This document shows, one piece after another, positions 1-64,000 of a stretch of 64,000 nucleotides of DNA. This DNA comes from a virus. The stretch is taken from the IMG/VR virus record IMGVR_UViG_3300048930_000192, positions 1-64,000 of that record; one strand, 5' to 3'. Made by a program: the position numbers and the translations under genes. How positions within the stretch are numbered: the first letter of the stretch is position 1; the number at the start of each line of letters is the position of its first letter. Below the pieces are notes generated by a model. That model worked only from the letters and a program-made list of their open reading frames with translations, was not told the DNA's origin and ran no database searches.

Positions 1-1236
1 TGTCTTGAATCCGATACGTGGCTGGAAGCTATCTTGCCCAACTGCTCTTACCATCTGGAGCGGTACGTATGGGCAATAGAAGATACCGGCGTCATAAGCG
101 TTTGGTCCCTTATAGCCAACGCAGAAGAAGTTCTTAGCAAGAGTAGAATAAGGATCAATATAAACTTTAATGCCACCGTTAATGGTACCAACGAAGGTGT
201 TACCGGTGTCATCATGAGTCAGATTACTAGCCACTGCTGGCGAATAATCAAGCTTACCAGCCATATCTAGTGCGGCAGCTACGTCAGAGTCGCAGATAAC
301 AAAGTTACCACGGCCTCTGCGAGTTTCCTTAGCGATCTGGTTGGCTTCACGAGCGATCTGATACAACAGGCCCTTGAACTTCTCAGCACTCCAACGACCA
401 TTGGCATCGACGTTAAGGTCGAATACACCAGCAGTCTGGGTAGTACCAGAGCGGCAGCCGAGCTTAGCAACGTAGTAGATGGTGCGAAGTACTTCTCTGT
501 TGATCTCGAAGAGGATTTCGTTGCTCAACATGGTAGCAAGTTCGTTCTCGACATCAAGCCCGTGAACAGCCTTCAGGTCTTGAGCAAGCTCAAGGCTCCA
601 TTCAGCCTTCAATGCGCGGGTCTTTGCTTCAACGACGGTCTTCTCGATAGAGAATCCCATGTCCTTGAACACAGTGCCGTTACCATCTGCAAGGTTTTCA
701 CCCTGGTTGGTAGTCATCGGGCGACCAGGCAAGGCATTGAACGGGTCAGTGTTACGCGAAGTTTCGCTAGTGTTGTTGAAGTCGAAGCCAGCGGTAAAGC
801 CCTTGCCAGCATAAGCAGTTGCACCAGTACCACCGTAGACGGTATCAGCTTCGAGGAACAGAGCCTCTTCGCCAGTAGCGCCACCACCGTACTTAGCACG
901 CAACGCAAAGATAAGACCAGTAGGTCCAGTCATTGGCTGAACGCCACAGAAGTCGTAGGCCATCAAGTTAGGCATAGCACGACGAACCATCGAGATGAGG
1001 ATCGGATCCCACATCGCGATTGGGTTACCAGCAGATCCACCAACACCACCACCGAAGCCAAGTGACGAGCTAGGTGCATTACCTATCACGTTACCGGGAC
1101 CTTCGTTCAGTGTCTGGCGGGTGTTCTCAAGCAGCACAGTGGTAACTGCGCGCTTATAACTATCTTTAATGTCCTTGGTTGCTGGCTCCCAGCGTTCCAT
1201 GAGTTCTTTGGTTACTTGAAACATCTGCATATTCAT
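1..1236 (-). CDS. gp23: Major capsid protein (T4 gp23-like), 3' end runs off the window; absent from the supplied ORF track
   Basis: Manual translation from the ATG at 1236 (SD AGGAG upstream): MNMQMFQVTKELMERWEP...DFCGVQPMTGPTGLIFALRAKY...HDDTGNTFVGTI...SFQPRIGFKT at the edge. These are hallmark gp23 motifs, and the gene follows gp22. Confidence 0.97.
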   Translation of the reverse strand, partial: MNMQMFQVTKELMERWEPATKDIKDSYKRAVTTVLLENTRQTLNEGPGNVIGNAPSSSLGFGGGVGGSAGNPIAMWDPILISMVRRAMPNLMAYDFCGVQPMTGPTGLIFALRAKYGGGATGEEALFLEADTVYGGTGATAYAGKGFTAGFDFNNTSETSRNTDPFNALPGRPMTTNQGENLADGNGTVFKDMGFSIEKTVVEAKTRALKAEWSLELAQDLKAVHGLDVENELATMLSNEILFEINREVLRTIYYVAKLGCRSGTTQTAGVFDLNVDANGRWSAEKFKGLLYQIAREANQIAKETRRGRGNFVICDSDVAAALDMAGKLDYSPAVASNLTHDDTGNTFVGTINGGIKVYIDPYSTLAKNFFCVGYKGPNAYDAGIFYCPYVPLQMVRAVGQDSFQPRIGFKT

Positions 1237-1263
1237 CTGAGTATTCTCCTTGATTGCTGCTTT

Positions 1264-1271
1264 TATTTATA
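1264..1271 (-). promoter_or_regulatory. T4-type late promoter TATAAATA upstream of gp23
   Basis: Plus strand TATTTATA = minus TATAAATA, an exact T4 late consensus, about 28 nt before the gp23 start. Confidence 0.8.
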
Positions 1272-1287
1272 AATCTTACTATTTTAC

Positions 1288-2403
1288 TTACGAATTCTTC
1301 TTGTTACCGAGCAGTCTTACTACTTCGTTAATGAGCGGATCATTGACTCTGTTAGTATTTTCAGTGATTACACCATTGGCATCATCTGCGTCTTGGTTAT
1401 TGGTGGTCTTTGGCTTGTTGGTGAAGTAGCTTTCTTTGATAGTAGTGAGCTTGGTTTCGTAAGACTCAATATCTTCATAAGAAATATCTTCTGCAAGGCT
1501 TAGGAACTTATCAAATTCAACATCAGTCAACGATTCGCCGATGTTAGAGATGATTTCAGCTTTCTGGCTCTGCTCTATCAGGTCACTCAATTCAATGTTG
1601 TTTTCCAACACTTCATTAAGGGCATCTTCGAGTTCTTCTTTCTCTGCGGCGAGTTGGTCGATGATGTCATCGCTGCCCTCTGGCACATCAAAGTTGTGCT
1701 CGACGAACAGAGTTCTAAGACCTTCCAAGAAGCTCTCAGAAATTTCAGCCCGTACACCACGCTCGATAGCGACTTGGTTGGCATCCATCCACTCGTCTGC
1801 AATGTAGTTAAGATAACCATCAAGCTGCTCAGCAAGAGTCTCGTAGTTTTCTTGGATAGCATTCTCTAGAATGGCATTGTATTCTTCAGCGATTTCTTCG
1901 CGAAGAACATTTTCACGCTCATTGAGGGCTGCTTCAAAGATAGTCTTAGCCTTGCTCTTGAAGTCCTCAGTCAGAGAATCGCCACCGCTAAAGAGTGCAT
2001 CAATATGAGCCTGGGCATCATAGCTCTCTTTAGCTTCTTTCTTCTCATCTTCCTCGTCTTCGCCATCCTCATCCTTCTTGGCTTTCTTCTTCTTGGCAAA
2101 GAAAGGATTCTCAGACTTTTCGTCCTTCTCATCCTCGTCATCTTCGTCCTCAGAGTCACCCTTAGCCTCAGAATCAGACTCAGTTACCTTCTCGGCAGTT
2201 GAGCCATTCGGGTCCTTGAGCTTTTCTGGGCCACCACCAGATGCAGATGGATACTTGGCTCTCTTGCCGGTATTCTCTGCATCCTTAGCTTCCTTAGTTC
2301 CTGGTCCAGTCAAAATTTCTTTTGCTTCTGAACCGGGAAGTTTTTCTGGTGCGGTATTTTCGGCGATGATCTTAGCAATACGGTCACGTAGACTGTCTGA
2401 CAT
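1288..2403 (-). CDS. gp22: Prohead core scaffold protein (gp22-like)
   Basis: Acidic coiled coil with LTEDFKSKAKTIFEAA, LDGYLNYIADEWM..N..AIERG and LTTIKESYF motifs; lies between gp21 and gp23. Confidence 0.95.
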   Translation of the reverse strand: MSDSLRDRIAKIIAENTAPEKLPGSEAKEILTGPGTKEAKDAENTGKRAKYPSASGGGPEKLKDPNGSTAEKVTESDSEAKGDSEDEDDEDEKDEKSENPFFAKKKKAKKDEDGEDEEDEKKEAKESYDAQAHIDALFSGGDSLTEDFKSKAKTIFEAALNERENVLREEIAEEYNAILENAIQENYETLAEQLDGYLNYIADEWMDANQVAIERGVRAEISESFLEGLRTLFVEHNFDVPEGSDDIIDQLAAEKEELEDALNEVLENNIELSDLIEQSQKAEIISNIGESLTDVEFDKFLSLAEDISYEDIESYETKLTTIKESYFTNKPKTTNNQDADDANGVITENTNRVNDPLINEVVRLLGNKKNS

Positions 2404-2427
2404 TCTTAAACTCCTGTTATATATGAT

Positions 2428-3090
2428 TTATTTATTCTTTGCAAGTTTTACCATAAAATCTGCAAATAGTGAGACCTTTGTTTCTTGTAACGCTCTGCGG
2501 GTAGCACGTTCGATTTGAAGTTTATATTCGTTAATTTGCTTCTCTCGTATGATACCATTATCCCATATCCACTCTTTGCCTTCCATGATACCTCTTACAA
2601 AGGCGTCTGGTGCACTCGGATCTGCTACTATGTCGGCAGCAGTACAAAGACGGAAATCGTCATTGATGATATTCATACCTTCTTTTTCAGTCAGACTACC
2701 AACACCTCTACTGGATACACCAAGAGTTGCACCTTCGTCCATCAGATTCTTGACAATTTTACCGTGCGGCGTATCTATAATCTTAGCTTTACCGATAAAG
2801 TCATTACCTTCACGCTTTAGGCTCTTGATGATATGGCTAACTCGGTCTAGATTGATCTCTGGATTACTAGGGTGAGATAGTTCGCCGAAGGCTCTATTGC
2901 CGCCAATCATTTCTTTAATGTATCTGGCAGTCTCTTTCTCAAGAACCTTCATTGGGTAAAATCGACCATTGCGGTTCTTAATCTCTGCTTGCAGAAACGG
3001 ACCTTCAATGTAATATGACTTAGGTTTACCGGCTTCTTCGGTAACAACCTTAAATTGCACTGCTTCGTTTATTTCTCTGATTAGTTTCAT
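2428..3090 (-). CDS. gp21: Prohead protease (gp21-like)
   Basis: IEGPFLQAEIKNRNGRFYP, GELSHP, LGVSSRGVGSL and DIVADPSAPDAFV motifs. Confidence 0.97.
   Translation of the reverse strand: MKLIREINEAVQFKVVTEEAGKPKSYYIEGPFLQAEIKNRNGRFYPMKVLEKETARYIKEMIGGNRAFGELSHPSNPEINLDRVSHIIKSLKREGNDFIGKAKIIDTPHGKIVKNLMDEGATLGVSSRGVGSLTEKEGMNIINDDFRLCTAADIVADPSAPDAFVRGIMEGKEWIWDNGIIREKQINEYKLQIERATRRALQETKVSLFADFMVKLAKNK
2429..2436 (-). promoter_or_regulatory. Probable late promoter variant AATAAATA upstream of gp22
   Basis: Matches NATAAATA; overlaps the gp21 stop, about 26 nt before the gp22 ATG. Confidence 0.45.
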
Positions 3091-3112
3091 ATATTATATT
3101 TAGAATAAATGG

Positions 3113-3556
3113 TTATTTAAAGCCCAAAAGTTTATCTATTTCTAGTATTACTGATATACCAGAGTTAGGTGGCACGGATCCAGTGTTTCTTAAAGTTATT
3201 ATATTGTTTCTATCTGAACCAGTATAAGATGTATGAATTGCATTGCCCGCTGCATACAAATCAAACATACCTGAGCCGTTTAGATTAAGCAATGGCTGAC
3301 CGGTCAGACTACCAGAGAGACCAAATGCCAGTTCTATACTACATGCAGTTGTAGATACAGGCATACTCCAGTATATTCTAGAGATGCCCATATTAGTGCC
3401 GGTCACACTGGTTAGACCCTTAAAGCCGTATAATTCAGATGGCTTTATCTCGCCGGTAAGGCCACTGACGTTTAATGTAACAGAAGTGGCATAATTAAAT
3501 GCAACAGTTGATCTTTGCAGGCTGTCTTGTACAATTGTTTTATTAAAACTTGGCAT
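3113..3556 (-). CDS. Hypothetical probable virion/head protein, rich in G-x-T-G motifs
   Basis: 147-aa ORF inside the head operon, abutting its neighbours; contains SGLTG, KGLTSVTG and GSLTG. Confidence 0.7.
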   Translation of the reverse strand: MPSFNKTIVQDSLQRSTVAFNYATSVTLNVSGLTGEIKPSELYGFKGLTSVTGTNMGISRIYWSMPVSTTACSIELAFGLSGSLTGQPLLNLNGSGMFDLYAAGNAIHTSYTGSDRNNIITLRNTGSVPPNSGISVILEIDKLLGFK

Positions 3557-5122
3557 TTATTTGTCCTTCTTTCGCACATTTATTGGTTCAGCCCATCTTA
3601 TTCTTTTAAAGAATCGATCTTTAGAATCTTTCTTATAATGGAGTGCTTTTGGATTTTGGCGATTATTTTTAGATGCGGTTCTTTGACGACGGTTCCAATA
3701 TAAATCCTTTGGGTCACCTCTCTCGCGAGTACCAGTACGAGATTCTGTCACTGTTGATTCGCCACGCAATCTCTTAAATCTATTGGATCTACGAGAATCT
3801 GATGGTAAGTCATTGCCGTGTTTGGCAAGCAAATTATTCGCTCTTGCATTGCGCATTTGTTTGTTTGATATCGTCTTTATTGCTTTAGAAGTTCGACCGT
3901 CGGTACCCAACATCTTTCTTACTTTAGAAACAGATCCGATGTCGGTAGATGATTCTTTTCTTAAACCAACCTTTCGCTTTTCCCGTTCTGCTTTCTTGGC
4001 TGCGGTGTCCATTTTAATTGGTGCGTGTCCGGAAGGCACACCGAAATTACGTCGATTATTTTTGAGCAACTCATCGTTTGAATATCCCAAAGATCTATTT
4101 TTTCGTTTTAAAGAGGATCTCATTTGTGAGATGCGCCTTTTATTTGGAGATTTTGTACCAAATTCCGCGGCGAGCGCGCCGGCGCGCATCTTACCAATAG
4201 CACTACTCTTTCTACGTAAGGTATGGTGTGTGGCTTCCTTGATGCTCTGCTGTTGAGGCTCATATCTGCTATTGATGCCAACCTTTCGCTTTTCCCGTTC
4301 TGCTTTCTTGGCTGTGGTGTCCATCAATGACCGTTCAGCTGGCTTGGGATATGGTCGCAATGCGCGGTTTAGTGTAGTCTTTGTCATTGTTCGACGGCCC
4401 GGGTCATACTTATTTTGAACATTGTTTAGATTTCGTAGTTTACGATTGGCGTTGCCGATTGACTTACCAGAATCCTTTTTTAGGTATCCAATGTATTTAT
4501 CGTGAGCATTATCCATCTTAGATCTACTAACCTTAATAGATTTACCAGATTTTTTAGCATTTAAAGAATGTATATCTCGCACCGAGGTTGGCGCGGATTC
4601 ACTGACTTTACGTTTACCTGCAAGATTACTAATCTTATCACTTAACGATAGACTTTTTGCAGCAAGACGACCCATTGCACGACCAACTTTTGGTGCGAAT
4701 TTACCGTTGCTCTTGAACGTGCGATAATGCGCATCATTGGCGTTTCTGTTTACTCGACCCTTCTTAATAGTTGCCTGAAATATTTTCTTGTCGGAATCTG
4801 GCACGCCGGGATTATGCTTATCGACGAATTTCTTGAATCTAGAAGTGCTCATTTGGTGAGCCTGGTAGGCTTCTTTGTTTACAAATTGCTTAAAACGACC
4901 AGACTGGTTATCTTGGTAATGTTTAGTTTTTGCGCTAGGTGGTATTACATTGGCTTTACCAGTTTTGCGATTATACGATAGAAATTCATGACCATGGTCT
5001 TTTACGTTATTTTTGCGATCATTTTCCCATGATCTTCTTTCTCTGCGGTTATAACCACTATACGAAGACTTGCGGTCTTCGCCGCGTTTCCATTCGGTGA
5101 TAAAAGAACTAAATTTCTGCAT
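3557..5122 (-). CDS. Highly basic putative internal head (poly)protein with a capsid-targeting-like N-terminus
   Basis: The ORF track starts at 5173, but the ATG at 5122 has SD AGAGG 5 nt upstream and gives MQKFSSFITE. K/R-rich; located in the prohead core region. Confidence 0.7.
   Translation of the reverse strand: MQKFSSFITEWKRGEDRKSSYSGYNRRERRSWENDRKNNVKDHGHEFLSYNRKTGKANVIPPSAKTKHYQDNQSGRFKQFVNKEAYQAHQMSTSRFKKFVDKHNPGVPDSDKKIFQATIKKGRVNRNANDAHYRTFKSNGKFAPKVGRAMGRLAAKSLSLSDKISNLAGKRKVSESAPTSVRDIHSLNAKKSGKSIKVSRSKMDNAHDKYIGYLKKDSGKSIGNANRKLRNLNNVQNKYDPGRRTMTKTTLNRALRPYPKPAERSLMDTTAKKAEREKRKVGINSRYEPQQQSIKEATHHTLRRKSSAIGKMRAGALAAEFGTKSPNKRRISQMRSSLKRKNRSLGYSNDELLKNNRRNFGVPSGHAPIKMDTAAKKAEREKRKVGLRKESSTDIGSVSKVRKMLGTDGRTSKAIKTISNKQMRNARANNLLAKHGNDLPSDSRRSNRFKRLRGESTVTESRTGTRERGDPKDLYWNRRQRTASKNNRQNPKALHYKKDSKDRFFKRIRWAEPINVRKKDK
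3966..4324. repeat. 47-bp dispersed direct repeat (3966-4012 and 4278-4324, 1 mismatch) encoding MDT(T/A)AKKAEREKRKVG
   Basis: CCAACCTTTCGCTTTTCCCGTTCTGCTTTCTTGGCTG(C/T)GGTGTCCAT occurs twice. Confidence 0.9.
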
Positions 5123-5178
5123 TGTTGCCTCTCTTTTGGCTACATCATTACTGTAGTTTTCTTTACTCGGCATGACTA

Positions 5179-6366
5179 TTAGCAGCCTTTCTTGTTCTTT
5201 ACTGTTGCGTTCTTATCAATACCAGTCTTCTTTAACCAACGGGCTTGCTTTGCAAGATCTCTTGTAGATGGACCATTTTTCTTAGAAGGGCGATCACCGT
5301 CGAATACTGGCTTCTCGCTGATTGTGTTAGTATCACCTTCTAGGTCTTCGCCCAATTTTCTTTTTGCTCGTTCATCTTTCTTGATATAAGGATTTACTGG
5401 GTTTCTTTTTGTGCCAGAAGATTTCCAATTTGGTTTTGTAGTAACATCTCTACTATTGGGGCTAAATTTATTGAGTCTATTTCTGTAGGCTTTTAGTCGT
5501 CTATTGAATCCACCTTTGTCTGATGGAACGGATGCCGCATTACCATCATCGGTGCCATCGTCGTCATGTGGTGCTTTCTTTAATAGTCTACCCAAAGATT
5601 TAGAAACCTTTGACTTAACAAGGTTATTTTTTAAATTTTGGTTTCCACTATTTGCAAGTTTTTTCCATTTTCTAGGTGTTGACTCGTCTAGATTTTCAAC
5701 TTCTAGGTCTTCTTTCTTCAAACCACCGGCAGCTTTGCGCTTCGCGTCTGCTTCCGCAGCCTTACGGGCAAGATATGCCTTACGATCTTTAGCAATCTTA
5801 AGGCCCTGCTTTGGCATCAAGTTATCTTCTGGAGTGTCGTCGGATCTTTCTGGGCGCCGTTCGTCGTCACGAAGACCAGCAAGGCGATTCTCATTGATTT
5901 CGTCTTCGTCCTCTTCGTCTTCTGCGAAGTGATTAAGCACATCCTCTAGATTGTCAGCAGATTCGCTAACCAATGCAGCAAAGATGTTTCTATTTTCTTC
6001 GTCTAGGTTATCGTAGATGTCTACAATAGACTCAGAAAGTTCGGTGTCTATTTCGACTACTTCACCGTCTGGATAAGTATATTCGAAACTATCACCGGTT
6101 CTGTAACTTTCTGCAATAGCAGGCAGTAATCCACTGTCGTATTCATTAAGAATGCAACTTTCAGATATAGTAAAGTACTTGTTATAAAGACCAAGTTCTT
6201 CTGCAATTTCAATCAACCGATTAGAAATTTCTTCATCCGCAATGCGTTGCGCAATGATAGAAAGAGCCTCAGTGATATCTTGCACTTCTTCTGAAATCAA
6301 AGAATTGGTGTCTTCGACGAGTTCGTTTGATTCGTCTAGCCGTATTTGTCTAAAATCTTTCATCAT
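5179..6366 (-). CDS. Prohead core protein (gp67/gp68 position), acidic N-half and basic C-half
   Basis: Directly downstream of the portal gene; many I/L/V-x-E sites (LDES, ITEA, ISES, IAES, LSES, VSES). Confidence 0.65.
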   Translation of the reverse strand: MMKDFRQIRLDESNELVEDTNSLISEEVQDITEALSIIAQRIADEEISNRLIEIAEELGLYNKYFTISESCILNEYDSGLLPAIAESYRTGDSFEYTYPDGEVVEIDTELSESIVDIYDNLDEENRNIFAALVSESADNLEDVLNHFAEDEEDEDEINENRLAGLRDDERRPERSDDTPEDNLMPKQGLKIAKDRKAYLARKAAEADAKRKAAGGLKKEDLEVENLDESTPRKWKKLANSGNQNLKNNLVKSKVSKSLGRLLKKAPHDDDGTDDGNAASVPSDKGGFNRRLKAYRNRLNKFSPNSRDVTTKPNWKSSGTKRNPVNPYIKKDERAKRKLGEDLEGDTNTISEKPVFDGDRPSKKNGPSTRDLAKQARWLKKTGIDKNATVKNKKGC

Positions 6367-6374
6367 TCTTTCCT

Positions 6375-8114
6375 TTATAACTTGGGAAACTTTTTAATAT
6401 CTGGAAGTTCTTTATCTTTCAACTTATCTTCTTTGTCGTATTGTCTGGGATCGTATTTCTGCCCATACTCGTTATCGGGTGCCTCGCCACCAAATTCATC
6501 TTGACGTTGATTTGGTTGTGATAAACCCTGTTTGACCTTCTCGTCGTTGTCAAATTTATCAATTTCAACTTTATTTATTATATCCTGTTTGTTCTCGTCT
6601 TCTATTTCTTCTTGCATCTGCTTGACTTCTTGGTCATCACGACGAAGAACATTCTTTAGAACATACGCTCTACTATAATACTTGCCAATATATGGCTCCA
6701 TATTAGTAATTGTAGAAAGACGTTCATTCTCAACTTCAAGTTCTTTAAGTTCACTAAAGTACATATCTTGCAAGAAGTGGAATCTTATCTTTGGCTTTAG
6801 TTCTTCCCAATATTCGTCTGTAACGATACCCTTTAGAATTAGCTGCTTACGAAGCAAATCATAAAATAAATCTGCGAACTTGGTTCTTAGTCTTTCTATG
6901 AACTTGGCAAATTTAATTTCATCTCTACTAATTTCTGTAGATCTACCAATTTGAAAACTCTTTTGTTCGCTTTGTAGACGAGAAAAGGGTATGTTCAAAC
7001 TCTTATACAGTTTATTTAAGAAATACTGAACGTCATCAATTTGGTTTAGATTGCTTGCACCGGGCAATGTGCTAATTGTAGTGCCGTTAGATCCGGCAGA
7101 TTTTGGCATCCAGAAGTCTTCTAGTACGCTCATATATCTACGGTCATCTCTTACTTCACCGGTAGCGGCGTCATACTGCAATTTAGAACGGTACTTAGTA
7201 ATTAACTCTTTAAGATATTGCTCTGCTTTAGGTCTAGGCAGGTTACCAACGTCTACGTTAAATACTCGGCGCTCTGGTGCTCGTGCAAGACGATAAATTA
7301 CCATCGAATCTTCGAGCATCTTAACTTGATTCATTGTGCGAATTGCTTTATGCAAATGCCCGTAAATCAACTTTTTAGTCGGATCATATAAACCAGAATT
7401 AACATATGTTATAATATCTGGGCTAAGTTTAAATGCCTTCATTTGAGGTGAAGATCTAATTAGTGGATTAGAATTGTCTATACTATCTCTAGAATACAGA
7501 TAAAACTCTTTTGTGCCAGTAATTAATTCATTACCGTTCTGATCTTTTTCTTTTGTAATTTCTCTTACTTTGCGAATATTAAGAGGATCAACATATCTGA
7601 CTTCTAGAATACCTTTAGAAGTATCCTTTTCATCTATGATAGTATGAAAGTATAATCTGGCATCAACATACCATCTCTTAAAAAGGTCATACCCTCTGCT
7701 GCGAAATTGAATTAGTTCTAGCACCTTTTCAAATTCTAAATTAATCTTGTCTCTAGTTTCTGGTCGTAACCATTCTAATTCATTAGCTTTGTCTAATATT
7801 AGCTTAACTGGATTTTCAATTTCGTCTGTAACAATAGCCTCGTTTACAATTTCTTCGATGGCTACGTCAATTTCTGGAAATGAACTCATGCTACGATAAC
7901 GAAGAATTACTTCATTATCATTGCGATAAGTGCCGTCCATGTCTAAGCTATAAGTCTGAAAGACACCATCTGCTGATGGTGCTCTTTCAATATTAATAGC
8001 TCCGTCGTCATAGTCGGGTGGAACAAATGACGCCTTCTTGTCTTCCAACTTTTCTAAAGCCGGAGACGGTTTGTTTATCCAGCCGAACATTTCACCGAAC
8101 TTTGGGAACTTCAT
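6375..8114 (-). CDS. gp20: Portal vertex protein (gp20-like)
   Basis: WYVDARLYFH, HLHKAIR..NQVKMLEDSMVIYRLARAPERRVFNVDVGNLP and EISRDEIKFAKFIERLR motifs. Confidence 0.98.
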   Translation of the reverse strand: MKFPKFGEMFGWINKPSPALEKLEDKKASFVPPDYDDGAINIERAPSADGVFQTYSLDMDGTYRNDNEVILRYRSMSSFPEIDVAIEEIVNEAIVTDEIENPVKLILDKANELEWLRPETRDKINLEFEKVLELIQFRSRGYDLFKRWYVDARLYFHTIIDEKDTSKGILEVRYVDPLNIRKVREITKEKDQNGNELITGTKEFYLYSRDSIDNSNPLIRSSPQMKAFKLSPDIITYVNSGLYDPTKKLIYGHLHKAIRTMNQVKMLEDSMVIYRLARAPERRVFNVDVGNLPRPKAEQYLKELITKYRSKLQYDAATGEVRDDRRYMSVLEDFWMPKSAGSNGTTISTLPGASNLNQIDDVQYFLNKLYKSLNIPFSRLQSEQKSFQIGRSTEISRDEIKFAKFIERLRTKFADLFYDLLRKQLILKGIVTDEYWEELKPKIRFHFLQDMYFSELKELEVENERLSTITNMEPYIGKYYSRAYVLKNVLRRDDQEVKQMQEEIEDENKQDIINKVEIDKFDNDEKVKQGLSQPNQRQDEFGGEAPDNEYGQKYDPRQYDKEDKLKDKELPDIKKFPKL

Positions 8115-8137
8115 TATAATTTACAACCTTTGCGAAT

Positions 8138-8674
8138 TTAGCTCGTGGTGCCAAGAGTTCTGTAATACTGATATTGTAGAGTTACTTGGAATGTTTCGAT
8201 TTCTGTTGCAGGCGTCTGATCAAGGTCGATGCTAGATACAACACTTGGCCAGCAATCTACGAACGAATATTTCTTGACATCTCTGCCTTCTCTGTCAATT
8301 TGAGTTACAGTCCAGTCAAACGCATACGAAGCAAGACCGTTACGACCCACGTTGCTTTCAATGCGGTTCATAATATCACTCCATCTTTCGAAGGCGTTAC
8401 GCAACGAAAAGTCGTTATCGTTATAAACTGTAATTGCCCATGGCGCAAATGCACGGTCGCCTGCAAGCTTCAAGTATCTACCTTGAAACGGTACAGTACA
8501 TACACCAAGGTTTGCTTCTGGCAAAGAAGCAGCACGAACCAAAAATCTGATCTTATTTGACGGATTCAGCCCGGCTGCTGCGACACTTTCACCGGGAAAT
8601 ATACCGTCCACGCGGAAGAGGTTTCTTCTAGCGCCACCGAATCCCAGTTCATTTTTGAACATCGATATATTCAC
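8138..8674 (-). CDS. gp19: Tail tube protein (gp19-like)
   Basis: GGARRNLFRV, VPFQGRYLKLAGDRAF.PW.ITVYND.DF.LRNAFERW motifs; GTG start with SD AAGGAG. Confidence 0.96.
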   Translation of the reverse strand: MNISMFKNELGFGGARRNLFRVDGIFPGESVAAAGLNPSNKIRFLVRAASLPEANLGVCTVPFQGRYLKLAGDRAFAPWAITVYNDNDFSLRNAFERWSDIMNRIESNVGRNGLASYAFDWTVTQIDREGRDVKKYSFVDCWPSVVSSIDLDQTPATEIETFQVTLQYQYYRTLGTTS

Positions 8675-8705
8675 CGATTTACTCCTTGAATTAATACTAC
8701 AAATC

Positions 8706-8713
8706 TATTTATT
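8706..8713 (-). promoter_or_regulatory. Probable late promoter variant AATAAATA upstream of gp19
   Basis: Minus strand reads TAAATAAATAG in the spacer between the endonuclease and gp19. Confidence 0.5.
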
Positions 8714-8716
8714 TAA

Positions 8717-8748
8717 TTTGATCCAAACAATTTACTGTTTGGATCAAA
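8717..8748 (-). terminator. Hairpin/terminator downstream of the homing endonuclease
   Basis: Perfect 13-bp inverted repeat TTTGATCCAAACA-ATTTAC-TGTTTGGATCAAA. Confidence 0.6.
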
Positions 8749-8766
8749 ATGGTTACTTAAAGGGCA

Positions 8767-9639
8767 TTATAAAGCGTTTAGGGCCGTGATCTCGTCAATT
8801 AAACCAGAATATACTTCATTGCATTTTTGTATAGTATATCCGTGGTGTGGAAATGTGAATCCGCCGTAATTTTTGTTATTTTTTACTGTTTTTAGTTTTC
8901 TGTAAATAGACATAAGTGCTCTTATTAGTTTATCGTCGTTTATTACTGTGGATAAAGTTTTTGTGAACTTGACCGTGTTATCTGGTAATGTTACTTTCCA
9001 TGTGTAACTATGATACTTGTTTCCTTTATTTATGTTTCTAAGGTTATTTTTATGCTCTTCTGTTCTCTTATATCGTGCTGCACATCTAATCTTTTCTTTA
9101 GATTCTTCGCATAATATAATTTTCCTGCCAGTATTAGCTTTTCTTAACTTTTCTCTTGTTTCTGCACTGGCTACACGACCACGACTAGCATCACCGATCT
9201 TTTTTCTTGTTTCAGCAGAAAATTTTCTACCAATATTTGCAATTCGTAGTTTTTCTATTACCTCTTGTGGTCTAGGAATACCCCTGCGAGATTTGCTCAT
9301 TTTTTTCTTTGTTTCGTCGTTGTGAGTCGGGCATCCACCGCCACCAGAATTTGAGTTTAATCCACATAAATTGCTGTTATATTGCTCTATGTAAAATATC
9401 TCTTTTTTTAGAGCATCAATTTTAGACAAATTTTCTTCTAATATAGAACACTTGAAGTAATCTTTGCCATATTTTAACAATTCAGACTGAAACTTTGATA
9501 CAATTTTGCCCTTTTTGTGCAAATTTTGAGCATTATAAAAATGAGAATGGAATCTTCTATGGGCTTGTGATGATGTCACGCCTATGTAAATTTGGCTTGT
9601 AGGAATACACGTTATTTTATATACTAAGAATCTTTTCAT
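8767..9639 (-). mobile_element. Free-standing GIY-YIG homing endonuclease with NUMOD3-type repeats, inserted between gp18 and gp19
   Basis: N-terminal LVYKIT...QIYIGVT..RRF..H; repeats HNDETKKKMSKSRRG, FSAETRKKIGDASRG, ASAETREKLRKANTG; more AT-rich than the flanking genes. Confidence 0.92.
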
Positions 9640-9655
9640 TTATTTTATCCAAAAT

Positions 9656-9685
9656 ATGGTTCAACCTCATTACAGGTTGAACCAT
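9656..9685 (-). terminator. Hairpin/terminator between the gp18 stop and the endonuclease start
   Basis: Perfect 12-bp inverted repeat ATGGTTCAACCT-CATTAC-AGGTTGAACCAT, followed on the minus strand by ATTTT. Confidence 0.65.
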
Positions 9686-9689
9686 GGTA

Positions 9690-11435
9690 TTATATCGCGT
9701 TTAACGCGGTAATCTCATCGAATGATACGTTGGAACGGGTCGCCACAAAGCTAAGCGCTATGGTCGAGATGCTCCTGCTAGGTTTTACAAATATAGTTGC
9801 CACGAATCTATTGCCATCAACTACCTCTGCGGTGTTGTTGGTTTCGTCACAAACAACCTTGAAGTCAAAGATACCTCTACGAGATTGTACGTCACGAAGG
9901 AACGGCTCTATTGTAGATACGAAGATTGCGCGAGTAAAGGCGTCGTTGAACTCGAACAACTGATACTTGGCAGCAATACTAATTGCCTTCTCTAGAGTGA
10001 TGAACAATCTACGAACATTGATTCTATCGAATGCACTTGGCTTAGTCTGCGCAGTCTTATCGCCATACAGAATAGTGCCCTCACCAGGGAACGTAACAAC
10101 AGGGTTTACACCCTTCGAATACAATGCATCTCTGTGAGCAGAAGTAGGATTATATGCAAGTTTAGAAAGGTTACGAATTTGACCACGATTGAATCCGGCT
10201 GGCGACCACCACGGATCGTTGGTAAGATCGGTTCTGGCGCAAAGACCAGCAATATCAGAGTTTAGACAGGTCCAACGGTAAACGTCATTATAACGGTCAT
10301 ACTGCTGTCTGTAACCGGTGTCAATAAAGCAATAGCTGTTATTGCCGATTGTGTTGCGAAGATCAAGGCAGGTATCCAACTTAGTTTGTTCAGTTGCAAC
10401 TGGGTTCTTGACATCAGGCGACACAAAGGCCACACAATCAAGACGAGCCTTGGCAATATCTGCAACGTCTTTGGCAGCAGTCTTGCCAAGTGGCCCAGCA
10501 ATTAGCAGAGAAACGTCTACGTTGTCGGTATTGGTAAACATACCATAACCTTCGCCGGAGCTAGAAGAGATGGTAGATTCGGATGGGGCGACTGCGTTGC
10601 CACCGGTGAATGTATAACTTGCACTGCCAGTCAATGAACTCCAAGAATATGCATTCGGAGTGATTATACCAAATGACCCACCTTCTTTTGCGTCACGGGT
10701 AGATATGCCAGTTGGGTGGTTGATCCACCATACATACTTAGAATCGTTCAAGATGTCAACGTAGTAATTTGAGCTGCCGTCCGCCTTGCGGGCACCACGA
10801 GCCTTGCTCAAACCTTCGTGCAATTCGAGAATAGATCCAGTAGATCCACTGAATTTACCATTCAAGTCACGAATTACAATGTGGATTTCATCGTTAACAC
10901 CACCCAAACCTTCTACAAACGGCGAAGTACCAGGTGGATTGGTAAAGTACGCACTGAGCGACCAACCATTGAAAGCAGTCACACCGTCGCACAGATCAAT
11001 CTGCAAGCTGTTTCCAAGTTTACCAGCATACTTACCAGCAATTGCAACTCCTGTGCCACCGCCGCCGCCGAGCCAACCACCGTTTGAAGAAACATTAGAT
11101 TCATAATGATCTGAATTCTTTATAAGAATTGGGCTGGGTGTAGAAGTTGCGCCGGCTACTGCGTTGGTGCTACTACTGTCAACAACTCTTACTACTTGAA
11201 GATTGTTACCGTATGCTAAGAAATTTGCTGCGCTAAAGAAATACTGATAGGTATTTGCGTCAGGTGCGCCAAATAGCTGCACCAAACTAGATTCACTATC
11301 AATCAGAATTCTTTGTGCAACCGGGCCCCAACTAAAGTACCCTGCAATACCAGCAGGCGTGGTAGCCACTGCTGGAATTATGGTACTTAGATCGGTTTCC
11401 TGGACCAAAACTCCAGGGCTTACTTGAAATGCCAT
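9690..11435 (-). CDS. gp18: Tail sheath protein (gp18-like)
   Basis: MAFQVSPGVLVQETDL, PWWSPAGFNRGQI and LYGDKTAQTKPSAFDRINVRRLF motifs. Confidence 0.98.
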   Translation of the reverse strand: MAFQVSPGVLVQETDLSTIIPAVATTPAGIAGYFSWGPVAQRILIDSESSLVQLFGAPDANTYQYFFSAANFLAYGNNLQVVRVVDSSSTNAVAGATSTPSPILIKNSDHYESNVSSNGGWLGGGGGTGVAIAGKYAGKLGNSLQIDLCDGVTAFNGWSLSAYFTNPPGTSPFVEGLGGVNDEIHIVIRDLNGKFSGSTGSILELHEGLSKARGARKADGSSNYYVDILNDSKYVWWINHPTGISTRDAKEGGSFGIITPNAYSWSSLTGSASYTFTGGNAVAPSESTISSSSGEGYGMFTNTDNVDVSLLIAGPLGKTAAKDVADIAKARLDCVAFVSPDVKNPVATEQTKLDTCLDLRNTIGNNSYCFIDTGYRQQYDRYNDVYRWTCLNSDIAGLCARTDLTNDPWWSPAGFNRGQIRNLSKLAYNPTSAHRDALYSKGVNPVVTFPGEGTILYGDKTAQTKPSAFDRINVRRLFITLEKAISIAAKYQLFEFNDAFTRAIFVSTIEPFLRDVQSRRGIFDFKVVCDETNNTAEVVDGNRFVATIFVKPSRSISTIALSFVATRSNVSFDEITALNAI

Positions 11436-11473
11436 TGTTTAATTCTCCTTAAAGCCTTTTTATGTACGTTAGA

Positions 11474-11481
11474 TATTTATC
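11474..11481 (-). promoter_or_regulatory. Probable late promoter GATAAATA upstream of gp18
   Basis: NATAAATA in the gp17-gp18 spacer. Confidence 0.55.
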
Positions 11482-11493
11482 TTTTTGAGGTTT

Positions 11494-13263
11494 TTAAAAG
11501 AATGCATCCAATCGATCTTGCCCCTCTTCACCACGATTATAATGACGTTTTGTATAGTCTCGTATTCTATCAAAATCGTCTCTTTTTCTGTCCATATTCG
11601 ACTTTTCTTCTGCCAATGCCCGCATATCTGCTTCTGGTGATTCTGATGGATCGTAGAAATCTATAGTGCCGTCGTCGATGAATCCAAACAGACTGACGCT
11701 TTCTTCTAGTTTGCGCATTCTTTCTTTGTATAGATTTTTCTTTAAACTTATATTGGTATAATCTTGGAAATACGTCTGAGTAGTCAACCATGCGAAGGCA
11801 ACTAAAGTCATTACAAGGTCGTCGTGGGTGTCTTTTCTTGCTTGATAAGAACCATTAGTCTTTGTAGACCGAACGAAATTGCTCAATTCAGAAACAATAT
11901 CAAAGTCTGCAAATATTAGTTTCTTATCGACAATAAGATCCTTTAGCTGGGCACAGCCTTGAATCTTTACTGGCCCAGACATCTTTAGACCATATCTTAT
12001 ATGCTTGCCGCCGAAGCCACCGTCTGCCTTTTGACCAGACTTGTCTTCTGAACTAATCAATATTAGATTTGGATAACAAACCTCGTCACTATTCATATCA
12101 GCAGCCACTGCTTCGCCAAGGTCGTTTAATTCGACTAACATATATGCATCATTGTACTGCCGACCAATGCGAGCAAGTATGTTTGGCAATAGCTTTGGGT
12201 TAACAGTATTATTCTTGAATGTTGCGACTACTTTGTATGGTATTTCTGTGCAATCTATTATAGTTGCGGCATGATAATCTTCGCCCATACCTCTACTGGT
12301 ATCTACGCACATCGTATACGTTCTACCCTGTTTGGGCACTTCGTAAATCTTCAATCCTTCTTCGTTTGAATACAACGGATCTGCATATACCATTTCCATA
12401 AGAGCAGATGGTGGCAATAGTGTATTATCTGATCCCAGGAATTCGACTTCATATTCAGACCGCCACTTAGATTCCTTGTTTGAAGGAAAGTTAGCCATGA
12501 CGGTTTGCTTGAATTTCTCATCTCTGCCAGGCACTTCATTCCACTTAGCAGTGCAGGTAGCATAGTTATTTCTACCATGCTCACTGTCGTTCCATAGTTT
12601 ATAAAACATATTAAGACCGTTTGGTGTACTAACTATGATAAGTTTGGTTGTATTACCAGACGTAATAGTTGGAAACACCGAGCTAAAGAATTCCTCTGCA
12701 ATATTTGGACTAATGAACGCGAATTCGTCGATGATAACGATATTAGCACTTTGGCCACGAATTGCGCTTGCGCTGGTTGCATTGACTCTAACTTTGCTGC
12801 CATTTTCTAGATGAATAGAGTGTTTATTCCATTCAACGACACCCTGCTGCATCCATTTAGGCAAATTCTCGTATGCTAGTTTTACTACGTCCAATAAATT
12901 TTTTGCAGTATCTTCTTTGTTGGCAAGAATAGAAACCTTGACGTTGCTATTAAACAGAATATAATGAAGAACATATGCCATAGTTGTAGTAGACTTGCCA
13001 GACTGACGAGCACACCGTACTAGCACAAATCGGTTATTGTGCATAGTATTAATCATATTTTTCTGAAAATTGTAAGGTTTAAACTTAGTAACACCATGAT
13101 CGAGTGTAACAATGTTAACGTAGTTTTCCATAAAATATACAGGGTCTTCTGCACATTTAGTAAGTTCTACAATTTGTTCTTGAGAAAACTCATATTGTAT
13201 ACCAACTGGCTTTAATTGTGAATTGCCAAGATAGCTGTCATCTGGATTGTTCATTTTCGCCAT
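11494..13263 (-). CDS. gp17: Terminase large subunit (gp17-like)
   Basis: Walker A ARQSGKST, Walker B IVIIDEFAF, IVSTPNG, nuclease motifs CVDTSRG and HDDLVM. Confidence 0.98.
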   Translation of the reverse strand: MAKMNNPDDSYLGNSQLKPVGIQYEFSQEQIVELTKCAEDPVYFMENYVNIVTLDHGVTKFKPYNFQKNMINTMHNNRFVLVRCARQSGKSTTTMAYVLHYILFNSNVKVSILANKEDTAKNLLDVVKLAYENLPKWMQQGVVEWNKHSIHLENGSKVRVNATSASAIRGQSANIVIIDEFAFISPNIAEEFFSSVFPTITSGNTTKLIIVSTPNGLNMFYKLWNDSEHGRNNYATCTAKWNEVPGRDEKFKQTVMANFPSNKESKWRSEYEVEFLGSDNTLLPPSALMEMVYADPLYSNEEGLKIYEVPKQGRTYTMCVDTSRGMGEDYHAATIIDCTEIPYKVVATFKNNTVNPKLLPNILARIGRQYNDAYMLVELNDLGEAVAADMNSDEVCYPNLILISSEDKSGQKADGGFGGKHIRYGLKMSGPVKIQGCAQLKDLIVDKKLIFADFDIVSELSNFVRSTKTNGSYQARKDTHDDLVMTLVAFAWLTTQTYFQDYTNISLKKNLYKERMRKLEESVSLFGFIDDGTIDFYDPSESPEADMRALAEEKSNMDRKRDDFDRIRDYTKRHYNRGEEGQDRLDAFF

Positions 13264-13777
13264 TACTAATATCCTCTATCTTTATTTCTTTTAATGGTTC
13301 TTCTGCCTCGGTAATCTGTTGAATGATTGGCAACTTATGACTCTTTATGATGTCTAGAAGGTCTTTAGTAGAACCAATATACATAGAATTGTTTGTATTG
13401 TTTATGCTATTAATACTAGTAATTCTTTCGATATTCTTTATTTCTTTAACTCTCTTGTGCAAGTCTATTAGCTTTTCATTGGCTTCTAAAGTTGCTCTAA
13501 TTAGATCTGCGGCAACTTCGTATGCACTTGGTTTATCTGTTTCTTTGGCTAACATCAATATGCCGTCTACTGCTGCATTGCTCTTGGCTATGATAGACTT
13601 GATATTGCGTCTAATTTCATTATAATCTATTTCTATATTAGAGTCTATAGCCCTATCCGCATCGCCAGTAGCACCAACTATTTCCGTAGACTCTGGTAGA
13701 TTAGCGTTTGCCGGTACTATATCAATGATCGGCTCGATATGAAACTCATTAGAAAGATTTCTATCAATATTATCCAT
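13238..13777 (-). CDS. gp16: Terminase small subunit (gp16-like)
   Basis: DYNEIRRN...PSAYEVAADLI...LIDLHK...NNSMYIGSTKDL; overlaps the gp17 start. Confidence 0.9.
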   Translation of the reverse strand: MDNIDRNLSNEFHIEPIIDIVPANANLPESTEIVGATGDADRAIDSNIEIDYNEIRRNIKSIIAKSNAAVDGILMLAKETDKPSAYEVAADLIRATLEANEKLIDLHKRVKEIKNIERITSINSINNTNNSMYIGSTKDLLDIIKSHKLPIIQQITEAEEPLKEIKIEDISNGENEQSR

Positions 13778-14561
13778 ATGGTCCTGTTATATTAATTTGA
13801 TATGTGCCAGTAGGCCCAAAGCTACCAGCTGTCGCGCCACCAGTAACAGAAACAGATACAGTTTCTAGTAGGTTATAAGAAGTCGATCCGTTTAAGAATG
13901 CATCAAATGAATATCTGTCATAGAAACTAACGTCTGCTGTTCTAATGATCTTGGCTTCTTTAACTGGTCCAATGATTTGAAGTCGCATTATAAAGCTAAT
14001 ACTGCAAATAAATGCTTTGCGTTCTTCAAAGTCGCCTTCATATGGCTCAAAGAATTGTATACCCGCAATAGAAACTGGCACTTCTACTTTATTATTTAAC
14101 GCAATATTATCTATTGTTAGGCTATAGTCGGGTGTAAAATACGGTAATATCTGTTCTATTATTTGAAGCACATCTTCGGTATTCTTACTCATTACATGTA
14201 GAGTAACACTTAAATCGTATGGTGCGTGTACAAACGTATTTCTTATGCCAGTTTCCGGTGAAACAGTAGAATTTGAGAACACTTTACTTATAGTGGATAT
14301 TTTTCTAGTATAATCATACTTTAGGCCAACAATTTCAAATCCCATTCTTGGCAAGCTTATTTCAAAATTGCGGACTAAATTGGGATCACTACTATCATTT
14401 CTTACTATAAATTTCTGTTTTGGTCCATATGAAAGAGGTATTTTAAATCTTTCCAATTCAGTGCCATCGACTGTCTTCCTAGTAATATAGATATCATTAA
14501 ACAGAGTACCAAATGATATTATAGCCTTTCTTATTATACCATGAGAGAAGTATTCTAACAT
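13770..14561 (-). CDS. gp15: Tail sheath stabiliser/terminator (gp15-like)
   Basis: IRKAIISFGTLFNDI, IPLSYGPKQKF, LPRMGFEI and QIIEQILPYFTP motifs. Confidence 0.95.
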   Translation of the reverse strand: MLEYFSHGIIRKAIISFGTLFNDIYITRKTVDGTELERFKIPLSYGPKQKFIVRNDSSDPNLVRNFEISLPRMGFEIVGLKYDYTRKISTISKVFSNSTVSPETGIRNTFVHAPYDLSVTLHVMSKNTEDVLQIIEQILPYFTPDYSLTIDNIALNNKVEVPVSIAGIQFFEPYEGDFEERKAFICSISFIMRLQIIGPVKEAKIIRTADVSFYDRYSFDAFLNGSTSYNLLETVSVSVTGGATAGSFGPTGTYQINITGPYG

Positions 14562-14563
14562 TC

Positions 14564-15421
14564 TTAAGTATCTCCGAAAGGATTATTTTCGTCAAAGTTC
14601 AAAATTTGGTCGCCAGTTTGCTGAATATTTTGATTATCGTTATAGTCATTTTGATCTGTTGTATCAGTTATACTATTAATCTGTGCATAGCCAGAATTAT
14701 ATGAGGCGTATCTTGTAGTAGCCGTACTTGCAAGCCATGACCCGATAACATCTTTGATCTTAATATAAGAATCGGCTACATCTACAACTATACCAGATGC
14801 GTCATATCCAGTAGACCCCGTGGATCCGTTATTATAGTGATATATCGTTTCACCAATTGTTGGCTGACCAATATTAACACCAGTTAGATTTAACGTCATT
14901 CTATAGTCATACAAAGTTGCATAACTATCAATTTCCGGCTCTTTAGTATCAAATACTTCTTGGCTATATTCGAACAATTCGCACCTTAGTTTAAATGTAT
15001 AATTTTTACCCAACTGATAAAAATATGGTTCGTGTTCTACAAACTTTATCTCAAAGAATCCTTTTGTTAGCGGAAAATATATAATATCACCTTCTAGTGG
15101 TCTAGGCATATCAGTTTCTTTCTGAAACCGCAACTTAGAAACACTAAGAACAAGATTATCTTTTACCTGCAAACCAAACTTGGATAATATATCGCCCTGG
15201 CCGTCAAATCCATTCACACTCTCTACATACATTTCAATTGGCTTATGATCTTGAAATACTGATCTTGGATCTTCGCCAAACAATTTATCTTTATTGGCAA
15301 TCGTTCTTGGCAAATAATAAGTATCAAGACCCATTATTTTAATGGATTCAATAATTAGATCTTCTGTTAGATTCTGCTCATTAGAAGCTCTAATCCTATT
15401 AAAATAGTGGTTTGTTGCCAT
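14564..15421 (-). CDS. gp14: Neck protein (gp14-like)
   Basis: EQNLTEDLIIESIKIMG, PLEGDIIYFP, FVEHEPYFYQLGK and C-terminal FDENNPFG. Confidence 0.95.
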   Translation of the reverse strand: MATNHYFNRIRASNEQNLTEDLIIESIKIMGLDTYYLPRTIANKDKLFGEDPRSVFQDHKPIEMYVESVNGFDGQGDILSKFGLQVKDNLVLSVSKLRFQKETDMPRPLEGDIIYFPLTKGFFEIKFVEHEPYFYQLGKNYTFKLRCELFEYSQEVFDTKEPEIDSYATLYDYRMTLNLTGVNIGQPTIGETIYHYNNGSTGSTGYDASGIVVDVADSYIKIKDVIGSWLASTATTRYASYNSGYAQINSITDTTDQNDYNDNQNIQQTGDQILNFDENNPFGDT

Positions 15422-15424
15422 TTT

Positions 15425-16249
15425 TTATCCAATCTCAAAGAACGGTGGATATTCCCACTTAGATCTAACTTCTGCTTCTAATTTTAGTATTTCTTGCTCT
15501 GCTTGCAAATATAATTTGTCGCCTTCTATCATGATGCCACCAGGCAATTGTACGTTATTAAACTTGCTCATATTTGCGCCCCATTGGCGTTTAATAAGAG
15601 CAGTAGCATATTGCTTTAAAAGGATATCGTCATATATTTCCGGATACACAGTAGCGTCATTAATTCTATATGCATCTATAATAAGATAGTCGCCGACTTG
15701 TAGTTCTCGACTCCATTTGGTGTCAATATAAAGACGGTTTCCGCGTCTGTTAAATCGAATCTGCTTGTCTGGGCTTAACATCTGACGAAGAAGAACTAGG
15801 TATTCTTGGGTAATATAATAATGTTGAAGATTTATAGATCCCATTGTGTAGAGATCGTTTAATACATATTGATATCTAACGTCAAACATATTAATGCTAG
15901 ATGCGCTAAAGTGAAATAGATCTCTTACGCTTATTATTGTATCTTCTAGAGGCACAGGAGTAGTTTTACCTACTTCTGTTGGTGTTTGTTCTAAGATGTC
16001 GGCGTTTATAGAACCAGTTGCGCCAGATGCACTTAAAGTAATATATCCGTTTGAAATATCATCTGATGTTACTTGATACTTTAAATATACTCTTTCGCTA
16101 CCGTCAGTAGTATATTCTGCATAAAACTGCAATGCGTCGTCTATTCTATCTGATATTTGAGATTCGTCAACATTTATTTCTATGACAGGATGACCAAGCC
16201 TGCGTAGGCAATAATTGATTAAATCTTCTCTATTTCTTATAGTAATCAA
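15425..16249 (-). CDS. gp13: Neck protein (gp13-like)
   Basis: YCLRRLGHPVIEINV and YATALIKRQWGANMSKF..VQLPGG motifs; TTG start with SD. Confidence 0.95.
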   Translation of the reverse strand: MITIRNREDLINYCLRRLGHPVIEINVDESQISDRIDDALQFYAEYTTDGSERVYLKYQVTSDDISNGYITLSASGATGSINADILEQTPTEVGKTTPVPLEDTIISVRDLFHFSASSINMFDVRYQYVLNDLYTMGSINLQHYYITQEYLVLLRQMLSPDKQIRFNRRGNRLYIDTKWSRELQVGDYLIIDAYRINDATVYPEIYDDILLKQYATALIKRQWGANMSKFNNVQLPGGIMIEGDKLYLQAEQEILKLEAEVRSKWEYPPFFEIG

Positions 16250-16250
16250 C

Positions 16251-16685
16251 TTACTCTCCTATGTCTGGCTTTGGATATTTAGACTTAATATTATTACGCT
16301 TTTTTTGTAGTATCTCTATGCTGTCAGATTTTCCTTCGACAATATGCTCCCATAATGCAACAATTAGTTCGTCTGTTGTTGGATATTCTAATTTTCTTAG
16401 GTCAATATAATCGTCTAGATTTGAATCTTTTTTCTTGGAGTAAAAATTTACAATTGCATCTATTGACTTTGTGCTCTTTAGTATTTCTTCGCCAAGAAAC
16501 CAATTCTTCTCCAAATGTATATTCTGAACTCCTGGTCCATAAAAGTAATGAAACTCGCCACTTTTGTAAGTGCGTCCAGAATAAGATTCCGGTAAACTTG
16601 TCGACCCGGGAAATGCTATATCAACGTATTTTGTTTCATATTCTATACCATTTATATTAACTTTGTCTTTAGTAATGTTGATCAT
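16251..16685 (-). CDS. Putative tail-fibre assembly/chaperone-like protein
   Basis: C-terminal YIDLRKLEYP..DELIVALWE...IKSKYPKP resembles small phage proteins that follow fibre genes. Confidence 0.55.
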   Translation of the reverse strand: MINITKDKVNINGIEYETKYVDIAFPGSTSLPESYSGRTYKSGEFHYFYGPGVQNIHLEKNWFLGEEILKSTKSIDAIVNFYSKKKDSNLDDYIDLRKLEYPTTDELIVALWEHIVEGKSDSIEILQKKRNNIKSKYPKPDIGE

Positions 16686-17335
16686 TATATTAATTTTGGA
16701 TAATAATAATTCGAAGCTGTCATTTTAACTGTTGGGTTAGTAGAGCCACCACCATACTCTATTCTAGCAACCTTTCCGCCATTTAATCCAATTGCGATAT
16801 CTGAAATCTCTGGTACAGCAAGACTAGTATCTTTTGTAATGATGGTGCCGCCATTAACTCTATACTTTGTTGGTCCTGTTGCACCGGTGAGACTTCCCCA
16901 GCCGACAGTGTCATCTAAGTCTCTAAGCATTGCCACACTATCTTGCACATAAACTGCTGCGCAAAAATTATTACTAGAAGCAATACCGGGAGAAGCAATA
17001 AAGGATGAGTAATAAACTTCGCCGCTGCTGTTGTTTGCGTAAATTATACCGCTATCGACCCCTGAACAAGTGCTACCAATATTTCCTACGCTGCTATGAG
17101 ATATAATGTAACCAATCGGTGCACCGTATACATTAACTGTCCAGTTTATTCGATTATCGTCGGAGTTTGCATTTACTGGCTTTTTTAGCGTAGTAAACGT
17201 CGAATTATTTAATACAACAACGCCTGCGTCTACGCAGTTTGATATATTGCCATAAGAATTTGATTCAAAATACGAGTTATTTTTTACAATTATACCATTA
17301 ATACAATTTGAGATATAGAATTGTGGATTACTCAT
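16685..17335 (-). CDS. Putative beta-helix fibre domain protein, possibly the split C-terminal part of the upstream fibre
   Basis: [14 protein letters not shown] and [15 protein letters not shown] repeats; the ATG at 17335 overlaps the upstream stop (ATGAGTAA). The ORF track starts at GTG 17347. Confidence 0.6.
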
Positions 17336-19784
17336 CTGGTGATACACCCCTTGATTTGACGAAAGCGTTTTCTACATATAGGCCGTATTCGAATCCTTCT
17401 AGCCATACATTGTCTTTAATTAGTATGTTTCCACCGTTCTTGACGTATATTCCTTTACCACTAGATCCAGTAACATTGCCAATTAATACTAGAGGCCGTT
17501 TCATTTCATTGTCGCCAATCGTAAAACAGTTGTTTGGACCTTCAGACAAGAAGCAGCAATAGTGGGGGTGTGTTATTCCTTGTGCGACACCCATCATATT
17601 ATTTGGCAAATTAATTGCCACCGATGCAAATTGCATGTGGCCGCTCAAAGAATCAAGTGGGTTACCGGTTATACCAATAGAACTACTAGGTGTTATTCCC
17701 TTGGGAACTTTTACTAGTATATCTACGTTAAAGTCGCCAAATGTCGGGGATCCACTCACAATAGCTTGTAGTTTGTGTACACCATTCATATACGCAGGAG
17801 TCACACCGGGGCCAAAACATACATATCCATTATCAAGAAAGTCATCCGATGCGCCTGTTCCACTCATCAGCCAATAATTGTAGTTTGGATCGCCCAGTGG
17901 TCCAGTCGGACCAGTTACATTAAACGACCCTCTCATGACAAGGGTATTGGGATCACTATATGACTGAGTTCTGTATACAAGCTTTTCTGGATGATCCGAA
18001 ATATATCCGTCTGGAGTTACAATCGGATATGCCAGTGTATATTCACCGGGGGCAAATTCGACGGTTACTTTGCCAAGCCCCTGCTGAGCAGTTGTGTAGT
18101 TAATTTGATCGAATGTTGGTATATTGGCCGCACCACCAGGCAATCCCGGAATTGCATGAGAATCTGAAAACTCATATTTAACAATGTCGCCAGGATTGAC
18201 CTCAATAAGTACTTCGTTTGTTGCTGGCGTGGTTGTGCCAGATCCCGGTGCGCCGTCTGCACCAGACGGCCCTTGAGGACCATCTGCGCCGGTGGGCCCT
18301 GTTGGACCTGCGGGTCCAGTGGGCCCGGTACTACCATTAGCACCGTTAGTACCATTCGTGCCGTTAGTGCCGTTGGTGCCAGTGGGTCCTGCGGCGCCAG
18401 TGGGTCCTGCGGCGCCAGTGGGTCCTGCGGCGCCAGTGGGTCCTGCGGCGCCAGTGGGTCCTGCGGCGCCAGTGGGTCCTGCAGCACCGGGTGTGCCTTG
18501 TGGGCCAATTTCAATGCCTGCGCCGCTTAGTTTCTTATATCGAATAATATAATTGCTCGACACATATGGTGATATATTTGTAAATGGGGTATTTGTAAAT
18601 TCAATTGGATTATTACCACTGGGAATATAATCTTTACCAGTCGAAATAACAGAATTTCTTGCAACTCGTATAGTTGCAGCAGAAGTATATCCTGTTGATA
18701 CACCAGTTATACCAATTTCATGGCTGTGACTAGGAAGATTTGCTTTAGACAAAATGATGTTTTCTTCACCACTCATGTAGCCGTGTGGATAAGAAGCTAG
18801 CCCGTGACCAGTATTGCTACCAACTACGAATCTACCTCTTAAATCTGGTACAAAGAATTTCGTGCTAGTCAGCCCTGCACTCGGCGCAGATCCATACGAA
18901 GAAATTTTAATTGTGGTAGATGAAGTTGTTGTTAAACTTGCAGCACCGGCAATAGTATATTCATTGACAAATCTGCAAAAATTATCTGTTGAAGAAGCAG
19001 ATGTAATTTTTGCAACTATTCTATTTGTGCAACTTGCTGTTGGCGAAGACGGAATTGGCCAACCGAATTCATATCTATCACCAAGTTCAAATCCGTGATT
19101 TTTTGTATGATAAGAAGCTGGATCACTTAGACCGTCATTAAATGTAACTGTACCACTTAGACCGATACCAGTAATACCACCAAAGATATAATATCTGTCG
19201 GCTATTACACCATACAGATCCTCGTATTCGCCAGTTAGACTTGGCGATCCAGATGTAACGTCTTTAGGAAATGCGTCACCATTACAAAGTAGCCAATTTC
19301 CTGGAATATTATTTGGCAAGCCACCGTACGCAATAATAGTACCAACTGGTGTATATAATCCAACTTCACCGCCACCACTAGAACTTGTTCGTAGACTATT
19401 AACTACTATACCAGATGTGACTCCGGTTGCTATGAGTATAGGGTTGGTAATATGACTACTTACATTTGGTGCGCCTGTCAACGATCCAGAAAGCGATCCA
19501 GACAGATAATATATGTTTCCGGGTGTATAAGACACAGAGGGCGAACTGAACGCCCCCTGCATAATTAATTCAAAGCTGCTACCATTAGCAGATTCAACTA
19601 TACCACCAGCAAAACTAGTAGCACTTGAATCAGCTATAGCCAACCGCCAACCAGTCGAAGTATTATATACGACTTGACCCGGAGAAAAACTATTAGATTG
19701 ATTTACTAATATTTTTATACGGCTACCGTCAGAAGATCCACCACTAAGACCGTATATACTTGGATTGATTGCACTATAAGCCAT
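17328..19784 (-). CDS. Tail fibre protein: tail-collar domain, collagen-like G-X-Y region, C-terminal beta-rich domain
   Basis: [16 protein letters not shown]...[13 protein letters not shown]...NLPSHSH collar motifs; GAAGPT and GTN repeats. Confidence 0.85.
18378..18485. repeat. 18-bp tandem repeat x6 (GCCAGTGGGTCCTGCGGC) encoding GAAGPT
   Basis: Five perfect copies plus one copy with a single mismatch. Confidence 0.92.
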
Positions 19785-19801
19785 TTATGATTTACCCTAT
19801 T

Positions 19802-20956
19802 TTATTTAGATTGTAGCCAACCATGAACTGTATGATTTAACTTTTCTTCTACCTTTGGTTTGAGATCTATTGGTAGCTTTCCTTCTCTAAGGAGCCGCTC
19901 ACATGTAGCCTTACACTCATGATAATTTTCTAGCAGATGGCTAACTTGAGCCATCTCAAATGATATTGCCCATTCATATATGAATGGCACTGTGAACAAT
20001 GCACCCTTGGGGAATGCCAATTTAGACGCGATTCTGTAAAATCTATAGGCTTGATCTAGTCTGCCATACTGCGAACACAGTCTGCCTGCATAGAACAAAC
20101 TTTCTGCACGAATTGGCGAAGCTGCATGAGCATCTACATAGTGCTTAATAATTTCGTCAATCGGATAAACCATTGACTTAGTTTCTGCGTTTATGGCTTC
20201 CTTTAGCTTACCAACTTCGAACAAACTCCAAAATACTTCTTCGTTCCAGCCACCAAGACTTGCTCGCTTAGAATAACATTCGATTGCCTTTTTGTAACTT
20301 CTGGCATCACGATAGCACTGAGCCATATAGAAATGATATCTGTTTACATCTTTTTCTGCAACTGTACCCTTTGCAAATTCATCTTCAAACAACTTGGCAT
20401 CTTTGAGATACTTTTCGGGATCTTTGCTGCGGGCGCCATCTTGAATCGGGCGATTAATAAACCCATCTGCTTTGGCGCGAGTTTTAATTTCATCATGGCA
20501 ATCTACATATTCGTGACATACACCACTATAGTAGAATTTTAGTCGGCTGCTTGTTAGCTGCGGCCTAAAATATTCTACTGGTCCAGCATGTGCAAATACG
20601 TCGTACAAATCTGCGTTTAAACCTACTTTGAAAGATTCGGGATTAAAATCGTGATTGAACTCCAATATTTCATCAGCGTCGATCATGAGATTATAATCAC
20701 CTTCTGGTCGAGCCAATTCTAGCAATTCAGATCTATTATGGCCAAAATTTACCCATGGTCTTTCATATAGCTTTCCTTCGATGCCAACCCGCTTAAAGAA
20801 GTCTTTAATCTTTTCTTGAGTTCCATCAGTGCTGCCAGTATCGACTATAACCCAGTTATCAATAACTGGCATAGTACTTGCAAGGCATCTTTCGATGACA
20901 TGGGACTCATTTTTCACAATCATACACAAAGTTACTTTCGTCATTCTATTCTCCAT
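19802..20956 (-). CDS. Family 2 glycosyltransferase with C-terminal TPR-like helices
   Basis: LCMIVKNE, IVDTGSTDGT, NFGHNR, DXD motif in MIDADE, GVCHE; helical repeats YHFYMAQCYRD and AESLFYAGRLC. Confidence 0.92.
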   Translation of the reverse strand: MENRMTKVTLCMIVKNESHVIERCLASTMPVIDNWVIVDTGSTDGTQEKIKDFFKRVGIEGKLYERPWVNFGHNRSELLELARPEGDYNLMIDADEILEFNHDFNPESFKVGLNADLYDVFAHAGPVEYFRPQLTSSRLKFYYSGVCHEYVDCHDEIKTRAKADGFINRPIQDGARSKDPEKYLKDAKLFEDEFAKGTVAEKDVNRYHFYMAQCYRDARSYKKAIECYSKRASLGGWNEEVFWSLFEVGKLKEAINAETKSMVYPIDEIIKHYVDAHAASPIRAESLFYAGRLCSQYGRLDQAYRFYRIASKLAFPKGALFTVPFIYEWAISFEMAQVSHLLENYHECKATCERLLREGKLPIDLKPKVEEKLNHTVHGWLQSK

Positions 20957-20967
20957 ACTAATAATGC

Positions 20968-21180
20968 TTATTCTGGTATATTTATGATCAGCTGAATGAT
21001 ATACCGTGGACCAAGTTCAACTAAACCATTAGATGCGTTTAAACCCTTCATTATATCATTAACTGAAAATGGTGCAGTGACAGAATATGGTATAAGTATA
21101 AGTTCCAATATATTTTCTGGCGGCATTAGATGTATCATTCCCGTAGAAGGAAATACATACATTACTATCTGATTGGGCAA
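20968..21180 (-). CDS. Small hypothetical protein
   Basis: TTG start 8 nt after a strong SD (AAGGAG); fills the gap between the fibre and glycosyltransferase genes. Confidence 0.55.
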   Translation of the reverse strand: MPNQIVMYVFPSTGMIHLMPPENILELILIPYSVTAPFSVNDIMKGLNASNGLVELGPRYIIQLIINIPE

Positions 21181-21193
21181 TACTATTTCTCCT

Positions 21194-22969
<1,776 letters not shown>

Positions 22970-22981
22970 TGTTTCACCTTA

Positions 22982-23761
22982 TTATCGAAATAATATATCA
23001 CATGCCCCTGTGGCAGGATCTGCTACACCATCACCACCGGATTCTGTAAAACCGATGCATATGGCATTGTTACGAGCGCCGTACGCAAGATCTATCCACC
23101 CAGAATCATAATATCCAGTTCCAGCCATACTAGTTTCTACCTGCGATGACAGCCCCAATTGTAGAAAATTTGAAACAGTTGTGTTGTAGGAAGTATAATA
23201 TTTAGCAGTGAATAGCGAGCCGGCGGTACCAACAACTTGCTTATTTACTCTAAACCTAACTTGAGTATAACCAGCCAAGTCGACCATGAATAAATGTCTC
23301 GTAGTATTACCAGCAAATCTTTCTGCCAAAGTAGCGTTGGACATTGCAAAATTTCCTGCGGCGTTGCCGTGTACGGTGAAAGATTTGATTGGTTTATACG
23401 ATCCGTCTGTTATCCAACCAACACCAGACTCATACGTTACAGCATCTCCCGAATCAAGCACAGAAGAATATAACGTGGCACCACACTCTATTGTTATTGC
23501 ATGAGATATTGTGTCCATATTTACAAGCCGCATAAATTTTACATTTTTTACTGTTGCCGTTGATGAAGGTCCAGCAACAATATTTACCACACTTGTGCCA
23601 TTAGAATCAGAAACGCTATTGTCCCATGTTGGCAAAGATGAGCCATTGACTGTAATTTCATTAAAAGACGCATAGCATTCTATTGGAACTGTGTCATGTG
23701 CTTCATCGAGCACCATTGTTAAATTCTGAGAGTTCTTTATTGTTATCATATCATACTCCAC
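22982..23761 (-). CDS. Hypothetical virion/fibre-associated protein
   Basis: 259-aa beta-rich ORF between two collagen genes. Confidence 0.65.
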
Positions 23762-25707
23762 ATTATTATTTCGGCGACAGACATTGAATTAATACCGGCT
23801 GGTCCTGTGGCACCTGTAAGACCAATTGGTCCTGTTGGTCCTGTTGGTCCTGTTGGTCCTGTGGCACCTGTAAGACCAATTGGTCCTGTTGGTCCTGTTG
23901 GTCCTGTGGCACCTGTAAGACCAATTGGTCCTGTTGGTCCTGCAATACCTTGTGCCCCTGTGTCACCAGTTGGTCCTGTTGGTCCTGTTGGTCCTGTGGC
24001 ACCTGTAAGACCAATTGGTCCTGTTGGTCCTGCAATACCTTGTGCCCCTGTGTCACCAGTTGGTCCTGTTGGTCCTGTGGCACCTGTAAGACCAATTGGT
24101 CCTGTTGGTCCTGCAATACCTTGTGCCCCTGTGTCACCGGTTGGTCCTGTTGGTCCTGTGGCACCAGTGGCACCGAAAAGAGAGATACCATCTTGATCTA
24201 TTTGCATCGATAAAATATCGATAAAGTCTAAATCGCCAATTTCGTTTGGTATCGCAATATACAAACTAGCTTCGTCGATATTATACCATAGTTTGCCGAT
24301 TGTCGCGGCGGGTGGTGATGCGCTAACTTCTACCGCAAAATCGCCGGTAATAGTAGAACCAGATACCGAAGAGCTGAAGTAGATGGTATTTGTAAGCTCG
24401 TCGGAATAGATGGACACACCACCATTGCCAACTAACCGTAATATTTCTCCAGAACTTCTGTCGGTTTCTGATAGTCTATACTTGGCAACAAGATTCTGAC
24501 TACCAGAAACAGATATTGTATGAAATGCCTCACCAAGACCACCACCTGAAGATATTACATTTTGCTTTGGTAAATATTTCGAAAGCTTTTCATAATCAAT
24601 ATCAAGAACATTATTATTTAATCGTAAAAATGTATTTGGTTTTACAGATATTATTGTACTTGTGCCCGCTGGACCGGTTTCACCCCTCGGACCAACCTCA
24701 CCTCTTAGACCATCTTTACCATTTAAGCCTTTATCGCCCTTTGGTCCCGTTGGTCCAATATCACCTTTATCGCCCTTTGGTCCCGTTGGTCCAATATCAC
24801 CTTTATCGCCCTTTGGTCCTGTTGGTCCAATATCGCCTTTATCACCGGTAGGTCCCGTTGGTCCCGTTGGTCCAATATCGCCTTTATCACCCTTTGGCCC
24901 GGCGATGCCTTTATCGCCTTTATCACCCTTTGGCCCGGCGATGCCTTTATCGCCTTTATCACCGGTAGGTCCTGCTGCTCCCGTTGGTCCAATATCGCCT
25001 TTATCGCCGGTAGGTCCTGCTGCTCCCGTTGGTCCAATATCGCCTTTATCGCCTTTATCGCCTTTATCACCCTTATCACCCTTATCACCCTTATCACCCG
25101 TTGGTCCTGTTGGGCCTGTTGGGCCTGTCGGACCTACAGGCCCAACAGGCCCCCTTTCACCTTTTACACCACTGGGACCAATGTCACCTTTATCACCCTT
25201 TGGTCCATCCATACCTCTTGGGCCTTGTATGCTAATACTATCAGATGATTTTTGCTGGTAAGATATATTTTCTGATATAATTGATGGAACATTTGATGTT
25301 TTTAGACCCGAGATAGATAATAGATTCGATCTATACCTACTAGAAATAGTATCATAATTTCCGTAATCGTCTGCTATTAGGATCTTATCGTTTACATTCT
25401 TGAATTTATAAACTGAGCCTTTGTCATAATTCAAAAATGATTCTGTGCAAATAACTTCGTCGTTGTCATATAAAGACAAAATATCGATATCGAAAAGTTT
25501 GTTTATAGATTTAATAGATCCGGTCACCCTTGTGACGATATCTTCATTCAAATTCTTAATCAATACAACAAAATTCCCAGAATCCAATTTATAGTCTTCT
25601 ACAATTTCATTTGAAATTGATTTTACTACTTCAACAACACTAAATTCTTTAATAGATCCAACAGACTTTAGTATTGTATATTTTACTGGGAAATTATGTT
25701 CTTCCAT
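23746..25707 (-). CDS. Collagen-like protein with two G-X-Y regions (charged GDK-rich and Thr-rich)
   Basis: A GDKGDK/GPK array and a C-terminal [24 protein letters not shown] array, separated by an SSGGG-containing domain. Confidence 0.85.
23801..24175. repeat. Collagen-coding array nearly identical in DNA to 22578-22862
   Basis: Same unit GGTCCTGTGGCACCTGTAAGACCAATTGGTCCTGTTGGTCCTGCAATACCTTGTGCCCCTGTGTC(G/A)CCAGTT. Confidence 0.9.
24662..25225. repeat. Collagen-coding array ([12 protein letters not shown])
   Basis: Repeated (G/A)CCTTTATC units and 36-bp higher-order units. Confidence 0.88.
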
Positions 25708-26252
25708 GATATATTATTTTCTGATATGATGGCAGACGGTATTAAGTATCCTAGACTTCTATATTTCTTAACAAGGGTCTCGTCTAAAGGAATCTCAATG
25801 CCAACTATTTTAGCATCGCAACCCAAAATTCTAGACGCATTAACATCAAAGAATTCTAAATTTTGCTTCTCTATACCATAAACCTCTAGAAGATACTCTT
25901 TTATGATCTTTAAACTATTCGTGCTTCTATAAATTATACCAACATTCTTGTTTGTTCTTTCGTAAATTTCATTGACGGTATTTTTAAAATCTGGTTCTCT
26001 TTCTTGATTCTTTTGAACCAAAATTATACCATTATGTATGCCAGATTTGCTCTTAAGTATAACAGAATAGAACTTTCTATTGCTAACATTTTCTATAATA
26101 GAAATCAAGTCGTTTTTCGACTTGGATAACACAATTGCAAATGATCTATTGTCTTTAACTATTTTCTTGTAGATGTCTTCTGATATTACACTTTTTCGAT
26201 TTTCTGAAAAATCGAAAGCAGAATCAGATAAGAACTTATCAAATTTCATCAT
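25683..26252 (-). CDS. Hypothetical protein
   Basis: 189-aa ORF in the operon, with a possible SD (AAGGA) about 11 nt upstream. Confidence 0.65.
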
Positions 26253-26264
26253 AACATATTTTCC

Positions 26265-26594
26265 TTACTTAGTAACTTCTGGATCAACTAGTGCCGTGCC
26301 TTGGTAAGATCTAACTACTGTGCCATTCGCATAGTGAAATTCAACGTCATATACATATCTTGCTGGCTTTAAGCTGGCACTAGCGGTTGCGCTCATGAAT
26401 AATGCGAAACTACCTGTGCCACCAGTAACAGAAACTTGAATTTCTTTATATGTGTCCGTATAATAACTTGTCTTTAGATAACAGTATCCTGTGCTGCCAG
26501 ATAGATCTAATGCCAAGTTATTTTCATTATACGCAGTTAATGACTTATTGTAAGTCTCGCCCTGATTTATGTACAAATTTAAATACTTTGACAC
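26265..26594 (-). CDS. Small virion structural protein of a type common in aquatic T4-like phages
   Basis: NLYINQGETY...LKPARYVYDVE...QGTALVDPEVTK pattern. Confidence 0.7.
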   Translation of the reverse strand: MSKYLNLYINQGETYNKSLTAYNENNLALDLSGSTGYCYLKTSYYTDTYKEIQVSVTGGTGSFALFMSATASASLKPARYVYDVEFHYANGTVVRSYQGTALVDPEVTK

Positions 26595-26596
26595 TA

Positions 26597-29500
26597 TTAT
26601 GATCCTATTCTGTAATAAGTTATATGACGCATTCTCGGATCACTAGAACCACTATCCATGCTGATATTTATCGTCGAAGTAACATTAGTAACAACACAGT
26701 TGAATGTAACTGGGTTGCTTGCATTGATAGTTCCAAGAGAGTAATCTACACCATTTACAGTAGCGGTCAATGACACACTTGAACTACTTGACTGGGCAAT
26801 GAAAGCTGTGATGAAATATGCGCCCGGTATAAGACCAGATATCGTGTATGAAGTTGCATCAGTTTGTATATTACCGGCAGGCAAGCACGATTGATCTACA
26901 TATTGCTTATTTGCTGCATGGTGATCAGCTGTTGGGAATGTAAGTCCGGTGATCTTTGCTGTGCCGGCTGGTGTATTAAACGGATCGGCATTTCTGTCGT
27001 CGTAGAAATCCAAAGAAGGTGGATTAGATCTAGAGCCATCGTCTTTCAACAGAGATCCCATTATAAATGCGCGACTTGCTACTGGGTCAACACCAAATAC
27101 TGGTTTGCCGAGTAGGCCGCCTCTTCGTATAGGCGAAGTATCGCCACCACCGGTGTAACCATCTGGCCATACAGTCATATCTCCGAAGAAATATGTCTCC
27201 ATTCTAGAATTGCCGACACCAACCGCAGACGCCTTGGTGACAAAGGTATCCCAAATTGGTATACCCTTATGCAATATTTGATACTGATTTTCTACGTTAC
27301 CAGAACCTGTTATAGCATTGATGAATAGTTGCCCGTTATCGTCAAGCAGCTTGAAACTACTTGCGTATATTTCATATTTGCCTTGATCTGGGCTGCTAAA
27401 CAGGTGGGTATTGCCGCTCGACTTCTTGGTCCATATATCTCCGCCGCCCTGCATCAACAGATTGGCAGAATCTATTACCAAATCACCGGTCATCATATCA
27501 CCAGCAACGTCAACATAGTAGTCGTCGGTTTCAGTTTTGCTATAAACTTCGATCTTATCACGGAACGCATCAAGATTTGTTGGCGATATGTACTGCGGAG
27601 TACCATCATATCTTACATAAATCGAATCATGGTTGTGTGTAAGACTGCTTACGGTATATCCGTTACCTTCAGCATACGCCGAAGAAATTATATTTGATCT
27701 TGCTGTATAGGCTTGCGCACTGCTCAAAGCCTGATTGTCGTCAAATCTTACATATCTCAAGTCGTGGTCGTGAGTAGCACCGAATGTTGGCAAACTAGAT
27801 CCTAGGCCAATACCGGCAAGATACGCATTTTCTCTAAACGTAGCTCTACCGCCGTCTGTAAGGCCGTCAACTGAGCCATGAGTTGCATCATATCTAATAT
27901 ATCTTAGATCGTGATTGTGCCCAGTAAGTATAGTAGCCTTAGTAGAAGACCGTGCTCGAATTATGTAGTAAGTTACTACGTTTCTTGGCTCAATTGAGAA
28001 TGGCTCATTGTTGCCCGTGGCACTTGTATTTGTACTAAATCCGCTGCCACTGACTACAGCTTGACCGACACCAAAGGCTGCGGTAGTAACATTTAGCCCG
28101 TGAGAGTGAGAAGGCATATTGGCATTGCTCAAAGCAACAGAAGTAATACCAGACACAGAGCCAATGTCAAGATCAGTTGACTTGCCTCTGATGTATCTAG
28201 ATCTTAGATCTGGCACAAAGAACTGGCTTACACTAGATGAGTTGCTTACAATTCTTAACTCGTATACGCCACTAACAGGTGCAGTACCACTTACAGTTAT
28301 CGTTGTAGAAGTTATAGAAGATATTGTTCTGGATTCTACAACACCAGCAGTGTTTGTAAGTGTAATATTATCGCCGACTTCTAGATTTCTAGAACCATCA
28401 GTGCAAACACAAGTTGTTGTGCCACTAAATGTGACTCTAACAAAATACTTATCTTGCAATACACGATCTAGATCCGGATAAGAAGAGGTGTTATACTTAG
28501 ATCCATCGCATACAACCCATTCTGTTGAAAGATATTCTAAACCACCAGCATATGGATATATGGTACCGATTGGCACTAAACCACTTAGATATAGTTCGTC
28601 TGTAGGATCTTCAATTACAGTACCAATGTAATTGATTATATATCCTTCTGTTTCACTAGACGCAATAAGCATTGGCTTTCTTACGCCGCCCGATGGTATT
28701 CTAGTCAATACATTTAGATCTGGATCAGAAATTAGTTTACCGGCAACTACACCACTCAAGAAATATACTTCACCTGCACTGAACGGCACACCTTCTACAG
28801 TATTAACAGAACCACTCAAGCCCTTTATAAGGCCTTTCATGGTTATCACAAACGAATCGCCACTCACAGAAGAAACTACACCAAGCGATTCGGCATTTTC
28901 TACGGAGTCTGCTAGAGCCTTTACATAGTCGCCACTTGTATTAATTCTTACGATATCGCCAAATGTCAATCCGTGCGCAGACTGCGAAACTCTCCGACGC
29001 AACGAGTTTGTTTCTAACAAGTCGCCAGAAATTAATCCGTATTCGTCAGAAATGGGTATAGAATATGGGCTAGAGTAAGTATAACCATGTGCGCCATCAA
29101 GCTGATCTACGTTTAGACCCTTTGCAAAACTGGTTGTTGTTATTCCAGAATATGCTCGCCAATTTTCTCCGGTGCCACCGGCAGCAGAAATGCTACCATA
29201 TACACTAAATGCCAAATTCTTTCCATCAACTATATTAGTATCACTATACCATACTTTTAATGTATTTTGATCTGAAAGATTGTCTGGTACTTTAGAAATT
29301 ACCCAGCCACCAGAGAACTGCCCATTATTTGTAGCGCCTATCGGAAGTTCTGTTAACTGAATCTGCAAATATTCGTTTGTTCTTGCCGCGAATATAAAGT
29401 TATCGCCAGTATATCCAGTTACACCATCATAACCATATGACCTGTGTATTCTACCGATAAATGGATCCCACGAGCCACTTAGACCAATGCCAACATTAGA

Positions 29501-30463
29501 GATCCACGAATTGTAGTTAAGCCCTGTGTCCGGATCGTTATTAATCCAGATAAATTGCTTGTCACTTTCGGATCCCTTTAGAACAATACCACCTTCGCTA
29601 AGTTCGTTATTGTTCAAGAAATCATTATACGGTGTGCCCACACTAACAATTGAATTTCTAGTAGAACCTGTAGATTGAAGTGAGATATATCCGGTTCTAC
29701 CAATCAAGTCATCTGCGTCGTATGGGTCGCTGAACGGAGAACCAATATAGAATATACCTGTCGGACCAGCGACTGTGCCAGTATAGCTATTAAACTGCGC
29801 AGATAGATATGCAGTCAAACTTACATTATCTTCAAAGTAATATGCAGTTGCACCAAAGTTACCAGCAGTATATGAACCGGCTGTTACACCTGTAAGATTT
29901 AACGCAACACCACGCTGATATGCAAGTTCAATTTGCTTATCTTCAATTCTTAAATTGTTAGCACCAATAAATGTGTTTTGGCCCAAAACACTAAGATTAC
30001 CCAACACAATTATATTGCCACCAAATTCGTGGTCGTCATCAATAGAATATGGTAGAATCTTAGATGCTCTTACCTTTTTGACTGTACCATTAGCTCCCAA
30101 TGATGTGTCGCTAACATCGTTGATTATATATTCGTCCAAACTAGAAACCGCAAGACTGCCACTCAGAGTTAGGCCATAAACGTCAAATTCAGTATAATCT
30201 ATTATAGTTTTGGTCACACCACCGTATAAGTTAGTGGTGCCAATTCCTGGGCCAGGATTAACACTAAGAGTAACTACGCCATTGTAATTACCAGCACTTA
30301 TTCCAGTCTGCTTTAACAGACCACCACTCAGGCCAGTTTCAACCTCATATACTTGCAATGGATTAAGATATTGTATGACTTCATTGGTTTTAATGAGCCA
30401 ATTATTGAAGGTATCAGATCTAGCTAGTGAGTCGATATTGATTAAATCGCCAGTTAATGACAT
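26597..30463 (-). CDS. Large baseplate-attached fibre protein with a tail-collar domain and HxH repeats
   Basis: N-terminal SDTFNNWLIKTNE; collar PIGTIYPYAGG..WVVCDG..FFVPDLR..MPSHSH; three H-x-H-D-x-x-Y-x-R-(Y/F)-D repeats; HAANKQYVD. Confidence 0.8.
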   Translation of the reverse strand: MSLTGDLINIDSLARSDTFNNWLIKTNEVIQYLNPLQVYEVETGLSGGLLKQTGISAGNYNGVVTLSVNPGPGIGTTNLYGGVTKTIIDYTEFDVYGLTLSGSLAVSSLDEYIINDVSDTSLGANGTVKKVRASKILPYSIDDDHEFGGNIIVLGNLSVLGQNTFIGANNLRIEDKQIELAYQRGVALNLTGVTAGSYTAGNFGATAYYFEDNVSLTAYLSAQFNSYTGTVAGPTGIFYIGSPFSDPYDADDLIGRTGYISLQSTGSTRNSIVSVGTPYNDFLNNNELSEGGIVLKGSESDKQFIWINNDPDTGLNYNSWISNVGIGLSGSWDPFIGRIHRSYGYDGVTGYTGDNFIFAARTNEYLQIQLTELPIGATNNGQFSGGWVISKVPDNLSDQNTLKVWYSDTNIVDGKNLAFSVYGSISAAGGTGENWRAYSGITTTSFAKGLNVDQLDGAHGYTYSSPYSIPISDEYGLISGDLLETNSLRRRVSQSAHGLTFGDIVRINTSGDYVKALADSVENAESLGVVSSVSGDSFVITMKGLIKGLSGSVNTVEGVPFSAGEVYFLSGVVAGKLISDPDLNVLTRIPSGGVRKPMLIASSETEGYIINYIGTVIEDPTDELYLSGLVPIGTIYPYAGGLEYLSTEWVVCDGSKYNTSSYPDLDRVLQDKYFVRVTFSGTTTCVCTDGSRNLEVGDNITLTNTAGVVESRTISSITSTTITVSGTAPVSGVYELRIVSNSSSVSQFFVPDLRSRYIRGKSTDLDIGSVSGITSVALSNANMPSHSHGLNVTTAAFGVGQAVVSGSGFSTNTSATGNNEPFSIEPRNVVTYYIIRARSSTKATILTGHNHDLRYIRYDATHGSVDGLTDGGRATFRENAYLAGIGLGSSLPTFGATHDHDLRYVRFDDNQALSSAQAYTARSNIISSAYAEGNGYTVSSLTHNHDSIYVRYDGTPQYISPTNLDAFRDKIEVYSKTETDDYYVDVAGDMMTGDLVIDSANLLMQGGGDIWTKKSSGNTHLFSSPDQGKYEIYASSFKLLDDNGQLFINAITGSGNVENQYQILHKGIPIWDTFVTKASAVGVGNSRMETYFFGDMTVWPDGYTGGGDTSPIRRGGLLGKPVFGVDPVASRAFIMGSLLKDDGSRSNPPSLDFYDDRNADPFNTPAGTAKITGLTFPTADHHAANKQYVDQSCLPAGNIQTDATSYTISGLIPGAYFITAFIAQSSSSSVSLTATVNGVDYSLGTINASNPVTFNCVVTNVTSTINISMDSGSSDPRMRHITYYRIGS

Positions 30464-30476
30464 TTATTTCTTCCAT

Positions 30477-30671
30477 TTAAGAATGAGATATTTTGCTCAA
30501 TATCGCATTTATTCTTCTTACTTCACTTTCCAGAGATTCAATTCTAGAAATTAGTTCTTGTTTATTTTTCTTTATCAATTTATATTTATCAACTTCGTTC
30601 GTACTAGTTAATAATATGGCTCCAGCTTTTGGCTCTCTAACGTAGTCTGGATGCCCTTCGACTGGTTTCAT
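30477..30671 (-). CDS. Small conserved protein following the VrlC-like gene
   Basis: MKPVEGHPDYVRE...GAI plus a coiled coil; overlaps the upstream stop by 4 nt. Confidence 0.7.
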   Translation of the reverse strand: MKPVEGHPDYVREPKAGAILLTSTNEVDKYKLIKKNKQELISRIESLESEVRRINAILSKISHS

Positions 30672-33600
30672 ACAACAATTGCCCTCATGTTTCTTATTCT
30701 TGGGCAGTTTGTGGTATCGCTGGACGCAAATACAATCTTAACTTGGAATATACCATATCTACTTATTTCTGGATCTAACTTGTATTGCAAATCGACATAA
30801 TCGTTCACATTGACAGAATTTCTACCAGAAACATAAGACAATTCTAACCATTCTTCATCTTCGATACCACTTTGAACGCCGTAAGGCAAACTTCTCATAT
30901 ACACTTTCAGAGACCCTTGATATGGCTTATATGCGTTAAGATAAACATACAACCCAAGTGCTTCTACAGAGTCATCTAGTTCCACACTCTTTGTAATATA
31001 TCTACTTAGAGTAGGATCAGTTGCACCATACGGCGTTGGATTCAACTCTAAGGTATCAGAATTGTTTCTGTTGTTATTGATATTGTTGCTAACGTAATAT
31101 ACTGCAAATCTTTCAAGATCTATCATAGGCGAAACAACACCAGAAGATATGTAAGTAACTTGAACTTTGCCATTTGTTGGATTAGTGCCTGCATTTATAG
31201 TATAAACAGATTCCGATGGCAAGTTCTTGTTTACCGGATATTCGTTGCCATCAAGACCGGCCAATCCAGCATTACCGTAAATTGAAGATGTGTTTGTTGG
31301 TACCAGTTCTTCGCTGACTATTCGTATCAAGTCAACATTACTATCATAGTCAACTGTAGAATCATATGTATCATCAAGTGTTATTTGGAAATTCCGACTA
31401 TTAATAGTATCAAATGCGCAACGGCTTATAATAAAGCAAACATCTTCTGTGTAATCAGCTGTATAGAGACCACCATTCTGTGGTCTAAACAAAGATCCCA
31501 TCAATGCATTATTGCTCGCTCTTTGAGTGGTGTCTACAGTAGAATAATTACCAATCTTAGCAGTATTAACAGTATAATTTTCACTGTTAGTTTTTAGTAC
31601 GATAGCATATTCACCAGGGGCAACATATACTGGTGTGCTAAATGTAAAGTTAGTTATTTGGGAGCCAGTCGTGCTTGCAGAAATATCTGATGGATACAAA
31701 TATTTCTCAGCAAACGGTAATACTTTAGATGGGTGCGGATATCCATTAGACATTGGTCGTATCTGCAAACATACCGGTTCATTTGATGTAGTTTCCTTAG
31801 TACTGAATAGTAGGCCGACTTTGTTAATGAACATACCATCTGGGTATTCGCTATTGTTTACAATAAATGTTTGAGCCAAGCTATCATATTGACCAACGCT
31901 ATTTGGAGTATTTCTAGTTAGAATGTTATTAACAATTTCTTCTGTCTGTGTAGATGACCTCTTTATAATTGCAGGTCGAACAGAGATTATGCCATTTTCT
32001 CTTGATTGTATGTAACCTCTTACATTAAATACACTATCTGCTGCGCTATAAGAACTAGCCAACGAATTACTGGCACTATCTGTAATGCGAATTAGTCTTT
32101 GACCAACTCTAAACGTACCAGATGGTACCGCAAATACTACGCCAGTTATTTTACCACTAGAGTCTGAAATCAGAGATCCAGTGACGTATTGGTCTACTCG
32201 AACGCCATCAAAGAACATATAATGTTGAGTATTTGGCTTTAATCCCTCAGCATTGATAGTTATATTTTGACTTAGTATAAACGGAGAAATACTCTCATTA
32301 ACGTATCTATTAAGTGTGTTCTTTGTAATATTTTCTGGTGTAGATCTATTAGAAAGATTAGAGCTGGCTGGGTTAGAATATAGATTAGTAGATCTGCTGA
32401 CAATATATTGATTTTGACGAGAAATTTGGTCTTCAACAATTTCTTTTCCTGCCCAGTTTAGTTCCCAATCGTTCCACTGGCTGCCGAAGCCATGCCCAGT
32501 TGCAGATGATTCCCACGCATCGTTTTCACCTTGCACGTTAATCTTTGTTAAGACGTCGCGGTTTTCGTCGTACCACAAATCACTGGAAGGTGAATTTTTA
32601 ATAGATCCGAGATAGCTGTATATTCCAGTATCGTTTATTTTGATTGCATTTGTTACTACGGTTTGGAATATAGCAGGTGTGCTTGTATAGTTGGCAATAG
32701 CAATATTGTCTGATGTGAGTGTTATGCCAGCACTAACAGCAGTTAATCCACTGTATGGTTGCACAATAGTTCTGAAACTTGGTCTAAGCTCTGAGTTCTC
32801 GAAGTCGATTGCGCATTTATAATATTCGTCTTGTACGTCGCCCTTAGAGTGACCTTTGAATGTATCTACCAAGATGCCAAGTTTTGGTCTAGAGAACCCA
32901 TCTGTGTCGTAAATTTCTGTGTTCTTGGCTTCTTGCTCGACAACACTCAAAGAGGTATAGAATTCTAGATTATCAACACGCTTTTCAATCTTGCCGATAT
33001 CTCTCATTGTATATCTACGATTTTCAACATATCTTATGCTAAGATCTTTGCTGTCGTAGGTATATGGATTATATGTAACGCTATACAGAGTCATCGAATC
33101 TGTAGCATCGGCCGGAGCCTTTGGATCTACACTAGGAGATCCCGATATAACTTTAAACTTCTTATCTCTTGTAAGAACTATCTTATCTGTTCTTGGCAAA
33201 TAGTGACTATAAGAAACATTTGAGTTAATGTTGTCAGATGGTACATCACACCCAGTAAGTGCGCCAGTCAAATCTCTGTACGGTCTAAAGTCATATACAT
33301 CACCCAAGTTGTATGTGTATCCGTTACTCTTACTGGTATATGTTGGTATCCATTCGTATTTTGTTCTGCCATCATATGGATCATTGCCGCCATTAAGATA
33401 GCTATTTACATTAATAGCACCAAATCCACTGTGATCATATCTAGTCAGATGTATGTCATATGGGCCAGTATATGAAGAATAGTTGATGTTGGGCTTCAAT
33501 ATTATTTTAGCCCAATCATAATAATTATCTGTTTGACCGGTATCTAAATCGAAACTAGAGAACATATTAGTAGTTATACCAGCACCTATGTGGCCAGTTA

Positions 33601-35521
33601 TATCATGAATTTGAACAACGTCAACCAATTTCTTTAGAAGAATGTAACTATTATTATTTTCGTCGGTTAATATGGTTGCTGATGGACCAGTAATGGTTAT
33701 TACTTCTGTAACAATATCTTTTGTGCGATGAAGAGTTCTAGAAGCGGCCTTTGTTTCGTAAGAAGCATAGCAGTGGGTTGGTCCACTTATGTTCAGAACC
33801 AAAGCCAAATATTGAGGTGCGCCTGTTACTGTGACAGTACCAGTTAGTGATACACCATTTGCGCTATAAACCATCAAAGATGATTGTGGGAAATTTCCCG
33901 GTGAAATATCAATGCTACCAAATGCATCGTATGGCGACAGAGTTACAGATGCATGGCCAGAGGCATTGAATGTAATTTGCTTATTAACATTGTAATAAAT
34001 TTCTGGATCTGTACCGGAATTTTCGAAATCTTCAACAGCAAGATTATTCAAATCATATATCAGGTTATTAAAGTTACCATTTTCTATCGAAGCAGTTGCA
34101 CCATTTGGCACAGTAAACAAATAATCGTTGTTTGCTGTGCGGCCATAGGCATACAATCTCTTGAATGAAGATATAGAATAAGATCCAGTAAGATTGATGT
34201 CATATAGATGCAAATAATAACTTGAATCTATCACGTCCTTCAAAGAAATTTGGCGAATCTTTGCTGTACCAATGTGAGAAAATTCTGCGTTGCCTGTGCC
34301 AGACGACATCAAGAAATTTTGACCGTTATTGGTATCAAATGTTAATCCAAAGTTACCAGCAGTTGAATTAAACTGCATTGTAAGATATGGGCCAACAGAT
34401 CTGTCGAAATACTCATTAGTAATAATCCGATTAGTTCTTGCCTTTGACACAACAAGATTTGTTGATCCTTGAGTCTCAAATTCGTATCCGAAGATGTATG
34501 CTTTACCAGCCTCTAGTTTTAGATTAAGAGTACTTGTATCCGCAGTTATATCTTGTATTTCTAGATCAAATGGTTTTACTGTATAGTTACCACTTTCGTC
34601 GTAAGTTCTACGAGCTAGTGTATCTTCTAATGCACTATAATCTGGATACTTCTCTAGTTTGATAGTAGTACCGTCAACGACGCGCATAAATTCTACGAAA
34701 TCTACTCTAGAAAGGTTATCAGTTGCAGATGTATTTGTAGGAGTAAAATCATACTGTTTAATGTCTAACGATATCTTATATCTATCAGATCCTGGTGCAC
34801 CGTAGTTATATGAGCCGTACGCTGGATCTAACAAGGTTTCGTCTAAGTCGGAATTAATAAACGAACGATTCACTGTAAATCCGACTCTTACTGTTGGATC
34901 TGTAAAGTTTCTATATTGAGAACCATCAGAACCATTTAGATTGTATAAACCAATATTCTGCCCAGTATATCCGACAAAGAATCCGTCAACGTATCTTATA
35001 CCATTGGCTACACTTATCAGTTTAGCGTCACTAATATAAGAACCGGGAACAGCGGTGAGACTTGTAACCTTAAACGTAAATGGATTACCAGAGGCTGTGC
35101 CTGATATAATTGCGTTATTTGTAAATGTCAGACCGGAAGTATAATGAACATAAGCCACGTTTAAAGTATCTACAGAGCTGCCAGATATACCACCCTCTGC
35201 AAATATTACATTACCAATCGATGTCGCACCAAGAGAAAGATTAGATCCTATAATTTCTGAATATGAAGCACCAGAAAGGCTTGCAAATCTAACAGCCTTT
35301 AGTATATTTTCTGTTATTTCCCCACCCGCAACAATGCTACCGTCAGCAAAGATATGATTACCAAATCTTTGCACTTGATTTTGTAGAAGAGTCTGAATTT
35401 GAGTCAATTCTCGTGCTTGTACGGCAAATCCTGGGCGAAACAATAACCGCAAAAATCCCTTATCAGAATTAAAGTCGTCATAGTATGGATCTGTATTAAA
35501 TAGAGTTGGATCGTAAACCAT
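30668..35521 (-). CDS. Large virion structural protein (VrlC/DUF4815-like baseplate component)
   Basis: PYYDDF...LFRPGFAVQARELTQIQTLLQNQ, LARRTYDESGNY, RRYTMRDIGKIEKR, LAQTF and C-terminal PRIRNMRAI. Confidence 0.9.
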   Translation of the reverse strand: MVYDPTLFNTDPYYDDFNSDKGFLRLLFRPGFAVQARELTQIQTLLQNQVQRFGNHIFADGSIVAGGEITENILKAVRFASLSGASYSEIIGSNLSLGATSIGNVIFAEGGISGSSVDTLNVAYVHYTSGLTFTNNAIISGTASGNPFTFKVTSLTAVPGSYISDAKLISVANGIRYVDGFFVGYTGQNIGLYNLNGSDGSQYRNFTDPTVRVGFTVNRSFINSDLDETLLDPAYGSYNYGAPGSDRYKISLDIKQYDFTPTNTSATDNLSRVDFVEFMRVVDGTTIKLEKYPDYSALEDTLARRTYDESGNYTVKPFDLEIQDITADTSTLNLKLEAGKAYIFGYEFETQGSTNLVVSKARTNRIITNEYFDRSVGPYLTMQFNSTAGNFGLTFDTNNGQNFLMSSGTGNAEFSHIGTAKIRQISLKDVIDSSYYLHLYDINLTGSYSISSFKRLYAYGRTANNDYLFTVPNGATASIENGNFNNLIYDLNNLAVEDFENSGTDPEIYYNVNKQITFNASGHASVTLSPYDAFGSIDISPGNFPQSSLMVYSANGVSLTGTVTVTGAPQYLALVLNISGPTHCYASYETKAASRTLHRTKDIVTEVITITGPSATILTDENNNSYILLKKLVDVVQIHDITGHIGAGITTNMFSSFDLDTGQTDNYYDWAKIILKPNINYSSYTGPYDIHLTRYDHSGFGAINVNSYLNGGNDPYDGRTKYEWIPTYTSKSNGYTYNLGDVYDFRPYRDLTGALTGCDVPSDNINSNVSYSHYLPRTDKIVLTRDKKFKVISGSPSVDPKAPADATDSMTLYSVTYNPYTYDSKDLSIRYVENRRYTMRDIGKIEKRVDNLEFYTSLSVVEQEAKNTEIYDTDGFSRPKLGILVDTFKGHSKGDVQDEYYKCAIDFENSELRPSFRTIVQPYSGLTAVSAGITLTSDNIAIANYTSTPAIFQTVVTNAIKINDTGIYSYLGSIKNSPSSDLWYDENRDVLTKINVQGENDAWESSATGHGFGSQWNDWELNWAGKEIVEDQISRQNQYIVSRSTNLYSNPASSNLSNRSTPENITKNTLNRYVNESISPFILSQNITINAEGLKPNTQHYMFFDGVRVDQYVTGSLISDSSGKITGVVFAVPSGTFRVGQRLIRITDSASNSLASSYSAADSVFNVRGYIQSRENGIISVRPAIIKRSSTQTEEIVNNILTRNTPNSVGQYDSLAQTFIVNNSEYPDGMFINKVGLLFSTKETTSNEPVCLQIRPMSNGYPHPSKVLPFAEKYLYPSDISASTTGSQITNFTFSTPVYVAPGEYAIVLKTNSENYTVNTAKIGNYSTVDTTQRASNNALMGSLFRPQNGGLYTADYTEDVCFIISRCAFDTINSRNFQITLDDTYDSTVDYDSNVDLIRIVSEELVPTNTSSIYGNAGLAGLDGNEYPVNKNLPSESVYTINAGTNPTNGKVQVTYISSGVVSPMIDLERFAVYYVSNNINNNRNNSDTLELNPTPYGATDPTLSRYITKSVELDDSVEALGLYVYLNAYKPYQGSLKVYMRSLPYGVQSGIEDEEWLELSYVSGRNSVNVNDYVDLQYKLDPEISRYGIFQVKIVFASSDTTNCPRIRNMRAIVV

Positions 35522-35531
35522 TTATTTCCTT

Positions 35532-37811
35532 TTAGAAATTAATTACAAGTTTAATTTCTTCTCTTTGCTCGTTCGATCTTGGCACAGGTCGTATATTTTG
35601 TATGTGAACCAATTCACCAGAATGATACTTTATGTCTGGATATCTTATAATGTTATTTATGGTAGCAGAATACGAATTACCGTATTTAATAGTGTGACCA
35701 GTAGCAAATGTACCCCAAACACCGTTTACTATCGCATTGGCGCTAGTTGATCCTGTAGCAGGAACCCAATCTATTAGATATCCTTTCGACATTTCGGTAG
35801 TTCCAGAAAGGCTTGTTATAAGACTATCCGCAGTCAAAGACGAATCGGTAAATACATTAGCGCCGTTATAGAATAGTTCGATATTATAAGATTGTGTATA
35901 TATACTATTACTGTTAAAGTCGCGATAGGCTATCTCTGATATCTTACCAATTTTACTGCTGTATCCGGTATTACCCACATACCATTTATTGACAAATTCG
36001 CCAATATTAAATGCACCGTGATAGTCTTCTAGATATAGAGATCCTATTAAATTAGTAGCCAAATCTGGCTGCCATTTATACACTTTACCGTAAGAATATG
36101 TAGGATAAACGCTGTCACCAGATGTGCTGCCATTACCGACACTTTGAACAAATTGGCCACGAACAAAATCTACACCTTCTGGATCAAATGTTGCATCATA
36201 TGGTGTTATTTTAACGTCTAGTGTATTGTGCCCTTCTGTGCCTGCAATAGTCTTGTAACTCACTTGATTTATTGTTTTGCCATCAGATAAAGTCAATCCA
36301 ATCTTGAAGGCATTTTCGTAATCAGATTTTAGATAAAGATTAGAGGTGCACGTTATACCGGTGATACCAGCAAACCATTCAATTACTTCACCAGATGCAG
36401 TACCAAAACTTACAATATCACCGGCAGCATAATCGTCAGAATCACCAGACTCAACCAGGTTCAAATTTACTATTTTTCTGTGCAGCAATGGATTTTTCAA
36501 CAAAGCAAATTGGCGATAGTCGTTGCTAATGGTCAGCAAATTGTCTTCATCTTGATCGAAATTCTCTATTATCATCAGCGCATTGCATCCCAGTTCTTTA
36601 ACTGGATTTGAGCCGTGACCACCGGGTGGTGACATTATAGCCTTTGCCAATACCGACATATCGGCATTAGATCCTGGTATCGAAGTTAGCCCCTTAATAA
36701 TTTCAATTTGGCCAAACGTATATTCTTTGCCGCTGTCTACTATTTCGATTGTGTCCAGATATTTCGGTCCAGTAAACCCCGACAGATATTGATCGCCGAA
36801 AGTTACAGCAAAATCTGCTCTATTGAACTGGGTATTAAGAGAATTGTTGCTGGCATATCCGTCACCAACTATTTTTATTTGAGGTTGTATAGAAAACAAA
36901 CTACGATCAGATCCGACACCAGATGTTACGCCAACATCAAGAGGTGTTTCTATAGTTACAGTTGCGCTGTTAGATCCTGCGGCATAGCTAGAAATTATTC
37001 TTTGCTGACCTTGACCAAGCCCAGATTCTATTTTTAGTACCATTCCGTCATAATAACCGTTAGAATACACAATATTTGGGCTAGATATCACAATGCTGCT
37101 TGTGCCAGCAGTTGCTGATTGAGATATTTGATTTTCTGGTTTATAAAAAACAACTCTATCAGATATAATCTGGTCTCTGACAGATTTGTTCAATTCTACA
37201 AAGTCTATACTACCGTCAATTGCCTGTTGCTGAACATTCCATTGCAAAATTCTTTCGTCGTTATCTTCTACGTTTTCGATATATTCGACTGGCATGTATC
37301 CGATAGAATCTGAATAAGATTTAGTCAGAAACTTTCTCTTAGATTCTGGTATCTGATACATAAACTTCCAACGATATCCGTCAGACAATGTTCTTATTTG
37401 AGAATCTGTATGAGTAGGTGCAACCGAAGAAACTGCGTTATAGTTGTTATCTATGCACTTATAAACTCTCGCTTCGTCTACGAGAACATAGAAGTTGGAC
37501 GGGCTATCGTCGTCGAATAAGTCGGTATAATCTCTGTACGTGTTATACACGGTACCTGGTGACCAATCAACTCTTCTTATTACCAAAGAAATATCGTCTT
37601 GGTTTATTTGCTTGCAGCCTATAATACCTCTATAAAACTCGGTATCAGACAAGATCGAATCCACATTGGCTGGCGGCGAGTCGTCGTTTGGCCACTCACT
37701 TATTCTACTTATTGCAACAAAGTACTTATCATCAGAATACTTTATATTAGAATAAAGCATATCTGCTAACGAAGTCCTAGTTTTTTGCCTGAATGGATCA
37801 CATACACCCAT
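35532..37811 (-). CDS. gp8: Baseplate wedge subunit (gp8-like, extended)
   Basis: VYKCIDN, DGYRWKFMY, SPPGGHGSNPVKELG and C-terminal RSNEQREEIKLVINF. Confidence 0.9.
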   Translation of the reverse strand: MGVCDPFRQKTRTSLADMLYSNIKYSDDKYFVAISRISEWPNDDSPPANVDSILSDTEFYRGIIGCKQINQDDISLVIRRVDWSPGTVYNTYRDYTDLFDDDSPSNFYVLVDEARVYKCIDNNYNAVSSVAPTHTDSQIRTLSDGYRWKFMYQIPESKRKFLTKSYSDSIGYMPVEYIENVEDNDERILQWNVQQQAIDGSIDFVELNKSVRDQIISDRVVFYKPENQISQSATAGTSSIVISSPNIVYSNGYYDGMVLKIESGLGQGQQRIISSYAAGSNSATVTIETPLDVGVTSGVGSDRSLFSIQPQIKIVGDGYASNNSLNTQFNRADFAVTFGDQYLSGFTGPKYLDTIEIVDSGKEYTFGQIEIIKGLTSIPGSNADMSVLAKAIMSPPGGHGSNPVKELGCNALMIIENFDQDEDNLLTISNDYRQFALLKNPLLHRKIVNLNLVESGDSDDYAAGDIVSFGTASGEVIEWFAGITGITCTSNLYLKSDYENAFKIGLTLSDGKTINQVSYKTIAGTEGHNTLDVKITPYDATFDPEGVDFVRGQFVQSVGNGSTSGDSVYPTYSYGKVYKWQPDLATNLIGSLYLEDYHGAFNIGEFVNKWYVGNTGYSSKIGKISEIAYRDFNSNSIYTQSYNIELFYNGANVFTDSSLTADSLITSLSGTTEMSKGYLIDWVPATGSTSANAIVNGVWGTFATGHTIKYGNSYSATINNIIRYPDIKYHSGELVHIQNIRPVPRSNEQREEIKLVINF

Positions 37812-37826
37812 GTTTATTTTGCCTTC

Positions 37827-39551
37827 TTAAAAATTCGGACTTGAGCCGTAATTTCTTACGGTGCCTGTTGTTGATCTGCAATCGAACTTCTCTCCGATTG
37901 GCATTTCCAAAAAACTGCCAATTGATATTTTATAAAATTCAGACGCATTATCGTACTGCAATGTAACATATTTATGATCCCGCGGCCCAGTAAATGATTC
38001 TAGCCATTCAGATCGCCTAGATGCAGTTAATGTCCATTCTTGCCAATTTCCCAAACCAGTAGACCCAGCGAAGTTATATCTTTCTTCATATGGTATTCTT
38101 GCCACAACAGTACCGTTATTTCCGATTCTTTCATTTGGATGATCGTATATAATCCAGAAAGGATCTGCTCTTACAAATCCACTAAGACCAACCCAGTCAG
38201 AAGTTGTACCAGATTCATACTCTATGCCATTAGAAAGTGGATTGCAGTTTCCAGCAGTCATTATCAAGTTATCGTGCAGCGAGGGATAATACCCGGCTTT
38301 ATCAGAATCAATCATAAACCAATCGGCAAGATTGTCGTAAGTGTTAAATGTATACGGCAAATAATGTCCAATTATAGGAACTTCATATCTAGAAAGTTCT
38401 GAGTTTGTACTCATATCACCTTCTATACATCGTTTGATTAAAACCTGACCAAAGAAAGCAAGACCGGCTGGGTGAATTAGTTTCTTGATTATATCTCTAT
38501 ATCTGCTTATTACAACTTCTGTTTTAAGCACATAACTAAAGTTCTGATAATAGTGATTATCTTGTAGTACTTTATTGGAACTTAACTTGCCATCATTGTT
38601 TGAATAGTATCCTTCGTAGTTGCATATAGCACCAATATTTGCGGTACCAGAGAATCCAGAACCCTTTACACTTGTAACAGATATAGTTGGCGATATACCA
38701 TAATTAACACCAAAGTTATTAATCTTAATCTTTAGTATTTTGCCAGTAGATGAAACCTGAGAAACTTCTGCTTCTGCTTTTTGCCCAACATCGTTTATAT
38801 CAGTAGTGAAAACTAACTTATCGCCGATTCTATAGTTAGATCCACCGCTTATTATGCTTATTGAAGAAACTACAGAGTATACCTTAGATTCAGTAAGTAT
38901 TTCGGTGTCGTCATTGAACATCACTTGTTGATCAGCAACGAATGTTCCACTTACACCAGTTAGCTCATATTCAGATACCTCAAACACACCAAGCTGATAC
39001 CTAGAAACATTTTCAACAAATGCAGAAGATATAACAGTACCAGAACTATTTACTTGATATATTTTTTTACCAAGAGACCTAAAGCAGTTAGAACCAAGGC
39101 TGCTGCTTGTTCGTATAGTTTTCTTTTGAGTCCACTTGCCGTCACTAACTCTAAGAATATCTAATTTTGGATAATAAAATTCTACGTTAGTGTCATATAA
39201 TATTCTAAAAAGAAGTTCATATGTCTTTTCTGTGCCCCTTGCTCGATAAAACTGTTTAATATTCTTTATCAGCTTTCTTTCATCGAGCGGCGCACCTGTA
39301 TCTTTATTGATGGCAAGAGTTTCTGGAAACCCATTTAGATACTGACTCTTAAAACTAGATATAAACTCGTCGAATGTCGTATCAATATCTATTGCATTAC
39401 CAAGTTCTAACATGTTTCTCAGACTAGAACCCTGAGTTTCTGTCCATTCGTAGTACGCTTTAATAAAAGCAGTAAATGTAGGATGATCCAGCCGCACAAA
39501 TTGCGGTATTCTGTAATTTATGATGGCCGATATATTATTGCCAGTTGACAT
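37827..39551 (-). CDS. gp7: Baseplate wedge initiator (gp7-like)
   Basis: IPQFVR.DHPTF..FIKAYYEW, LIKNIKQFYRARGT, LQDNHYYQNFSYVLK and LIHPAG; lies between gp6 and gp8. Confidence 0.8.
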   Translation of the reverse strand: MSTGNNISAIINYRIPQFVRLDHPTFTAFIKAYYEWTETQGSSLRNMLELGNAIDIDTTFDEFISSFKSQYLNGFPETLAINKDTGAPLDERKLIKNIKQFYRARGTEKTYELLFRILYDTNVEFYYPKLDILRVSDGKWTQKKTIRTSSSLGSNCFRSLGKKIYQVNSSGTVISSAFVENVSRYQLGVFEVSEYELTGVSGTFVADQQVMFNDDTEILTESKVYSVVSSISIISGGSNYRIGDKLVFTTDINDVGQKAEAEVSQVSSTGKILKIKINNFGVNYGISPTISVTSVKGSGFSGTANIGAICNYEGYYSNNDGKLSSNKVLQDNHYYQNFSYVLKTEVVISRYRDIIKKLIHPAGLAFFGQVLIKRCIEGDMSTNSELSRYEVPIIGHYLPYTFNTYDNLADWFMIDSDKAGYYPSLHDNLIMTAGNCNPLSNGIEYESGTTSDWVGLSGFVRADPFWIIYDHPNERIGNNGTVVARIPYEERYNFAGSTGLGNWQEWTLTASRRSEWLESFTGPRDHKYVTLQYDNASEFYKISIGSFLEMPIGEKFDCRSTTGTVRNYGSSPNF

Positions 39552-41468
39552 TTATGTTCCAGTTGAATATGGGAAATTTGCACCAGACGAATATGGATCA
39601 GATCTGATAGATTCGGGTGTACAAGTCACAGTAATATTACTGTAATCTATTGTTACTATTTGATTTCTCTTTGATATAACATCTCGTTTATTTGGTATCA
39701 CAGTTATCTTTATCTCAGAGTCTATTATATTTGATAATCTTGTTGGTCTAAAGTTAACCAATACTAATTTACCAGTATCATAATCAATTGTACCGGCAGA
39801 TTCTTTGACGTATATCTTTTCTTGATCGATAAGTTTATAAATCTTCACTGTGCCCAAACCATCGTCTTCTAAATAGCAATCAACATCGGCACCATCAGAA
39901 TCTATGTAACCAAATCCATTGCTAGATACTATAGACGTATATCCGTCAATTGGGTGATATAGTTGGTTATTATAGTTTATCGTATAGTTGCTAGTAATGT
40001 TAAATCTTGGATCAATTGTTCTCATTAGATTAATGTCTGTATCACTGCTCAATATAGAAGTATTGGTGTCATCGATATAAGACAAGAAATTTGAATATCT
40101 AAAGTTTCTATCGAACTTGTCTAGATATAAATCGCCATATGTAGTTATGTAAGTAGAAATTAGCTGCTGCATAGCCTTTGGTGTTAAATTAGTTTTGCTT
40201 TGATCATAACTAACATTACAATTTATTATAAGATAGATGTATTCTGGATCTACTATTTCTGGCGTAATACTAATTAGATTTCTGCTCTTTATAATATTTC
40301 TAGCAATAGCAGATTTTTCTGATTGAGTAAACTTAAGAGCATTTGTTGGCTTTAAAGATATAAAGACTTTACCGTATATTGGTGGCTCATTATCTTCGCC
40401 GCCCCAAACAAACACACTATCTGCACCTTCACTATATTCTCTTGCGATAAGAGTTCTATAGTCATCAGACGTAACAGCTCTGTCTTGAGCCTGATAGTTC
40501 TTTGGCGCATAATACTTTATACTGCTTAAGTCTTCAACATAAGTACCACCGTATGTTACTGGGTACGTACCGTCGTCATTTTGAACTATTTTAACTGTAG
40601 ATGTGGAATCAGAGGCGTTGGTAAATGTTTGAACAAGACTTGTCTCATTTCTACCAATACCATTACCCTGTTCACCTAGAGTAGTAAGATAAGTAATGCT
40701 TATCAAATTACCATTTTCGGGGCTTCTACCCAAAATGCCATCGCCAAAATAGATCTCATACTTATCTTCGTATCTTTGTACGAAGTATACTCTAGATTCG
40801 CTATTTAAAACATTAATATCAGTCGATTCTTTCCATATGTATTCATTACCTTGGGTATCAGTAACCGATTTTTGTACTCTTACCAATATACTAGTTGTAT
40901 CTACTGTTGGATCTGGTATTATATACTTTATAGCTTCGTTGTTATTATCTGCAACATAAGATACAGAAGAATATGTACCTTGCTTTATTTCAACATTTCT
41001 AGCAACAAACTGCTCAGACTGGTATTCAATTTCGTAGTTATCGGTCGCAACAAATGACATATTTCTACCATTTGCGTCTTTAGCAGTAAATGATGTGCCT
41101 CTTAGTAGATACAATGGTGTGCCATTTATTACCAAATCTTGCTGATCTTCTGTTAGGTTATTATAGTATACGTCAACATAAGTTATTGCACCTCGATAAG
41201 ATCTCGGTACATAGTTTAGGTGCTTAGAAATACTAGCCGCAGACTGCACAGTGCGGCAGCTATCCAAAAATGCTTCATTTGCTACCATGTTAGCATAAAA
41301 TGCTTGATAATGAGTATTTGCAGCAAGAATGTCCAACATTATGTTTAGACCGGCACCTTCAAAATTGTAGTCTTTAAAGGTGTCTTGAGACTGCAAAAAT
41401 GCCTTTAGACTCGACTTAATACCGTCGAAGTCAATAGAGCTTATGCTTATATCTGATCGGTTTGTCAT
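39552..41468 (-). CDS. gp6: Baseplate wedge subunit (gp6-like)
   Basis: DFDGIKSSLK.FL, FKDYNFEGAGL, AQDRAVT..DY and WGGEDNEPPIYGKVFISLKP motifs. Confidence 0.96.
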   Translation of the reverse strand: MTNRSDISISSIDFDGIKSSLKAFLQSQDTFKDYNFEGAGLNIMLDILAANTHYQAFYANMVANEAFLDSCRTVQSAASISKHLNYVPRSYRGAITYVDVYYNNLTEDQQDLVINGTPLYLLRGTSFTAKDANGRNMSFVATDNYEIEYQSEQFVARNVEIKQGTYSSVSYVADNNNEAIKYIIPDPTVDTTSILVRVQKSVTDTQGNEYIWKESTDINVLNSESRVYFVQRYEDKYEIYFGDGILGRSPENGNLISITYLTTLGEQGNGIGRNETSLVQTFTNASDSTSTVKIVQNDDGTYPVTYGGTYVEDLSSIKYYAPKNYQAQDRAVTSDDYRTLIAREYSEGADSVFVWGGEDNEPPIYGKVFISLKPTNALKFTQSEKSAIARNIIKSRNLISITPEIVDPEYIYLIINCNVSYDQSKTNLTPKAMQQLISTYITTYGDLYLDKFDRNFRYSNFLSYIDDTNTSILSSDTDINLMRTIDPRFNITSNYTINYNNQLYHPIDGYTSIVSSNGFGYIDSDGADVDCYLEDDGLGTVKIYKLIDQEKIYVKESAGTIDYDTGKLVLVNFRPTRLSNIIDSEIKITVIPNKRDVISKRNQIVTIDYSNITVTCTPESIRSDPYSSGANFPYSTGT

Positions 41469-41470
41469 TT

Positions 41471-41857
41471 TTATCTGGTCCTTACCAAAGGAACTCTTAC
41501 TAAGGCAACTTCTGGTATATTATAGATAGTAAAAGCTATTTCAGCAGCCAGAAAATTACTATCTGGGTTAAAATAGACTTTAATATCATATTTCTGTATT
41601 CTCGGTTCGTAGTCCTTTATTATCTTACCGATCGACTCTTTCAAAATATATTCTGTGTTTGGGCTGTCGGGAAATTCGAACAAAGTAGAGGTTATTTTGC
41701 TATTGATCTCTGGATGAAATGGCTTCTCATAAAACTGCAATAATATAAGATTACGAACACTTCGCTTGACAGCTTCGGCGTCGTATTTGAACCCAATATC
41801 ACCACTTACTGGATTTCTCTTAAAATCTAGATCTAGATCTGAATATTTTGGCATCAA
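41471..41857 (-). CDS. gp25: Baseplate wedge subunit (gp25-like)
   Basis: YSDLDLDF..NPV, AVKRSVRNLIL, EKPFHPE and YEPR motifs. Confidence 0.94.
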   Translation of the reverse strand: MMPKYSDLDLDFKRNPVSGDIGFKYDAEAVKRSVRNLILLQFYEKPFHPEINSKITSTLFEFPDSPNTEYILKESIGKIIKDYEPRIQKYDIKVYFNPDSNFLAAEIAFTIYNIPEVALVRVPLVRTR

Positions 41858-41860
41858 ATT

Positions 41861-41868
41861 TATTTATC
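41861..41868 (-). promoter_or_regulatory. Probable late promoter GATAAATA upstream of gp25
   Basis: NATAAATA immediately before the start codon. Confidence 0.5.
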
Positions 41869-41875
41869 TAAGTTT

Positions 41876-42166
41876 TTAACCACCTATAAAAGTATTTGGG
41901 CTTCCTTGTATACAAGCAGATCCACAGTCTACAGGATCACCCAATCTCGCAGCTTGAAGACCGTTTATGTAAACAGAGCTAGATCCAGTAGAAGTTTTTG
42001 AGCCAACGTGTCTGTCATCACCACACACATGGTCTGCCCAACCGTCGGTTTGACGGTGAGATGACCTATTATTGACGAACACGTTTGGCGAACCTTCTAC
42101 GTTTGGTCTTGGTGGATAGCAGCCATGGCCAGAGCAATAGTCACCCAATCTAGTTGCAGATCGCAT
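41876..42166 (-). CDS. PAAR spike-tip protein (gp5.4-like)
   Basis: ATRLGD.CSGH, GSPNVFVN and GSSSVYING..AARLGDPVDCG motifs. Confidence 0.95.
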   Translation of the reverse strand: MRSATRLGDYCSGHGCYPPRPNVEGSPNVFVNNRSSHRQTDGWADHVCGDDRHVGSKTSTGSSSVYINGLQAARLGDPVDCGSACIQGSPNTFIGG

Positions 42167-42168
42167 CT

Positions 42169-42849
42169 TTAATCTCCGTAAAATCCGAGTGATTTCTGAT
42201 AAGAAACATAGCTGCCGCCGTCAATTATTTTGCTTGTATCATCTTGGAACTTCTGATCTTCTACTTGCCGAATAAAAGAATCTCTCAGATCACTCCAGTC
42301 TAAAGATATGTCAATTGCATATATTTTTCTGGTTAAAGGCTCTGGTGGTATAAAGTGATATCTTACTACATATCCTTTATTATATATCGGATAGCTGTCA
42401 TATTTAACAGGTTTCGGAAAAATATCGGCTGGATTACCCAAAATTTTACCATATACCTTTAGACTTCTGTTACTATTAGATCCGGTAGATATCAATCCAA
42501 CACCGTCTGGTAACTTACCCGCTACTATAGCAGTAGATGGTCTTAAAAAGAAGTTTTCCAAAGTTGAGTACCATCTACCAAGCAAAGGTGACGACTCAAA
42601 ATATTGAATGGTAGTAGTTTGCCTAAATATTTTAGATATAACTGTTTTATAGTATATATTTTTTAATAGAAATACAGTTGTGTTATATTCTTGATCGATA
42701 TAAGCAACACCAGACGATGTTGTAGATGTGTTTCTTTTAAGAAAAGACAAAGCAGACGACTTTTTGCTTGTTTCTGATATTTTGGTGCCTAGTTCTAAAG
42801 CATCACGACCAACTTTTATTATATCGCTGTCTAATGGTAATATTATCAT
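42169..42849 (-). CDS. Hypothetical protein between gp5 and PAAR
   Basis: 226-aa ORF abutting its neighbours. Confidence 0.6.
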   Translation of the reverse strand: MIILPLDSDIIKVGRDALELGTKISETSKKSSALSFLKRNTSTTSSGVAYIDQEYNTTVFLLKNIYYKTVISKIFRQTTTIQYFESSPLLGRWYSTLENFFLRPSTAIVAGKLPDGVGLISTGSNSNRSLKVYGKILGNPADIFPKPVKYDSYPIYNKGYVVRYHFIPPEPLTRKIYAIDISLDWSDLRDSFIRQVEDQKFQDDTSKIIDGGSYVSYQKSLGFYGD

Positions 42850-43389
42850 TTACGCCTCTACAAACACCTCATTGCCACCAGAATCTCTAATGCCAATCAA
42901 TAACGCACTACCAGACAAATCATACCAAAAGCTACCATAAACGCTCGTTGGTGCAGTTAAACCAATTGTTAAATTAATATTGCCGCCAGAAGCGGAAGAT
43001 ATGTAGTCCCATGCAGATCCGGACCATTTCCATTCTCTATTCTCAAACGCATATATGTCGCCGGTTAGCGGTCCGGTGGGAAAATTGAACTCGGAAAGTG
43101 AATTTACAGATTCGCCGTTTGTAAAAATATCAACAAACTGAGAACTGTTTTCGGTAGAAAGATATACATATCCTTTACCACTATTTGTCTTAATCCATAC
43201 CAGACCCTCAAACGATTCGGTGCTCGCGGGTGCAGTCATACCATAATAAACTGCATACCCATCTGCGCCAGAGTCGCCTTGAGTACCAGCAGGTCCCTGT
43301 ACGACCTGAATAAAGGCTCTTTCTGTAGAAGATGGTGCAAAAGTAGAACCATTTAGGGAAGAAAAATAGTCAATCGATTTACTCATCAC
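42850..43389 (-). CDS. Hypothetical virion protein with a short collagen stretch and a fibre-type W-x-W module
   Basis: QGPAGTQGDSGADG; FPTGPLTGDIYAFENREWKWSGSAW resembles the N-terminus of 21194-22969. Confidence 0.6.
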   Translation of the reverse strand: MMSKSIDYFSSLNGSTFAPSSTERAFIQVVQGPAGTQGDSGADGYAVYYGMTAPASTESFEGLVWIKTNSGKGYVYLSTENSSQFVDIFTNGESVNSLSEFNFPTGPLTGDIYAFENREWKWSGSAWDYISSASGGNINLTIGLTAPTSVYGSFWYDLSGSALLIGIRDSGGNEVFVEA

Positions 43390-43726
43390 AAGGCTTCCTT
43401 ATTTGGTCGTCTATTTCCTTCAATTTCTTTTCTAGTTCAGATACTTTATTTTCAAAGTATTCTGGTATTTCCTTGATTGTGTCTATACCAGACTGAATTC
43501 CCTTTTCGTAGAAATCTATTCTATTTTCAATTTGTGTTTCGATGCCAGTTTTTAGTGCAGACAATTGACCTTCTAAATTCTCAATTGCGTCATCTATTTC
43601 TTGCTTTCTTGCTTCCAAATTAAACAAATCCCGGATCTCTTTTTCAAAATCTTTGAGCTGCTTCTTTATTTGACATGGCGACAGGCTACCCAGCGTTGTT
43701 AAATCATCTGGCATTTTAGGCTCCAA
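43379..43726 (-). CDS. Hypothetical coiled-coil protein
   Basis: Heptad-rich 115-aa ORF overlapping the end of gp5. Confidence 0.6.
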   Translation of the reverse strand: MEPKMPDDLTTLGSLSPCQIKKQLKDFEKEIRDLFNLEARKQEIDDAIENLEGQLSALKTGIETQIENRIDFYEKGIQSGIDTIKEIPEYFENKVSELEKKLKEIDDQIRKPCDE

Positions 43727-44864
43727 ACAATCTCTTTAGTACCGATTGAATTTTAGATGATATTGCAGCACTCTTATCTTCTGCGGATTTAATAGAAGGC
43801 AATTTATTTATTGTGTTAGATATAGATTTTGACAGTCTTGTTAACTTTGTCATTTCAGAAAATAATCTGTTGTAGATAGCATAATCTAAACTCGGCGAAT
43901 CGTCTACTATTCCAGGAACATCAGATGGCTTGGGCGTCGCGGGATTCAAATCTATTCTTTTTGCTGTTAGTATCATATTACCTTCACATGATATAGTATG
44001 AGATCCTTTTGTTTTTTGTATAACATTTCCCAAAGTCTCTGTAACGCTATTACCATAAACTAATATGTTTGCATTGCCCTGAATCTCTATGTTTAGATTG
44101 TTTCCCGTTTTTAGATTGTAGTTGTTAGTTATATTCTCTGTTTTGGGGCCTTTGATTAGCACCCTACTACCATCAGAAATAATTTCATAGTTCGAACCAA
44201 CTATTCTTTGAACTTTAGAACCATCAGGCTGATATTCATCAAATGATCCTGACTTATGATACCTAAGCAGTCTTTCATAATTTAAGGTATCGTCAACTTC
44301 AAATATATGGCCAGATTCCGTCTCTGTTACTTTATTGTGCGGGTACTGAGAACCATACGGTACAGTTGGTTCGTCCCACAAGTCATTGTTTAATGCACCA
44401 AGAACATTTCTTTGTCTGCTATCGTTTCTGGCTTTAACTACGGTTTCATCTATCTTTTCATTTCTAGCTAGACGACTAACCTCGCTTTCACCAATAACAT
44501 CTGATGTTGGATAATAGCTATTTGGATCTGAGAAACCTCTAGAATAGTTTGGTCTTTCTGTGGGTCTACCGATGATAGATCCCATGACAATTGGTTGCTG
44601 GGCGTAATCGCTATCTTTGAAGAACCCCACAACCCAAGATCCGGGTAATAATCCAGATGGTGTAGTACCTATAGAGTTAACACCGGCAGTTGTAATTGGC
44701 ATTATACACTGTGCCCAAGGTAAATCTTCTGTTGGCAACATAGATTTATCGTCTGTGTGATAACCAAATACTCGGACCCTGACTCTGCCAGACTTCATAG
44801 GGTCGTCTACGTCTTCGACTACACCTTCCCACCATTTCAGAACATCGCCGAATATATTGCTCAT
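43716..44864 (-). CDS. gp5: Baseplate hub spike (gp5-like, no lysozyme domain)
   Basis: OB fold WWEGVVEDVDDPMKSGRVRVR..GYH, GSWVVGFF.D...QQPIVMG; YPHNKVTETESGHIFEVDDT; beta-helix repeats. Confidence 0.94.
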   Translation of the reverse strand: MSNIFGDVLKWWEGVVEDVDDPMKSGRVRVRVFGYHTDDKSMLPTEDLPWAQCIMPITTAGVNSIGTTPSGLLPGSWVVGFFKDSDYAQQPIVMGSIIGRPTERPNYSRGFSDPNSYYPTSDVIGESEVSRLARNEKIDETVVKARNDSRQRNVLGALNNDLWDEPTVPYGSQYPHNKVTETESGHIFEVDDTLNYERLLRYHKSGSFDEYQPDGSKVQRIVGSNYEIISDGSRVLIKGPKTENITNNYNLKTGNNLNIEIQGNANILVYGNSVTETLGNVIQKTKGSHTISCEGNMILTAKRIDLNPATPKPSDVPGIVDDSPSLDYAIYNRLFSEMTKLTRLSKSISNTINKLPSIKSAEDKSAAISSKIQSVLKRLFGA

Positions 44865-46126
44865 GTTATTTTTCCGTCTGGGTATCGTGTGGCCATACTA
44901 TCTTTGACAAGCAAGAGGTCTGTATTATAGTTGTCTCTTGTTATATTATGAGTTATTCTTGAAACACAATATACACCAGAAATATATTGATCGTTCATTT
45001 CTTCTGTTGGTAGATTAGTCGGGGCATTAGTCATTATGTTAAGGTATACGTTAGCACCCAATCTTATATTGGTATCGCCAAAAGTATTTATTGCAACTTT
45101 AAACGAATCAAATGAGTTTATACTACTTTGGCGTCTTTGTACAAAGTCCTGAAGTCGGTCATTATATTGAGAATTGTCATAACTATAGCTAGTATTTGGT
45201 ACGGTCTTCGCATAACTATCATATTTTGAACAAAGACTTTCGTTAAATACTGGCAATATACCATATTTGTTTATGTGATAATAGTTATAAAAGTCTTTAT
45301 TATAAGAATAGTTTAGTACTTTATATGACTTGTCGAAACTATCTATGAACGTAGATCCAGAGGAAAATACACCGTTAGTTATATTTTTAACAGCATCAGA
45401 AGATTCATAGATCTCGATTTCTCTAATACGAGAATATTCTATTTCCGAATTTGCCAAGAAAGATCCTGGCGCACTTGGTTGAAACTGCGAATACTTTCTT
45501 ACTGGCAACTTAGTGGTATCAAAGAAGGGTCTAAAATTATAACTATTGTCGATACCCTCAAAAAACACAAAGTTGGTATTACCAAACATATCATAGGATT
45601 TTTCTGATAATTGAGTTATACACGTAGATGGTTGTAGATACGGTAAAGCAAAGTTCTTTTTAACATTTGTTTTCCATATATTAAACTTGTAGCTCTTATC
45701 GTAATATGTTTGGCATATATCGTATATAATGTCATCGATTGTCGAAAAATAAGACTTGCTAAACTTGTGTTGCAAGTCATTAAACATATTGCAGCTGATT
45801 AACTCAAGATTATAGTTTATTGATTTTTCGTCGCCAACTCTACGAGAAATACGTCCCACGTTAAATTTGAATGATATCCTTGTTCTTGTTGGTGTAGAAA
45901 ACGTGATTTGAACTATTTCGTTGCCGATAATAGGTAAGTGTCTTGCAAGATTCAAAGAATCTGCAAGAGTTAAAGACCCCTGTACAAATAAGTCTATCAT
46001 ACTTTCGCGTATTTCAAGACTCAATAGATATGGCCGCAAATCAAGGACCATCTTATTATACGAAATAATAGAAACGTCCTCTAATTCAATTTGACCCGGA
46101 TATTGTAATGTGGGTTTATTGCTCAT
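44861..46126 (-). CDS. Baseplate hub protein (gp27-like)
   Basis: PIIGNEIVQITF, FVFFE and SGVYCVSRITH motifs; lies between gp53 and gp5. Confidence 0.75.
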   Translation of the reverse strand: MSNKPTLQYPGQIELEDVSIISYNKMVLDLRPYLLSLEIRESMIDLFVQGSLTLADSLNLARHLPIIGNEIVQITFSTPTRTRISFKFNVGRISRRVGDEKSINYNLELISCNMFNDLQHKFSKSYFSTIDDIIYDICQTYYDKSYKFNIWKTNVKKNFALPYLQPSTCITQLSEKSYDMFGNTNFVFFEGIDNSYNFRPFFDTTKLPVRKYSQFQPSAPGSFLANSEIEYSRIREIEIYESSDAVKNITNGVFSSGSTFIDSFDKSYKVLNYSYNKDFYNYYHINKYGILPVFNESLCSKYDSYAKTVPNTSYSYDNSQYNDRLQDFVQRRQSSINSFDSFKVAINTFGDTNIRLGANVYLNIMTNAPTNLPTEEMNDQYISGVYCVSRITHNITRDNYNTDLLLVKDSMATRYPDGKIT

Positions 46127-46946
46127 TTAAAATGTTATTTAAACTTTCATTTACAAGAGATAGATATTCTGGCCTTAAAATATAAATCTTTCGTTTAAGA
46201 TCGTTGATATTTTCTTCGTGTTCTCTGTTTGGTACAGAATACAAATCTCCACCATCTATGTAGTTGGATAGTGGAAACTGTGTGGTGTTTATATCATTGC
46301 CAATTAAGCCTTCATATGGATCCATTGTATAACCATCGTTGTCTTGGAAATGATGTAATGCATATGTATTATCAAACACTATTCTACCGACATTCATTCT
46401 AAATTCTATACCATCTTTGTTTGTGGATACCAAGTAGCCGCCAAGTTCTGTTTGAGGTACTGTTTCGCATATTACACAGTTATAATTCTTATCGGTGCTA
46501 AGTATGATAGATTCCCATTGCTCAATGCCATTTAACATATACTTTACAGTATTACCATTAACAAACCAACCATTCTTGATTGATAGTCTAGTAACACCGT
46601 CTGCATTTAATAGAATGTTAGAATTTAAAGCCATATAAATGGCAGAACCTTGGTATTTACTTTGTATCAATCCCTCTATCTCACCCCTGTTAAGTGGCCA
46701 TTGAAAGTATGGGTTAAATATATTATTGAAGATTAATATGACCCAATACAGAGTTGGATCACCATATACTTTATTAGCTATACTTTCCGGCTTATCGCTA
46801 TCTTTTACCAAATATTCTGTAAAAAGTTGGCCTCTATTTTTTGTATAGTGATCCGTGAACTTTACATTCCTCATAATATTAGCAACCAATTTAGTATTAT
46901 TCTGATCGTCGTATCTGTAGTTGGTTACCGGAAAGTTCTTAAACAT
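46116..46946 (-). CDS. gp53: Baseplate wedge subunit (gp53-like)
   Basis: FKNFP..Y, DKPESIANKVYGDPTLYWVIL..NNI.NPYFQWP and E..INDLKRKIYILRPEY motifs. Confidence 0.92.
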   Translation of the reverse strand: MFKNFPVTNYRYDDQNNTKLVANIMRNVKFTDHYTKNRGQLFTEYLVKDSDKPESIANKVYGDPTLYWVILIFNNIFNPYFQWPLNRGEIEGLIQSKYQGSAIYMALNSNILLNADGVTRLSIKNGWFVNGNTVKYMLNGIEQWESIILSTDKNYNCVICETVPQTELGGYLVSTNKDGIEFRMNVGRIVFDNTYALHHFQDNDGYTMDPYEGLIGNDINTTQFPLSNYIDGGDLYSVPNREHEENINDLKRKIYILRPEYLSLVNESLNNILNEQ

Positions 46947-48292
46947 TAATATCCCCCCTCGGTGAACAAATCGGCTGCTTTGCTATTGATGTCGAAGTCT
47001 TCGGCAAATAGCAGTTCAAGTTCTGTTAAAGATATTGATAGTTCTAGACCTATTGGCGATCGATAATTTTCATTGCCATTTATAGTTATTGATTCGTTAA
47101 ATAGAACCAAACTATTGCTGTCTGTATAATTTACTTTGATTGATGTAATAACACATGGCTTTATTCTATTGATATATAAATTTTCTACTATTTTATTACC
47201 GTTGAGATATAGATGCTTTAAAGTGAATATCTTGGGATATCTAATATAGAATTTATCTAAAGAAGACGTGCCGCCAGAACTATCTTGATGGAGCAATGCA
47301 CTGGGGTGGGAATATTTCTTGAGGTTATAGATAATGTTATAAATCTCGGTTGCTTCTTTAGAAGATTTTGCGTACATCTTCCATGTAAAATTAAACTTTC
47401 GACGATCTATGCCTTCGAACGTATATTCGACCATGGGGATTGGTATGGTTCTAGATTGAAATCTAATATAACCTTCAACGTCTGGTGTACCAGAAAGTAT
47501 GCTATCACTTACACCAGATGTAGTAGCAAGTATACTAGAAACGATGCCGTTTATAAGAGATGCAGTACCTTGTTTAATTATATAATTGGGAACTCCGACT
47601 GTGCCGGACATGGCAGAATTTATAACTTCTGCTGCCTTTCTAGCTGATCCAACACCCTCGTTATCAGAATAATTTAGCGAATAGTTTGATTCTAGATTTG
47701 GTGGTGCTGGTAGCCGCATTTTAACGAGCGGTGTGAGTTTCTTATTTCTAAGTCTAGTATTTTCCATGAGCACAGGTAATGTGATAAGTACCTGAGTACC
47801 GGCACTCACAAGAGCTTGGCTTGCTACACTTGCAGCGAAATTAAGAGCATACACCGACTTCGCAGCATAACTCTCTGCATTTTTGAAATTTTCTGCGGCA
47901 ACCAATGTATCTGGGCTTGAAGTATTTGTATTGGAATTGATTTGATTGTACAAACTTTCAAACCCGGCTTCATTGACATCATATGCTGTTATTTCTACAA
48001 ATGGAAACCTCGATAAATCGTCTTGAAAGTGGAGTTCATTTGGAAACGAATACAGATTTGTATTTGTGCTTGGTGATAGCTTTTCTAGTACAGGATCAAT
48101 ACTAACTGCACCATTTTGTATTGGGCTATATTTACCGAGATTGTTGTCGTATAAAACAGAATCTCTATTAAAGTCTTCTGGTATGTCGGGTGTAGGTGTT
48201 ACTGAAACCGAGTTCAGATTTATACTTTTCTTTGAGGTTACACCTGGTATGGGTGATGTTCCAACTGGTAAGTTGATGGGTTGAAAGCTCAT
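46946..48292 (-). CDS. gp48: Baseplate tail-tube cap (gp48-like)
   Basis: FEGIDRRKFNFTWKM, YPKIF, IKPCVITSIKVNY and LSLTELE-like motifs; T4-like synteny. Confidence 0.82.
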   Translation of the reverse strand: MSFQPINLPVGTSPIPGVTSKKSINLNSVSVTPTPDIPEDFNRDSVLYDNNLGKYSPIQNGAVSIDPVLEKLSPSTNTNLYSFPNELHFQDDLSRFPFVEITAYDVNEAGFESLYNQINSNTNTSSPDTLVAAENFKNAESYAAKSVYALNFAASVASQALVSAGTQVLITLPVLMENTRLRNKKLTPLVKMRLPAPPNLESNYSLNYSDNEGVGSARKAAEVINSAMSGTVGVPNYIIKQGTASLINGIVSSILATTSGVSDSILSGTPDVEGYIRFQSRTIPIPMVEYTFEGIDRRKFNFTWKMYAKSSKEATEIYNIIYNLKKYSHPSALLHQDSSGGTSSLDKFYIRYPKIFTLKHLYLNGNKIVENLYINRIKPCVITSIKVNYTDSNSLVLFNESITINGNENYRSPIGLELSISLTELELLFAEDFDINSKAADLFTEGGY

Positions 48293-48298
48293 ATAACT

Positions 48299-48323
48299 TA
48301 TTTATAATATTCGGAGATAAATA
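48299..48323. promoter_or_regulatory. Back-to-back late promoters: TATAAATA (minus, 48299-48306) for gp48 and GATAAATA (plus, 48316-48323) for gp4
   Basis: Both lie in the 40-bp divergent spacer, each under 10 nt from its ATG. Confidence 0.7.
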
Positions 48324-48332
48324 CTTTAATAG

Positions 48333-48794
48333 ATGAGTAATAACAAATCCTATAGTGGCCTTTATACTATACGCAATCCTTCGAAGTACCGTGGTGATCC
48401 GAATAATATTCGGTGGCGATCACTTTGGGAACGCAAGTTGTGCGAATATTTTGACTTCAATCCGAGCATTATATCATGGAGTCTGGAACCATTTCCTATA
48501 CCATATCTGAATCCACTCGATCGCAAATACCACAGATATTTCGTAGATTTCTGGGTGAAAATCAAAGACAAAAATGGTGTAATATCAGAAAGACTAATCG
48601 AAGTTAAACCATACTATCAAACAGTAGAGCCAAAGAAGCCAGATAAGATTAATAAGAAATATGCGTATGACATGCAAAATTGGATCATAAACAATAGTAA
48701 ATGGGAAGCTGCAAAGAAGCTCTGTGAGCAGAAAGACTGGAAATTTACGGTTATCACAGAAAAGACTATATTCGGAAAGAAAAATGATCAATAA
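48333..48794 (+). CDS. gp4: Head completion nuclease (gp4-like, TnsA-type fold)
   Basis: NPSKYRGDP, RSLWERK, HRYFVDF, IEVKP and KWEAA..F.VITE motifs. Confidence 0.93.
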   Translation: MSNNKSYSGLYTIRNPSKYRGDPNNIRWRSLWERKLCEYFDFNPSIISWSLEPFPIPYLNPLDRKYHRYFVDFWVKIKDKNGVISERLIEVKPYYQTVEPKKPDKINKKYAYDMQNWIINNSKWEAAKKLCEQKDWKFTVITEKTIFGKKNDQ

Positions 48795-49353
48795 AATAGT
48801 CGATAACCTTAGAAAGAGAGTATCGAGGGCAGATCAAACTGACCTTGCCAGCTATCGATCTTTGATGTGGTATTATAGTGAAGTTAAGCAAATAAGAACC
48901 ACGAATAATAGAGCAAAATCTTCGCCGATACCAGAACCCGGTAGAATGTTTCTGATGGAATATTCACCAAAGACTGCTCAAGACCTAGAATATTATGATG
49001 CGTATCCGTTAATATTCATTATAGATTTTACGAAAGACGGGTTTCTTGGTTTAAATTTGCACTATTTGCCGAGAATGGAAAGATCTCAATTGCTTGCTGC
49101 TTTGATAAATCTCGGCAAGAACAAGGCAGAAGATAAGATACGGCTAAGTTATCAGCTAATTAAGTCTTTTTCTAGATCTAAACACGCATCAGTTTGCATA
49201 AAGAGATACATTTCAACCAACATCAGTAACATGATACCAATATCATCTGACAGTTGGATAACAGTAAGTGGGTTACCCGTAGAGAACTTTAAGAAGAAGA
49301 ATAAAGATAGAGTTTGGTCAGAAAGTATACGAAAGTTAAATAGAAAGAACTAA
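48784..49353 (+). CDS. gp2: DNA end protector protein (gp2-like)
   Basis: PGRMFLMEYSPK...YYDAYPLIF..GFLGLNLHYLP, CIKRY; start taken at the ATG at 48784. Confidence 0.9.
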   Translation: MINKIVDNLRKRVSRADQTDLASYRSLMWYYSEVKQIRTTNNRAKSSPIPEPGRMFLMEYSPKTAQDLEYYDAYPLIFIIDFTKDGFLGLNLHYLPRMERSQLLAALINLGKNKAEDKIRLSYQLIKSFSRSKHASVCIKRYISTNISNMIPISSDSWITVSGLPVENFKKKNKDRVWSESIRKLNRKN

Positions 49354-50397
49354 ATGGCGAATAATAATCCAAAATCTATGATTCAAGATATTGTTAGCCA
49401 TGCGTCTAGTTATGGCTTTCAAAGAAGTAACAGGTTTGTTGTATTCATAAGTGGACCTAAATTTCCTCAAGGTACAGACTATGCAACGCATGTTAAGCGG
49501 TTGGCATTAACATGCAACTCAACTACGTTTCCTGGCCGCAGAATTGGTACACAGGACTTTACTGTTTATAACGTACCAACAAGAATGCCCAATAGAGAAA
49601 TATTCTCTCAAGAATTAAACCTACAATTTCTATGCAGTACAGATATGTACGAGGCTATGTATTTTAAGTATTGGCAAGACCAAGTTATGGATCCCTTGAC
49701 TAATAGCGCAAATTTTTATAATAATTACGCTAAACCATTTAATGTTACTATCATATCTATTCCTAATAGTATTAATGATTATAGCCAGCTAGCAGGTATA
49801 TTTCTAGACAATCCAGAATCTCATCCAAATAGGTCGTATGTGCCTGCGTCCGGCCTAAGAAACACAGACACAGAACAAAGTATCTATTATAGAAAATGCT
49901 TAGAATGTTATCCGGTAGAAATAGTTGCAAACGAGATGGGCACTGTGCCTGGCAATACAGTAATGACTATAAATGTTAGAATGGCATTTAAGAAATGGGT
50001 TGATCCGATAGAGTTGTGGTATAAACAATATTATGAAACATCTCGTAGAGCTGCCATAGAGTTCGATAAATCTTCCGAGAATACATGGGAACAAAATAGA
50101 ATAATTAACAATTACACAGTAACACAAACACAATATGTAGAACCAGTTGATCCGCCATGGGTAAGATTTAGAAAGTTTGCCAGAGATGTTGTACGTATTT
50201 CTGATCCAAAAGAGTTTAGAAGAGTTGCAGTTGACCAAGCAGCAGACATATTGGGATCTACGTTTGGTTTAGAAAACGTCGAAAACGCAGCCGGTGCTGG
50301 TCAAGTTATAGATGTTTATCGCAGAAACCCAGGTTCAGGATACGGAGACCTAAGAGACAGATTGCTGGGTCCAATCACAAATATCGGATTAGGATAA
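49354..50397 (+). CDS. Baseplate tail-tube initiator (gp54/gp19-like)
   Basis: RSNRF, TFPGR, F..WQD and ECYPVEI tube-fold motifs; lies between gp2 and gp26. Confidence 0.75.
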   Translation: MANNNPKSMIQDIVSHASSYGFQRSNRFVVFISGPKFPQGTDYATHVKRLALTCNSTTFPGRRIGTQDFTVYNVPTRMPNREIFSQELNLQFLCSTDMYEAMYFKYWQDQVMDPLTNSANFYNNYAKPFNVTIISIPNSINDYSQLAGIFLDNPESHPNRSYVPASGLRNTDTEQSIYYRKCLECYPVEIVANEMGTVPGNTVMTINVRMAFKKWVDPIELWYKQYYETSRRAAIEFDKSSENTWEQNRIINNYTVTQTQYVEPVDPPWVRFRKFARDVVRISDPKEFRRVAVDQAADILGSTFGLENVENAAGAGQVIDVYRRNPGSGYGDLRDRLLGPITNIGLG

Positions 50398-50409
50398 TAG
50401 GAGTATATT

Positions 50410-51111
50410 ATGTCGTTACCAAAGATCGCAGTTCCAACTTACACACTAACTCTACCTTCTAGTGGAAAAAAGATAAACTATAGGCCATATCTAGTCAAAG
50501 AACAGAAGATTCTATTAATGGCTTCTATACCCGGCGCCACATTTGAAGATGTTTATAATGCTATTAAACAGATAGCAGTAAATTGTACTTTTGGTGAGAT
50601 AGATATCGAAAGTATACCGTTGTTCGACTTCGAGTATATTTTCTTGAATATCAGAGCAAAGAGTGTCGGTGAAATAATCACACCTTCTATCAAGTGCGAC
50701 AAGTGCGACAAAGACGTGCAGGTAACTATTAACTTGGGTGATATTAAAGTTACCAAACTAACAGATAGAACTATTAAATTATCTGAAAATATTGGTATAG
50801 TATTAAATTATCCGTCATTTAGTATATCTAAGATAGAAGCAAAGCCAGACGGTAGCCCAGATGACGACTATCGAGCAATATATAATTGCGTAGATTACGT
50901 CTACGAGGGTAGTCAGGTATTTACTAAGAAGGACTTCACATACGAAGAATTTGTTTCATCTTTTATAGAATTGCTAAGTGATACCGATTATCAGAAGATA
51001 TCAGATTTCTTTATTAACATGCCAAGAATATATCTAGAAACCGAAATGAAATGTAAGTGTGGGCAAACAAAGAAGATAGAAATATCGGGGATACAAGATT
51101 TTTTATACTAA
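50410..51111 (+). CDS. gp26: Baseplate hub assembly protein (gp26-like)
   Basis: MSLPKIAVPTY.L.LPS, YRPYLVKEQKILL, DFEYIFLNIRAKSVGE, CxxC and FFINMP motifs. Confidence 0.93.
   Translation: MSLPKIAVPTYTLTLPSSGKKINYRPYLVKEQKILLMASIPGATFEDVYNAIKQIAVNCTFGEIDIESIPLFDFEYIFLNIRAKSVGEIITPSIKCDKCDKDVQVTINLGDIKVTKLTDRTIKLSENIGIVLNYPSFSISKIEAKPDGSPDDDYRAIYNCVDYVYEGSQVFTKKDFTYEEFVSSFIELLSDTDYQKISDFFINMPRIYLETEMKCKCGQTKKIEISGIQDFLY
51099..51105 (+). promoter_or_regulatory. Candidate -1 ribosomal slippery heptamer T TTT TTA
   Basis: In phase X XXY YYZ within gp26 (GAT TTT TTA TAC TAA); the -1 frame continues into the gp51-like ORF. Confidence 0.65.
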
Positions 51112-51293
51112 GCTGCATACATGAAAGTTTGATGATTTATTATAAGTTAAACTTTCAATTATCGCAGCATCATAAATTTAGCTTAGAAGAACTTGAAAAT
51201 ATGATACCATGGGAACGCGAAGTATACGTTACATTATTGAATCAGCATCTGGAAGAATTAGCAGAAAAACGTAGACAAAGAGAAGCCACATGA
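51099..51293 (+). CDS. gp51: Short gp51-like hub assembly domain, probably reached by -1 frameshift from gp26
   Basis: HESL..YYKLNFQLSQHHKFSLEELENMIPWEREVYV; the stop overlaps the ATG of the next gene (ATGA). Confidence 0.8.
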   Translation, partial: FFILSCIHESLMIYYKLNFQLSQHHKFSLEELENMIPWEREVYVTLLNQHLEELAEKRRQREAT

Positions 51294-53512
51294 CACCAGA
51301 GGACGAATCACGCAATCCTAAACCAGAACGTCGCCATTACGATGATGACCAATCATTTGAAATGGCGATGTGGGTGTGGAAACAGGAAGTTAAAAATGCT
51401 CGCGCATATGCTAGGTTCAATAAGAAGGTAGACGAGAAGTTTAATACAAAACCCGCATCTGATGGCGAATCTGATATTAATCCATCGGACTCATCACCCA
51501 CCCCAACAAAACAAGAACGTGTAAAAGCAAGAGCAGAAATAAAGAATGATGCGCAGCCTTCTGCTACACCAGATCCGGTTAGTCCAGCACCGACTAAAAC
51601 TACTAATAATGCCAAGATAGAAGATATAGAGCCGCAGTCTAAAAGAACAAGATCTAAAAAAAGAAGCCCTCTTGGTCCAATAAAGAGGGAACTTGCCAAT
51701 ATTTCTAAAAATGCATCTACAAGTGCAAGAAATAGTGGTGTAATACGCACACAAATATTGGGGCCAATAAACGAACGATTAGCTAATTTAGGTTCTTCTG
51801 TTCGCCATGCAACTACAAGAATAAACCAGTCAGAAAGAAACCTAGAAGAAAAAATAGGCAAGGTATCTGGTATTGTAAAAGATGTTAGATCTGAAAACGG
51901 AAAACTATTTGATCGACTAAAGAGTTTGCGCAATATTGGTAATATCTCTAGGGGTGTTGCCAAAGCCCGCAAACGAATAGAAGGTATAAATGAGCGCACA
52001 AAGAGTTTGCGCAATATTGGTAATATCTCTAGGGGTGTTGCCAAAGCCCGCAAACGAATAGAAGGTATAAATGAGCGCACAAAGATCATTAACAAGAATG
52101 TAAAGATACTTACCACTCAGCCAACTGACGTAGAACCACAACATCAGCCGGGTATAATGGAAAGGGCATGGACCGGATTAGGTACTAGACTTGGATTAGT
52201 TAAACGCGACGGCAATGCTGCACTAAAGAATGTTAGAGGTACCGGCAATAAAGCTAAGATAAAATCTCTAAATCCAAGAATGTCTAAAATTCCAGATCCA
52301 GGCGAATTGCCTAGTCAGTTGGGCATAGAAGCTAAGAATATCTATGACAGATATACTAGCCCGTGGTCTACTGGTACGAAATCCAGAATATTGGCAAATA
52401 TGGTTATGCCAGGTGTAACTGCTTTACCTGCATTGGCTAGATCTATAACCGGTACTTCTAAAGGTAGAGGCATATTTAAGAAGCGCAATAAAGGTAAACA
52501 AGATGTTTCAAATGCCGAAAAGGTAGAAATAAAACAAGACAAATCAGAGCAAACAGAAGATTTGTTAGAAAAGTTGAAGAATACTGTATTTAAGGTCAGA
52601 ATCGTAGAAGGCGACGACTCGCTTTTGCTAACTGGTAAAAAAGATAAAAAAGACGAAAATGGAGAAGATGGGTTATTAAAAACTCTTGCTAATGGGCTAT
52701 TATCTGGTAAAATGATGTCTACAATAATGAGCTATATTACAGGTCCGGCTTTGGGTGCAATTGGAACAGCTGCTCTTGCTATTGTATCATCTCCGGTTTT
52801 CTTGGCTGGTGCAGCAGTTGCAGTTGGGTACATATTGGGAAAAGTGATGGAAGATTTGGGTCTTTTGGATGCACTTTTAGATAAATTCCCCGATGCTAAG
52901 AAATTCTTAGACGACGCCGGGGCGGGATTTGAGCAAAGAGGCACATTAATAGATTATAGACACGAATCTAGAAAGGCGTTTGAAGCCGCTGCAAAAGGTG
53001 AAGATAATAACTTCAGCAAGACTAATCCTTTGGCTCAAAAAGCATTTGAAGAAGGAGAAAAATTAAAATTTAAGTATGATAAAATGCGCGAGGACGGTGT
53101 TTCCGAAAGAGAAATAAAGAAACAAATTCAATTGGATTATTATGGGTTAACCAAGAAATTAGAAGAAACTTCACCAAACTTACTTTCTCCCGAATATCCA
53201 TTAATTCAAAACAAGCCGGTTGATGTTAGTGGTCTTGGTATGTATGATAAATCTGGCATATTAAAAAATAATAATATATCGCCATCTGACGATAATAGAA
53301 TGTTCAACCCATTCTTTGGCCTGTTTAATGAAACTTCCAAGAAAATTGAGCAGGAAGAAAATACTAAACAAGAACAACCGGCAGCACCAATAAATGTCAA
53401 TAGTATAAGTAATAATGTTAGTACAAACAATTCTTCACCCACACTATTGGCGCCACAATCGATGTTCGATGCAAAACAATCTTATAGTAGATTTGGCTGG
53501 CTATACGCCTAA
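51290..53512 (+). CDS. Probable tape measure/baseplate hub protein (gp29 position)
   Basis: 740 aa, helical, with a hydrophobic Gly/Ala segment (GPALGAIGTAALAIVSSPVFLAGAAVAVGYILG) and an Asn-rich C-terminus; follows gp26/gp51. Confidence 0.7.
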   Translation: MTPEDESRNPKPERRHYDDDQSFEMAMWVWKQEVKNARAYARFNKKVDEKFNTKPASDGESDINPSDSSPTPTKQERVKARAEIKNDAQPSATPDPVSPAPTKTTNNAKIEDIEPQSKRTRSKKRSPLGPIKRELANISKNASTSARNSGVIRTQILGPINERLANLGSSVRHATTRINQSERNLEEKIGKVSGIVKDVRSENGKLFDRLKSLRNIGNISRGVAKARKRIEGINERTKSLRNIGNISRGVAKARKRIEGINERTKIINKNVKILTTQPTDVEPQHQPGIMERAWTGLGTRLGLVKRDGNAALKNVRGTGNKAKIKSLNPRMSKIPDPGELPSQLGIEAKNIYDRYTSPWSTGTKSRILANMVMPGVTALPALARSITGTSKGRGIFKKRNKGKQDVSNAEKVEIKQDKSEQTEDLLEKLKNTVFKVRIVEGDDSLLLTGKKDKKDENGEDGLLKTLANGLLSGKMMSTIMSYITGPALGAIGTAALAIVSSPVFLAGAAVAVGYILGKVMEDLGLLDALLDKFPDAKKFLDDAGAGFEQRGTLIDYRHESRKAFEAAAKGEDNNFSKTNPLAQKAFEEGEKLKFKYDKMREDGVSEREIKKQIQLDYYGLTKKLEETSPNLLSPEYPLIQNKPVDVSGLGMYDKSGILKNNNISPSDDNRMFNPFFGLFNETSKKIEQEENTKQEQPAAPINVNSISNNVSTNNSSPTLLAPQSMFDAKQSYSRFGWLYA
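51919..52085 (+). repeat. Perfect 81-bp tandem duplication (27 aa, KSLRNIGNISRGVAKARKRIEGINERT x2)
   Basis: Copies at 51919-51999 and 52000-52080, bounded by AAAGA microhomology (third copy at 52081-52085). Confidence 0.95.
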
Positions 53513-53515
53513 AAA

Positions 53516-53544
53516 GAAACCGAGACCCATAAAGTCTCGGTTTC
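53516..53544. terminator. Rho-independent terminator between the convergent tape measure and gp32 genes
   Basis: GAAACCGAGAC-CCATAAA-GTCTCGGTTTC, with a T run following on the minus strand. Confidence 0.85.
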
Positions 53545-53568
53545 CATTGTATTCAGTTGTATATTAAA

Positions 53569-54513
53569 TTATTCTTGTGACAGTTTCTTATAGAAATCAA
53601 TCACATTATCACTATCGCCGCCATCAGCTTCGAATGGGCTATCTTCTTGTTCAGCCTTTGGCTGTGGGCGATTAGAAGTTACCTTTGGCTTTTGAGTTGA
53701 AAGGTGAGATCCACTATTAGAGCTTATTCCCATAACCTTCTCGTACTCTTGCATACCTTCTAGTACTTCTTGCAGGCGAGCCTTAAGCTCATCATATGGC
53801 CGAAGAACCTTGGTTTCATCTGTGAATTCGGCAAGCGGATACTCTGACTTCCATACCTTTTCAAGTAGAGCGTCATCACCCTTTAGAAGCGGCGAAGATG
53901 ATTCGACGAATTTAGAATCATCATAGTTGTTGTACCCACCAACTTGCTTGAGATTGATCAGGAAGTTACGGCCATTCCACATATCAAACGGATCGAATGG
54001 CTCGCGCTCTGTGAGTTCGTCCTTCTTGAAGGCTTCTGCAACCTTCTCGAAGATTTTCTTCCCGCAACGATACAAAAATGTCCGCCCTTCATTTTCGGGA
54101 TTGCCCGGATCCTTGATCACATAGATATTAAGAACATAAGTTTCGTTGCGCTTAGTAAATCTACTAACGAACTCTTGCTTAGCCTTTTCTCCAGACGACC
54201 ACAATTTCTTGTTCAATTCAGAAACAGGGCATGGCTTACCAAACGTAGTTGGGCTTACAGTATTATAGAACTTACCGGTTTGCTTATTGTCAAAGCGGTT
54301 TGTGTAGTACTTAGCCCAGCACAGATCTTCACCATCGGGCGCGGGCAAGAATCTGACAAGCGCAGATCCATTACCATCTTTACCCTTCGTTACATTCCAG
54401 AATCGTTCGTCCTTGAACGATGCCGCTCCACTGCCACCGCTTGCTTCCAAAACTTTCTTCGACATAACTTCAATGTTGTTCTTAGCCTGATTCTTTAGAT
54501 TTTTAAAACTCAT
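53569..54513 (-). CDS. gp32: Single-stranded DNA-binding protein (gp32-like)
   Basis: DERFW..KGKDGNGSALVRFLPAP, CPVSELN, KDPGNPENEG, GKKIFEK and YNNYDDSKF motifs; acidic tail. Confidence 0.96.
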   Translation of the reverse strand: MSFKNLKNQAKNNIEVMSKKVLEASGGSGAASFKDERFWNVTKGKDGNGSALVRFLPAPDGEDLCWAKYYTNRFDNKQTGKFYNTVSPTTFGKPCPVSELNKKLWSSGEKAKQEFVSRFTKRNETYVLNIYVIKDPGNPENEGRTFLYRCGKKIFEKVAEAFKKDELTEREPFDPFDMWNGRNFLINLKQVGGYNNYDDSKFVESSSPLLKGDDALLEKVWKSEYPLAEFTDETKVLRPYDELKARLQEVLEGMQEYEKVMGISSNSGSHLSTQKPKVTSNRPQPKAEQEDSPFEADGGDSDNVIDFYKKLSQE

Positions 54514-54524
54514 ATAATTCCTTT

Positions 54525-54574
54525 TTTAACTGGTTGTTCTTTTATAAAATTTAACTGGTTGTTTACTGGGTGTT
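54525..54574 (-). promoter_or_regulatory. Direct repeats in the gp32 leader, candidate autogenous translational operator
   Basis: TTTAACTGGTTGTT at 54525-54538 and 54550-54563, plus degenerate TTTACTGGGTGTT at 54562-54574. Confidence 0.5.
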
Positions 54575-54609
54575 AATATATTTTGTCACATCATATTATA
54601 AATCTCCTT

Positions 54610-55251
54610 TCAACTTAATATTTCTGATGATGTTTTACGAAAATAGTCAATATCTTGTTTCGAGTGTGACATAAGGTATTTATACCGATTGTATTTAATC
54701 ATTTTAGATGACCATACTATGTTTTCACTATAAACCTTATCGAACATCGAAACAAAATTCAATAATATATCAAATATACAATAAGTCTCTGGCGTAATAT
54801 ATTCTTGCAATAGCAACTTACATATTAGTGGTACATTGCCCGGATCCTTTGCAACAAATAATTCATTGAAAGTCTTATCGTGCTTTTCTAGATAGTTTCT
54901 TATATTGCAACAATCTACATAAAATGTATGGCGTATACCTTCTGTGCGCTTGATCCATTCAGAATACATTATTTCACATTCTTCATTTACAAGATCTTTA
55001 GACCAAAGAGTGTCGTCAGCTAAGAAATTGGCTATAAAGAAATTCTTTATCTCTGATGGCTTATACTTGGCTGCCAATCGTTCAAACCAATACCTATCAT
55101 TACGCTTATTATAAGACTCTATCTTTGCATTTACCTTGCCATAGGTAGAATAGTCATAGTTAGACGACTTGAAGTGTAGCTTCAAGCCAATATATTCTTT
55201 ATAAACATCAAATCCAGAAGTTTTCACAATATTAGCACGAAAAGTATCCAT
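54610..55251 (-). CDS. gp59: Helicase loader (gp59-like)
   Basis: GFDVYKEYIGLKLHF...YDY..YGK, KRNDRYWFERLA and ITPET motifs; adjacent to gp32. Confidence 0.9.
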   Translation of the reverse strand: MDTFRANIVKTSGFDVYKEYIGLKLHFKSSNYDYSTYGKVNAKIESYNKRNDRYWFERLAAKYKPSEIKNFFIANFLADDTLWSKDLVNEECEIMYSEWIKRTEGIRHTFYVDCCNIRNYLEKHDKTFNELFVAKDPGNVPLICKLLLQEYITPETYCIFDILLNFVSMFDKVYSENIVWSSKMIKYNRYKYLMSHSKQDIDYFRKTSSEILS

Positions 55252-55254
55252 ATT

Positions 55255-55509
55255 TTATTTGTTCTTCTTTTTGTTTCTCTGCTTCATCTTCAAACTTTTA
55301 ATGCCGCCGATGTTGTCTGTAACTGCTTCCATGTAGATCATTTCTGATATAGGCTTACTAATAAAGCATGTTATAGACGACGGATCGATATCATTAGAGG
55401 TACAAACTTCTAAAATCGCGTCTATATAACGGCATTTCTTTAATTTTACAATATCTTCGATATCTTTGGTAAACTCTTTCTCGTTCGAGTATTTCATGAA
55501 ATTTTTCAT
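55255..55509 (-). CDS. gp33: Late transcription coactivator (gp33-like)
   Basis: F...IE.IV....YIDAILEVC..NDID....ISKP....EA pattern; T4-like synteny. Confidence 0.8.
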   Translation of the reverse strand: MKNFMKYSNEKEFTKDIEDIVKLKKCRYIDAILEVCTSNDIDPSSITCFISKPISEMIYMEAVTDNIGGIKSLKMKQRNKKKNK

Positions 55510-56186
55510 ATTTGTTTCTCTTTATGGTAATATTCTTCGCATACATCTTGTATTTTGATGAAGTCTCTATTTTTCCAATAGTTTCTAGAAGTCTCTAGAA
55601 AGTGTTTGGCGCAAGACCTTGTTTTCTCAATAAAGATATCTGATCCAGATTCCTTTACTGAAATAATAACAACTAATTGAGGTGTTGATACATTTAAAAG
55701 TTCTTCACCCATGAAGCTGTAGCAAAATGCTTGATCAAAATAATTGTTAATCCATTCTCGCTTTTTTCGTTTACGAGAGGTCTTATAGTCGATAATAGAA
55801 TTTATGCCGTTATACTTAGCTATCAAATCTACTTGACCTGCAATTCTTAGTTCGTCGCTATACAAGACTTTTTCTTGTACAATTATATCTGTTATATTAT
55901 CTTTAACATGCTTTATATTATCAAGATGGTCCAAATCTATTTCGTCTTTATGTACTATTTCTTTACCACTAATATAGTTTTCCATATTAGTATGTAATCT
56001 AGTACCATATTCGCATGATTCTTCTGAAGATTTCTTGTTGGCTGGATCTTTACGCCATTGTTCAAAGAATTCTTTATCTTTATCATTAACTACTGTAGTA
56101 ACTGATGGATACCATAATTTAGTAGTCGGCGACCTATAAAATCTGCCTAATGGAGTACTTATTCTTTCGCATGTGTAATCTGTCAT
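55506..56186 (-). CDS. PD-(D/E)XK exonuclease
   Basis: YPSVTTV, GTRLH, IAGQVDLIA and IIDYKTS motifs. Confidence 0.9.
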   Translation of the reverse strand: MTDYTCERISTPLGRFYRSPTTKLWYPSVTTVVNDKDKEFFEQWRKDPANKKSSEESCEYGTRLHTNMENYISGKEIVHKDEIDLDHLDNIKHVKDNITDIIVQEKVLYSDELRIAGQVDLIAKYNGINSIIDYKTSRKRKKREWINNYFDQAFCYSFMGEELLNVSTPQLVVIISVKESGSDIFIEKTRSCAKHFLETSRNYWKNRDFIKIQDVCEEYYHKEKQI

Positions 56187-56443
56187 CTTAAAAACTTATC
56201 TGATATATTATGCTTAGGGTTCCGCTTTTTGACTTCTTTCATAACGTCATTGAAACCGTTGCTTGTTCTTAGATTGCCGACCGTAATCGGATCTACTACT
56301 GTCATCATAGACATCAATTTCTCAACAGTCAACTTCTTGCAACTAGGGCAAGGATCTTTGGTTGGTTTATGTCTAGATTCCACTTTTTCAAACAAGTCAA
56401 AGGTATGTTTACAACTACTGCATTTATATTGATATAATGGCAT
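56183..56443 (-). CDS. FmdB-family zinc-ribbon protein
   Basis: MPLYQYKCSSC...F...CPSC. Confidence 0.88.
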   Translation of the reverse strand: MPLYQYKCSSCKHTFDLFEKVESRHKPTKDPCPSCKKLTVEKLMSMMTVVDPITVGNLRTSNGFNDVMKEVKKRNPKHNISDKFLR

Positions 56444-56463
56444 AATATACTCCTATAGTATAT

Positions 56464-57399
56464 TTATGCACTCATTATAGCCAAATCTTTCATTTTGAAT
56501 TCGTAGTCTATATCAACATCTAGACCATAGGTATTAGGTCTTGCAGTCGGATAATCTGCGTGCTTTCTAGGATTTTTATGACCAATAACACTTTCAGAGT
56601 AATGAAATATAGGCTTAGTTTTCCATGTAGAATAACACAACTTGAACGCCTCTTCTTCTGTCAAGGTGCCTGGATTGCACTTATGGTGTAAATAATCAAA
56701 TGTTATTGGTATGTCGTGTTTCTTGTATGCAAAGTTATACAGGTTTTCTACATTCCAGTATCCCTTGTCTTCATTTTCTAGAACTAGTTTACCTGTCATC
56801 ATGTCCAAAAGCCCACCAATATAAGAACTTGAAAATCTAGTTTTAATTTCCTCGATGTCGCCTTTATATGTTCCCATATGAACATTTATGGGATGTCTAT
56901 CGCTTTCATAGGCGTCTTGCTTAAGAACACTAAGCAGGAGATCATTATCATGGATAATACTAATCGACTTCGAAGAAACATGATGTTTTGCAGATGATAT
57001 AATAACGTATTGATCTGGGTGGCTACTGAACCTAACAGGCGAATTCTCATAAGATTTTAAATAAAGCGTGTAGAAATTTTCAAGTTTAATATTAGATAAA
57101 CTCATTGAGGCCGGTGAGTTACTGTACAAAACATGTTGCCATACCGGGAATCCCCCTAAATTAAAATCATAAAGTGGGAATATATTACCGACTCTATAAT
57201 TCCAATTGTTTATTTCGCAATACCTAACTATTTCATCTAATACCATTGCATTGTTTTGATATATTTCGTGCAACTTAGATATAGAATTTGTATTACTAAT
57301 AAACGACTTTCGAGTCATTGTTCTAAACTTTAAGCCTCGATTCTGCAATTCTAAAGATATACAACAAAGTCCGGGTTTAAAACTCAATGGATTACTCAT
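56464..57399 (-). CDS. uvsE: UV damage endonuclease (UvsE/UVDE family)
   Basis: GLCCIS, SSHPDQY, INVHMG, LVLENEDK, ITFDYLHH, FHYSES, RKHADY and EFKMKDLA motifs. Confidence 0.92.
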   Translation of the reverse strand: MSNPLSFKPGLCCISLELQNRGLKFRTMTRKSFISNTNSISKLHEIYQNNAMVLDEIVRYCEINNWNYRVGNIFPLYDFNLGGFPVWQHVLYSNSPASMSLSNIKLENFYTLYLKSYENSPVRFSSHPDQYVIISSAKHHVSSKSISIIHDNDLLLSVLKQDAYESDRHPINVHMGTYKGDIEEIKTRFSSSYIGGLLDMMTGKLVLENEDKGYWNVENLYNFAYKKHDIPITFDYLHHKCNPGTLTEEEAFKLCYSTWKTKPIFHYSESVIGHKNPRKHADYPTARPNTYGLDVDIDYEFKMKDLAIMSA

Positions 57400-57589
57400 T
57401 GAATGCCAGTTCTTCCTTTCTCATCCAAAAGAACTCTACGCCCCATTCTCTAGAATATGTCTTAATAAGAAATTGATCACCGTGGATATAGTCATTTTCC
57501 ACTCTTATGATCTCACCATGCTCTCTTGGCGTCTGCACGCTACGAATTGTCACGAAATTGTTGTTTGACGACGTGTTTCTGTTTTTCAT
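57392..57589 (-). CDS. Small hypothetical protein
   Basis: 65-aa ORF directly downstream of a sigma70-like promoter; overlaps the uvsE start. Confidence 0.6.
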   Translation of the reverse strand: MKNRNTSSNNNFVTIRSVQTPREHGEIIRVENDYIHGDQFLIKTYSREWGVEFFWMRKEELAFNE

Positions 57590-57595
57590 AGACGT

Positions 57596-57624
57596 ATTGT
57601 ATCGCTAAGGTAAACAGAAGTCAA
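57596..57624 (-). promoter_or_regulatory. Sigma70-like early promoter TTGACT-N17-TACAAT
   Basis: -35 at 57624-57619 and -10 at 57601-57596; the ATG starts 7 nt downstream. Confidence 0.8.
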
Positions 57625-57637
57625 GAAACAACGATTT

Positions 57638-57666
57638 TTGACTGTTATCGACCGACTGTATATAAT
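57638..57666 (+). promoter_or_regulatory. Sigma70-like early promoter TTGACT-N17-TATAAT
   Basis: -35 at 57638-57643 and -10 at 57661-57666; ATG at 57675. Confidence 0.85.
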
Positions 57667-57674
57667 ACACTCAT

Positions 57675-58808
57675 ATGAGTAGAACAGCTAATAATAGAGC
57701 AACAGAAGTTACTGTGTATGGTGACGAGCCTTCATGGGAAGGCTGCGATTCTTGGGATGCAGAAAAAGTTTCAAAAACTTTCATGCTCGCCACTCAATGG
57801 TATAATTACATGAGCGATGAGAAAGACCATAAAAAATGGTTAATGGAATATTGCAAAGCTAACTGCAAAGAATCTGCGCCAAAGATATCAAAACTAGACA
57901 ATACAAGTATTAAATATGGTGAAATGGCTGGCGATGTCGGGTTTAATCCCGGTATCTACGCCAGGATTCTAAATCTTGGCGGAAAATTACCAGAGAAGTT
58001 GGTTGCAGATCTTAAAGCCGGAATATCTTATTTGTGTAATAAGTCTGATCGCATCTCAAATAAAGCCGCAGATCAGATTTCGGCAGAATCACCCAAACAA
58101 AAACCACCCAAAGAAATATCTGTAAGAGATCGGTCTATTCAAAAGGCCTTAGATGCAAACTTAGAAATAGAGAAGTTTTCCGACTATGTGCTAACAAGCA
58201 ACAAAGCCTTTACGTCAGAAACCATAAAAGATATATTTAAAGATAGAAGCATAAAACCTTCTCAAGCCGCCAATATAGTTGAGATATGGTCAGATAAAAA
58301 GAAAATCTTCGATCCAGAAGATTACTACACCTATGAAGAACAGGCCGTAAAAAGCTATCAGTCATTTATAGACTTGACTATTAAGGTTGCATCTGAGATA
58401 TCTTCTGTTAAGAAGATCATTATACATAAGCCTAGAAAAAAGTCACCAGTAGATCAAGTTAAGAAACTGAAATATAAGAAAGAAGATACTACATTAAAGG
58501 TCACTAGTATTTTACCGTCTAAAATAATAGGAAGTACAAAACTTGTACTTTTCAATACTAAATATTCTAAGATATCATATCTAGAAGCTGGTAATGCAGT
58601 GGGATTTACAGTTAAGGGCAATATAATAATGGGGTATGACGATACAAAGTCTTATACCAAGAAAGTTAGAGATCCTAAGAAAGTAATGGGAGAAATACAA
58701 AATAAGGGAATTAGAATAGTAAAATCTGTACTTGATGGGCTAAAGACTAAAAAGATGCCCATTTCATGCAGAATGTCAGAAGAGGTTTTAATAGTCGGAG
58801 TATACTAA
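57675..58808 (+). CDS. Conserved hypothetical protein of T4-like phages (upstream of RNase H)
   Basis: 377 aa; WYNY, QVKKLKYK, SI.PSKIIG..KLVLFNTKY and KKVRDP motifs. Confidence 0.75.
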   Translation: MSRTANNRATEVTVYGDEPSWEGCDSWDAEKVSKTFMLATQWYNYMSDEKDHKKWLMEYCKANCKESAPKISKLDNTSIKYGEMAGDVGFNPGIYARILNLGGKLPEKLVADLKAGISYLCNKSDRISNKAADQISAESPKQKPPKEISVRDRSIQKALDANLEIEKFSDYVLTSNKAFTSETIKDIFKDRSIKPSQAANIVEIWSDKKKIFDPEDYYTYEEQAVKSYQSFIDLTIKVASEISSVKKIIIHKPRKKSPVDQVKKLKYKKEDTTLKVTSILPSKIIGSTKLVLFNTKYSKISYLEAGNAVGFTVKGNIIMGYDDTKSYTKKVRDPKKVMGEIQNKGIRIVKSVLDGLKTKKMPISCRMSEEVLIVGVY

Positions 58809-58809
58809 T

Positions 58810-59001
58810 ATGAAACTGATTGATTTAATCGAAATTCTAACAAAGTTAGAAAAAACAGACCTTAATAGATATGCTGATATTGTAGTCATGGTAAACGACG
58901 AAGTCGTTGACTTGGCTGATGCATCAATTGGGTACATCGATGATAATATAGGTGATAAAGTATTAGTATTATATACGGAGTCAAATAATGATACTCATTG
59001 A
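58810..59001 (+). CDS. Small hypothetical protein
   Basis: 63-aa ORF with SD GGAG; tight operon spacing. Confidence 0.6.
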   Translation: MKLIDLIEILTKLEKTDLNRYADIVVMVNDEVVDLADASIGYIDDNIGDKVLVLYTESNNDTH

Positions 59002-59845
59002 TGCTAACCATTTGGCCATTGTCAGTTTAATGGCTGAATGTAAAGGCATGCCAGAATATAACGAGAATTTAATCAGACATATATTTCTGAATCAAATTAG
59101 AAATATAAAGAAAAAGTACAGTTCAGAATATGGTGAACTAGTATTGTGTTATGATACCAGAAAGCCGTCATGGCGCAAGAAGGTTTATCAATATTATAAG
59201 GCATGTAGAAAGAAAAGTCGAGAAGATTCTGATATTGACTGGAATAAATTATTTGAATTTCTTAATAAGTTTAAGAACGAAATTGATGAGAATTTCCCAT
59301 ATCGAGTTATATCGATCGACGGTGCAGAAGCAGATGATATCATTGCATGTGCGTGTAAATATAAGAGTAATGAAAATAATCTTATAGTTAGCAATGATAA
59401 GGACTTCTATCAGTTGCATGTGTATCCGAATACCAAGCAATATAGTGTATATCATAAATCTGTCATAAAATGTGAGCATCCCGATAGATATCTATTTGAG
59501 CACATTTTAAGAGGTGACAAAGGTGACGGTGTGCCAAACTATCTGAGCACAGATGATACGTTTGTATCAAACAAACGTCAAAGGTCTATTACCGAAAAGC
59601 ATATCACAGAAATGTGGCACCAAAAATGCACTAACCCCAATTGGCAATCTGGTCTTACTGACGAACTAATTACTAACTATACAAGAAACGACACACTGAT
59701 CAATTTTGTGTATATTCCAAAAGAAATAGATGATGTTGTTAAGGCAGAATTGAACAAAATAAATCCTAAAAATAGAGCTAACATACATAAATACTTTGCA
59801 GCCAATGGTATGAATTTGATGATAGAGAATGTAACTGATTTTTAA
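58988..59845 (+). CDS. rnh: T4 RNase H-like 5'-3' exonuclease
   Basis: MILID, WRKK...YKACR, GAEADDIIA, IVSNDKDFYQL and GDKGDGVPN motifs. Confidence 0.95.
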   Translation: MILIDANHLAIVSLMAECKGMPEYNENLIRHIFLNQIRNIKKKYSSEYGELVLCYDTRKPSWRKKVYQYYKACRKKSREDSDIDWNKLFEFLNKFKNEIDENFPYRVISIDGAEADDIIACACKYKSNENNLIVSNDKDFYQLHVYPNTKQYSVYHKSVIKCEHPDRYLFEHILRGDKGDGVPNYLSTDDTFVSNKRQRSITEKHITEMWHQKCTNPNWQSGLTDELITNYTRNDTLINFVYIPKEIDDVVKAELNKINPKNRANIHKYFAANGMNLMIENVTDF

Positions 59846-59856
59846 ATGGAGATGGC

Positions 59857-60270
59857 ATGACGATTAAACTGATTTCGGAAATTGTGCAAGAATGCAGTGA
59901 TGCAAAGACAAAACAAGAAAAGATATCTATTCTAAGAAATAACGACTCACCTTCTTTAAGAATAGTATTAAAGTTCATGTATCGCCCAGATATTGAATAT
60001 TTCACAAATGTTGTACCACCATATACCAAAGACGACTCGCCTGTGGGGTTTAGTATGAATAATTTATATCATGAAGCAAAACGGTTATACATCTTTGAAA
60101 AAGACGCAGCCGTACATCACGACCGAAAACATACTATTTTAATGCAGATGTTAGAAGCACTACATAGTTTAGATGCAAGATTGTTAGAAAAGATTATTTC
60201 TAACAAAAAGTCTGATATAAAGTTAAACAAAACAATTGTGGAGGAAGCATTTCCAAACTTGCTTAAGTGA
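59857..60270 (+). CDS. Conserved hypothetical protein of T4-like phages
   Basis: LISEI...KI.ILR, PPY, LYHEAKRLYIF, QMLEALH..DA.LL and EAFP pattern. Confidence 0.75.
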   Translation: MTIKLISEIVQECSDAKTKQEKISILRNNDSPSLRIVLKFMYRPDIEYFTNVVPPYTKDDSPVGFSMNNLYHEAKRLYIFEKDAAVHHDRKHTILMQMLEALHSLDARLLEKIISNKKSDIKLNKTIVEEAFPNLLK

Positions 60271-60273
60271 TAT

Positions 60274-60474
60274 ATGATTAATAGAACCGACTGGCACAAT
60301 TACGACAATTCTAAGCGTCTAAGTGATCCTACCAAATTCAAGCGTAAGCCATTTAAACAAATTATAAAGAATTACGTTAATACGCACGATTTATTGAATG
60401 GAGAAGACATCTATGGCGAATTTGGACCCGAAGAGAAATTCAGAAGCAGGCATGAACGATCAAACAAGTTTTAA
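60274..60474 (+). CDS. Small hypothetical protein
   Basis: 66-aa ORF in the operon. Confidence 0.5.
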   Translation: MINRTDWHNYDNSKRLSDPTKFKRKPFKQIIKNYVNTHDLLNGEDIYGEFGPEEKFRSRHERSNKF

Positions 60475-60721
60475 TCAAGAAATTGACAGTTTGTTTGGCG
60501 ACTATATCAAGAATCTATCACCAGAGTCGAATTCTACTATCGAGTTCGATCCAGACAACTTTGCAGATACAGAAGTAAACATGATTGGCCAGCAAGAAAT
60601 CAAATTTGAAAACGACCCATTTTATACTGACCTGAGAGATGGTACCACATATTCTAACATAAATAATCCCATTAGCCACCATGGCAGATGGGAAGATTTA
60701 GAAGATGATGCACACCGATGA
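60452..60721 (+). CDS. Small acidic hypothetical protein
   Basis: Likely start at ATG 60452 (the ORF track starts at 60398); D/E-rich; overlaps the methyltransferase start. Confidence 0.55.
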   Translation: MNDQTSFNQEIDSLFGDYIKNLSPESNSTIEFDPDNFADTEVNMIGQQEIKFENDPFYTDLRDGTTYSNINNPISHHGRWEDLEDDAHR

Positions 60722-61430
60722 TTTGAATGTTTATCATGAAGATTGCCTAAAGTTTCTAGAATCAGAACCAGATAATAAGTATGACTTGATTTATGTAGAT
60801 CCACCATACAATACTGGTAAAAAACAAAAAGTTGGCGACAATTCGTATATTGACAAATACGAAGATTACCAATCGTTCATAACGCCTATACTAAAACAAA
60901 GCTGCCGGGTATTGAAAGATACCGGCAGCTTTTTCTGCCATCTAGACTGGCGAGAAGTTCATAAGACTAAGGTTATAATAGACTCGATCTATGGCGAAGA
61001 TAATTTTCAAAATGAAATTATCTGGCATAGCGAAATTGGCAATAGCCCTAAGCGAACATGGCCGCGTAAGCATACTAATATCTTATGGTATACCAAATCT
61101 AACACATATACATTCAATGAATCTAATGTGCCTATGGTAGATCGAAAGGCTCAAAAAGAAGGATATTCCGATCTTAAGCGAATGACAGACGTATGGACTT
61201 ACAATTTAAGCACTACAGATCCAGAAAGAGTTTCATATCCGAACCAAAAGCCATTGGCTATACTAGAACCGATCGTGTTGGTACACTCTAATCCAGGCGA
61301 TCAGTGTTTAGATTTCTTTGCTGGTAGCGGCAGCTTTGGTGAAGCTTGTATAAGAAACGGGCGAAAATGTAACCTGGTGGACAGAAATCCTCAAAGCATA
61401 GAAGTCATTAAGAAACGATTCAATATTTAA
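60705..61430 (+). CDS. Orphan amino-DNA methyltransferase (N6-A/N4-C, beta class)
   Basis: Catalytic DPPY precedes YPNQKP and the SAM-binding motif DFFAGSG. Confidence 0.93.
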   Translation: MMHTDDLNVYHEDCLKFLESEPDNKYDLIYVDPPYNTGKKQKVGDNSYIDKYEDYQSFITPILKQSCRVLKDTGSFFCHLDWREVHKTKVIIDSIYGEDNFQNEIIWHSEIGNSPKRTWPRKHTNILWYTKSNTYTFNESNVPMVDRKAQKEGYSDLKRMTDVWTYNLSTTDPERVSYPNQKPLAILEPIVLVHSNPGDQCLDFFAGSGSFGEACIRNGRKCNLVDRNPQSIEVIKKRFNI

Positions 61431-61434
61431 AAAT

Positions 61435-61471
61435 ACAAACAGCCGTGGACCATAAATCCACGGCTGTTTGT
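61435..61471. terminator. Bidirectional terminator between the convergent methyltransferase and phoH genes
   Basis: ACAAACAGCCGTGGA-CCATAAA-TCCACGGCTGTTTGT, a 15-bp stem. Confidence 0.85.
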
Positions 61472-61482
61472 GTTATTGAGAT

Positions 61483-62217
61483 TTAGAGATTTTCGCGATA
61501 ACAGGCTTCGATCTTAGCAACAATACCACTTCGAACACAGTCTTCCACTTTCATTTCATGGAATCCAATTTCTTTGATGGAAGGCAATCTTTTTAGAGCG
61601 TCTACAAGACCATTACTAGAAAGCAAGTCGGTTTGATGTGTATCGCCCGTTATTACAAGCTTCGAATAATTACCCATTCGGGTGAGCAACATTCGCATTT
61701 GGGATGGCCGTATGTTCTGTGCCTCATCACACACAACAAATGATTCTTGGAATGTACATCCTCTCATATAGGCAAGTGGTATAGCACTTACGATACCGGC
61801 ATCAATGAATTCAGTAATTGAAGAATAACCAATTAGTTCACTGGCTATTTCCATTACTGGATACATAAACGGCGCGATCTTATTATTATAGCCGCCAGGC
61901 AAGAATCCAAGATGTTCGCCTGCTTCTACATATGGGCGTGTAATAATGAGGCGCTTATATTTTCCTGTAGTTAGCCCATGCAACCCGCGTGCGATAGCAA
62001 GAAATGACTTTCCTGTACCCGCACATCCGTGGATGAAACTAATTTCGTGTTTATCTATGCACTCTAATGCAAGCCGTTGACCTTCATTTTTGTGATGAAT
62101 AAGAACACCGCCGAAACTCGTCTTTTTAAGAGTACGATCGACATCTCCAGTCGTCAACTTCTTTGGTACCAGCTCGTCGCTTTTCTTTAGGCGCTTACTA
62201 CCAGACTTACTACTCAT
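61483..62217 (-). CDS. phoH: PhoH-family ATPase
   Basis: GCAGTGKS, ITRP.VE..LGFLPG, AYMRG.TF, DEAQN, LLTRMG and TGD..Q.D motifs. Confidence 0.96.
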   Translation of the reverse strand: MSSKSGSKRLKKSDELVPKKLTTGDVDRTLKKTSFGGVLIHHKNEGQRLALECIDKHEISFIHGCAGTGKSFLAIARGLHGLTTGKYKRLIITRPYVEAGEHLGFLPGGYNNKIAPFMYPVMEIASELIGYSSITEFIDAGIVSAIPLAYMRGCTFQESFVVCDEAQNIRPSQMRMLLTRMGNYSKLVITGDTHQTDLLSSNGLVDALKRLPSIKEIGFHEMKVEDCVRSGIVAKIEACYRENL

Positions 62218-62765
62218 TTAGGCGTCTCCAACAAATCTTTGTATAGATACTTTGCGATAAAATACGAATCCGAGATATCACTTATAGGGCTTGCAATATT
62301 TTTAGAAGTATAACTTAGAAGCGTTCTAAGATCTCTTTTGGTATCCTTAAGATACGCGCTATACATCATCGATTTATCTGCATTTCCTTTAATGGCAAAC
62401 TTCTTAATTACTGTTGGTGGATATGTCTTATATGGCACTCCTTCCTTAGTTAGTAGATACTTTAAAATAGCTGTGTTTTCGGCGATGTGGAATACTCTGC
62501 CTCTGCTACCCATACTATAATCCTCGATCGCGGCATAATCTGCCCCTTTAATAAAAGACATAGCCCATAGAGCGATATTTTCGTATCTCTCTATTGGGCT
62601 AGAATATGTTTTTATTTGTGATCCACTTATATCACCATAATCATTAATATATTTCTTAACATCTGTAAGAAAGTAAGTTTTGCAGTTATCTGACGAAAAT
62701 GTATTACCTTCAAATACGGTAATAGCCGGGCAACTCAAACTGTAATCTATTCCACAGAGTTTCAA
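62214..62765 (-). CDS. RuvC/RNase H-fold nuclease (putative resolvase)
   Basis: GIDYS, AIEDY, IKKFA.KGNADK and DISDSYFIA; the acidic residues are spaced as in RuvC-like proteins. Confidence 0.78.
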   Translation of the reverse strand: MKLCGIDYSLSCPAITVFEGNTFSSDNCKTYFLTDVKKYINDYGDISGSQIKTYSSPIERYENIALWAMSFIKGADYAAIEDYSMGSRGRVFHIAENTAILKYLLTKEGVPYKTYPPTVIKKFAIKGNADKSMMYSAYLKDTKRDLRTLLSYTSKNIASPISDISDSYFIAKYLYKDLLETPK

Positions 62766-62784
62766 CTATCTATTTATGAAAAAA

Positions 62785-64000
62785 TCAAGAACACTTGCTC
62801 CAACCACATGATTTGCAACTAACACAACCTTCTTCTCTAACCAAAGACTCGGATTTACACGAATCGCAAGATTGCCCGGTGACTTTTTCACCATTTGGAA
62901 TGTACTTTTTAAGTATTCTGCCAATAGATTTACCAAACGAATGCATATCACCGGGAGCCTTCTCGATTTGATCTACTATAAATTTGATATCAGAACCGTG
63001 TCTTAGGCTCAAACTTGTCATTCTTGCTATGACAACTTCTTCGTCTGTAAACTTAGAAGAAATGTTCTCTATAACTATACCATCATCTGTGTGAAGGTCG
63101 TAATGGCCTCTCTTAATCTTTACTAGCTTTCCTTGTTTGCTGGGTGTTATTTTACCCTTACCAGCAAATATCTCATATGGTGTATTCTGATATTTGCCGA
63201 CCACCACAAAGAATTCTTCACCACCGACCTTGGTTTCATAGATATCACAATCAAGAGACTTTGGTCTTTTTGGTGCAGTTGTCTTATTAAATGAATCTTT
63301 CTTTGATTCGTTCGAGCCACCAGATATTAATACACCGGCTCTGCATTTGTCTCTATAAACGGTGAACCCCTTGCACCCATGTTCCCACGCTTTCATGTAA
63401 ACTTCTGATATTGTGTCTTTGGTGCAAGACTCTGGCACATTACAAGTTTTAGAAATTGCATGACATATCCATTTTTGAGCAACAGCCTGAATTTCTACAC
63501 TTGCCAGCCAATCAATATCGTTGGAAGTAGATTGATAATATGGTGACACTTTGTAGAACTCCAAATCGTCAGCAGTTTTACAATTCTTGCTTTCGTCTAG
63601 TTTATATCCGTTGATATCCATCCAAGATTTAAATGCATGATGAAAAACTGGGTATTCTTGCCACTTGTCGCCCATGTCATCAACAAAATCTACTCTAGAA
63701 TTTACATCATTTGGATTAATCTTCTTTCTTCTCTTATAAAATATCAAATATGCCGGTTCTATACCAGAAGTAGTTTGAGTCATTGTAGAAACAGATCCCG
63801 TTGGTGCAGTTGTAGTATTAGCAATATTTCTGCGACCATACTTCATATAAAGTTCCAAAAGTTCTGGATCTGAATTTATTATTCTAGATATAAATGGATG
63901 ATCTTTTTCTAGGTTTCTGTCGAATACTGGAAAACAACCACGTTCTCCAGCCATTATACAAGAAGACTTATAAGAGTTTATGGCCAAAGTTTGATAAATC
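62785..64000 (-). CDS. nrdJ: Class II (B12-dependent) ribonucleotide reductase, C-terminal part; 5' end is outside the window
   Basis: RRNIANTTTAPTGSVS, TTSGIEP, AISKTCN, KGFTVYRD, TSCPD-like domain and C-terminal CxxC..EEGC..C..CGWSKC; the frame is open to the window edge. Confidence 0.9.
   Translation of the reverse strand, partial: IYQTLAINSYKSSCIMAGERGCFPVFDRNLEKDHPFISRIINSDPELLELYMKYGRRNIANTTTAPTGSVSTMTQTTSGIEPAYLIFYKRRKKINPNDVNSRVDFVDDMGDKWQEYPVFHHAFKSWMDINGYKLDESKNCKTADDLEFYKVSPYYQSTSNDIDWLASVEIQAVAQKWICHAISKTCNVPESCTKDTISEVYMKAWEHGCKGFTVYRDKCRAGVLISGGSNESKKDSFNKTTAPKRPKSLDCDIYETKVGGEEFFVVVGKYQNTPYEIFAGKGKITPSKQGKLVKIKRGHYDLHTDDGIVIENISSKFTDEEVVIARMTSLSLRHGSDIKFIVDQIEKAPGDMHSFGKSIGRILKKYIPNGEKVTGQSCDSCKSESLVREEGCVSCKSCGWSKCS

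What the first reader, a model, noticed from the sequence alone, without database searches (positions are those of the whole stretch)
780..43389. G-x-T-(G/A/S) motif across nearly all virion proteins, including capsid, neck, sheath and baseplate: a possible virion-wide sequon
Seen, outside the collagen tracts: gp23 (GGGATGE, GGTGATAY, KGFTAG); 147-aa head protein (SGLTG, KGLTSVTG); gp18 (AGATS, DGVTA, SGSTG); gp15 tail (VTGGATAGSFGPTG); gp14 (NGSTGSTG); gp13 (SGATG); 109-aa protein (SGSTG); 1288-aa fibre (TGVTAG, FGATA, AGPTG, DGVTGYTG); VrlC-like (LGATS, NGATA, SGLTA); gp8 (VGVTSG, SGFTG, AGITG); gp7-like (AGSTG); 179-aa protein (YGMTA, IGLTA). Many sit in non-conserved insertions or tails. 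By eye the motif is rare in gp17, gp20-gp22 and the replication genes, with exceptions (gp16 VGATG, PhoH HGLTTG). Inference: surface loops have converged on the collagen-type G-X-T-G acceptor of the GT2-TPR enzyme, so the whole particle may carry a glycan coat. I know of no description of this for T4-like phages.
Basis: partly seen in the sequence, partly recalled or inferred. Interest (0 to 1): 0.85.

Follow-up and report, generated by a model that had tools for sequence, protein, structure and literature searches.

The report
Threonine sugar-tag motif across phage particle
An uncultured T4-like phage carries the short peptide Gly-x-Thr-Gly/Ala/Ser about three times more often than chance on its outer particle proteins, together with an enzyme of the type that puts sugars on such threonines, so the particle is probably sugar-coated, though no chemistry has shown it.

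Summary
Outside collagen tracts, 29 virion proteins carry 65 G-x-T-[GAS] sites against 19 expected (0 of 2000 shuffles reach 65). 28 non-virion proteins carry 5 against 4.2. Motifs of the same composition are not enriched, the excess survives shuffling within 6-residue windows, and it exists only in the coding frame.

The excess sits in capsid, sheath, neck, gp8 and fibre proteins. It is absent from portal, tube and hub.

Relatives with the GT2-TPR gene show 2.7-4.7x. Relatives without it show 0.9-1.7x. In 78 further GT2-TPR loci the median is 2.7x. All carriers form one deep gp18 clade, so the association is a single event. Most sites nevertheless differ between members, which points to continuing selection.

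The enzyme resembles GmaR, SunS and ThuS, which glycosylate proteins or peptides. 38 of 80 bacterial homologues lie beside G-X-T collagen genes.

Glycosylation itself is inferred, not shown. "Nearly all virion proteins" is too wide.

This scan noted the same pattern earlier on other phage DNA.

The parts
19802..20956 (-). GT2-TPR glycosyltransferase (384 aa), the proposed writer
   Evidence: Pfam GT2 1.2e-8 plus sub-threshold TPR hits. D93 and D95 (DxD in MIDADE) are invariant in 21 homologues. AF2 model pLDDT 92.7 shows a GT-A domain followed by a helical-repeat domain. Best folds are SunS and ThuS over the full length. Best PDB sequence hit is GmaR, 6.7e-11. It is the only GT2 in the record.
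20979..20986 (-). CATAAATA, one mismatch from the T4-type late box TATAAATA, about 20 nt upstream of the GT2-TPR start; a weak lead only
   Evidence: Read. Exact TATAAATA boxes stand before gp23 and before the 448-aa baseplate gene.
17328..19784 (-). 818-aa collagen-bearing fibre; collagen tract at residues 427-516 is mostly GPT/GAA; 7 dispersed sites outside it against 2.2 expected
21194..22969 (-). 591-aa collagen fibre (GPT/GLT/GAT tract at 37-132); 9 dispersed sites against 1.8 expected
23746..25707 (-). 653-aa collagen fibre with two tracts (162-350, 512-640); no dispersed site outside them
1..1236 (-). gp23 major capsid protein (C-terminus cut by the contig end); 5 sites against 0.9. Four of them (residues 119-149) lie in the region matching T4 I-domain linker 1 / I domain. 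Site 104 is conserved in all relatives.
3113..3556 (-). 147-aa clade-specific protein of no known family; 2 sites against 0.5; the GLTG site is conserved in two relatives
9690..11435 (-). gp18 sheath; 4 counted sites plus GGTG in a masked Gly-rich loop. Four of the five lie in residues 91-252, which do not align to T4 gp18 core domains.
13770..14561 (-). gp15; 3 sites against 0.3, all in the C-terminal tail beyond the conserved domain (profile match ends at residue 217)
14564..16249 (-). gp14 (2 sites) and gp13 (1 site), neck proteins
   Evidence: These families also carry conserved sites in relatives without the enzyme.
26265..30463 (-). 109-aa protein (2 sites against 0.2) and 1288-aa fibre (8 against 3.5)
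   Evidence: The 109-aa family is 8.1x enriched across GT2-TPR loci.
30668..39551 (-). VrlC-like 1617 aa (5 against 2.3), gp8 (7 against 1.0), gp7-like (2 against 0.8)
42850..43389 (-). 179-aa protein with a weak tail-collar match; 2 sites against 0.4
6375..8674 (-). Contrast set: portal gp20 (0 sites) and tube gp19 (1 site, at the very C-terminus)
39552..48292 (-). Contrast set: gp6, gp25, PAAR, gp5, hub and tube-cap proteins. Together with portal and tube: 4 sites against 2.3.

Best explanation
G-x-T-[G/A>S] (with S-x-T-G as a weaker form) is a short linear acceptor site, a sequon, for the phage's own soluble GT2-TPR protein glycosyltransferase.

The enzyme is made from the late structural gene block (shown: position and strand; a late promoter is only a weak lead). 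It probably uses a host UDP-sugar and adds a sugar O-linked to the Thr (inferred from relatives). Its first substrates are the G-X-T triplets of the collagen-like fibres. In this clade of uncultured T4-like phages, exposed loops, tails and insertions of capsid, sheath, neck, gp8/VrlC baseplate and fibre proteins have gained the same four-residue context and keep regaining it. Much of the particle's outer surface would then carry sugars.

Shown: the enrichment, its specificity, its restriction to the clade that carries the enzyme, site turnover, and the enzyme's family and its linkage to G-X-T collagen genes.

Inferred: that the dispersed sites are modified, the sugar, and the benefit (for example surface masking, stability or adhesion).
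For: 1. Enrichment is 3.4x (z 10.6) in virion proteins only, and control motifs are flat.

2. It acts at protein level. Only the coding frame is enriched, and all four Gly and all four Thr codons are used.

3. By class: exposed core proteins 26 vs 4.7, fibres 35 vs 12.0, internal parts 4 vs 2.3. I drew these classes after seeing the counts, from recalled T4 anatomy.

4. Whole-record comparison of virion orthologues:
- Carriers: G000 3.44x, G006 3.73x, G002 4.72x, G011 2.67x.
- No GT2-TPR: G004 1.36x (99% complete), G007 1.08x, G010 0.92x, HTVC008M 1.59x.
- G005, with a GT2 that lacks TPR: 1.68x.

5. In 78 further GT2-TPR loci, 59 had an expectation of at least 3. Their median is 2.71x, and 52 of the 59 exceed 2x. 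In 74 gp18 loci outside the clade, gp18 is 1.09x and gp15 1.03x.

6. Sites turn over. By my hand count on the MAFFT columns, 9 of 33 of our sites are shared with G002, which has 45 sites. 4 of 31 are shared with G011, which has 30. Where a site is kept, G and T stay and x varies: GSTG/GLTG/GVTG in gp18, GSTS/GATS/GATG/GITG in gp15.

7. In the same gp18 loop, relatives without the enzyme have G-T-x-G.

8. Pooled over 311 clade ORFs, G.TA, G.TG and S.TG are the top three of all a.bc patterns. G.S[GAS] is only 1.38x and G.T[other] 0.94x.

9. Enzyme: GT-A domain with an invariant DxD plus a helical-repeat domain; similar to GmaR, SunS and ThuS.

10. C. difficile SgtA has the same architecture and adds beta-O-GlcNAc to Thr of short synthetic collagen-repeat peptides. 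A short linear peptide is therefore enough for such an enzyme (PMC7157674, passages read).

11. 38 of 80 bacterial loci with 38-44% identical homologues hold a collagen-like gene within 6 kb, mostly G-X-T. Tunturi_5 shows the same pairing.
Against: - No chemistry exists. No cultured phage among 50,697 records carries a close homologue.
- All carriers with a gp18 fall in one clade: 17 known carriers among 21 rows, support 0.999. The other 4 rows are short contigs. Enzyme and motif are therefore linked by one historical event, and shared ancestry could explain co-occurrence.
- Tunturi_5 has the enzyme family and a GPT/GAT fibre but no dispersed excess (105 vs 123). Bacterial neighbourhoods show none either (236 vs 230).
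- G011 carries the enzyme, yet only 6% of its collagen triplets have Thr in Y. G004 lacks the enzyme yet has GPT collagen.
- The motif also occurs as a conserved structural or catalytic feature without the enzyme: gp23 GPTG, gp13 6.4x, gp14 3.2x, TerS 9.8x outside the clade, and the TerL Walker A G-K-T-S/A.
- Solvent exposure was not measured on coordinates. It is inferred from alignment gaps, secondary structure and T4 anatomy.
- No direct comparison with the SgtA sequence was possible.
Confidence: 0.6

Rival explanations
1. The motif is a clade-specific structural habit of surface loops (a favoured turn or extended segment), inherited and renewed for folding or stability reasons. The GT2-TPR serves only the collagen fibres, or some non-virion target.
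For: One clade carries both traits. Conserved G-x-T-[GAS] sites exist without the enzyme in gp13, gp14, TerS and gp23. Tunturi_5 and bacterial neighbourhoods have the enzyme without dispersed sites.
Against: A purely structural turn would not be expected to require Thr rather than Ser (G.S[GAS] 1.38x against 3.04x). Nor would it require a fixed order ([GAS]T.G 0.58x), nor a small residue after Thr (G.T[other] 0.94x). The motif equals the collagen acceptor context of the co-inherited enzyme family. Non-virion proteins of the same genome are not enriched.
Confidence: 0.25
2. The motif marks a different modification or ligand. Examples are another phage or host enzyme acting on Thr, or a binding site for a decoration protein. 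The GT2-TPR would then be a bystander.
For: The writer is not identified by experiment. The record is only 72% complete, so other enzymes may be unseen.
Against: Among genes of ours shared with clade members (G001, G002 or G011) and absent from the relatives without the enzyme, no other enzyme family was recognised. The six such genes are the 147-aa, 395-aa, 144-aa, 1288-aa fibre, 183-aa and 220-aa ORFs. The first three had no family hit; the 183-aa and 220-aa ORFs were not searched. No GT8 or epimerase is present in the record.
Confidence: 0.1
3. The signal is an artefact of amino-acid composition, low-complexity Gly/Thr/Ser patches, collagen remnants, or a DNA-level repeat.
For: Virion proteins are richer in G, T and S than other proteins. 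A few hits look like two-triplet collagen remnants, for example GPTGPLG in the 818-aa protein and GSTGSTG in gp14.
Against: Within-protein and 6-residue local shuffles still give 2.7-3.4x with 0 of 1000-2000 shuffles reaching the observed count. Same-composition motifs are flat. Other frames are flat and codons are mixed. The x position is mostly A/L/S/I/V, not Pro.
Confidence: 0.03

Closest known systems
Clostridioides difficile SgtA with BclA3 (exosporium collagen-like glycoprotein)
   Same: A soluble GT-A domain plus C-terminal TPRs of about 360-380 aa, encoded next to a collagen-like gene rich in G-X-T. SgtA adds beta-O-GlcNAc from UDP-GlcNAc to Thr of short collagen-repeat peptides in vitro (PMC7157674, passages read).
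   Different: Here the same four-residue context is also spread over non-collagen proteins of a virus particle. Sugar and activity are unknown.
Listeria GmaR (flagellin O-GlcNAc transferase) and the SunS/ThuS glycocin S-glycosyltransferases
   Same: GmaR is the best sequence match in the PDB (6.7e-11, N-terminal 100 residues). SunS and ThuS are the best full-length fold matches (E 6e-15, TMq 0.6). All are GT2 enzymes that act on proteins or peptides. The functions of GmaR and SunS are recalled; the molecule names come from the calls.
   Different: Identity is only 13-15% over the fold alignment. Those enzymes act on one dedicated substrate, not on a proteome-wide motif.
Mycobacteriophage virion glycosylation (Che8 and relatives; Freeman et al. 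2023)
   Same: Phage-encoded glycosyltransferases and glycans attached to major capsid proteins. This is stated in PMC11256854 (passage read). The primary paper was not held.
   Different: Those are siphoviruses of Actinobacteria, and as far as I recall their enzymes are not of the GT2-TPR type. No four-residue sequon spread over sheath, neck and baseplate has been described there, to my knowledge. Here the phage is a T4-like myovirus.
General O-glycosylation of Bacteroidota with the three-residue motif D-(S/T)-(A/I/L/V/M/T) (recalled, not checked here)
   Same: A short linear O-glycosylation motif that marks many unrelated proteins of one compartment.
   Different: That is a periplasmic, lipid-linked, en-bloc system of a cell. 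Here a soluble cytoplasmic enzyme of a virus is proposed.

Membership tests
GT2 protein/peptide glycosyltransferases with a C-terminal TPR-type domain (SgtA / GmaR / SunS type) | GT-A fold with a DxD metal and nucleotide-sugar site | tested here: met
   Pfam PF00535 1.2e-8, above cut-off. D93 and D95 invariant in 21 sequences. The model shows alternating strands and helices at 8-170. GT-A hits in Foldseek.
GT2 protein/peptide glycosyltransferases with a C-terminal TPR-type domain (SgtA / GmaR / SunS type) | C-terminal helical-repeat (TPR) domain on the same chain | tested here: met
   TPR_2, TPR_14, TPR_1 and TPR_12 hits, all below Pfam cut-offs. Ten helices at 182-383 with pLDDT above 90. Foldseek hits to consensus TPR proteins and to the OGT TPR domain.
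GT2 protein/peptide glycosyltransferases with a C-terminal TPR-type domain (SgtA / GmaR / SunS type) | Sequence or fold similarity to characterised members | tested here: met
   GmaR 6.7e-11 and SunS 1.2e-5 by sequence. SunS and ThuS full-length by fold, E 6e-15 to 3e-13. The NCBIfam SunS model scores 34 bits against a cut-off of 350, so this is not a SunS equivalog. SgtA itself was not compared.
GT2 protein/peptide glycosyltransferases with a C-terminal TPR-type domain (SgtA / GmaR / SunS type) | Gene linked to its protein substrate (a collagen-like G-X-T gene, as for sgtA-bclA3) | tested here: met
   In the window it lies between two G-X-T collagen fibre genes. In Tunturi_5 it lies about 4 kb from a GPT/GAT fibre. 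38 of 80 bacterial homologue loci have a collagen-like ORF within 6 kb.
GT2 protein/peptide glycosyltransferases with a C-terminal TPR-type domain (SgtA / GmaR / SunS type) | Transfers a sugar to Ser/Thr (or Cys) of a protein | not testable with these tools
   Needs an enzyme assay or mass spectrometry.
Protein glycosylation sequon | A short linear motif over-represented in the substrate class beyond composition and specific in order and residue | tested here: met
Protein glycosylation sequon | Motif density follows presence of the enzyme across genomes | tested here: inconclusive
   It holds in every genome examined. But all carriers form one clade, and the one independent carrier, Tunturi_5, shows no dispersed excess.
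Protein glycosylation sequon | Sites are accessible on the folded or assembled substrate | tested here: inconclusive
   The gp15 tail, gp18 residues 91-252, loops of the gp18 model and the gp23 I-domain region all point outward. Internal proteins are not enriched. No solvent accessibility was computed on coordinates.
Protein glycosylation sequon | Sites are occupied by glycan | not testable with these tools
   Needs glycoproteomics.
Phage virion glycosylation (mycobacteriophage type) | Phage-encoded glycosyltransferase plus glycan on capsid or tail proteins | not testable with these tools
   The enzyme is present. The glycan is unknown. The primary paper was not held.

The most novel reading that the evidence does not exclude
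A large, deep, wholly uncultured clade of T4-like aquatic phages coats the outside of head, sheath, neck, baseplate and fibres with O-linked sugar. It would do so through a virus-owned four-residue sequon (G/S-x-T-G/A) read by an SgtA/GmaR-like enzyme. IMG/VR holds 475 loci that encode this enzyme, and the protein database holds 5,224 homologues at E <= 1e-10, though those counts also include bacterial genes. The sequon would be continually re-invented in surface loops. That would make it a general protein-glycosylation code evolved by a bacteriophage.
Probability: 0.55. Interest if true: 0.85.

Novelty: new variant of a known kind. Interest (0 to 1): 0.75.

Why it matters
Phage particles are usually taken to be bare protein. 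The only documented glycosylated virions I could find cited are mycobacteriophages. The pelagimyophage literature reads glycosyltransferases in the fibre region as host-LPS modifiers (PMC7029224, passages read).

If the reading here is right, a sequon-directed sugar coat on a widespread aquatic T4-like clade would change several things:
- how adsorption, particle decay, grazing and stickiness of marine and freshwater viruses are understood;
- what the abundant fibre-region glycosyltransferase genes are thought to do;
- the tools available for protein engineering, since it would offer a compact, soluble, peptide-directed O-glycosyltransferase with a four-residue tag.

The prediction is directly testable with two cloned genes. 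My full-text searches found no description of virion glycosylation or of such a motif in T4-like phages. Subscription papers and supplements were not searchable.

Tried and rejected
- **Composition artefact:** rejected by whole-protein and local shuffles and by permuted control motifs.
- **DNA-level motif or collagen-DNA insertion:** rejected. The other frames are flat, codons are mixed, and x is rarely Pro.
- **General property of T4-like structural proteins:** rejected by four relatives without the enzyme and by 74 loci outside the clade.
- **General property of any phage with this enzyme family:** not supported. Tunturi_5 shows no dispersed excess.
- **Another clade-specific enzyme as writer:** none recognised among the six clade-restricted genes, two of which (183 aa, 220 aa) I did not search.
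- **G-X-T collagen as proof of the enzyme:** rejected. G004 has GPT collagen without the enzyme, and G011 has the enzyme with few Thr triplets.
- **TerL excess in GT2-TPR loci (27 vs 9.3):** explained by the Walker A G-K-T-S/A and a second G-K-T-S site, not by a sequon.
- **Other sugar genes in the record:** none for GT8 or epimerase, and only one GT2. The record is 72% complete.
- **Trees:** the careful treekit tree did not finish in 300 s. The quick tree and a FastTree were used. My first midpoint rooting was uninformative, so I re-rooted on L010.
- **Structure mapping:** gp8, gp23 and gp15 were not folded, and no solvent accessibility could be computed.

Full report
**What the window is.**
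The 64-kb window is the first half of a 131.8-kb virus record that CheckV rates 72% complete. PHROGs places a T4-type structural module on the minus strand from 1 to about 48,292. It holds gp23, scaffold, protease, portal, tube, sheath, terminase, gp15, gp14, gp13, three collagen-bearing fibres, a 1288-aa fibre, a VrlC-like protein, gp8, a gp7-like protein, gp6, gp25, PAAR, gp5 and hub proteins. The nearest cultured relative by sheath protein is Pelagibacter phage HTVC008M, at 50% identity. A 384-aa gene at 19802-20956 encodes a GT2 domain followed by TPR-like repeats, and it lies between two collagen fibre genes.

**Is the motif enriched?**
I masked every run of four or more G-X-Y triplets and counted G.T[GAS].
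- 29 virion proteins (12,105 aa) hold 65 sites. Within-protein shuffles give 19.06 +/- 4.33, and none of 2000 reaches 65.
- 28 non-virion proteins of the window hold 5 against 4.24.
- The 159 other ORFs of the whole record hold 15 against 18.0.

Motifs built from the same residues in another order or spacing are flat: G.S[GAT] 0.92x, T.G[GAS] 1.04x, the reverse [GAS]T.G 0.58x, GT.[GAS] 0.89x, G..T[GAS] 1.05x. G.T followed by any other residue is 1.11x. Any residue other than Gly at the first position gives 1.01x overall, although S.T[GAS] reaches 2.0x.

In an unbiased scan of all 8000 a.bc patterns, G.TG (29 vs 6.6) leads those with real counts. G.T is the top pair at gap 1. Shuffling only within windows of 30, 15, 10 or 6 residues leaves 3.2x, 3.1x, 2.9x and 2.7x, each 0 of 1000. 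The other five frames of the same genes show nothing, and the Gly and Thr codons at the sites are mixed.

**Where the sites are.**
I grouped the proteins by recalled T4 anatomy after seeing the counts, so the grouping is post hoc.
- gp23, the 147-aa protein, gp18, gp15, gp14, gp13, gp8 and gp7-like: 26 sites against 4.7.
- Fibres and large proteins: 35 against 12.0.
- Portal, tube, gp6, gp25, PAAR, gp5 and hub proteins: 4 against 2.3, not significant.

Placement of individual sites:
- All three gp15 sites lie beyond the conserved domain, since the profile match ends at residue 217.
- Four of five gp18 sites lie in residues 91-252, which do not align to the T4 sheath core.
- In the AF2 model of gp18 (mean pLDDT 71), one site follows a strand in coil, one is in a disordered loop and one is in a hairpin loop. 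One sits at a strand-helix border and one caps a helix.
- Four gp23 sites (residues 119-149) fall where T4 gp23 has I-domain linker 1 and the I domain. The T4 head paper describes the I domain as forming protrusions on the capsid surface (PMC9546572, passages read). My residue mapping there is approximate.

**Relatives.**
I compared virion orthologues in whole records.

| Record | GT2-TPR | Observed / expected | Ratio |
|---|---|---|---|
| G000 (ours) | yes | 65 / 18.9 | 3.44x |
| G006 | yes | 51 / 13.7 | 3.73x |
| G002 | yes | 65 / 13.8 | 4.72x |
| G011 | yes | 44 / 16.5 | 2.67x |
| G001 | unknown, contig ends before the region | 16 / 3.3 | 4.81x |
| G004 (99% complete) | no | 21 / 15.5 | 1.36x |
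| G007 | no | 19 / 17.6 | 1.08x |
| G010 | no | 15 / 16.3 | 0.92x |
| HTVC008M | no | 24 / 15.1 | 1.59x |
| G005 | GT2 without TPR | 52 / 31.0 | 1.68x |

A profile search of IMG/VR found 475 loci that encode the enzyme. The best 80 were kept, and I analysed 78 that were new. Of those, 59 had an expectation of at least 3. Their median is 2.71x, 52 exceed 2x and 2 are below 1.5x. By family the ratios are gp15 7.45x, gp8 4.89x, gp14 4.05x, VrlC 3.81x, gp18 3.29x and the enzyme itself 0.73x.

In 74 sheath-centred loci outside the clade, gp18 is 1.09x, gp15 1.03x and gp23 1.41x. There, however, gp13 is 6.36x, gp14 3.15x and TerS 9.8x, owing to conserved sites that exist without the enzyme. The TerL excess in enzyme-bearing loci comes from the Walker A G-K-T-S/A.

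**One clade, but with turnover.**
In a sheath tree of 95 rows, all 17 rows known to carry the enzyme fall in one clade of 21 (support 0.999). The other four rows are short contigs that do not cover the region. The clade is deep, up to 2.41 substitutions per site. The enzyme-motif association is thus one historical event and not a set of independent replicates.

Against simple inheritance, sites move. By my count on the MAFFT columns, 9 of 33 of our sites are shared with G002, which has 45. 4 of 31 are shared with G011, which has 30. Where a site persists, G and T stay while x changes. In one gp18 loop the relatives without the enzyme read G-T-x-G, and the clade reads G-x-T-G. The gp15 tail and a gp23 loop are rewritten in the clade. 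Pooled over 311 distinct clade ORFs, G.TA (4.0x), G.TG (3.4x) and S.TG (3.0x) are the three strongest of all a.bc patterns. G.S[GAS] is 1.38x and G.T[other] 0.94x. These rows are related, so the z-scores there overstate independence.

**The enzyme.**
- Pfam finds GT2 above its cut-off and TPR families below theirs.
- D93 and D95 (MIDADE) are invariant in 21 homologues.
- The AF2 model (pLDDT 92.7) has a GT-A domain and ten C-terminal helices.
- The best PDB sequence match is GmaR. SunS and ThuS follow and are the best full-length fold matches. All of these modify proteins or peptides. The functions are recalled; the names come from the calls.
- C. difficile SgtA has the same architecture, sits beside bclA3, and adds beta-O-GlcNAc to Thr of short synthetic collagen-repeat peptides (PMC7157674, passages). 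This shows that a short linear G-X-T peptide can suffice for such an enzyme.
- Among 80 bacterial loci with 38-44% identical full-length homologues, 38 have a collagen-like ORF within 6 kb. Those ORFs are mostly GAT/GST/GPT, with Thr in Y up to 0.99. The bacteria span Proteobacteria, Chlamydiota, Verrucomicrobiota, Myxococcota and others.
- Tunturi_5, a jumbo phage with a 32%-identical enzyme, has it about 4 kb from a GPT/GAT fibre.
- The record holds no other GT2, GT8 or epimerase. That fits a single sugar taken from a host nucleotide sugar, which is an inference.

**Results against the reading.**
- Tunturi_5 has no dispersed excess (105 vs 123). Neither do the bacterial neighbourhoods (236 vs 230).
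- G-X-T collagen is not tied to the enzyme in every genome.
- Some G-x-T-[GAS] sites are plainly structural or catalytic.
- Exposure is inferred, not computed.
- Nothing shows a sugar.

**Verdict.**
The most likely reading (0.6) is a dispersed O-glycosylation sequon on exposed virion proteins, read by the SgtA/GmaR-like GT2-TPR and confined to one deep, uncultured clade of T4-like phages. The main rival (0.25) is a clade-specific loop motif unrelated to the enzyme.

Full-text searches found no report of this for T4-like phages. The pelagimyophage study reads fibre-region glycosyltransferases as LPS modifiers. Virion glycosylation is cited only for mycobacteriophages (the primary paper was not held).

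Earlier notes of this scan describe the same enzyme-plus-motif pattern on other phage genomes, two of them followed up with the same verdict. These are AI notes and not independent evidence.

Noticed in passing
window 8767-9639 (-): A homing endonuclease gene (GIY-YIG type by PHROGs) sits between the sheath and tube genes.
   Followed up: no
window 3557-6366 (-): Two ORFs of 538 and 395 aa between the prohead protease and the portal have no PHROG or Pfam family. The 395-aa ORF is shared only with one clade member.
   Followed up: partly
window 9690-11435 (-), gp18 residues about 195-200; loci G004, G005, G007, G010, HTVC008M: In one sheath hairpin loop, relatives without the enzyme read G-T-x-G while the enzyme-bearing clade reads G-x-T-G. 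The Thr has moved by one position.
   Followed up: partly
window 1264-1271, 48299-48306, 54677-54684 (-): Only 3 exact TATAAATA boxes occur in 64 kb against about 10 expected. Two stand directly before gp23 and before the first baseplate gene.
   Followed up: no
L232-L311 (bacterial genome contigs): Full-length homologues of the GT2-TPR (38-44% identity) are common in Methylococcales, Rhizobiales, Chlamydiota, Verrucomicrobiota and Polyangiales. 38 of 80 lie within 6 kb of a collagen-like gene made almost wholly of GAT/GST/GPT triplets, some with more than 300 triplets.
   Followed up: partly
G005 (L131-L137): This relative has 8 ORFs with long collagen tracts (749 triplets, GAT 212) and a GT2 without TPR. 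Its dispersed motif is only mildly raised, 1.68x.
   Followed up: partly
window 1-1236 (-): The contig starts inside gp23, so the capsid protein lacks its C-terminus. The record is linear and rated 72% complete.
   Followed up: no
window 26265-26594 (-): The 109-aa protein matches a family annotated as tail-fibre assembly. It is among the most motif-rich families across enzyme-bearing loci (91 vs 11.3). Whether it is in the particle is unknown.
   Followed up: no

Follow-up and report, generated by a model that had tools for sequence, protein, structure and literature searches.

The fibres encoded at 17328..25707 of the T4-like phage record IMGVR_UViG_3300048930_000192 are probably sugar-coated, because in many phages and bacteria, relatives of the glycosyltransferase (GT) encoded among them adjoin Thr-rich collagen-like genes. 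Judging from sequence, a structural model and analogy, we consider it likely that this GT O-glycosylates proteins in the manner of SgtA and acts on the phage's own fibre proteins, in the first place on fibre protein f818. This reading builds indirectly on domain make-up, fold, conserved catalytic-type residues, gene order and family-wide collagen linkage, all of which were observed. The window, i.e., the whole stretch of DNA analyzed, comprises the first 64,000 nucleotides of the 131,810-base record.

According to the proposed mechanism, the GT would be co-produced with the fibre proteins in late infection and would draw on a host nucleotide sugar in the host cytoplasm, with GlcNAc as the sugar suggested by the SgtA and GmaR precedents. 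Either before the fibres assemble or while they do so, it would transfer an O-linked sugar to Ser/Thr of the phage's own fibre proteins, first to the collar-plus-collagen fibre f818 encoded directly downstream and, in this phage, probably also to the additional Thr-rich upstream fibres f591 and f653, yielding virions with glycosylated fibres. Acceptor, residue type and timing are what we infer here, and the benefit may lie, e.g., in helix stability, shielding or adhesion. Our literature search returned no published description of a GT2-TPR/collagen-fibre glycosylation pairing in phages.

Organization of the fibre module

All features listed in Table 1 lie on the minus strand. The first-pass annotation had described a gene combining a GT2 domain (DXD in MIDADE) with a TPR-like part, co-oriented with three collagen genes among the fibre genes, and this arrangement was recovered within a T4-like structural block. 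Pfam Collagen scored above cut-off in f818, f591 and f653, and these proteins hold all 12 collagen matches of the record. PHROG and Pfam matches bear out the T4-like setting; they comprise baseplate hub, wedge, neck, terminase, sheath, tube, portal, prohead protease, gp32, gp59, RegA and clamp loader. Judged by position only, the fibre and GT genes would form a late operon; the T4 late-promoter word TATAAATA was found three times against ten expected and never inside 17328..25707, and promoter and terminator scans gave background level.

Table 1. Features in and around the fibre module (positions refer to the window).
Feature	Position	Strand	Description
gp13-like neck protein	15425-16249	-	Downstream end of module (15425..17347)
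p144	16251-16685	-	Downstream end of module
p220	16685-17347	-	Downstream end of module
Fibre protein f818	17328..19784	-	818 aa; Pfam Collagen E 2.3e-13; Collar E 1.7e-04, below cut-off
f818 collagen run	18237..18506	-	30 triplets, (GAAGPT)n then GTN repeats; Thr at Y in 10, at X in 5
GT2(GT-A)-TPR glycosyltransferase (GT)	19802..20956	-	384 aa; Pfam GT2, AF2 model, SunS/ThuS fold, GmaR sequence match
Small ORF	20968..21180	-	70 aa; TTG start after AAGGAG; between f591 and GT
Fibre protein f591	21194..22969	-	591 aa; Pfam Collagen E 7.2e-13; N-terminal collagen run aa 37-132
ORF	22982..23761	-	259 aa; between f591 and f653
Fibre protein f653	23746..25707	-	653 aa; Pfam Collagen E 1e-47; two collagen runs
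109-aa protein	26265..26594	-	phrog_1084; weaker match to L-shaped tail fibre assembly family
Large fibre protein f1288	26597..30463	-	Tail-collar domain, Pfam Collar E 4.1e-06, above cut-off

The f818 gene begins 17 nt past the GT stop, and its product consists of a conserved N-terminal part of 426 aa with a tail-collar motif, the collagen run (aa 427-516) and a variable part formed by the last 300 aa. Residues 475-880 of f1288 are paralogous to this N-terminal part, and no collagen run was found in f1288. The description of the collagen triplets as mostly G-X-T applies to f591, where Thr occupies Y in 23 of 32 triplets (GPT 12, GLT 4, GAT 4, GDT 3), and to the C-terminal run of f653, which has its repeat unit in common with f591, while f818 conforms in part. 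The 106 triplets of f653, 45 with Thr at Y, are distributed over a GDK/GPT-rich run (aa 162-350) and a GPT/GAT/GLT-rich run (aa 512-640). The 259-aa ORF had zero matches in Pfam, PHROG and NCBIfam; a 53% identical copy of the 70-aa ORF is present in the related phage locus L003.

Domain structure and relatives of the glycosyltransferase

In the AF2 model of the GT (pLDDT 93.3), the layout of strands and helices indicates an N-terminal GT2/GT-A domain (approximately residues 1-175) and an all-helical TPR-like part (approximately residues 180-384). Pfam Glycos_transf_2 matched residues 10-99 above cut-off (E 1.2e-08, 35.5 bits; cut-off 23.3 bits), this being the sole GT2 match of the record, four TPR families matched at E 2e-05 to 6e-03, every one below cut-off, and PHROG 13126 'beta-1,4-glycosyltransferase' was matched at E 1.6e-16. 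The DXD motif (D93-A-D95 within LMIDADE) is unchanged across 32 close and 33 distant homologues, and in 33 sequences with identities down to 32%, D39, D93, D95, H148, E149 and charged positions in the helical domain never vary. No hydrophobic segment was found in the GT, the highest 19-residue hydropathy being 1.12. The protein is expected to be a soluble, metal-dependent GT-A glycosyltransferase, with the metal need predicted from the DXD motif, and we propose that the TPR-like domain holds the protein acceptor.

A profile search of the PDB retrieved GmaR (E 8.5e-14), SunS (E 3-4e-09) and ThuS (E 2e-06), and Foldseek placed SunS and ThuS on top with full-length matches (E 4e-15 to 2e-13, TM 0.59-0.62). 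In both searches the GT groups with protein/peptide glycosyltransferases and apart from LPS-, WTA- and DNA-modifying enzymes, in line with the protein-directed activity put forward in the first-pass annotation. GmaR, the flagellin GlcNAc transferase and MogR anti-repressor of Listeria monocytogenes (PDB 22ao), is the best solved sequence relative of the GT domain (profile positions 7-120) and, like the phage enzyme, has TPRs C-terminal to a GT domain of some 180 aa. It is a cytoplasmic enzyme that acts on a surface-filament protein (excerpt of PMC9638930). Its 637 aa also accommodate linker and anti-repressor domains, which the phage GT lacks, and its acceptor is flagellin in contrast to the collagen-like fibre proposed here. 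The glycocin S-glycosyltransferases SunS and ThuS (PDB 7msn, 7msp, 7msk; NCBIfam TIGR04195) are the best full-length fold matches, likewise combine a GT-A domain with a helical acceptor-binding domain and target ribosomal peptides, but they glycosylate Cys, are just 14-16% identical to the GT and belong to a family that the GT matches with 34.2 bits against a cut-off of 350. No genes for a glycocin precursor, transporter or thiol-disulfide protein were found near the GT. Among 40 hand-picked and scanned fused long forms out of 150 listed, 31 have domains additional to GT2/TPR, i.e., GT25, GT1, Anp1, sulfo-, methyl- or pyruvyl-transferase, or a PLOD GT domain.

The pairing of a GT2-TPR enzyme with a collagen-like protein in Clostridioides difficile, to which the first-pass annotation had pointed, is borne out by an excerpt of PMC7157674: SgtA, composed of a GT-A domain and four TPRs, is encoded directly upstream of bclA3 and puts beta-O-GlcNAc on Thr of collagen-repeat peptides. 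Going by that description, SgtA (358 aa) and the slightly longer phage GT are both soluble with GT-A N-terminal and TPRs C-terminal, and in both systems the GT gene directly precedes a Thr-rich collagen-like structural gene of the same orientation. The setting here is a fibre operon of an uncultured phage, as opposed to a spore exosporium collagen. In mycobacteriophages, the acceptors of virion glycosylation are capsid and tail-tube C-termini (excerpt of PMC12619734, citing Freeman et al., 2023, also cited in PMC12801897), and glycoproteins are described for the Xanthomonas jumbo phage XacN1 (excerpt of PMC5852040). As suggested here, phage-encoded glycosyltransferases have been proposed or shown in these cases to act on own structural proteins, but the excerpted accounts concern other hosts and other phage lineages and describe neither a TPR-fused GT2 nor a collagen-like fibre.

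The GT could alternatively modify a host surface polymer (LPS, teichoic acid, capsule) or a host surface protein instead of phage fibres, possibly for superinfection block or altered adsorption. GT2 enzymes are best known from envelope glycans, the JGI label of many relatives is 'glycosyltransferase involved in cell wall biosynthesis', and for the glycosyltransferases of cyanomyophages, published work favours modification of the host surface (excerpt of PMC12801897). Foldseek also found RmlT, TarP and TarS, which act on wall teichoic acid, at approximately 1e-06 to 1e-05; these matches, however, cover only the GT-A part, and the GT is devoid of a membrane segment. Gene neighborhoods, outlined below, make us regard activity on the host surface as quite improbable.

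Gene linkage in related phages

GT relatives are encoded on 475 IMG/VR stretches, of which 80 loci were kept. The GT is fixed within the fibre module in 78 of them, i.e., in those with a downstream flank long enough to judge, and in 62 of the 80 it is followed on the same strand, after a gap of 2-124 nt, by an f818 homologue. Most relatives have the homologue of the 109-aa protein directly upstream of the GT. The fibre gene is retained where upstream neighbors differ: in L015 a replication/DUF6433 block replaces the upstream fibre genes with the GT-f818 pair intact, and L077 resembles L015 in ORF layout (domains were scanned in L015 only). These observations speak against a host-surface target, whereas the lack of an f818 homologue after the GT in 16 of the 80 loci, where gp13 (nine) or a collar ORF of about 277-308 aa (seven) comes first, is in its favour.

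Of the three collagen genes suggested as partners, f818 has stood up, being the sole conserved collagen partner and the candidate main acceptor, while f591 and f653 form a lineage-specific insertion that L003 also has and L006 has in part; an f591 homologue occurs in L003 only among the 80 loci. In phage partner collagens, the share of Thr at Y spans 0 to 0.78, and 8 of 52 collagen-positive loci stay under 0.1; of the 51 loci with a downstream flank of 4 kb or more, 8 are devoid of any collagen ORF. In the 93%-complete, GT-bearing L035 phage, the f818 collagen run lacks Thr and a second collagen gene has just 4 Thr in its 73 triplets. The linkage to collagen genes proposed earlier is thus seen in relatives, but Thr-rich triplets are not a conserved trait of phage partner fibres and, unlike in the SgtA/BclA3 precedent, some partners are without Thr in their collagen runs. 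Family, fold and gene linkage support glycosylation of the phage's own fibres in part; loci without f818, near-Thr-free collagens in some GT-bearing phages and the single conserved partner were counted against a strict Gly-X-Thr target.

The enzyme might, alternatively, act on virion proteins at Ser/Thr outside collagen triplets, in conserved fibre parts or other outer proteins. Its sequence is still 55-57% identical where collagen runs lack Thr (L035, L038, L039), it is likewise kept with a collar-only downstream protein (L080), and GmaR targets a non-collagen protein (excerpt of PMC9638930). Once collagen runs are left aside, the G-x-T count is 78 in fibre-module proteins (42.6 expected) and 66 in other structural proteins (43.9 expected), compared with 64 in non-structural proteins (62.1 expected), a modest excess that could, however, reflect ordinary fibre sequence patterns. 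As the target of SgtA is collagen Thr (excerpt of PMC7157674) and the bacterial link to Thr-rich collagen ORFs described below is strong and specific, we consider a target outside the triplets unlikely.

Of the loci anchored on gp13 that extend 5 kb or more upstream, five contain both GT and collagen, 21 contain neither and none contains just one of the two; such co-occurrence is confounded by relatedness, the GT-positive loci being the closest kin of the window. In the phage collection, Pelagibacter phage Mosig and Synechococcus phage Syn19 gave no tblastn match to the GT, and their whole genomes zero collagen matches, while all three GT-bearing records examined have collagen matches. One of these is Tunturi_5, in which 3.7 kb separate a collagen tail fibre (gp29; 110 triplets, 66 Thr at Y) from the GT (gp35).

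The Tunturi_5 homologue (32% identity) adjoins a nucleotidyltransferase, with genes for thymidylate synthase, dCMP deaminase and dUTPase near, and would also fit glycosylation of phage DNA (at a hydroxymethylated or other modified base) against restriction, as by the T4 glucosyltransferases, in a phage that is T4-like itself and whose record is only 72% complete. This explanation is weakened because the record shows no hydroxymethyl-pyrimidine pathway: PF00303 (thymidylate-synthase/hydroxymethylase family) had zero matches in 131.8 kb, and ThyX, dCTP-deaminase/dUTPase and two DNA methyltransferases are encoded instead. The T4 alpha- and beta-glucosyltransferases adopt the GT-B fold, whereas the GT combines GT-A with a TPR domain and resides among fibre rather than DNA-metabolism genes in the 78 loci mentioned above. 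We hold DNA as a substrate to be highly improbable.

Relatives in bacteria

At least 600 bacterial genome loci contain GT relatives, and the best 80 of these (full-length, 34-44% identity) were sampled. A collagen-like ORF is located within 8 kb of the GT homologue in 42 of the 80, and within 500 nt in 20; restricted to loci with full flanks, the count is 25 of 42. Thr at Y reaches 0.5 or more in 35 of the 42 collagen-positive loci. No collagen ORF was found nearby in 38 of the 80 loci, 17 of them full-flanked. Five collagen-linked genomes of 3.6-9.8 Mb have just 1 to about 6 collagen loci. All four contexts that were scanned are surface-protein loci of the chromosome and not prophages, and in them the GT relatives adjoin collagen-like genes and not polysaccharide clusters, as opposed to what a host-surface function would suggest. 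One of these loci combines a collagen/RTX adhesin, a GT and a type I secretion system, and another encodes a collagen protein with a BclA_C domain.

Gene Order in the Fibre Region

The record (131,810 bases, 72% complete as estimated by CheckV) stems from a T4-like phage, and the window covers its structural half, for which PHROG and Pfam profiles assigned scaffold, prohead protease, portal, tube, sheath, both terminase subunits, neck, and baseplate wedge and hub genes. Past 50 kb these are followed by gp32, gp59, RNase H, RegA, clamp and clamp loader, family B polymerase, ThyX and ribonucleotide reductase. The portal protein shows 45-47% identity with its counterparts in Pelagibacter phage Mosig and Synechococcus myophages. 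Every large open reading frame of positions 1-48,292 lies on the minus strand, including the glycosyltransferase gene and its neighbours (see the table; p denotes an open reading frame named by its length in residues). Scans for the T4 late-promoter word, sigma-70 promoters and terminators yielded nothing above background, such that the timing of expression of the enzyme and the fibre genes can only be inferred.

The first-pass annotation had described collagen genes around the enzyme, and indeed the fibre genes f818, f591 and f653 all match Pfam Collagen (E 2e-13 to 1e-47) and together account for all of the record's 12 collagen matches. Threonine occupies position Y in 23 of 32 triplets in f591, 45 of 106 in f653 and 10 of 30 in f818. 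No prolyl-hydroxylase-type gene was found in the record. At the DNA level, the repeats of the f591 collagen run and those of the C-terminal run in f653 form a single family (in-register identity up to 77%), and both runs have a peptide unit in common; judged from these repeats, the suggestion is that a collagen module may have been exchanged or duplicated between the two genes.

Positions of the genes and loci discussed, with the fibre region in order of transcription
Feature	Record	Position	Strand	Description
f1288	Window	26597-30463	-	First in order; fibre with tail-collar domain
p109	Window		-	Follows f1288
p189	Window		-	Follows p109
f653	Window	23746-25707	-	Collagen gene
f653 C-terminal run	Window	23745-24228		Collagen repeats
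p259	Window		-	Between f653 and f591
f591	Window	21194-22969	-	Collagen gene
f591 collagen run	Window	22549-22897		Collagen repeats
p70	Window		-	Between f591 and the enzyme gene
GT2-TPR enzyme	Window	19802-20956	-	384 aa; 17-nt gap to f818
f818	Window	17328-19784	-	Collar motif, collagen run, variable C-terminus
p220	Window		-	Follows f818
p144	Window		-	Follows p220
gp13-like	Window		-	Neck protein, follows p144
Homing endonuclease	Window	8767-9639	-	GIY-YIG type (phrog_314, E 8e-31)
TnsA-like protein	Window	48333-48794	+	Endonuclease N-terminal domain (E 1.4e-21)
Ribonucleotide reductase	Whole record	62785-66687 (L083:785-4687)	-	Large subunit, 1,300 aa
DNA polymerase	Whole record	68545-71228 (L083:6545-9228)	-	Family B, two reading frames
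PAS-domain protein	Whole record	76574-77242 (L083:14574-15242)	-	
cREC_REC protein	Whole record	93499-93906 (L084:13499-13906)	+	Cyclic-phosphate processing receiver
gp30-gp33	Tunturi_5 (L001)	13397-16815		Between gp29 and gp35
Adhesin locus	Acinetobacter bohemicus ANC 3994 (L152)	270-14692		Adhesin, GT2-TPR homologue, type I secretion system

Domain Structure and Nearest Characterized Relatives of the Enzyme

The enzyme is the only GT2 match of the record and belongs to PF00535 (Glycos_transf_2; 35.5 bits against a gathering score of 23.3), a family of inverting GT2 enzymes with GT-A fold. TPR families gave weak Pfam matches, all under their cut-offs, while D93-x-D95 (in LMIDADE) is invariant among the aligned homologues, so that the proposed combination of GT2 domain, DXD motif and TPR-like part is borne out with a weakly matching TPR part. 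A role as a non-catalytic TPR chaperone was rejected, given the invariance of the DXD motif and of further GT-A residues. In an AlphaFold2 model built with 32 homologues (mean pLDDT 93.3), the GT-A domain of alternating strands and helices (approximately residues 8-170) is followed by ten helices, and designed CTPR proteins match the C-terminal half. The protein has no hydrophobic segment.

When the family profile was searched against all PDB sequences, the ranking was led by Listeria GmaR, the GT domain of which is homologous to the phage enzyme (E 8.5e-14), followed by SunS (3-4e-09), ThuS (2e-06) and designed consensus TPR proteins; glucosyl-3-phosphoglycerate synthases and TarS appeared only at E > 0.1. 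Foldseek placed SunS and ThuS on top over the whole length (E 4e-15 to 2e-13), with RmlT and TarP next at about 1e-06, and the ESM Atlas matched only viral and bacterial clusters of GT2 and GT2-TPR type, among them one automatically named as SunS family. GmaR acts on flagellin, and SunS and ThuS on ribosomal peptides; all of the nearest characterized relatives are thus protein or peptide glycosyltransferases, which is the supporting outcome of the profile and structure comparison proposed in the first-pass annotation.

Against the SunS family TIGR04195 the phage enzyme scores 34.2 bits compared with an equivalog cut-off of 350, and its neighbours are fibre genes, whereas membership also calls for glycocin precursor and export genes nearby. 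GmaR comprises 637 residues including a linker and an anti-repressor part; the phage protein consists solely of GT and TPR parts, and no flagellar genes occur within the window. WTA and LPS GT2 enzymes combine a GT-A domain with a polymer-binding or oligomerization domain. In contrast, the C-terminal domain of the phage enzyme is TPR-like, its gene lies among fibre genes rather than envelope-polymer genes, and similarity to TarP, TarS and RmlT is limited to Foldseek E-values of 1e-06 to 1e-05 at query-normalized TM scores of at most 0.35. In GmaR, the TPRs come after a GT domain of some 180 residues, which transfers GlcNAc to flagellin (PMC9638930).

T4-type DNA glucosyltransferases have a GT-B fold and are linked to a hydroxymethyl-pyrimidine pathway. 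Glycosylation of phage DNA by the enzyme described here appears highly improbable, because its fold is GT-A, PF00303 is absent from the 72% complete record, and the same record encodes ThyX, dCTP-deaminase/dUTPase and two DNA methylases. In favour of such a role, the record is without 28% of the genome, and in the cultured Tunturiibacter jumbo phage Tunturi_5 the homologous gene, gp35, is also flanked by nucleotidyltransferase and pyrimidine-metabolism genes.

Distribution and Gene Neighbourhood in Phages

A word-indexed search retrieved 5,509 related proteins at E ≤ 1e-05, the best 120 of which are 53-97% identical and reside on contigs of up to 199 kb. Representative clusters numbered 26,408 at E ≤ 1e-03 and 4,625 at E ≤ 1e-30, and IMG/VR contributed 475 confirmed stretches with a relative of the enzyme. 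Among 50,697 phage records, megablast with the 8.4-kb region yielded only collagen-repeat matches in two megaphage records, while tblastn with the enzyme matched 10 records, with Tunturi_5 (32.5% identity) and four huge uncultured phages as the best hits; cultured T4-like phages carrying the gene were absent from these 50,697 records.

Gene order downstream of the enzyme was evaluated for the best 80 loci of the 475 IMG/VR stretches. An f818 homologue follows directly on the same strand in 62 of them, with a gap of 2-124 nt. The neck gene gp13 takes this position in nine loci, seven have an ORF of approximately 277-308 residues and then gp13 (this ORF containing a collar domain in locus L080), and in two the flank is too short for assignment. 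The usual order is p1617, f1288, p109, the enzyme, the f818 homologue, p144 and gp13. The block p189-f653-p259-f591-p70 represents an insertion that, among the 80 loci, only the window and L003, and in part L006, have in common. The location between collagen genes emphasized in the first-pass annotation therefore applies to this lineage and is a peculiarity of it, while what is conserved is that a fibre gene with collagen follows immediately downstream. In locus L015 the pair of enzyme and f818 genes follows a gp32/gp59/UvdE/DUF6433 block instead of f1288 and p109 and has therefore moved as a unit; L077 resembles L015 as far as the layout of reading frames is concerned. Locus L065 features a second, HtrL/GT2-type transferase upstream of the enzyme.

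Taken as collagen-like when at least eight triplets occur in runs of at least five on the strand of the enzyme, ORFs of this kind were present in 52 of the 80 loci and in 43 of the 51 with at least 4 kb of downstream sequence. The eight negatives among these 51 are L004, L026, L036, L037, L063, L065, L072 and L078, with L036 and L037 containing 12 triplets in runs of four, under the criterion. An independent sample was anchored on gp13; where its loci extended 5 kb or more upstream, enzyme and collagen occurred together in five cases, both were missing in 21, and there were no mixed cases. Since the five positives are the closest kin of the window, the 26 loci do not count as independent cases, and the association reflects a single evolutionary event or a few. 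Collagen matches are absent from the whole records of Mosig (141 kb) and Syn19 (175 kb), neither of which was among the tblastn matches; the enzyme-bearing records G006, G007 and Tunturi_5 have 6, 22 and 4, respectively. All four in Tunturi_5 fall into the tail-fibre gene gp29 (110 triplets, threonine at Y in 66), 3.7 kb from gp35. Between gp29 and gp35 of Tunturi_5, gp30-gp33 are four successive hypothetical genes of about 280 residues each.

Relation to SgtA and Candidate Acceptor Residues

According to the accessible text of PMC7157674, SgtA of Clostridioides difficile consists of a GT-A domain (residues 1-260) and four TPRs (residues 262-358), its gene lies directly upstream of bclA3, and with UDP-GlcNAc and Mn2+ it attaches beta-O-GlcNAc to threonine and also serine of collagen-repeat peptides. 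Likened by this published description, the phage enzyme has the same succession of N-terminal GT-A domain and C-terminal TPRs in one soluble protein (about 360 residues in SgtA), and its gene likewise adjoins a collagen-like gene, an arrangement found in the 62 phage loci with an f818 homologue. We consider it probable that the enzyme glycosylates fibre proteins of the phage and, by analogy with SgtA as described, possible that a collagen glycosylation of SgtA-BclA3 type is at work here in a phage fibre operon.

Whether the collagen threonines are the main sites of this fibre glycosylation is evenly balanced. Of the 52 collagen-positive loci, 23 have a threonine share of 0.4 or more at Y, and in eight it is below 0.1. 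The f818 collagen run is threonine-free in L035, L038 and L039, and in the 93%-complete record behind L035 the only other collagen gene, of the charged GER/GEK type, has four threonines in 73 triplets. These threonine-poor and threonine-free partners are the main evidence against Gly-X-Thr as a universal acceptor. They agree with a variant in which serine and threonine sites outside the collagen runs are the acceptors, as does a modest excess of G-x-T in structural proteins, which we weigh lightly: in window ORFs of at least 100 residues compared with shuffles, it occurs outside collagen runs 78 times in fibre-module proteins (42.6 expected) and 66 times in other structural proteins (43.9 expected), without excess in non-structural proteins (64 vs. 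62.1). On balance this variant is regarded as unlikely.

Bacterial Relatives

When one genome per species was scanned, at least 600 bacterial loci with relatives of the enzyme were detected. The best 80 (34-44% identity over the whole protein) include Chlamydiota, Streptomyces, Bradyrhizobium, Xanthobacter, Ancylobacter, Acidovorax, Cupriavidus, Paraburkholderia, Acinetobacter bohemicus, Polyangiaceae, Holophagaceae and Flagellimonas, among others. A collagen-like ORF lies within 8 kb in 42 of these 80 loci (and in 25 when counted among the 42 loci that have full flanks), within 2 kb in 31 and within 500 nt in 20. The threonine share at Y is 0.5 or higher in 35 of the 42 collagen-positive loci. 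Five of these genomes, examined as a control, have between one and about six collagen loci per 3.6-9.8 Mb, one of which is always that beside the enzyme gene, and because collagen loci are so few we estimate that a random 17-kb window would include one about 1% of the time. With these bacterial data, the SgtA-BclA3 pairing is no longer confined to a single spore-former and reaches Chlamydiota, Streptomyces, alpha-, beta- and gamma-proteobacteria, Myxococcota and Bacteroidota. Modification of the host surface by the phage enzyme, the role that, together with DNA modification, cyanomyophage glycosyltransferases are given in the available part of PMC12801897, would explain neither this linkage nor why the gene keeps its position within the fibre module and is accordingly rated as quite unlikely.

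The four contexts that were annotated are chromosomal and not prophage. In A. bohemicus ANC 3994, a giant collagen/Ig-like/RTX-repeat adhesin precedes the GT2-TPR homologue, after which comes a type I secretion system with its full set of TolC-like, ABC and HlyD components, a layout that suggests a type I secretion substrate glycosylated in the cytoplasm. The Flagellimonas context comprises two collagen genes, a GT2 gene and a GT2-TPR-GT2 fusion, that of a chlamydial metagenome-assembled genome collagen, GT2-TPR and GT92 genes, two further collagen genes and STELLO-type transferases. In Chlamydiae SM23_39, a GT2-TPR-methyltransferase adjoins a collagen protein with a BclA_C match under the cut-off. 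Among 40 long fused forms, hand-picked from 150 listed, 31 possess domains beyond GT2 and TPR, i.e., GT25, GT1, Anp1, sulfo-, methyl- or pyruvyltransferase or the PLOD GT domain, which fits an initiating transferase whose product is later extended and decorated.

More tentatively, and with slightly less than even confidence, one GT2-TPR family may act as a general initiator of O-glycans on collagen-like surface fibres of prokaryotes and viruses, with a large uncultured T4-like clade and some jumbo phages glycosylating their own tail fibres. The acceptors would then range from spore hairs, secreted adhesins of Gram-negative bacteria and chlamydial surface proteins to phage tail fibres, and fibre glycans would form an unrecognized layer of phage host recognition or protection.

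Searches of the full-text literature outside subscription journals turned up no description of a GT2-TPR enzyme paired with collagen-like phage fibres. Virion glycosylation has been described for mycobacteriophages (PMC12619734, PMC12801897), and two unidentified virion glycoproteins were detected in the Xanthomonas jumbo phage XacN1 (PMC5852040); as far as the available text of these sources goes, mycobacteriophages are the only phages with phage-encoded glycosylation of virion proteins. Should fibres be the enzyme's substrate, glycoprotein fibres would be a trait of a large group of T4-like phages from the environment (the 475 IMG/VR stretches and 4,625 clusters), with consequences for host recognition, for the stability of particles in water and for the way in which collagen triple helices are stabilized without hydroxyproline.

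Further Features of the Phage Record

The GIY-YIG-type homing endonuclease gene has the tail sheath and tail tube genes on either side, and the TnsA-like protein is encoded at the strand switch between baseplate genes. The large subunit of ribonucleotide reductase contains an intein with an HNH endonuclease within its barrel domain. The family B DNA polymerase is split over two neighbouring ORFs, the first (426 residues) carrying the exonuclease domain and the beginning of the polymerase domain and the second (467 residues) the remaining polymerase domain. The PAS-domain and cREC_REC proteins feature signalling-type domains that are unusual in a T4-like phage.
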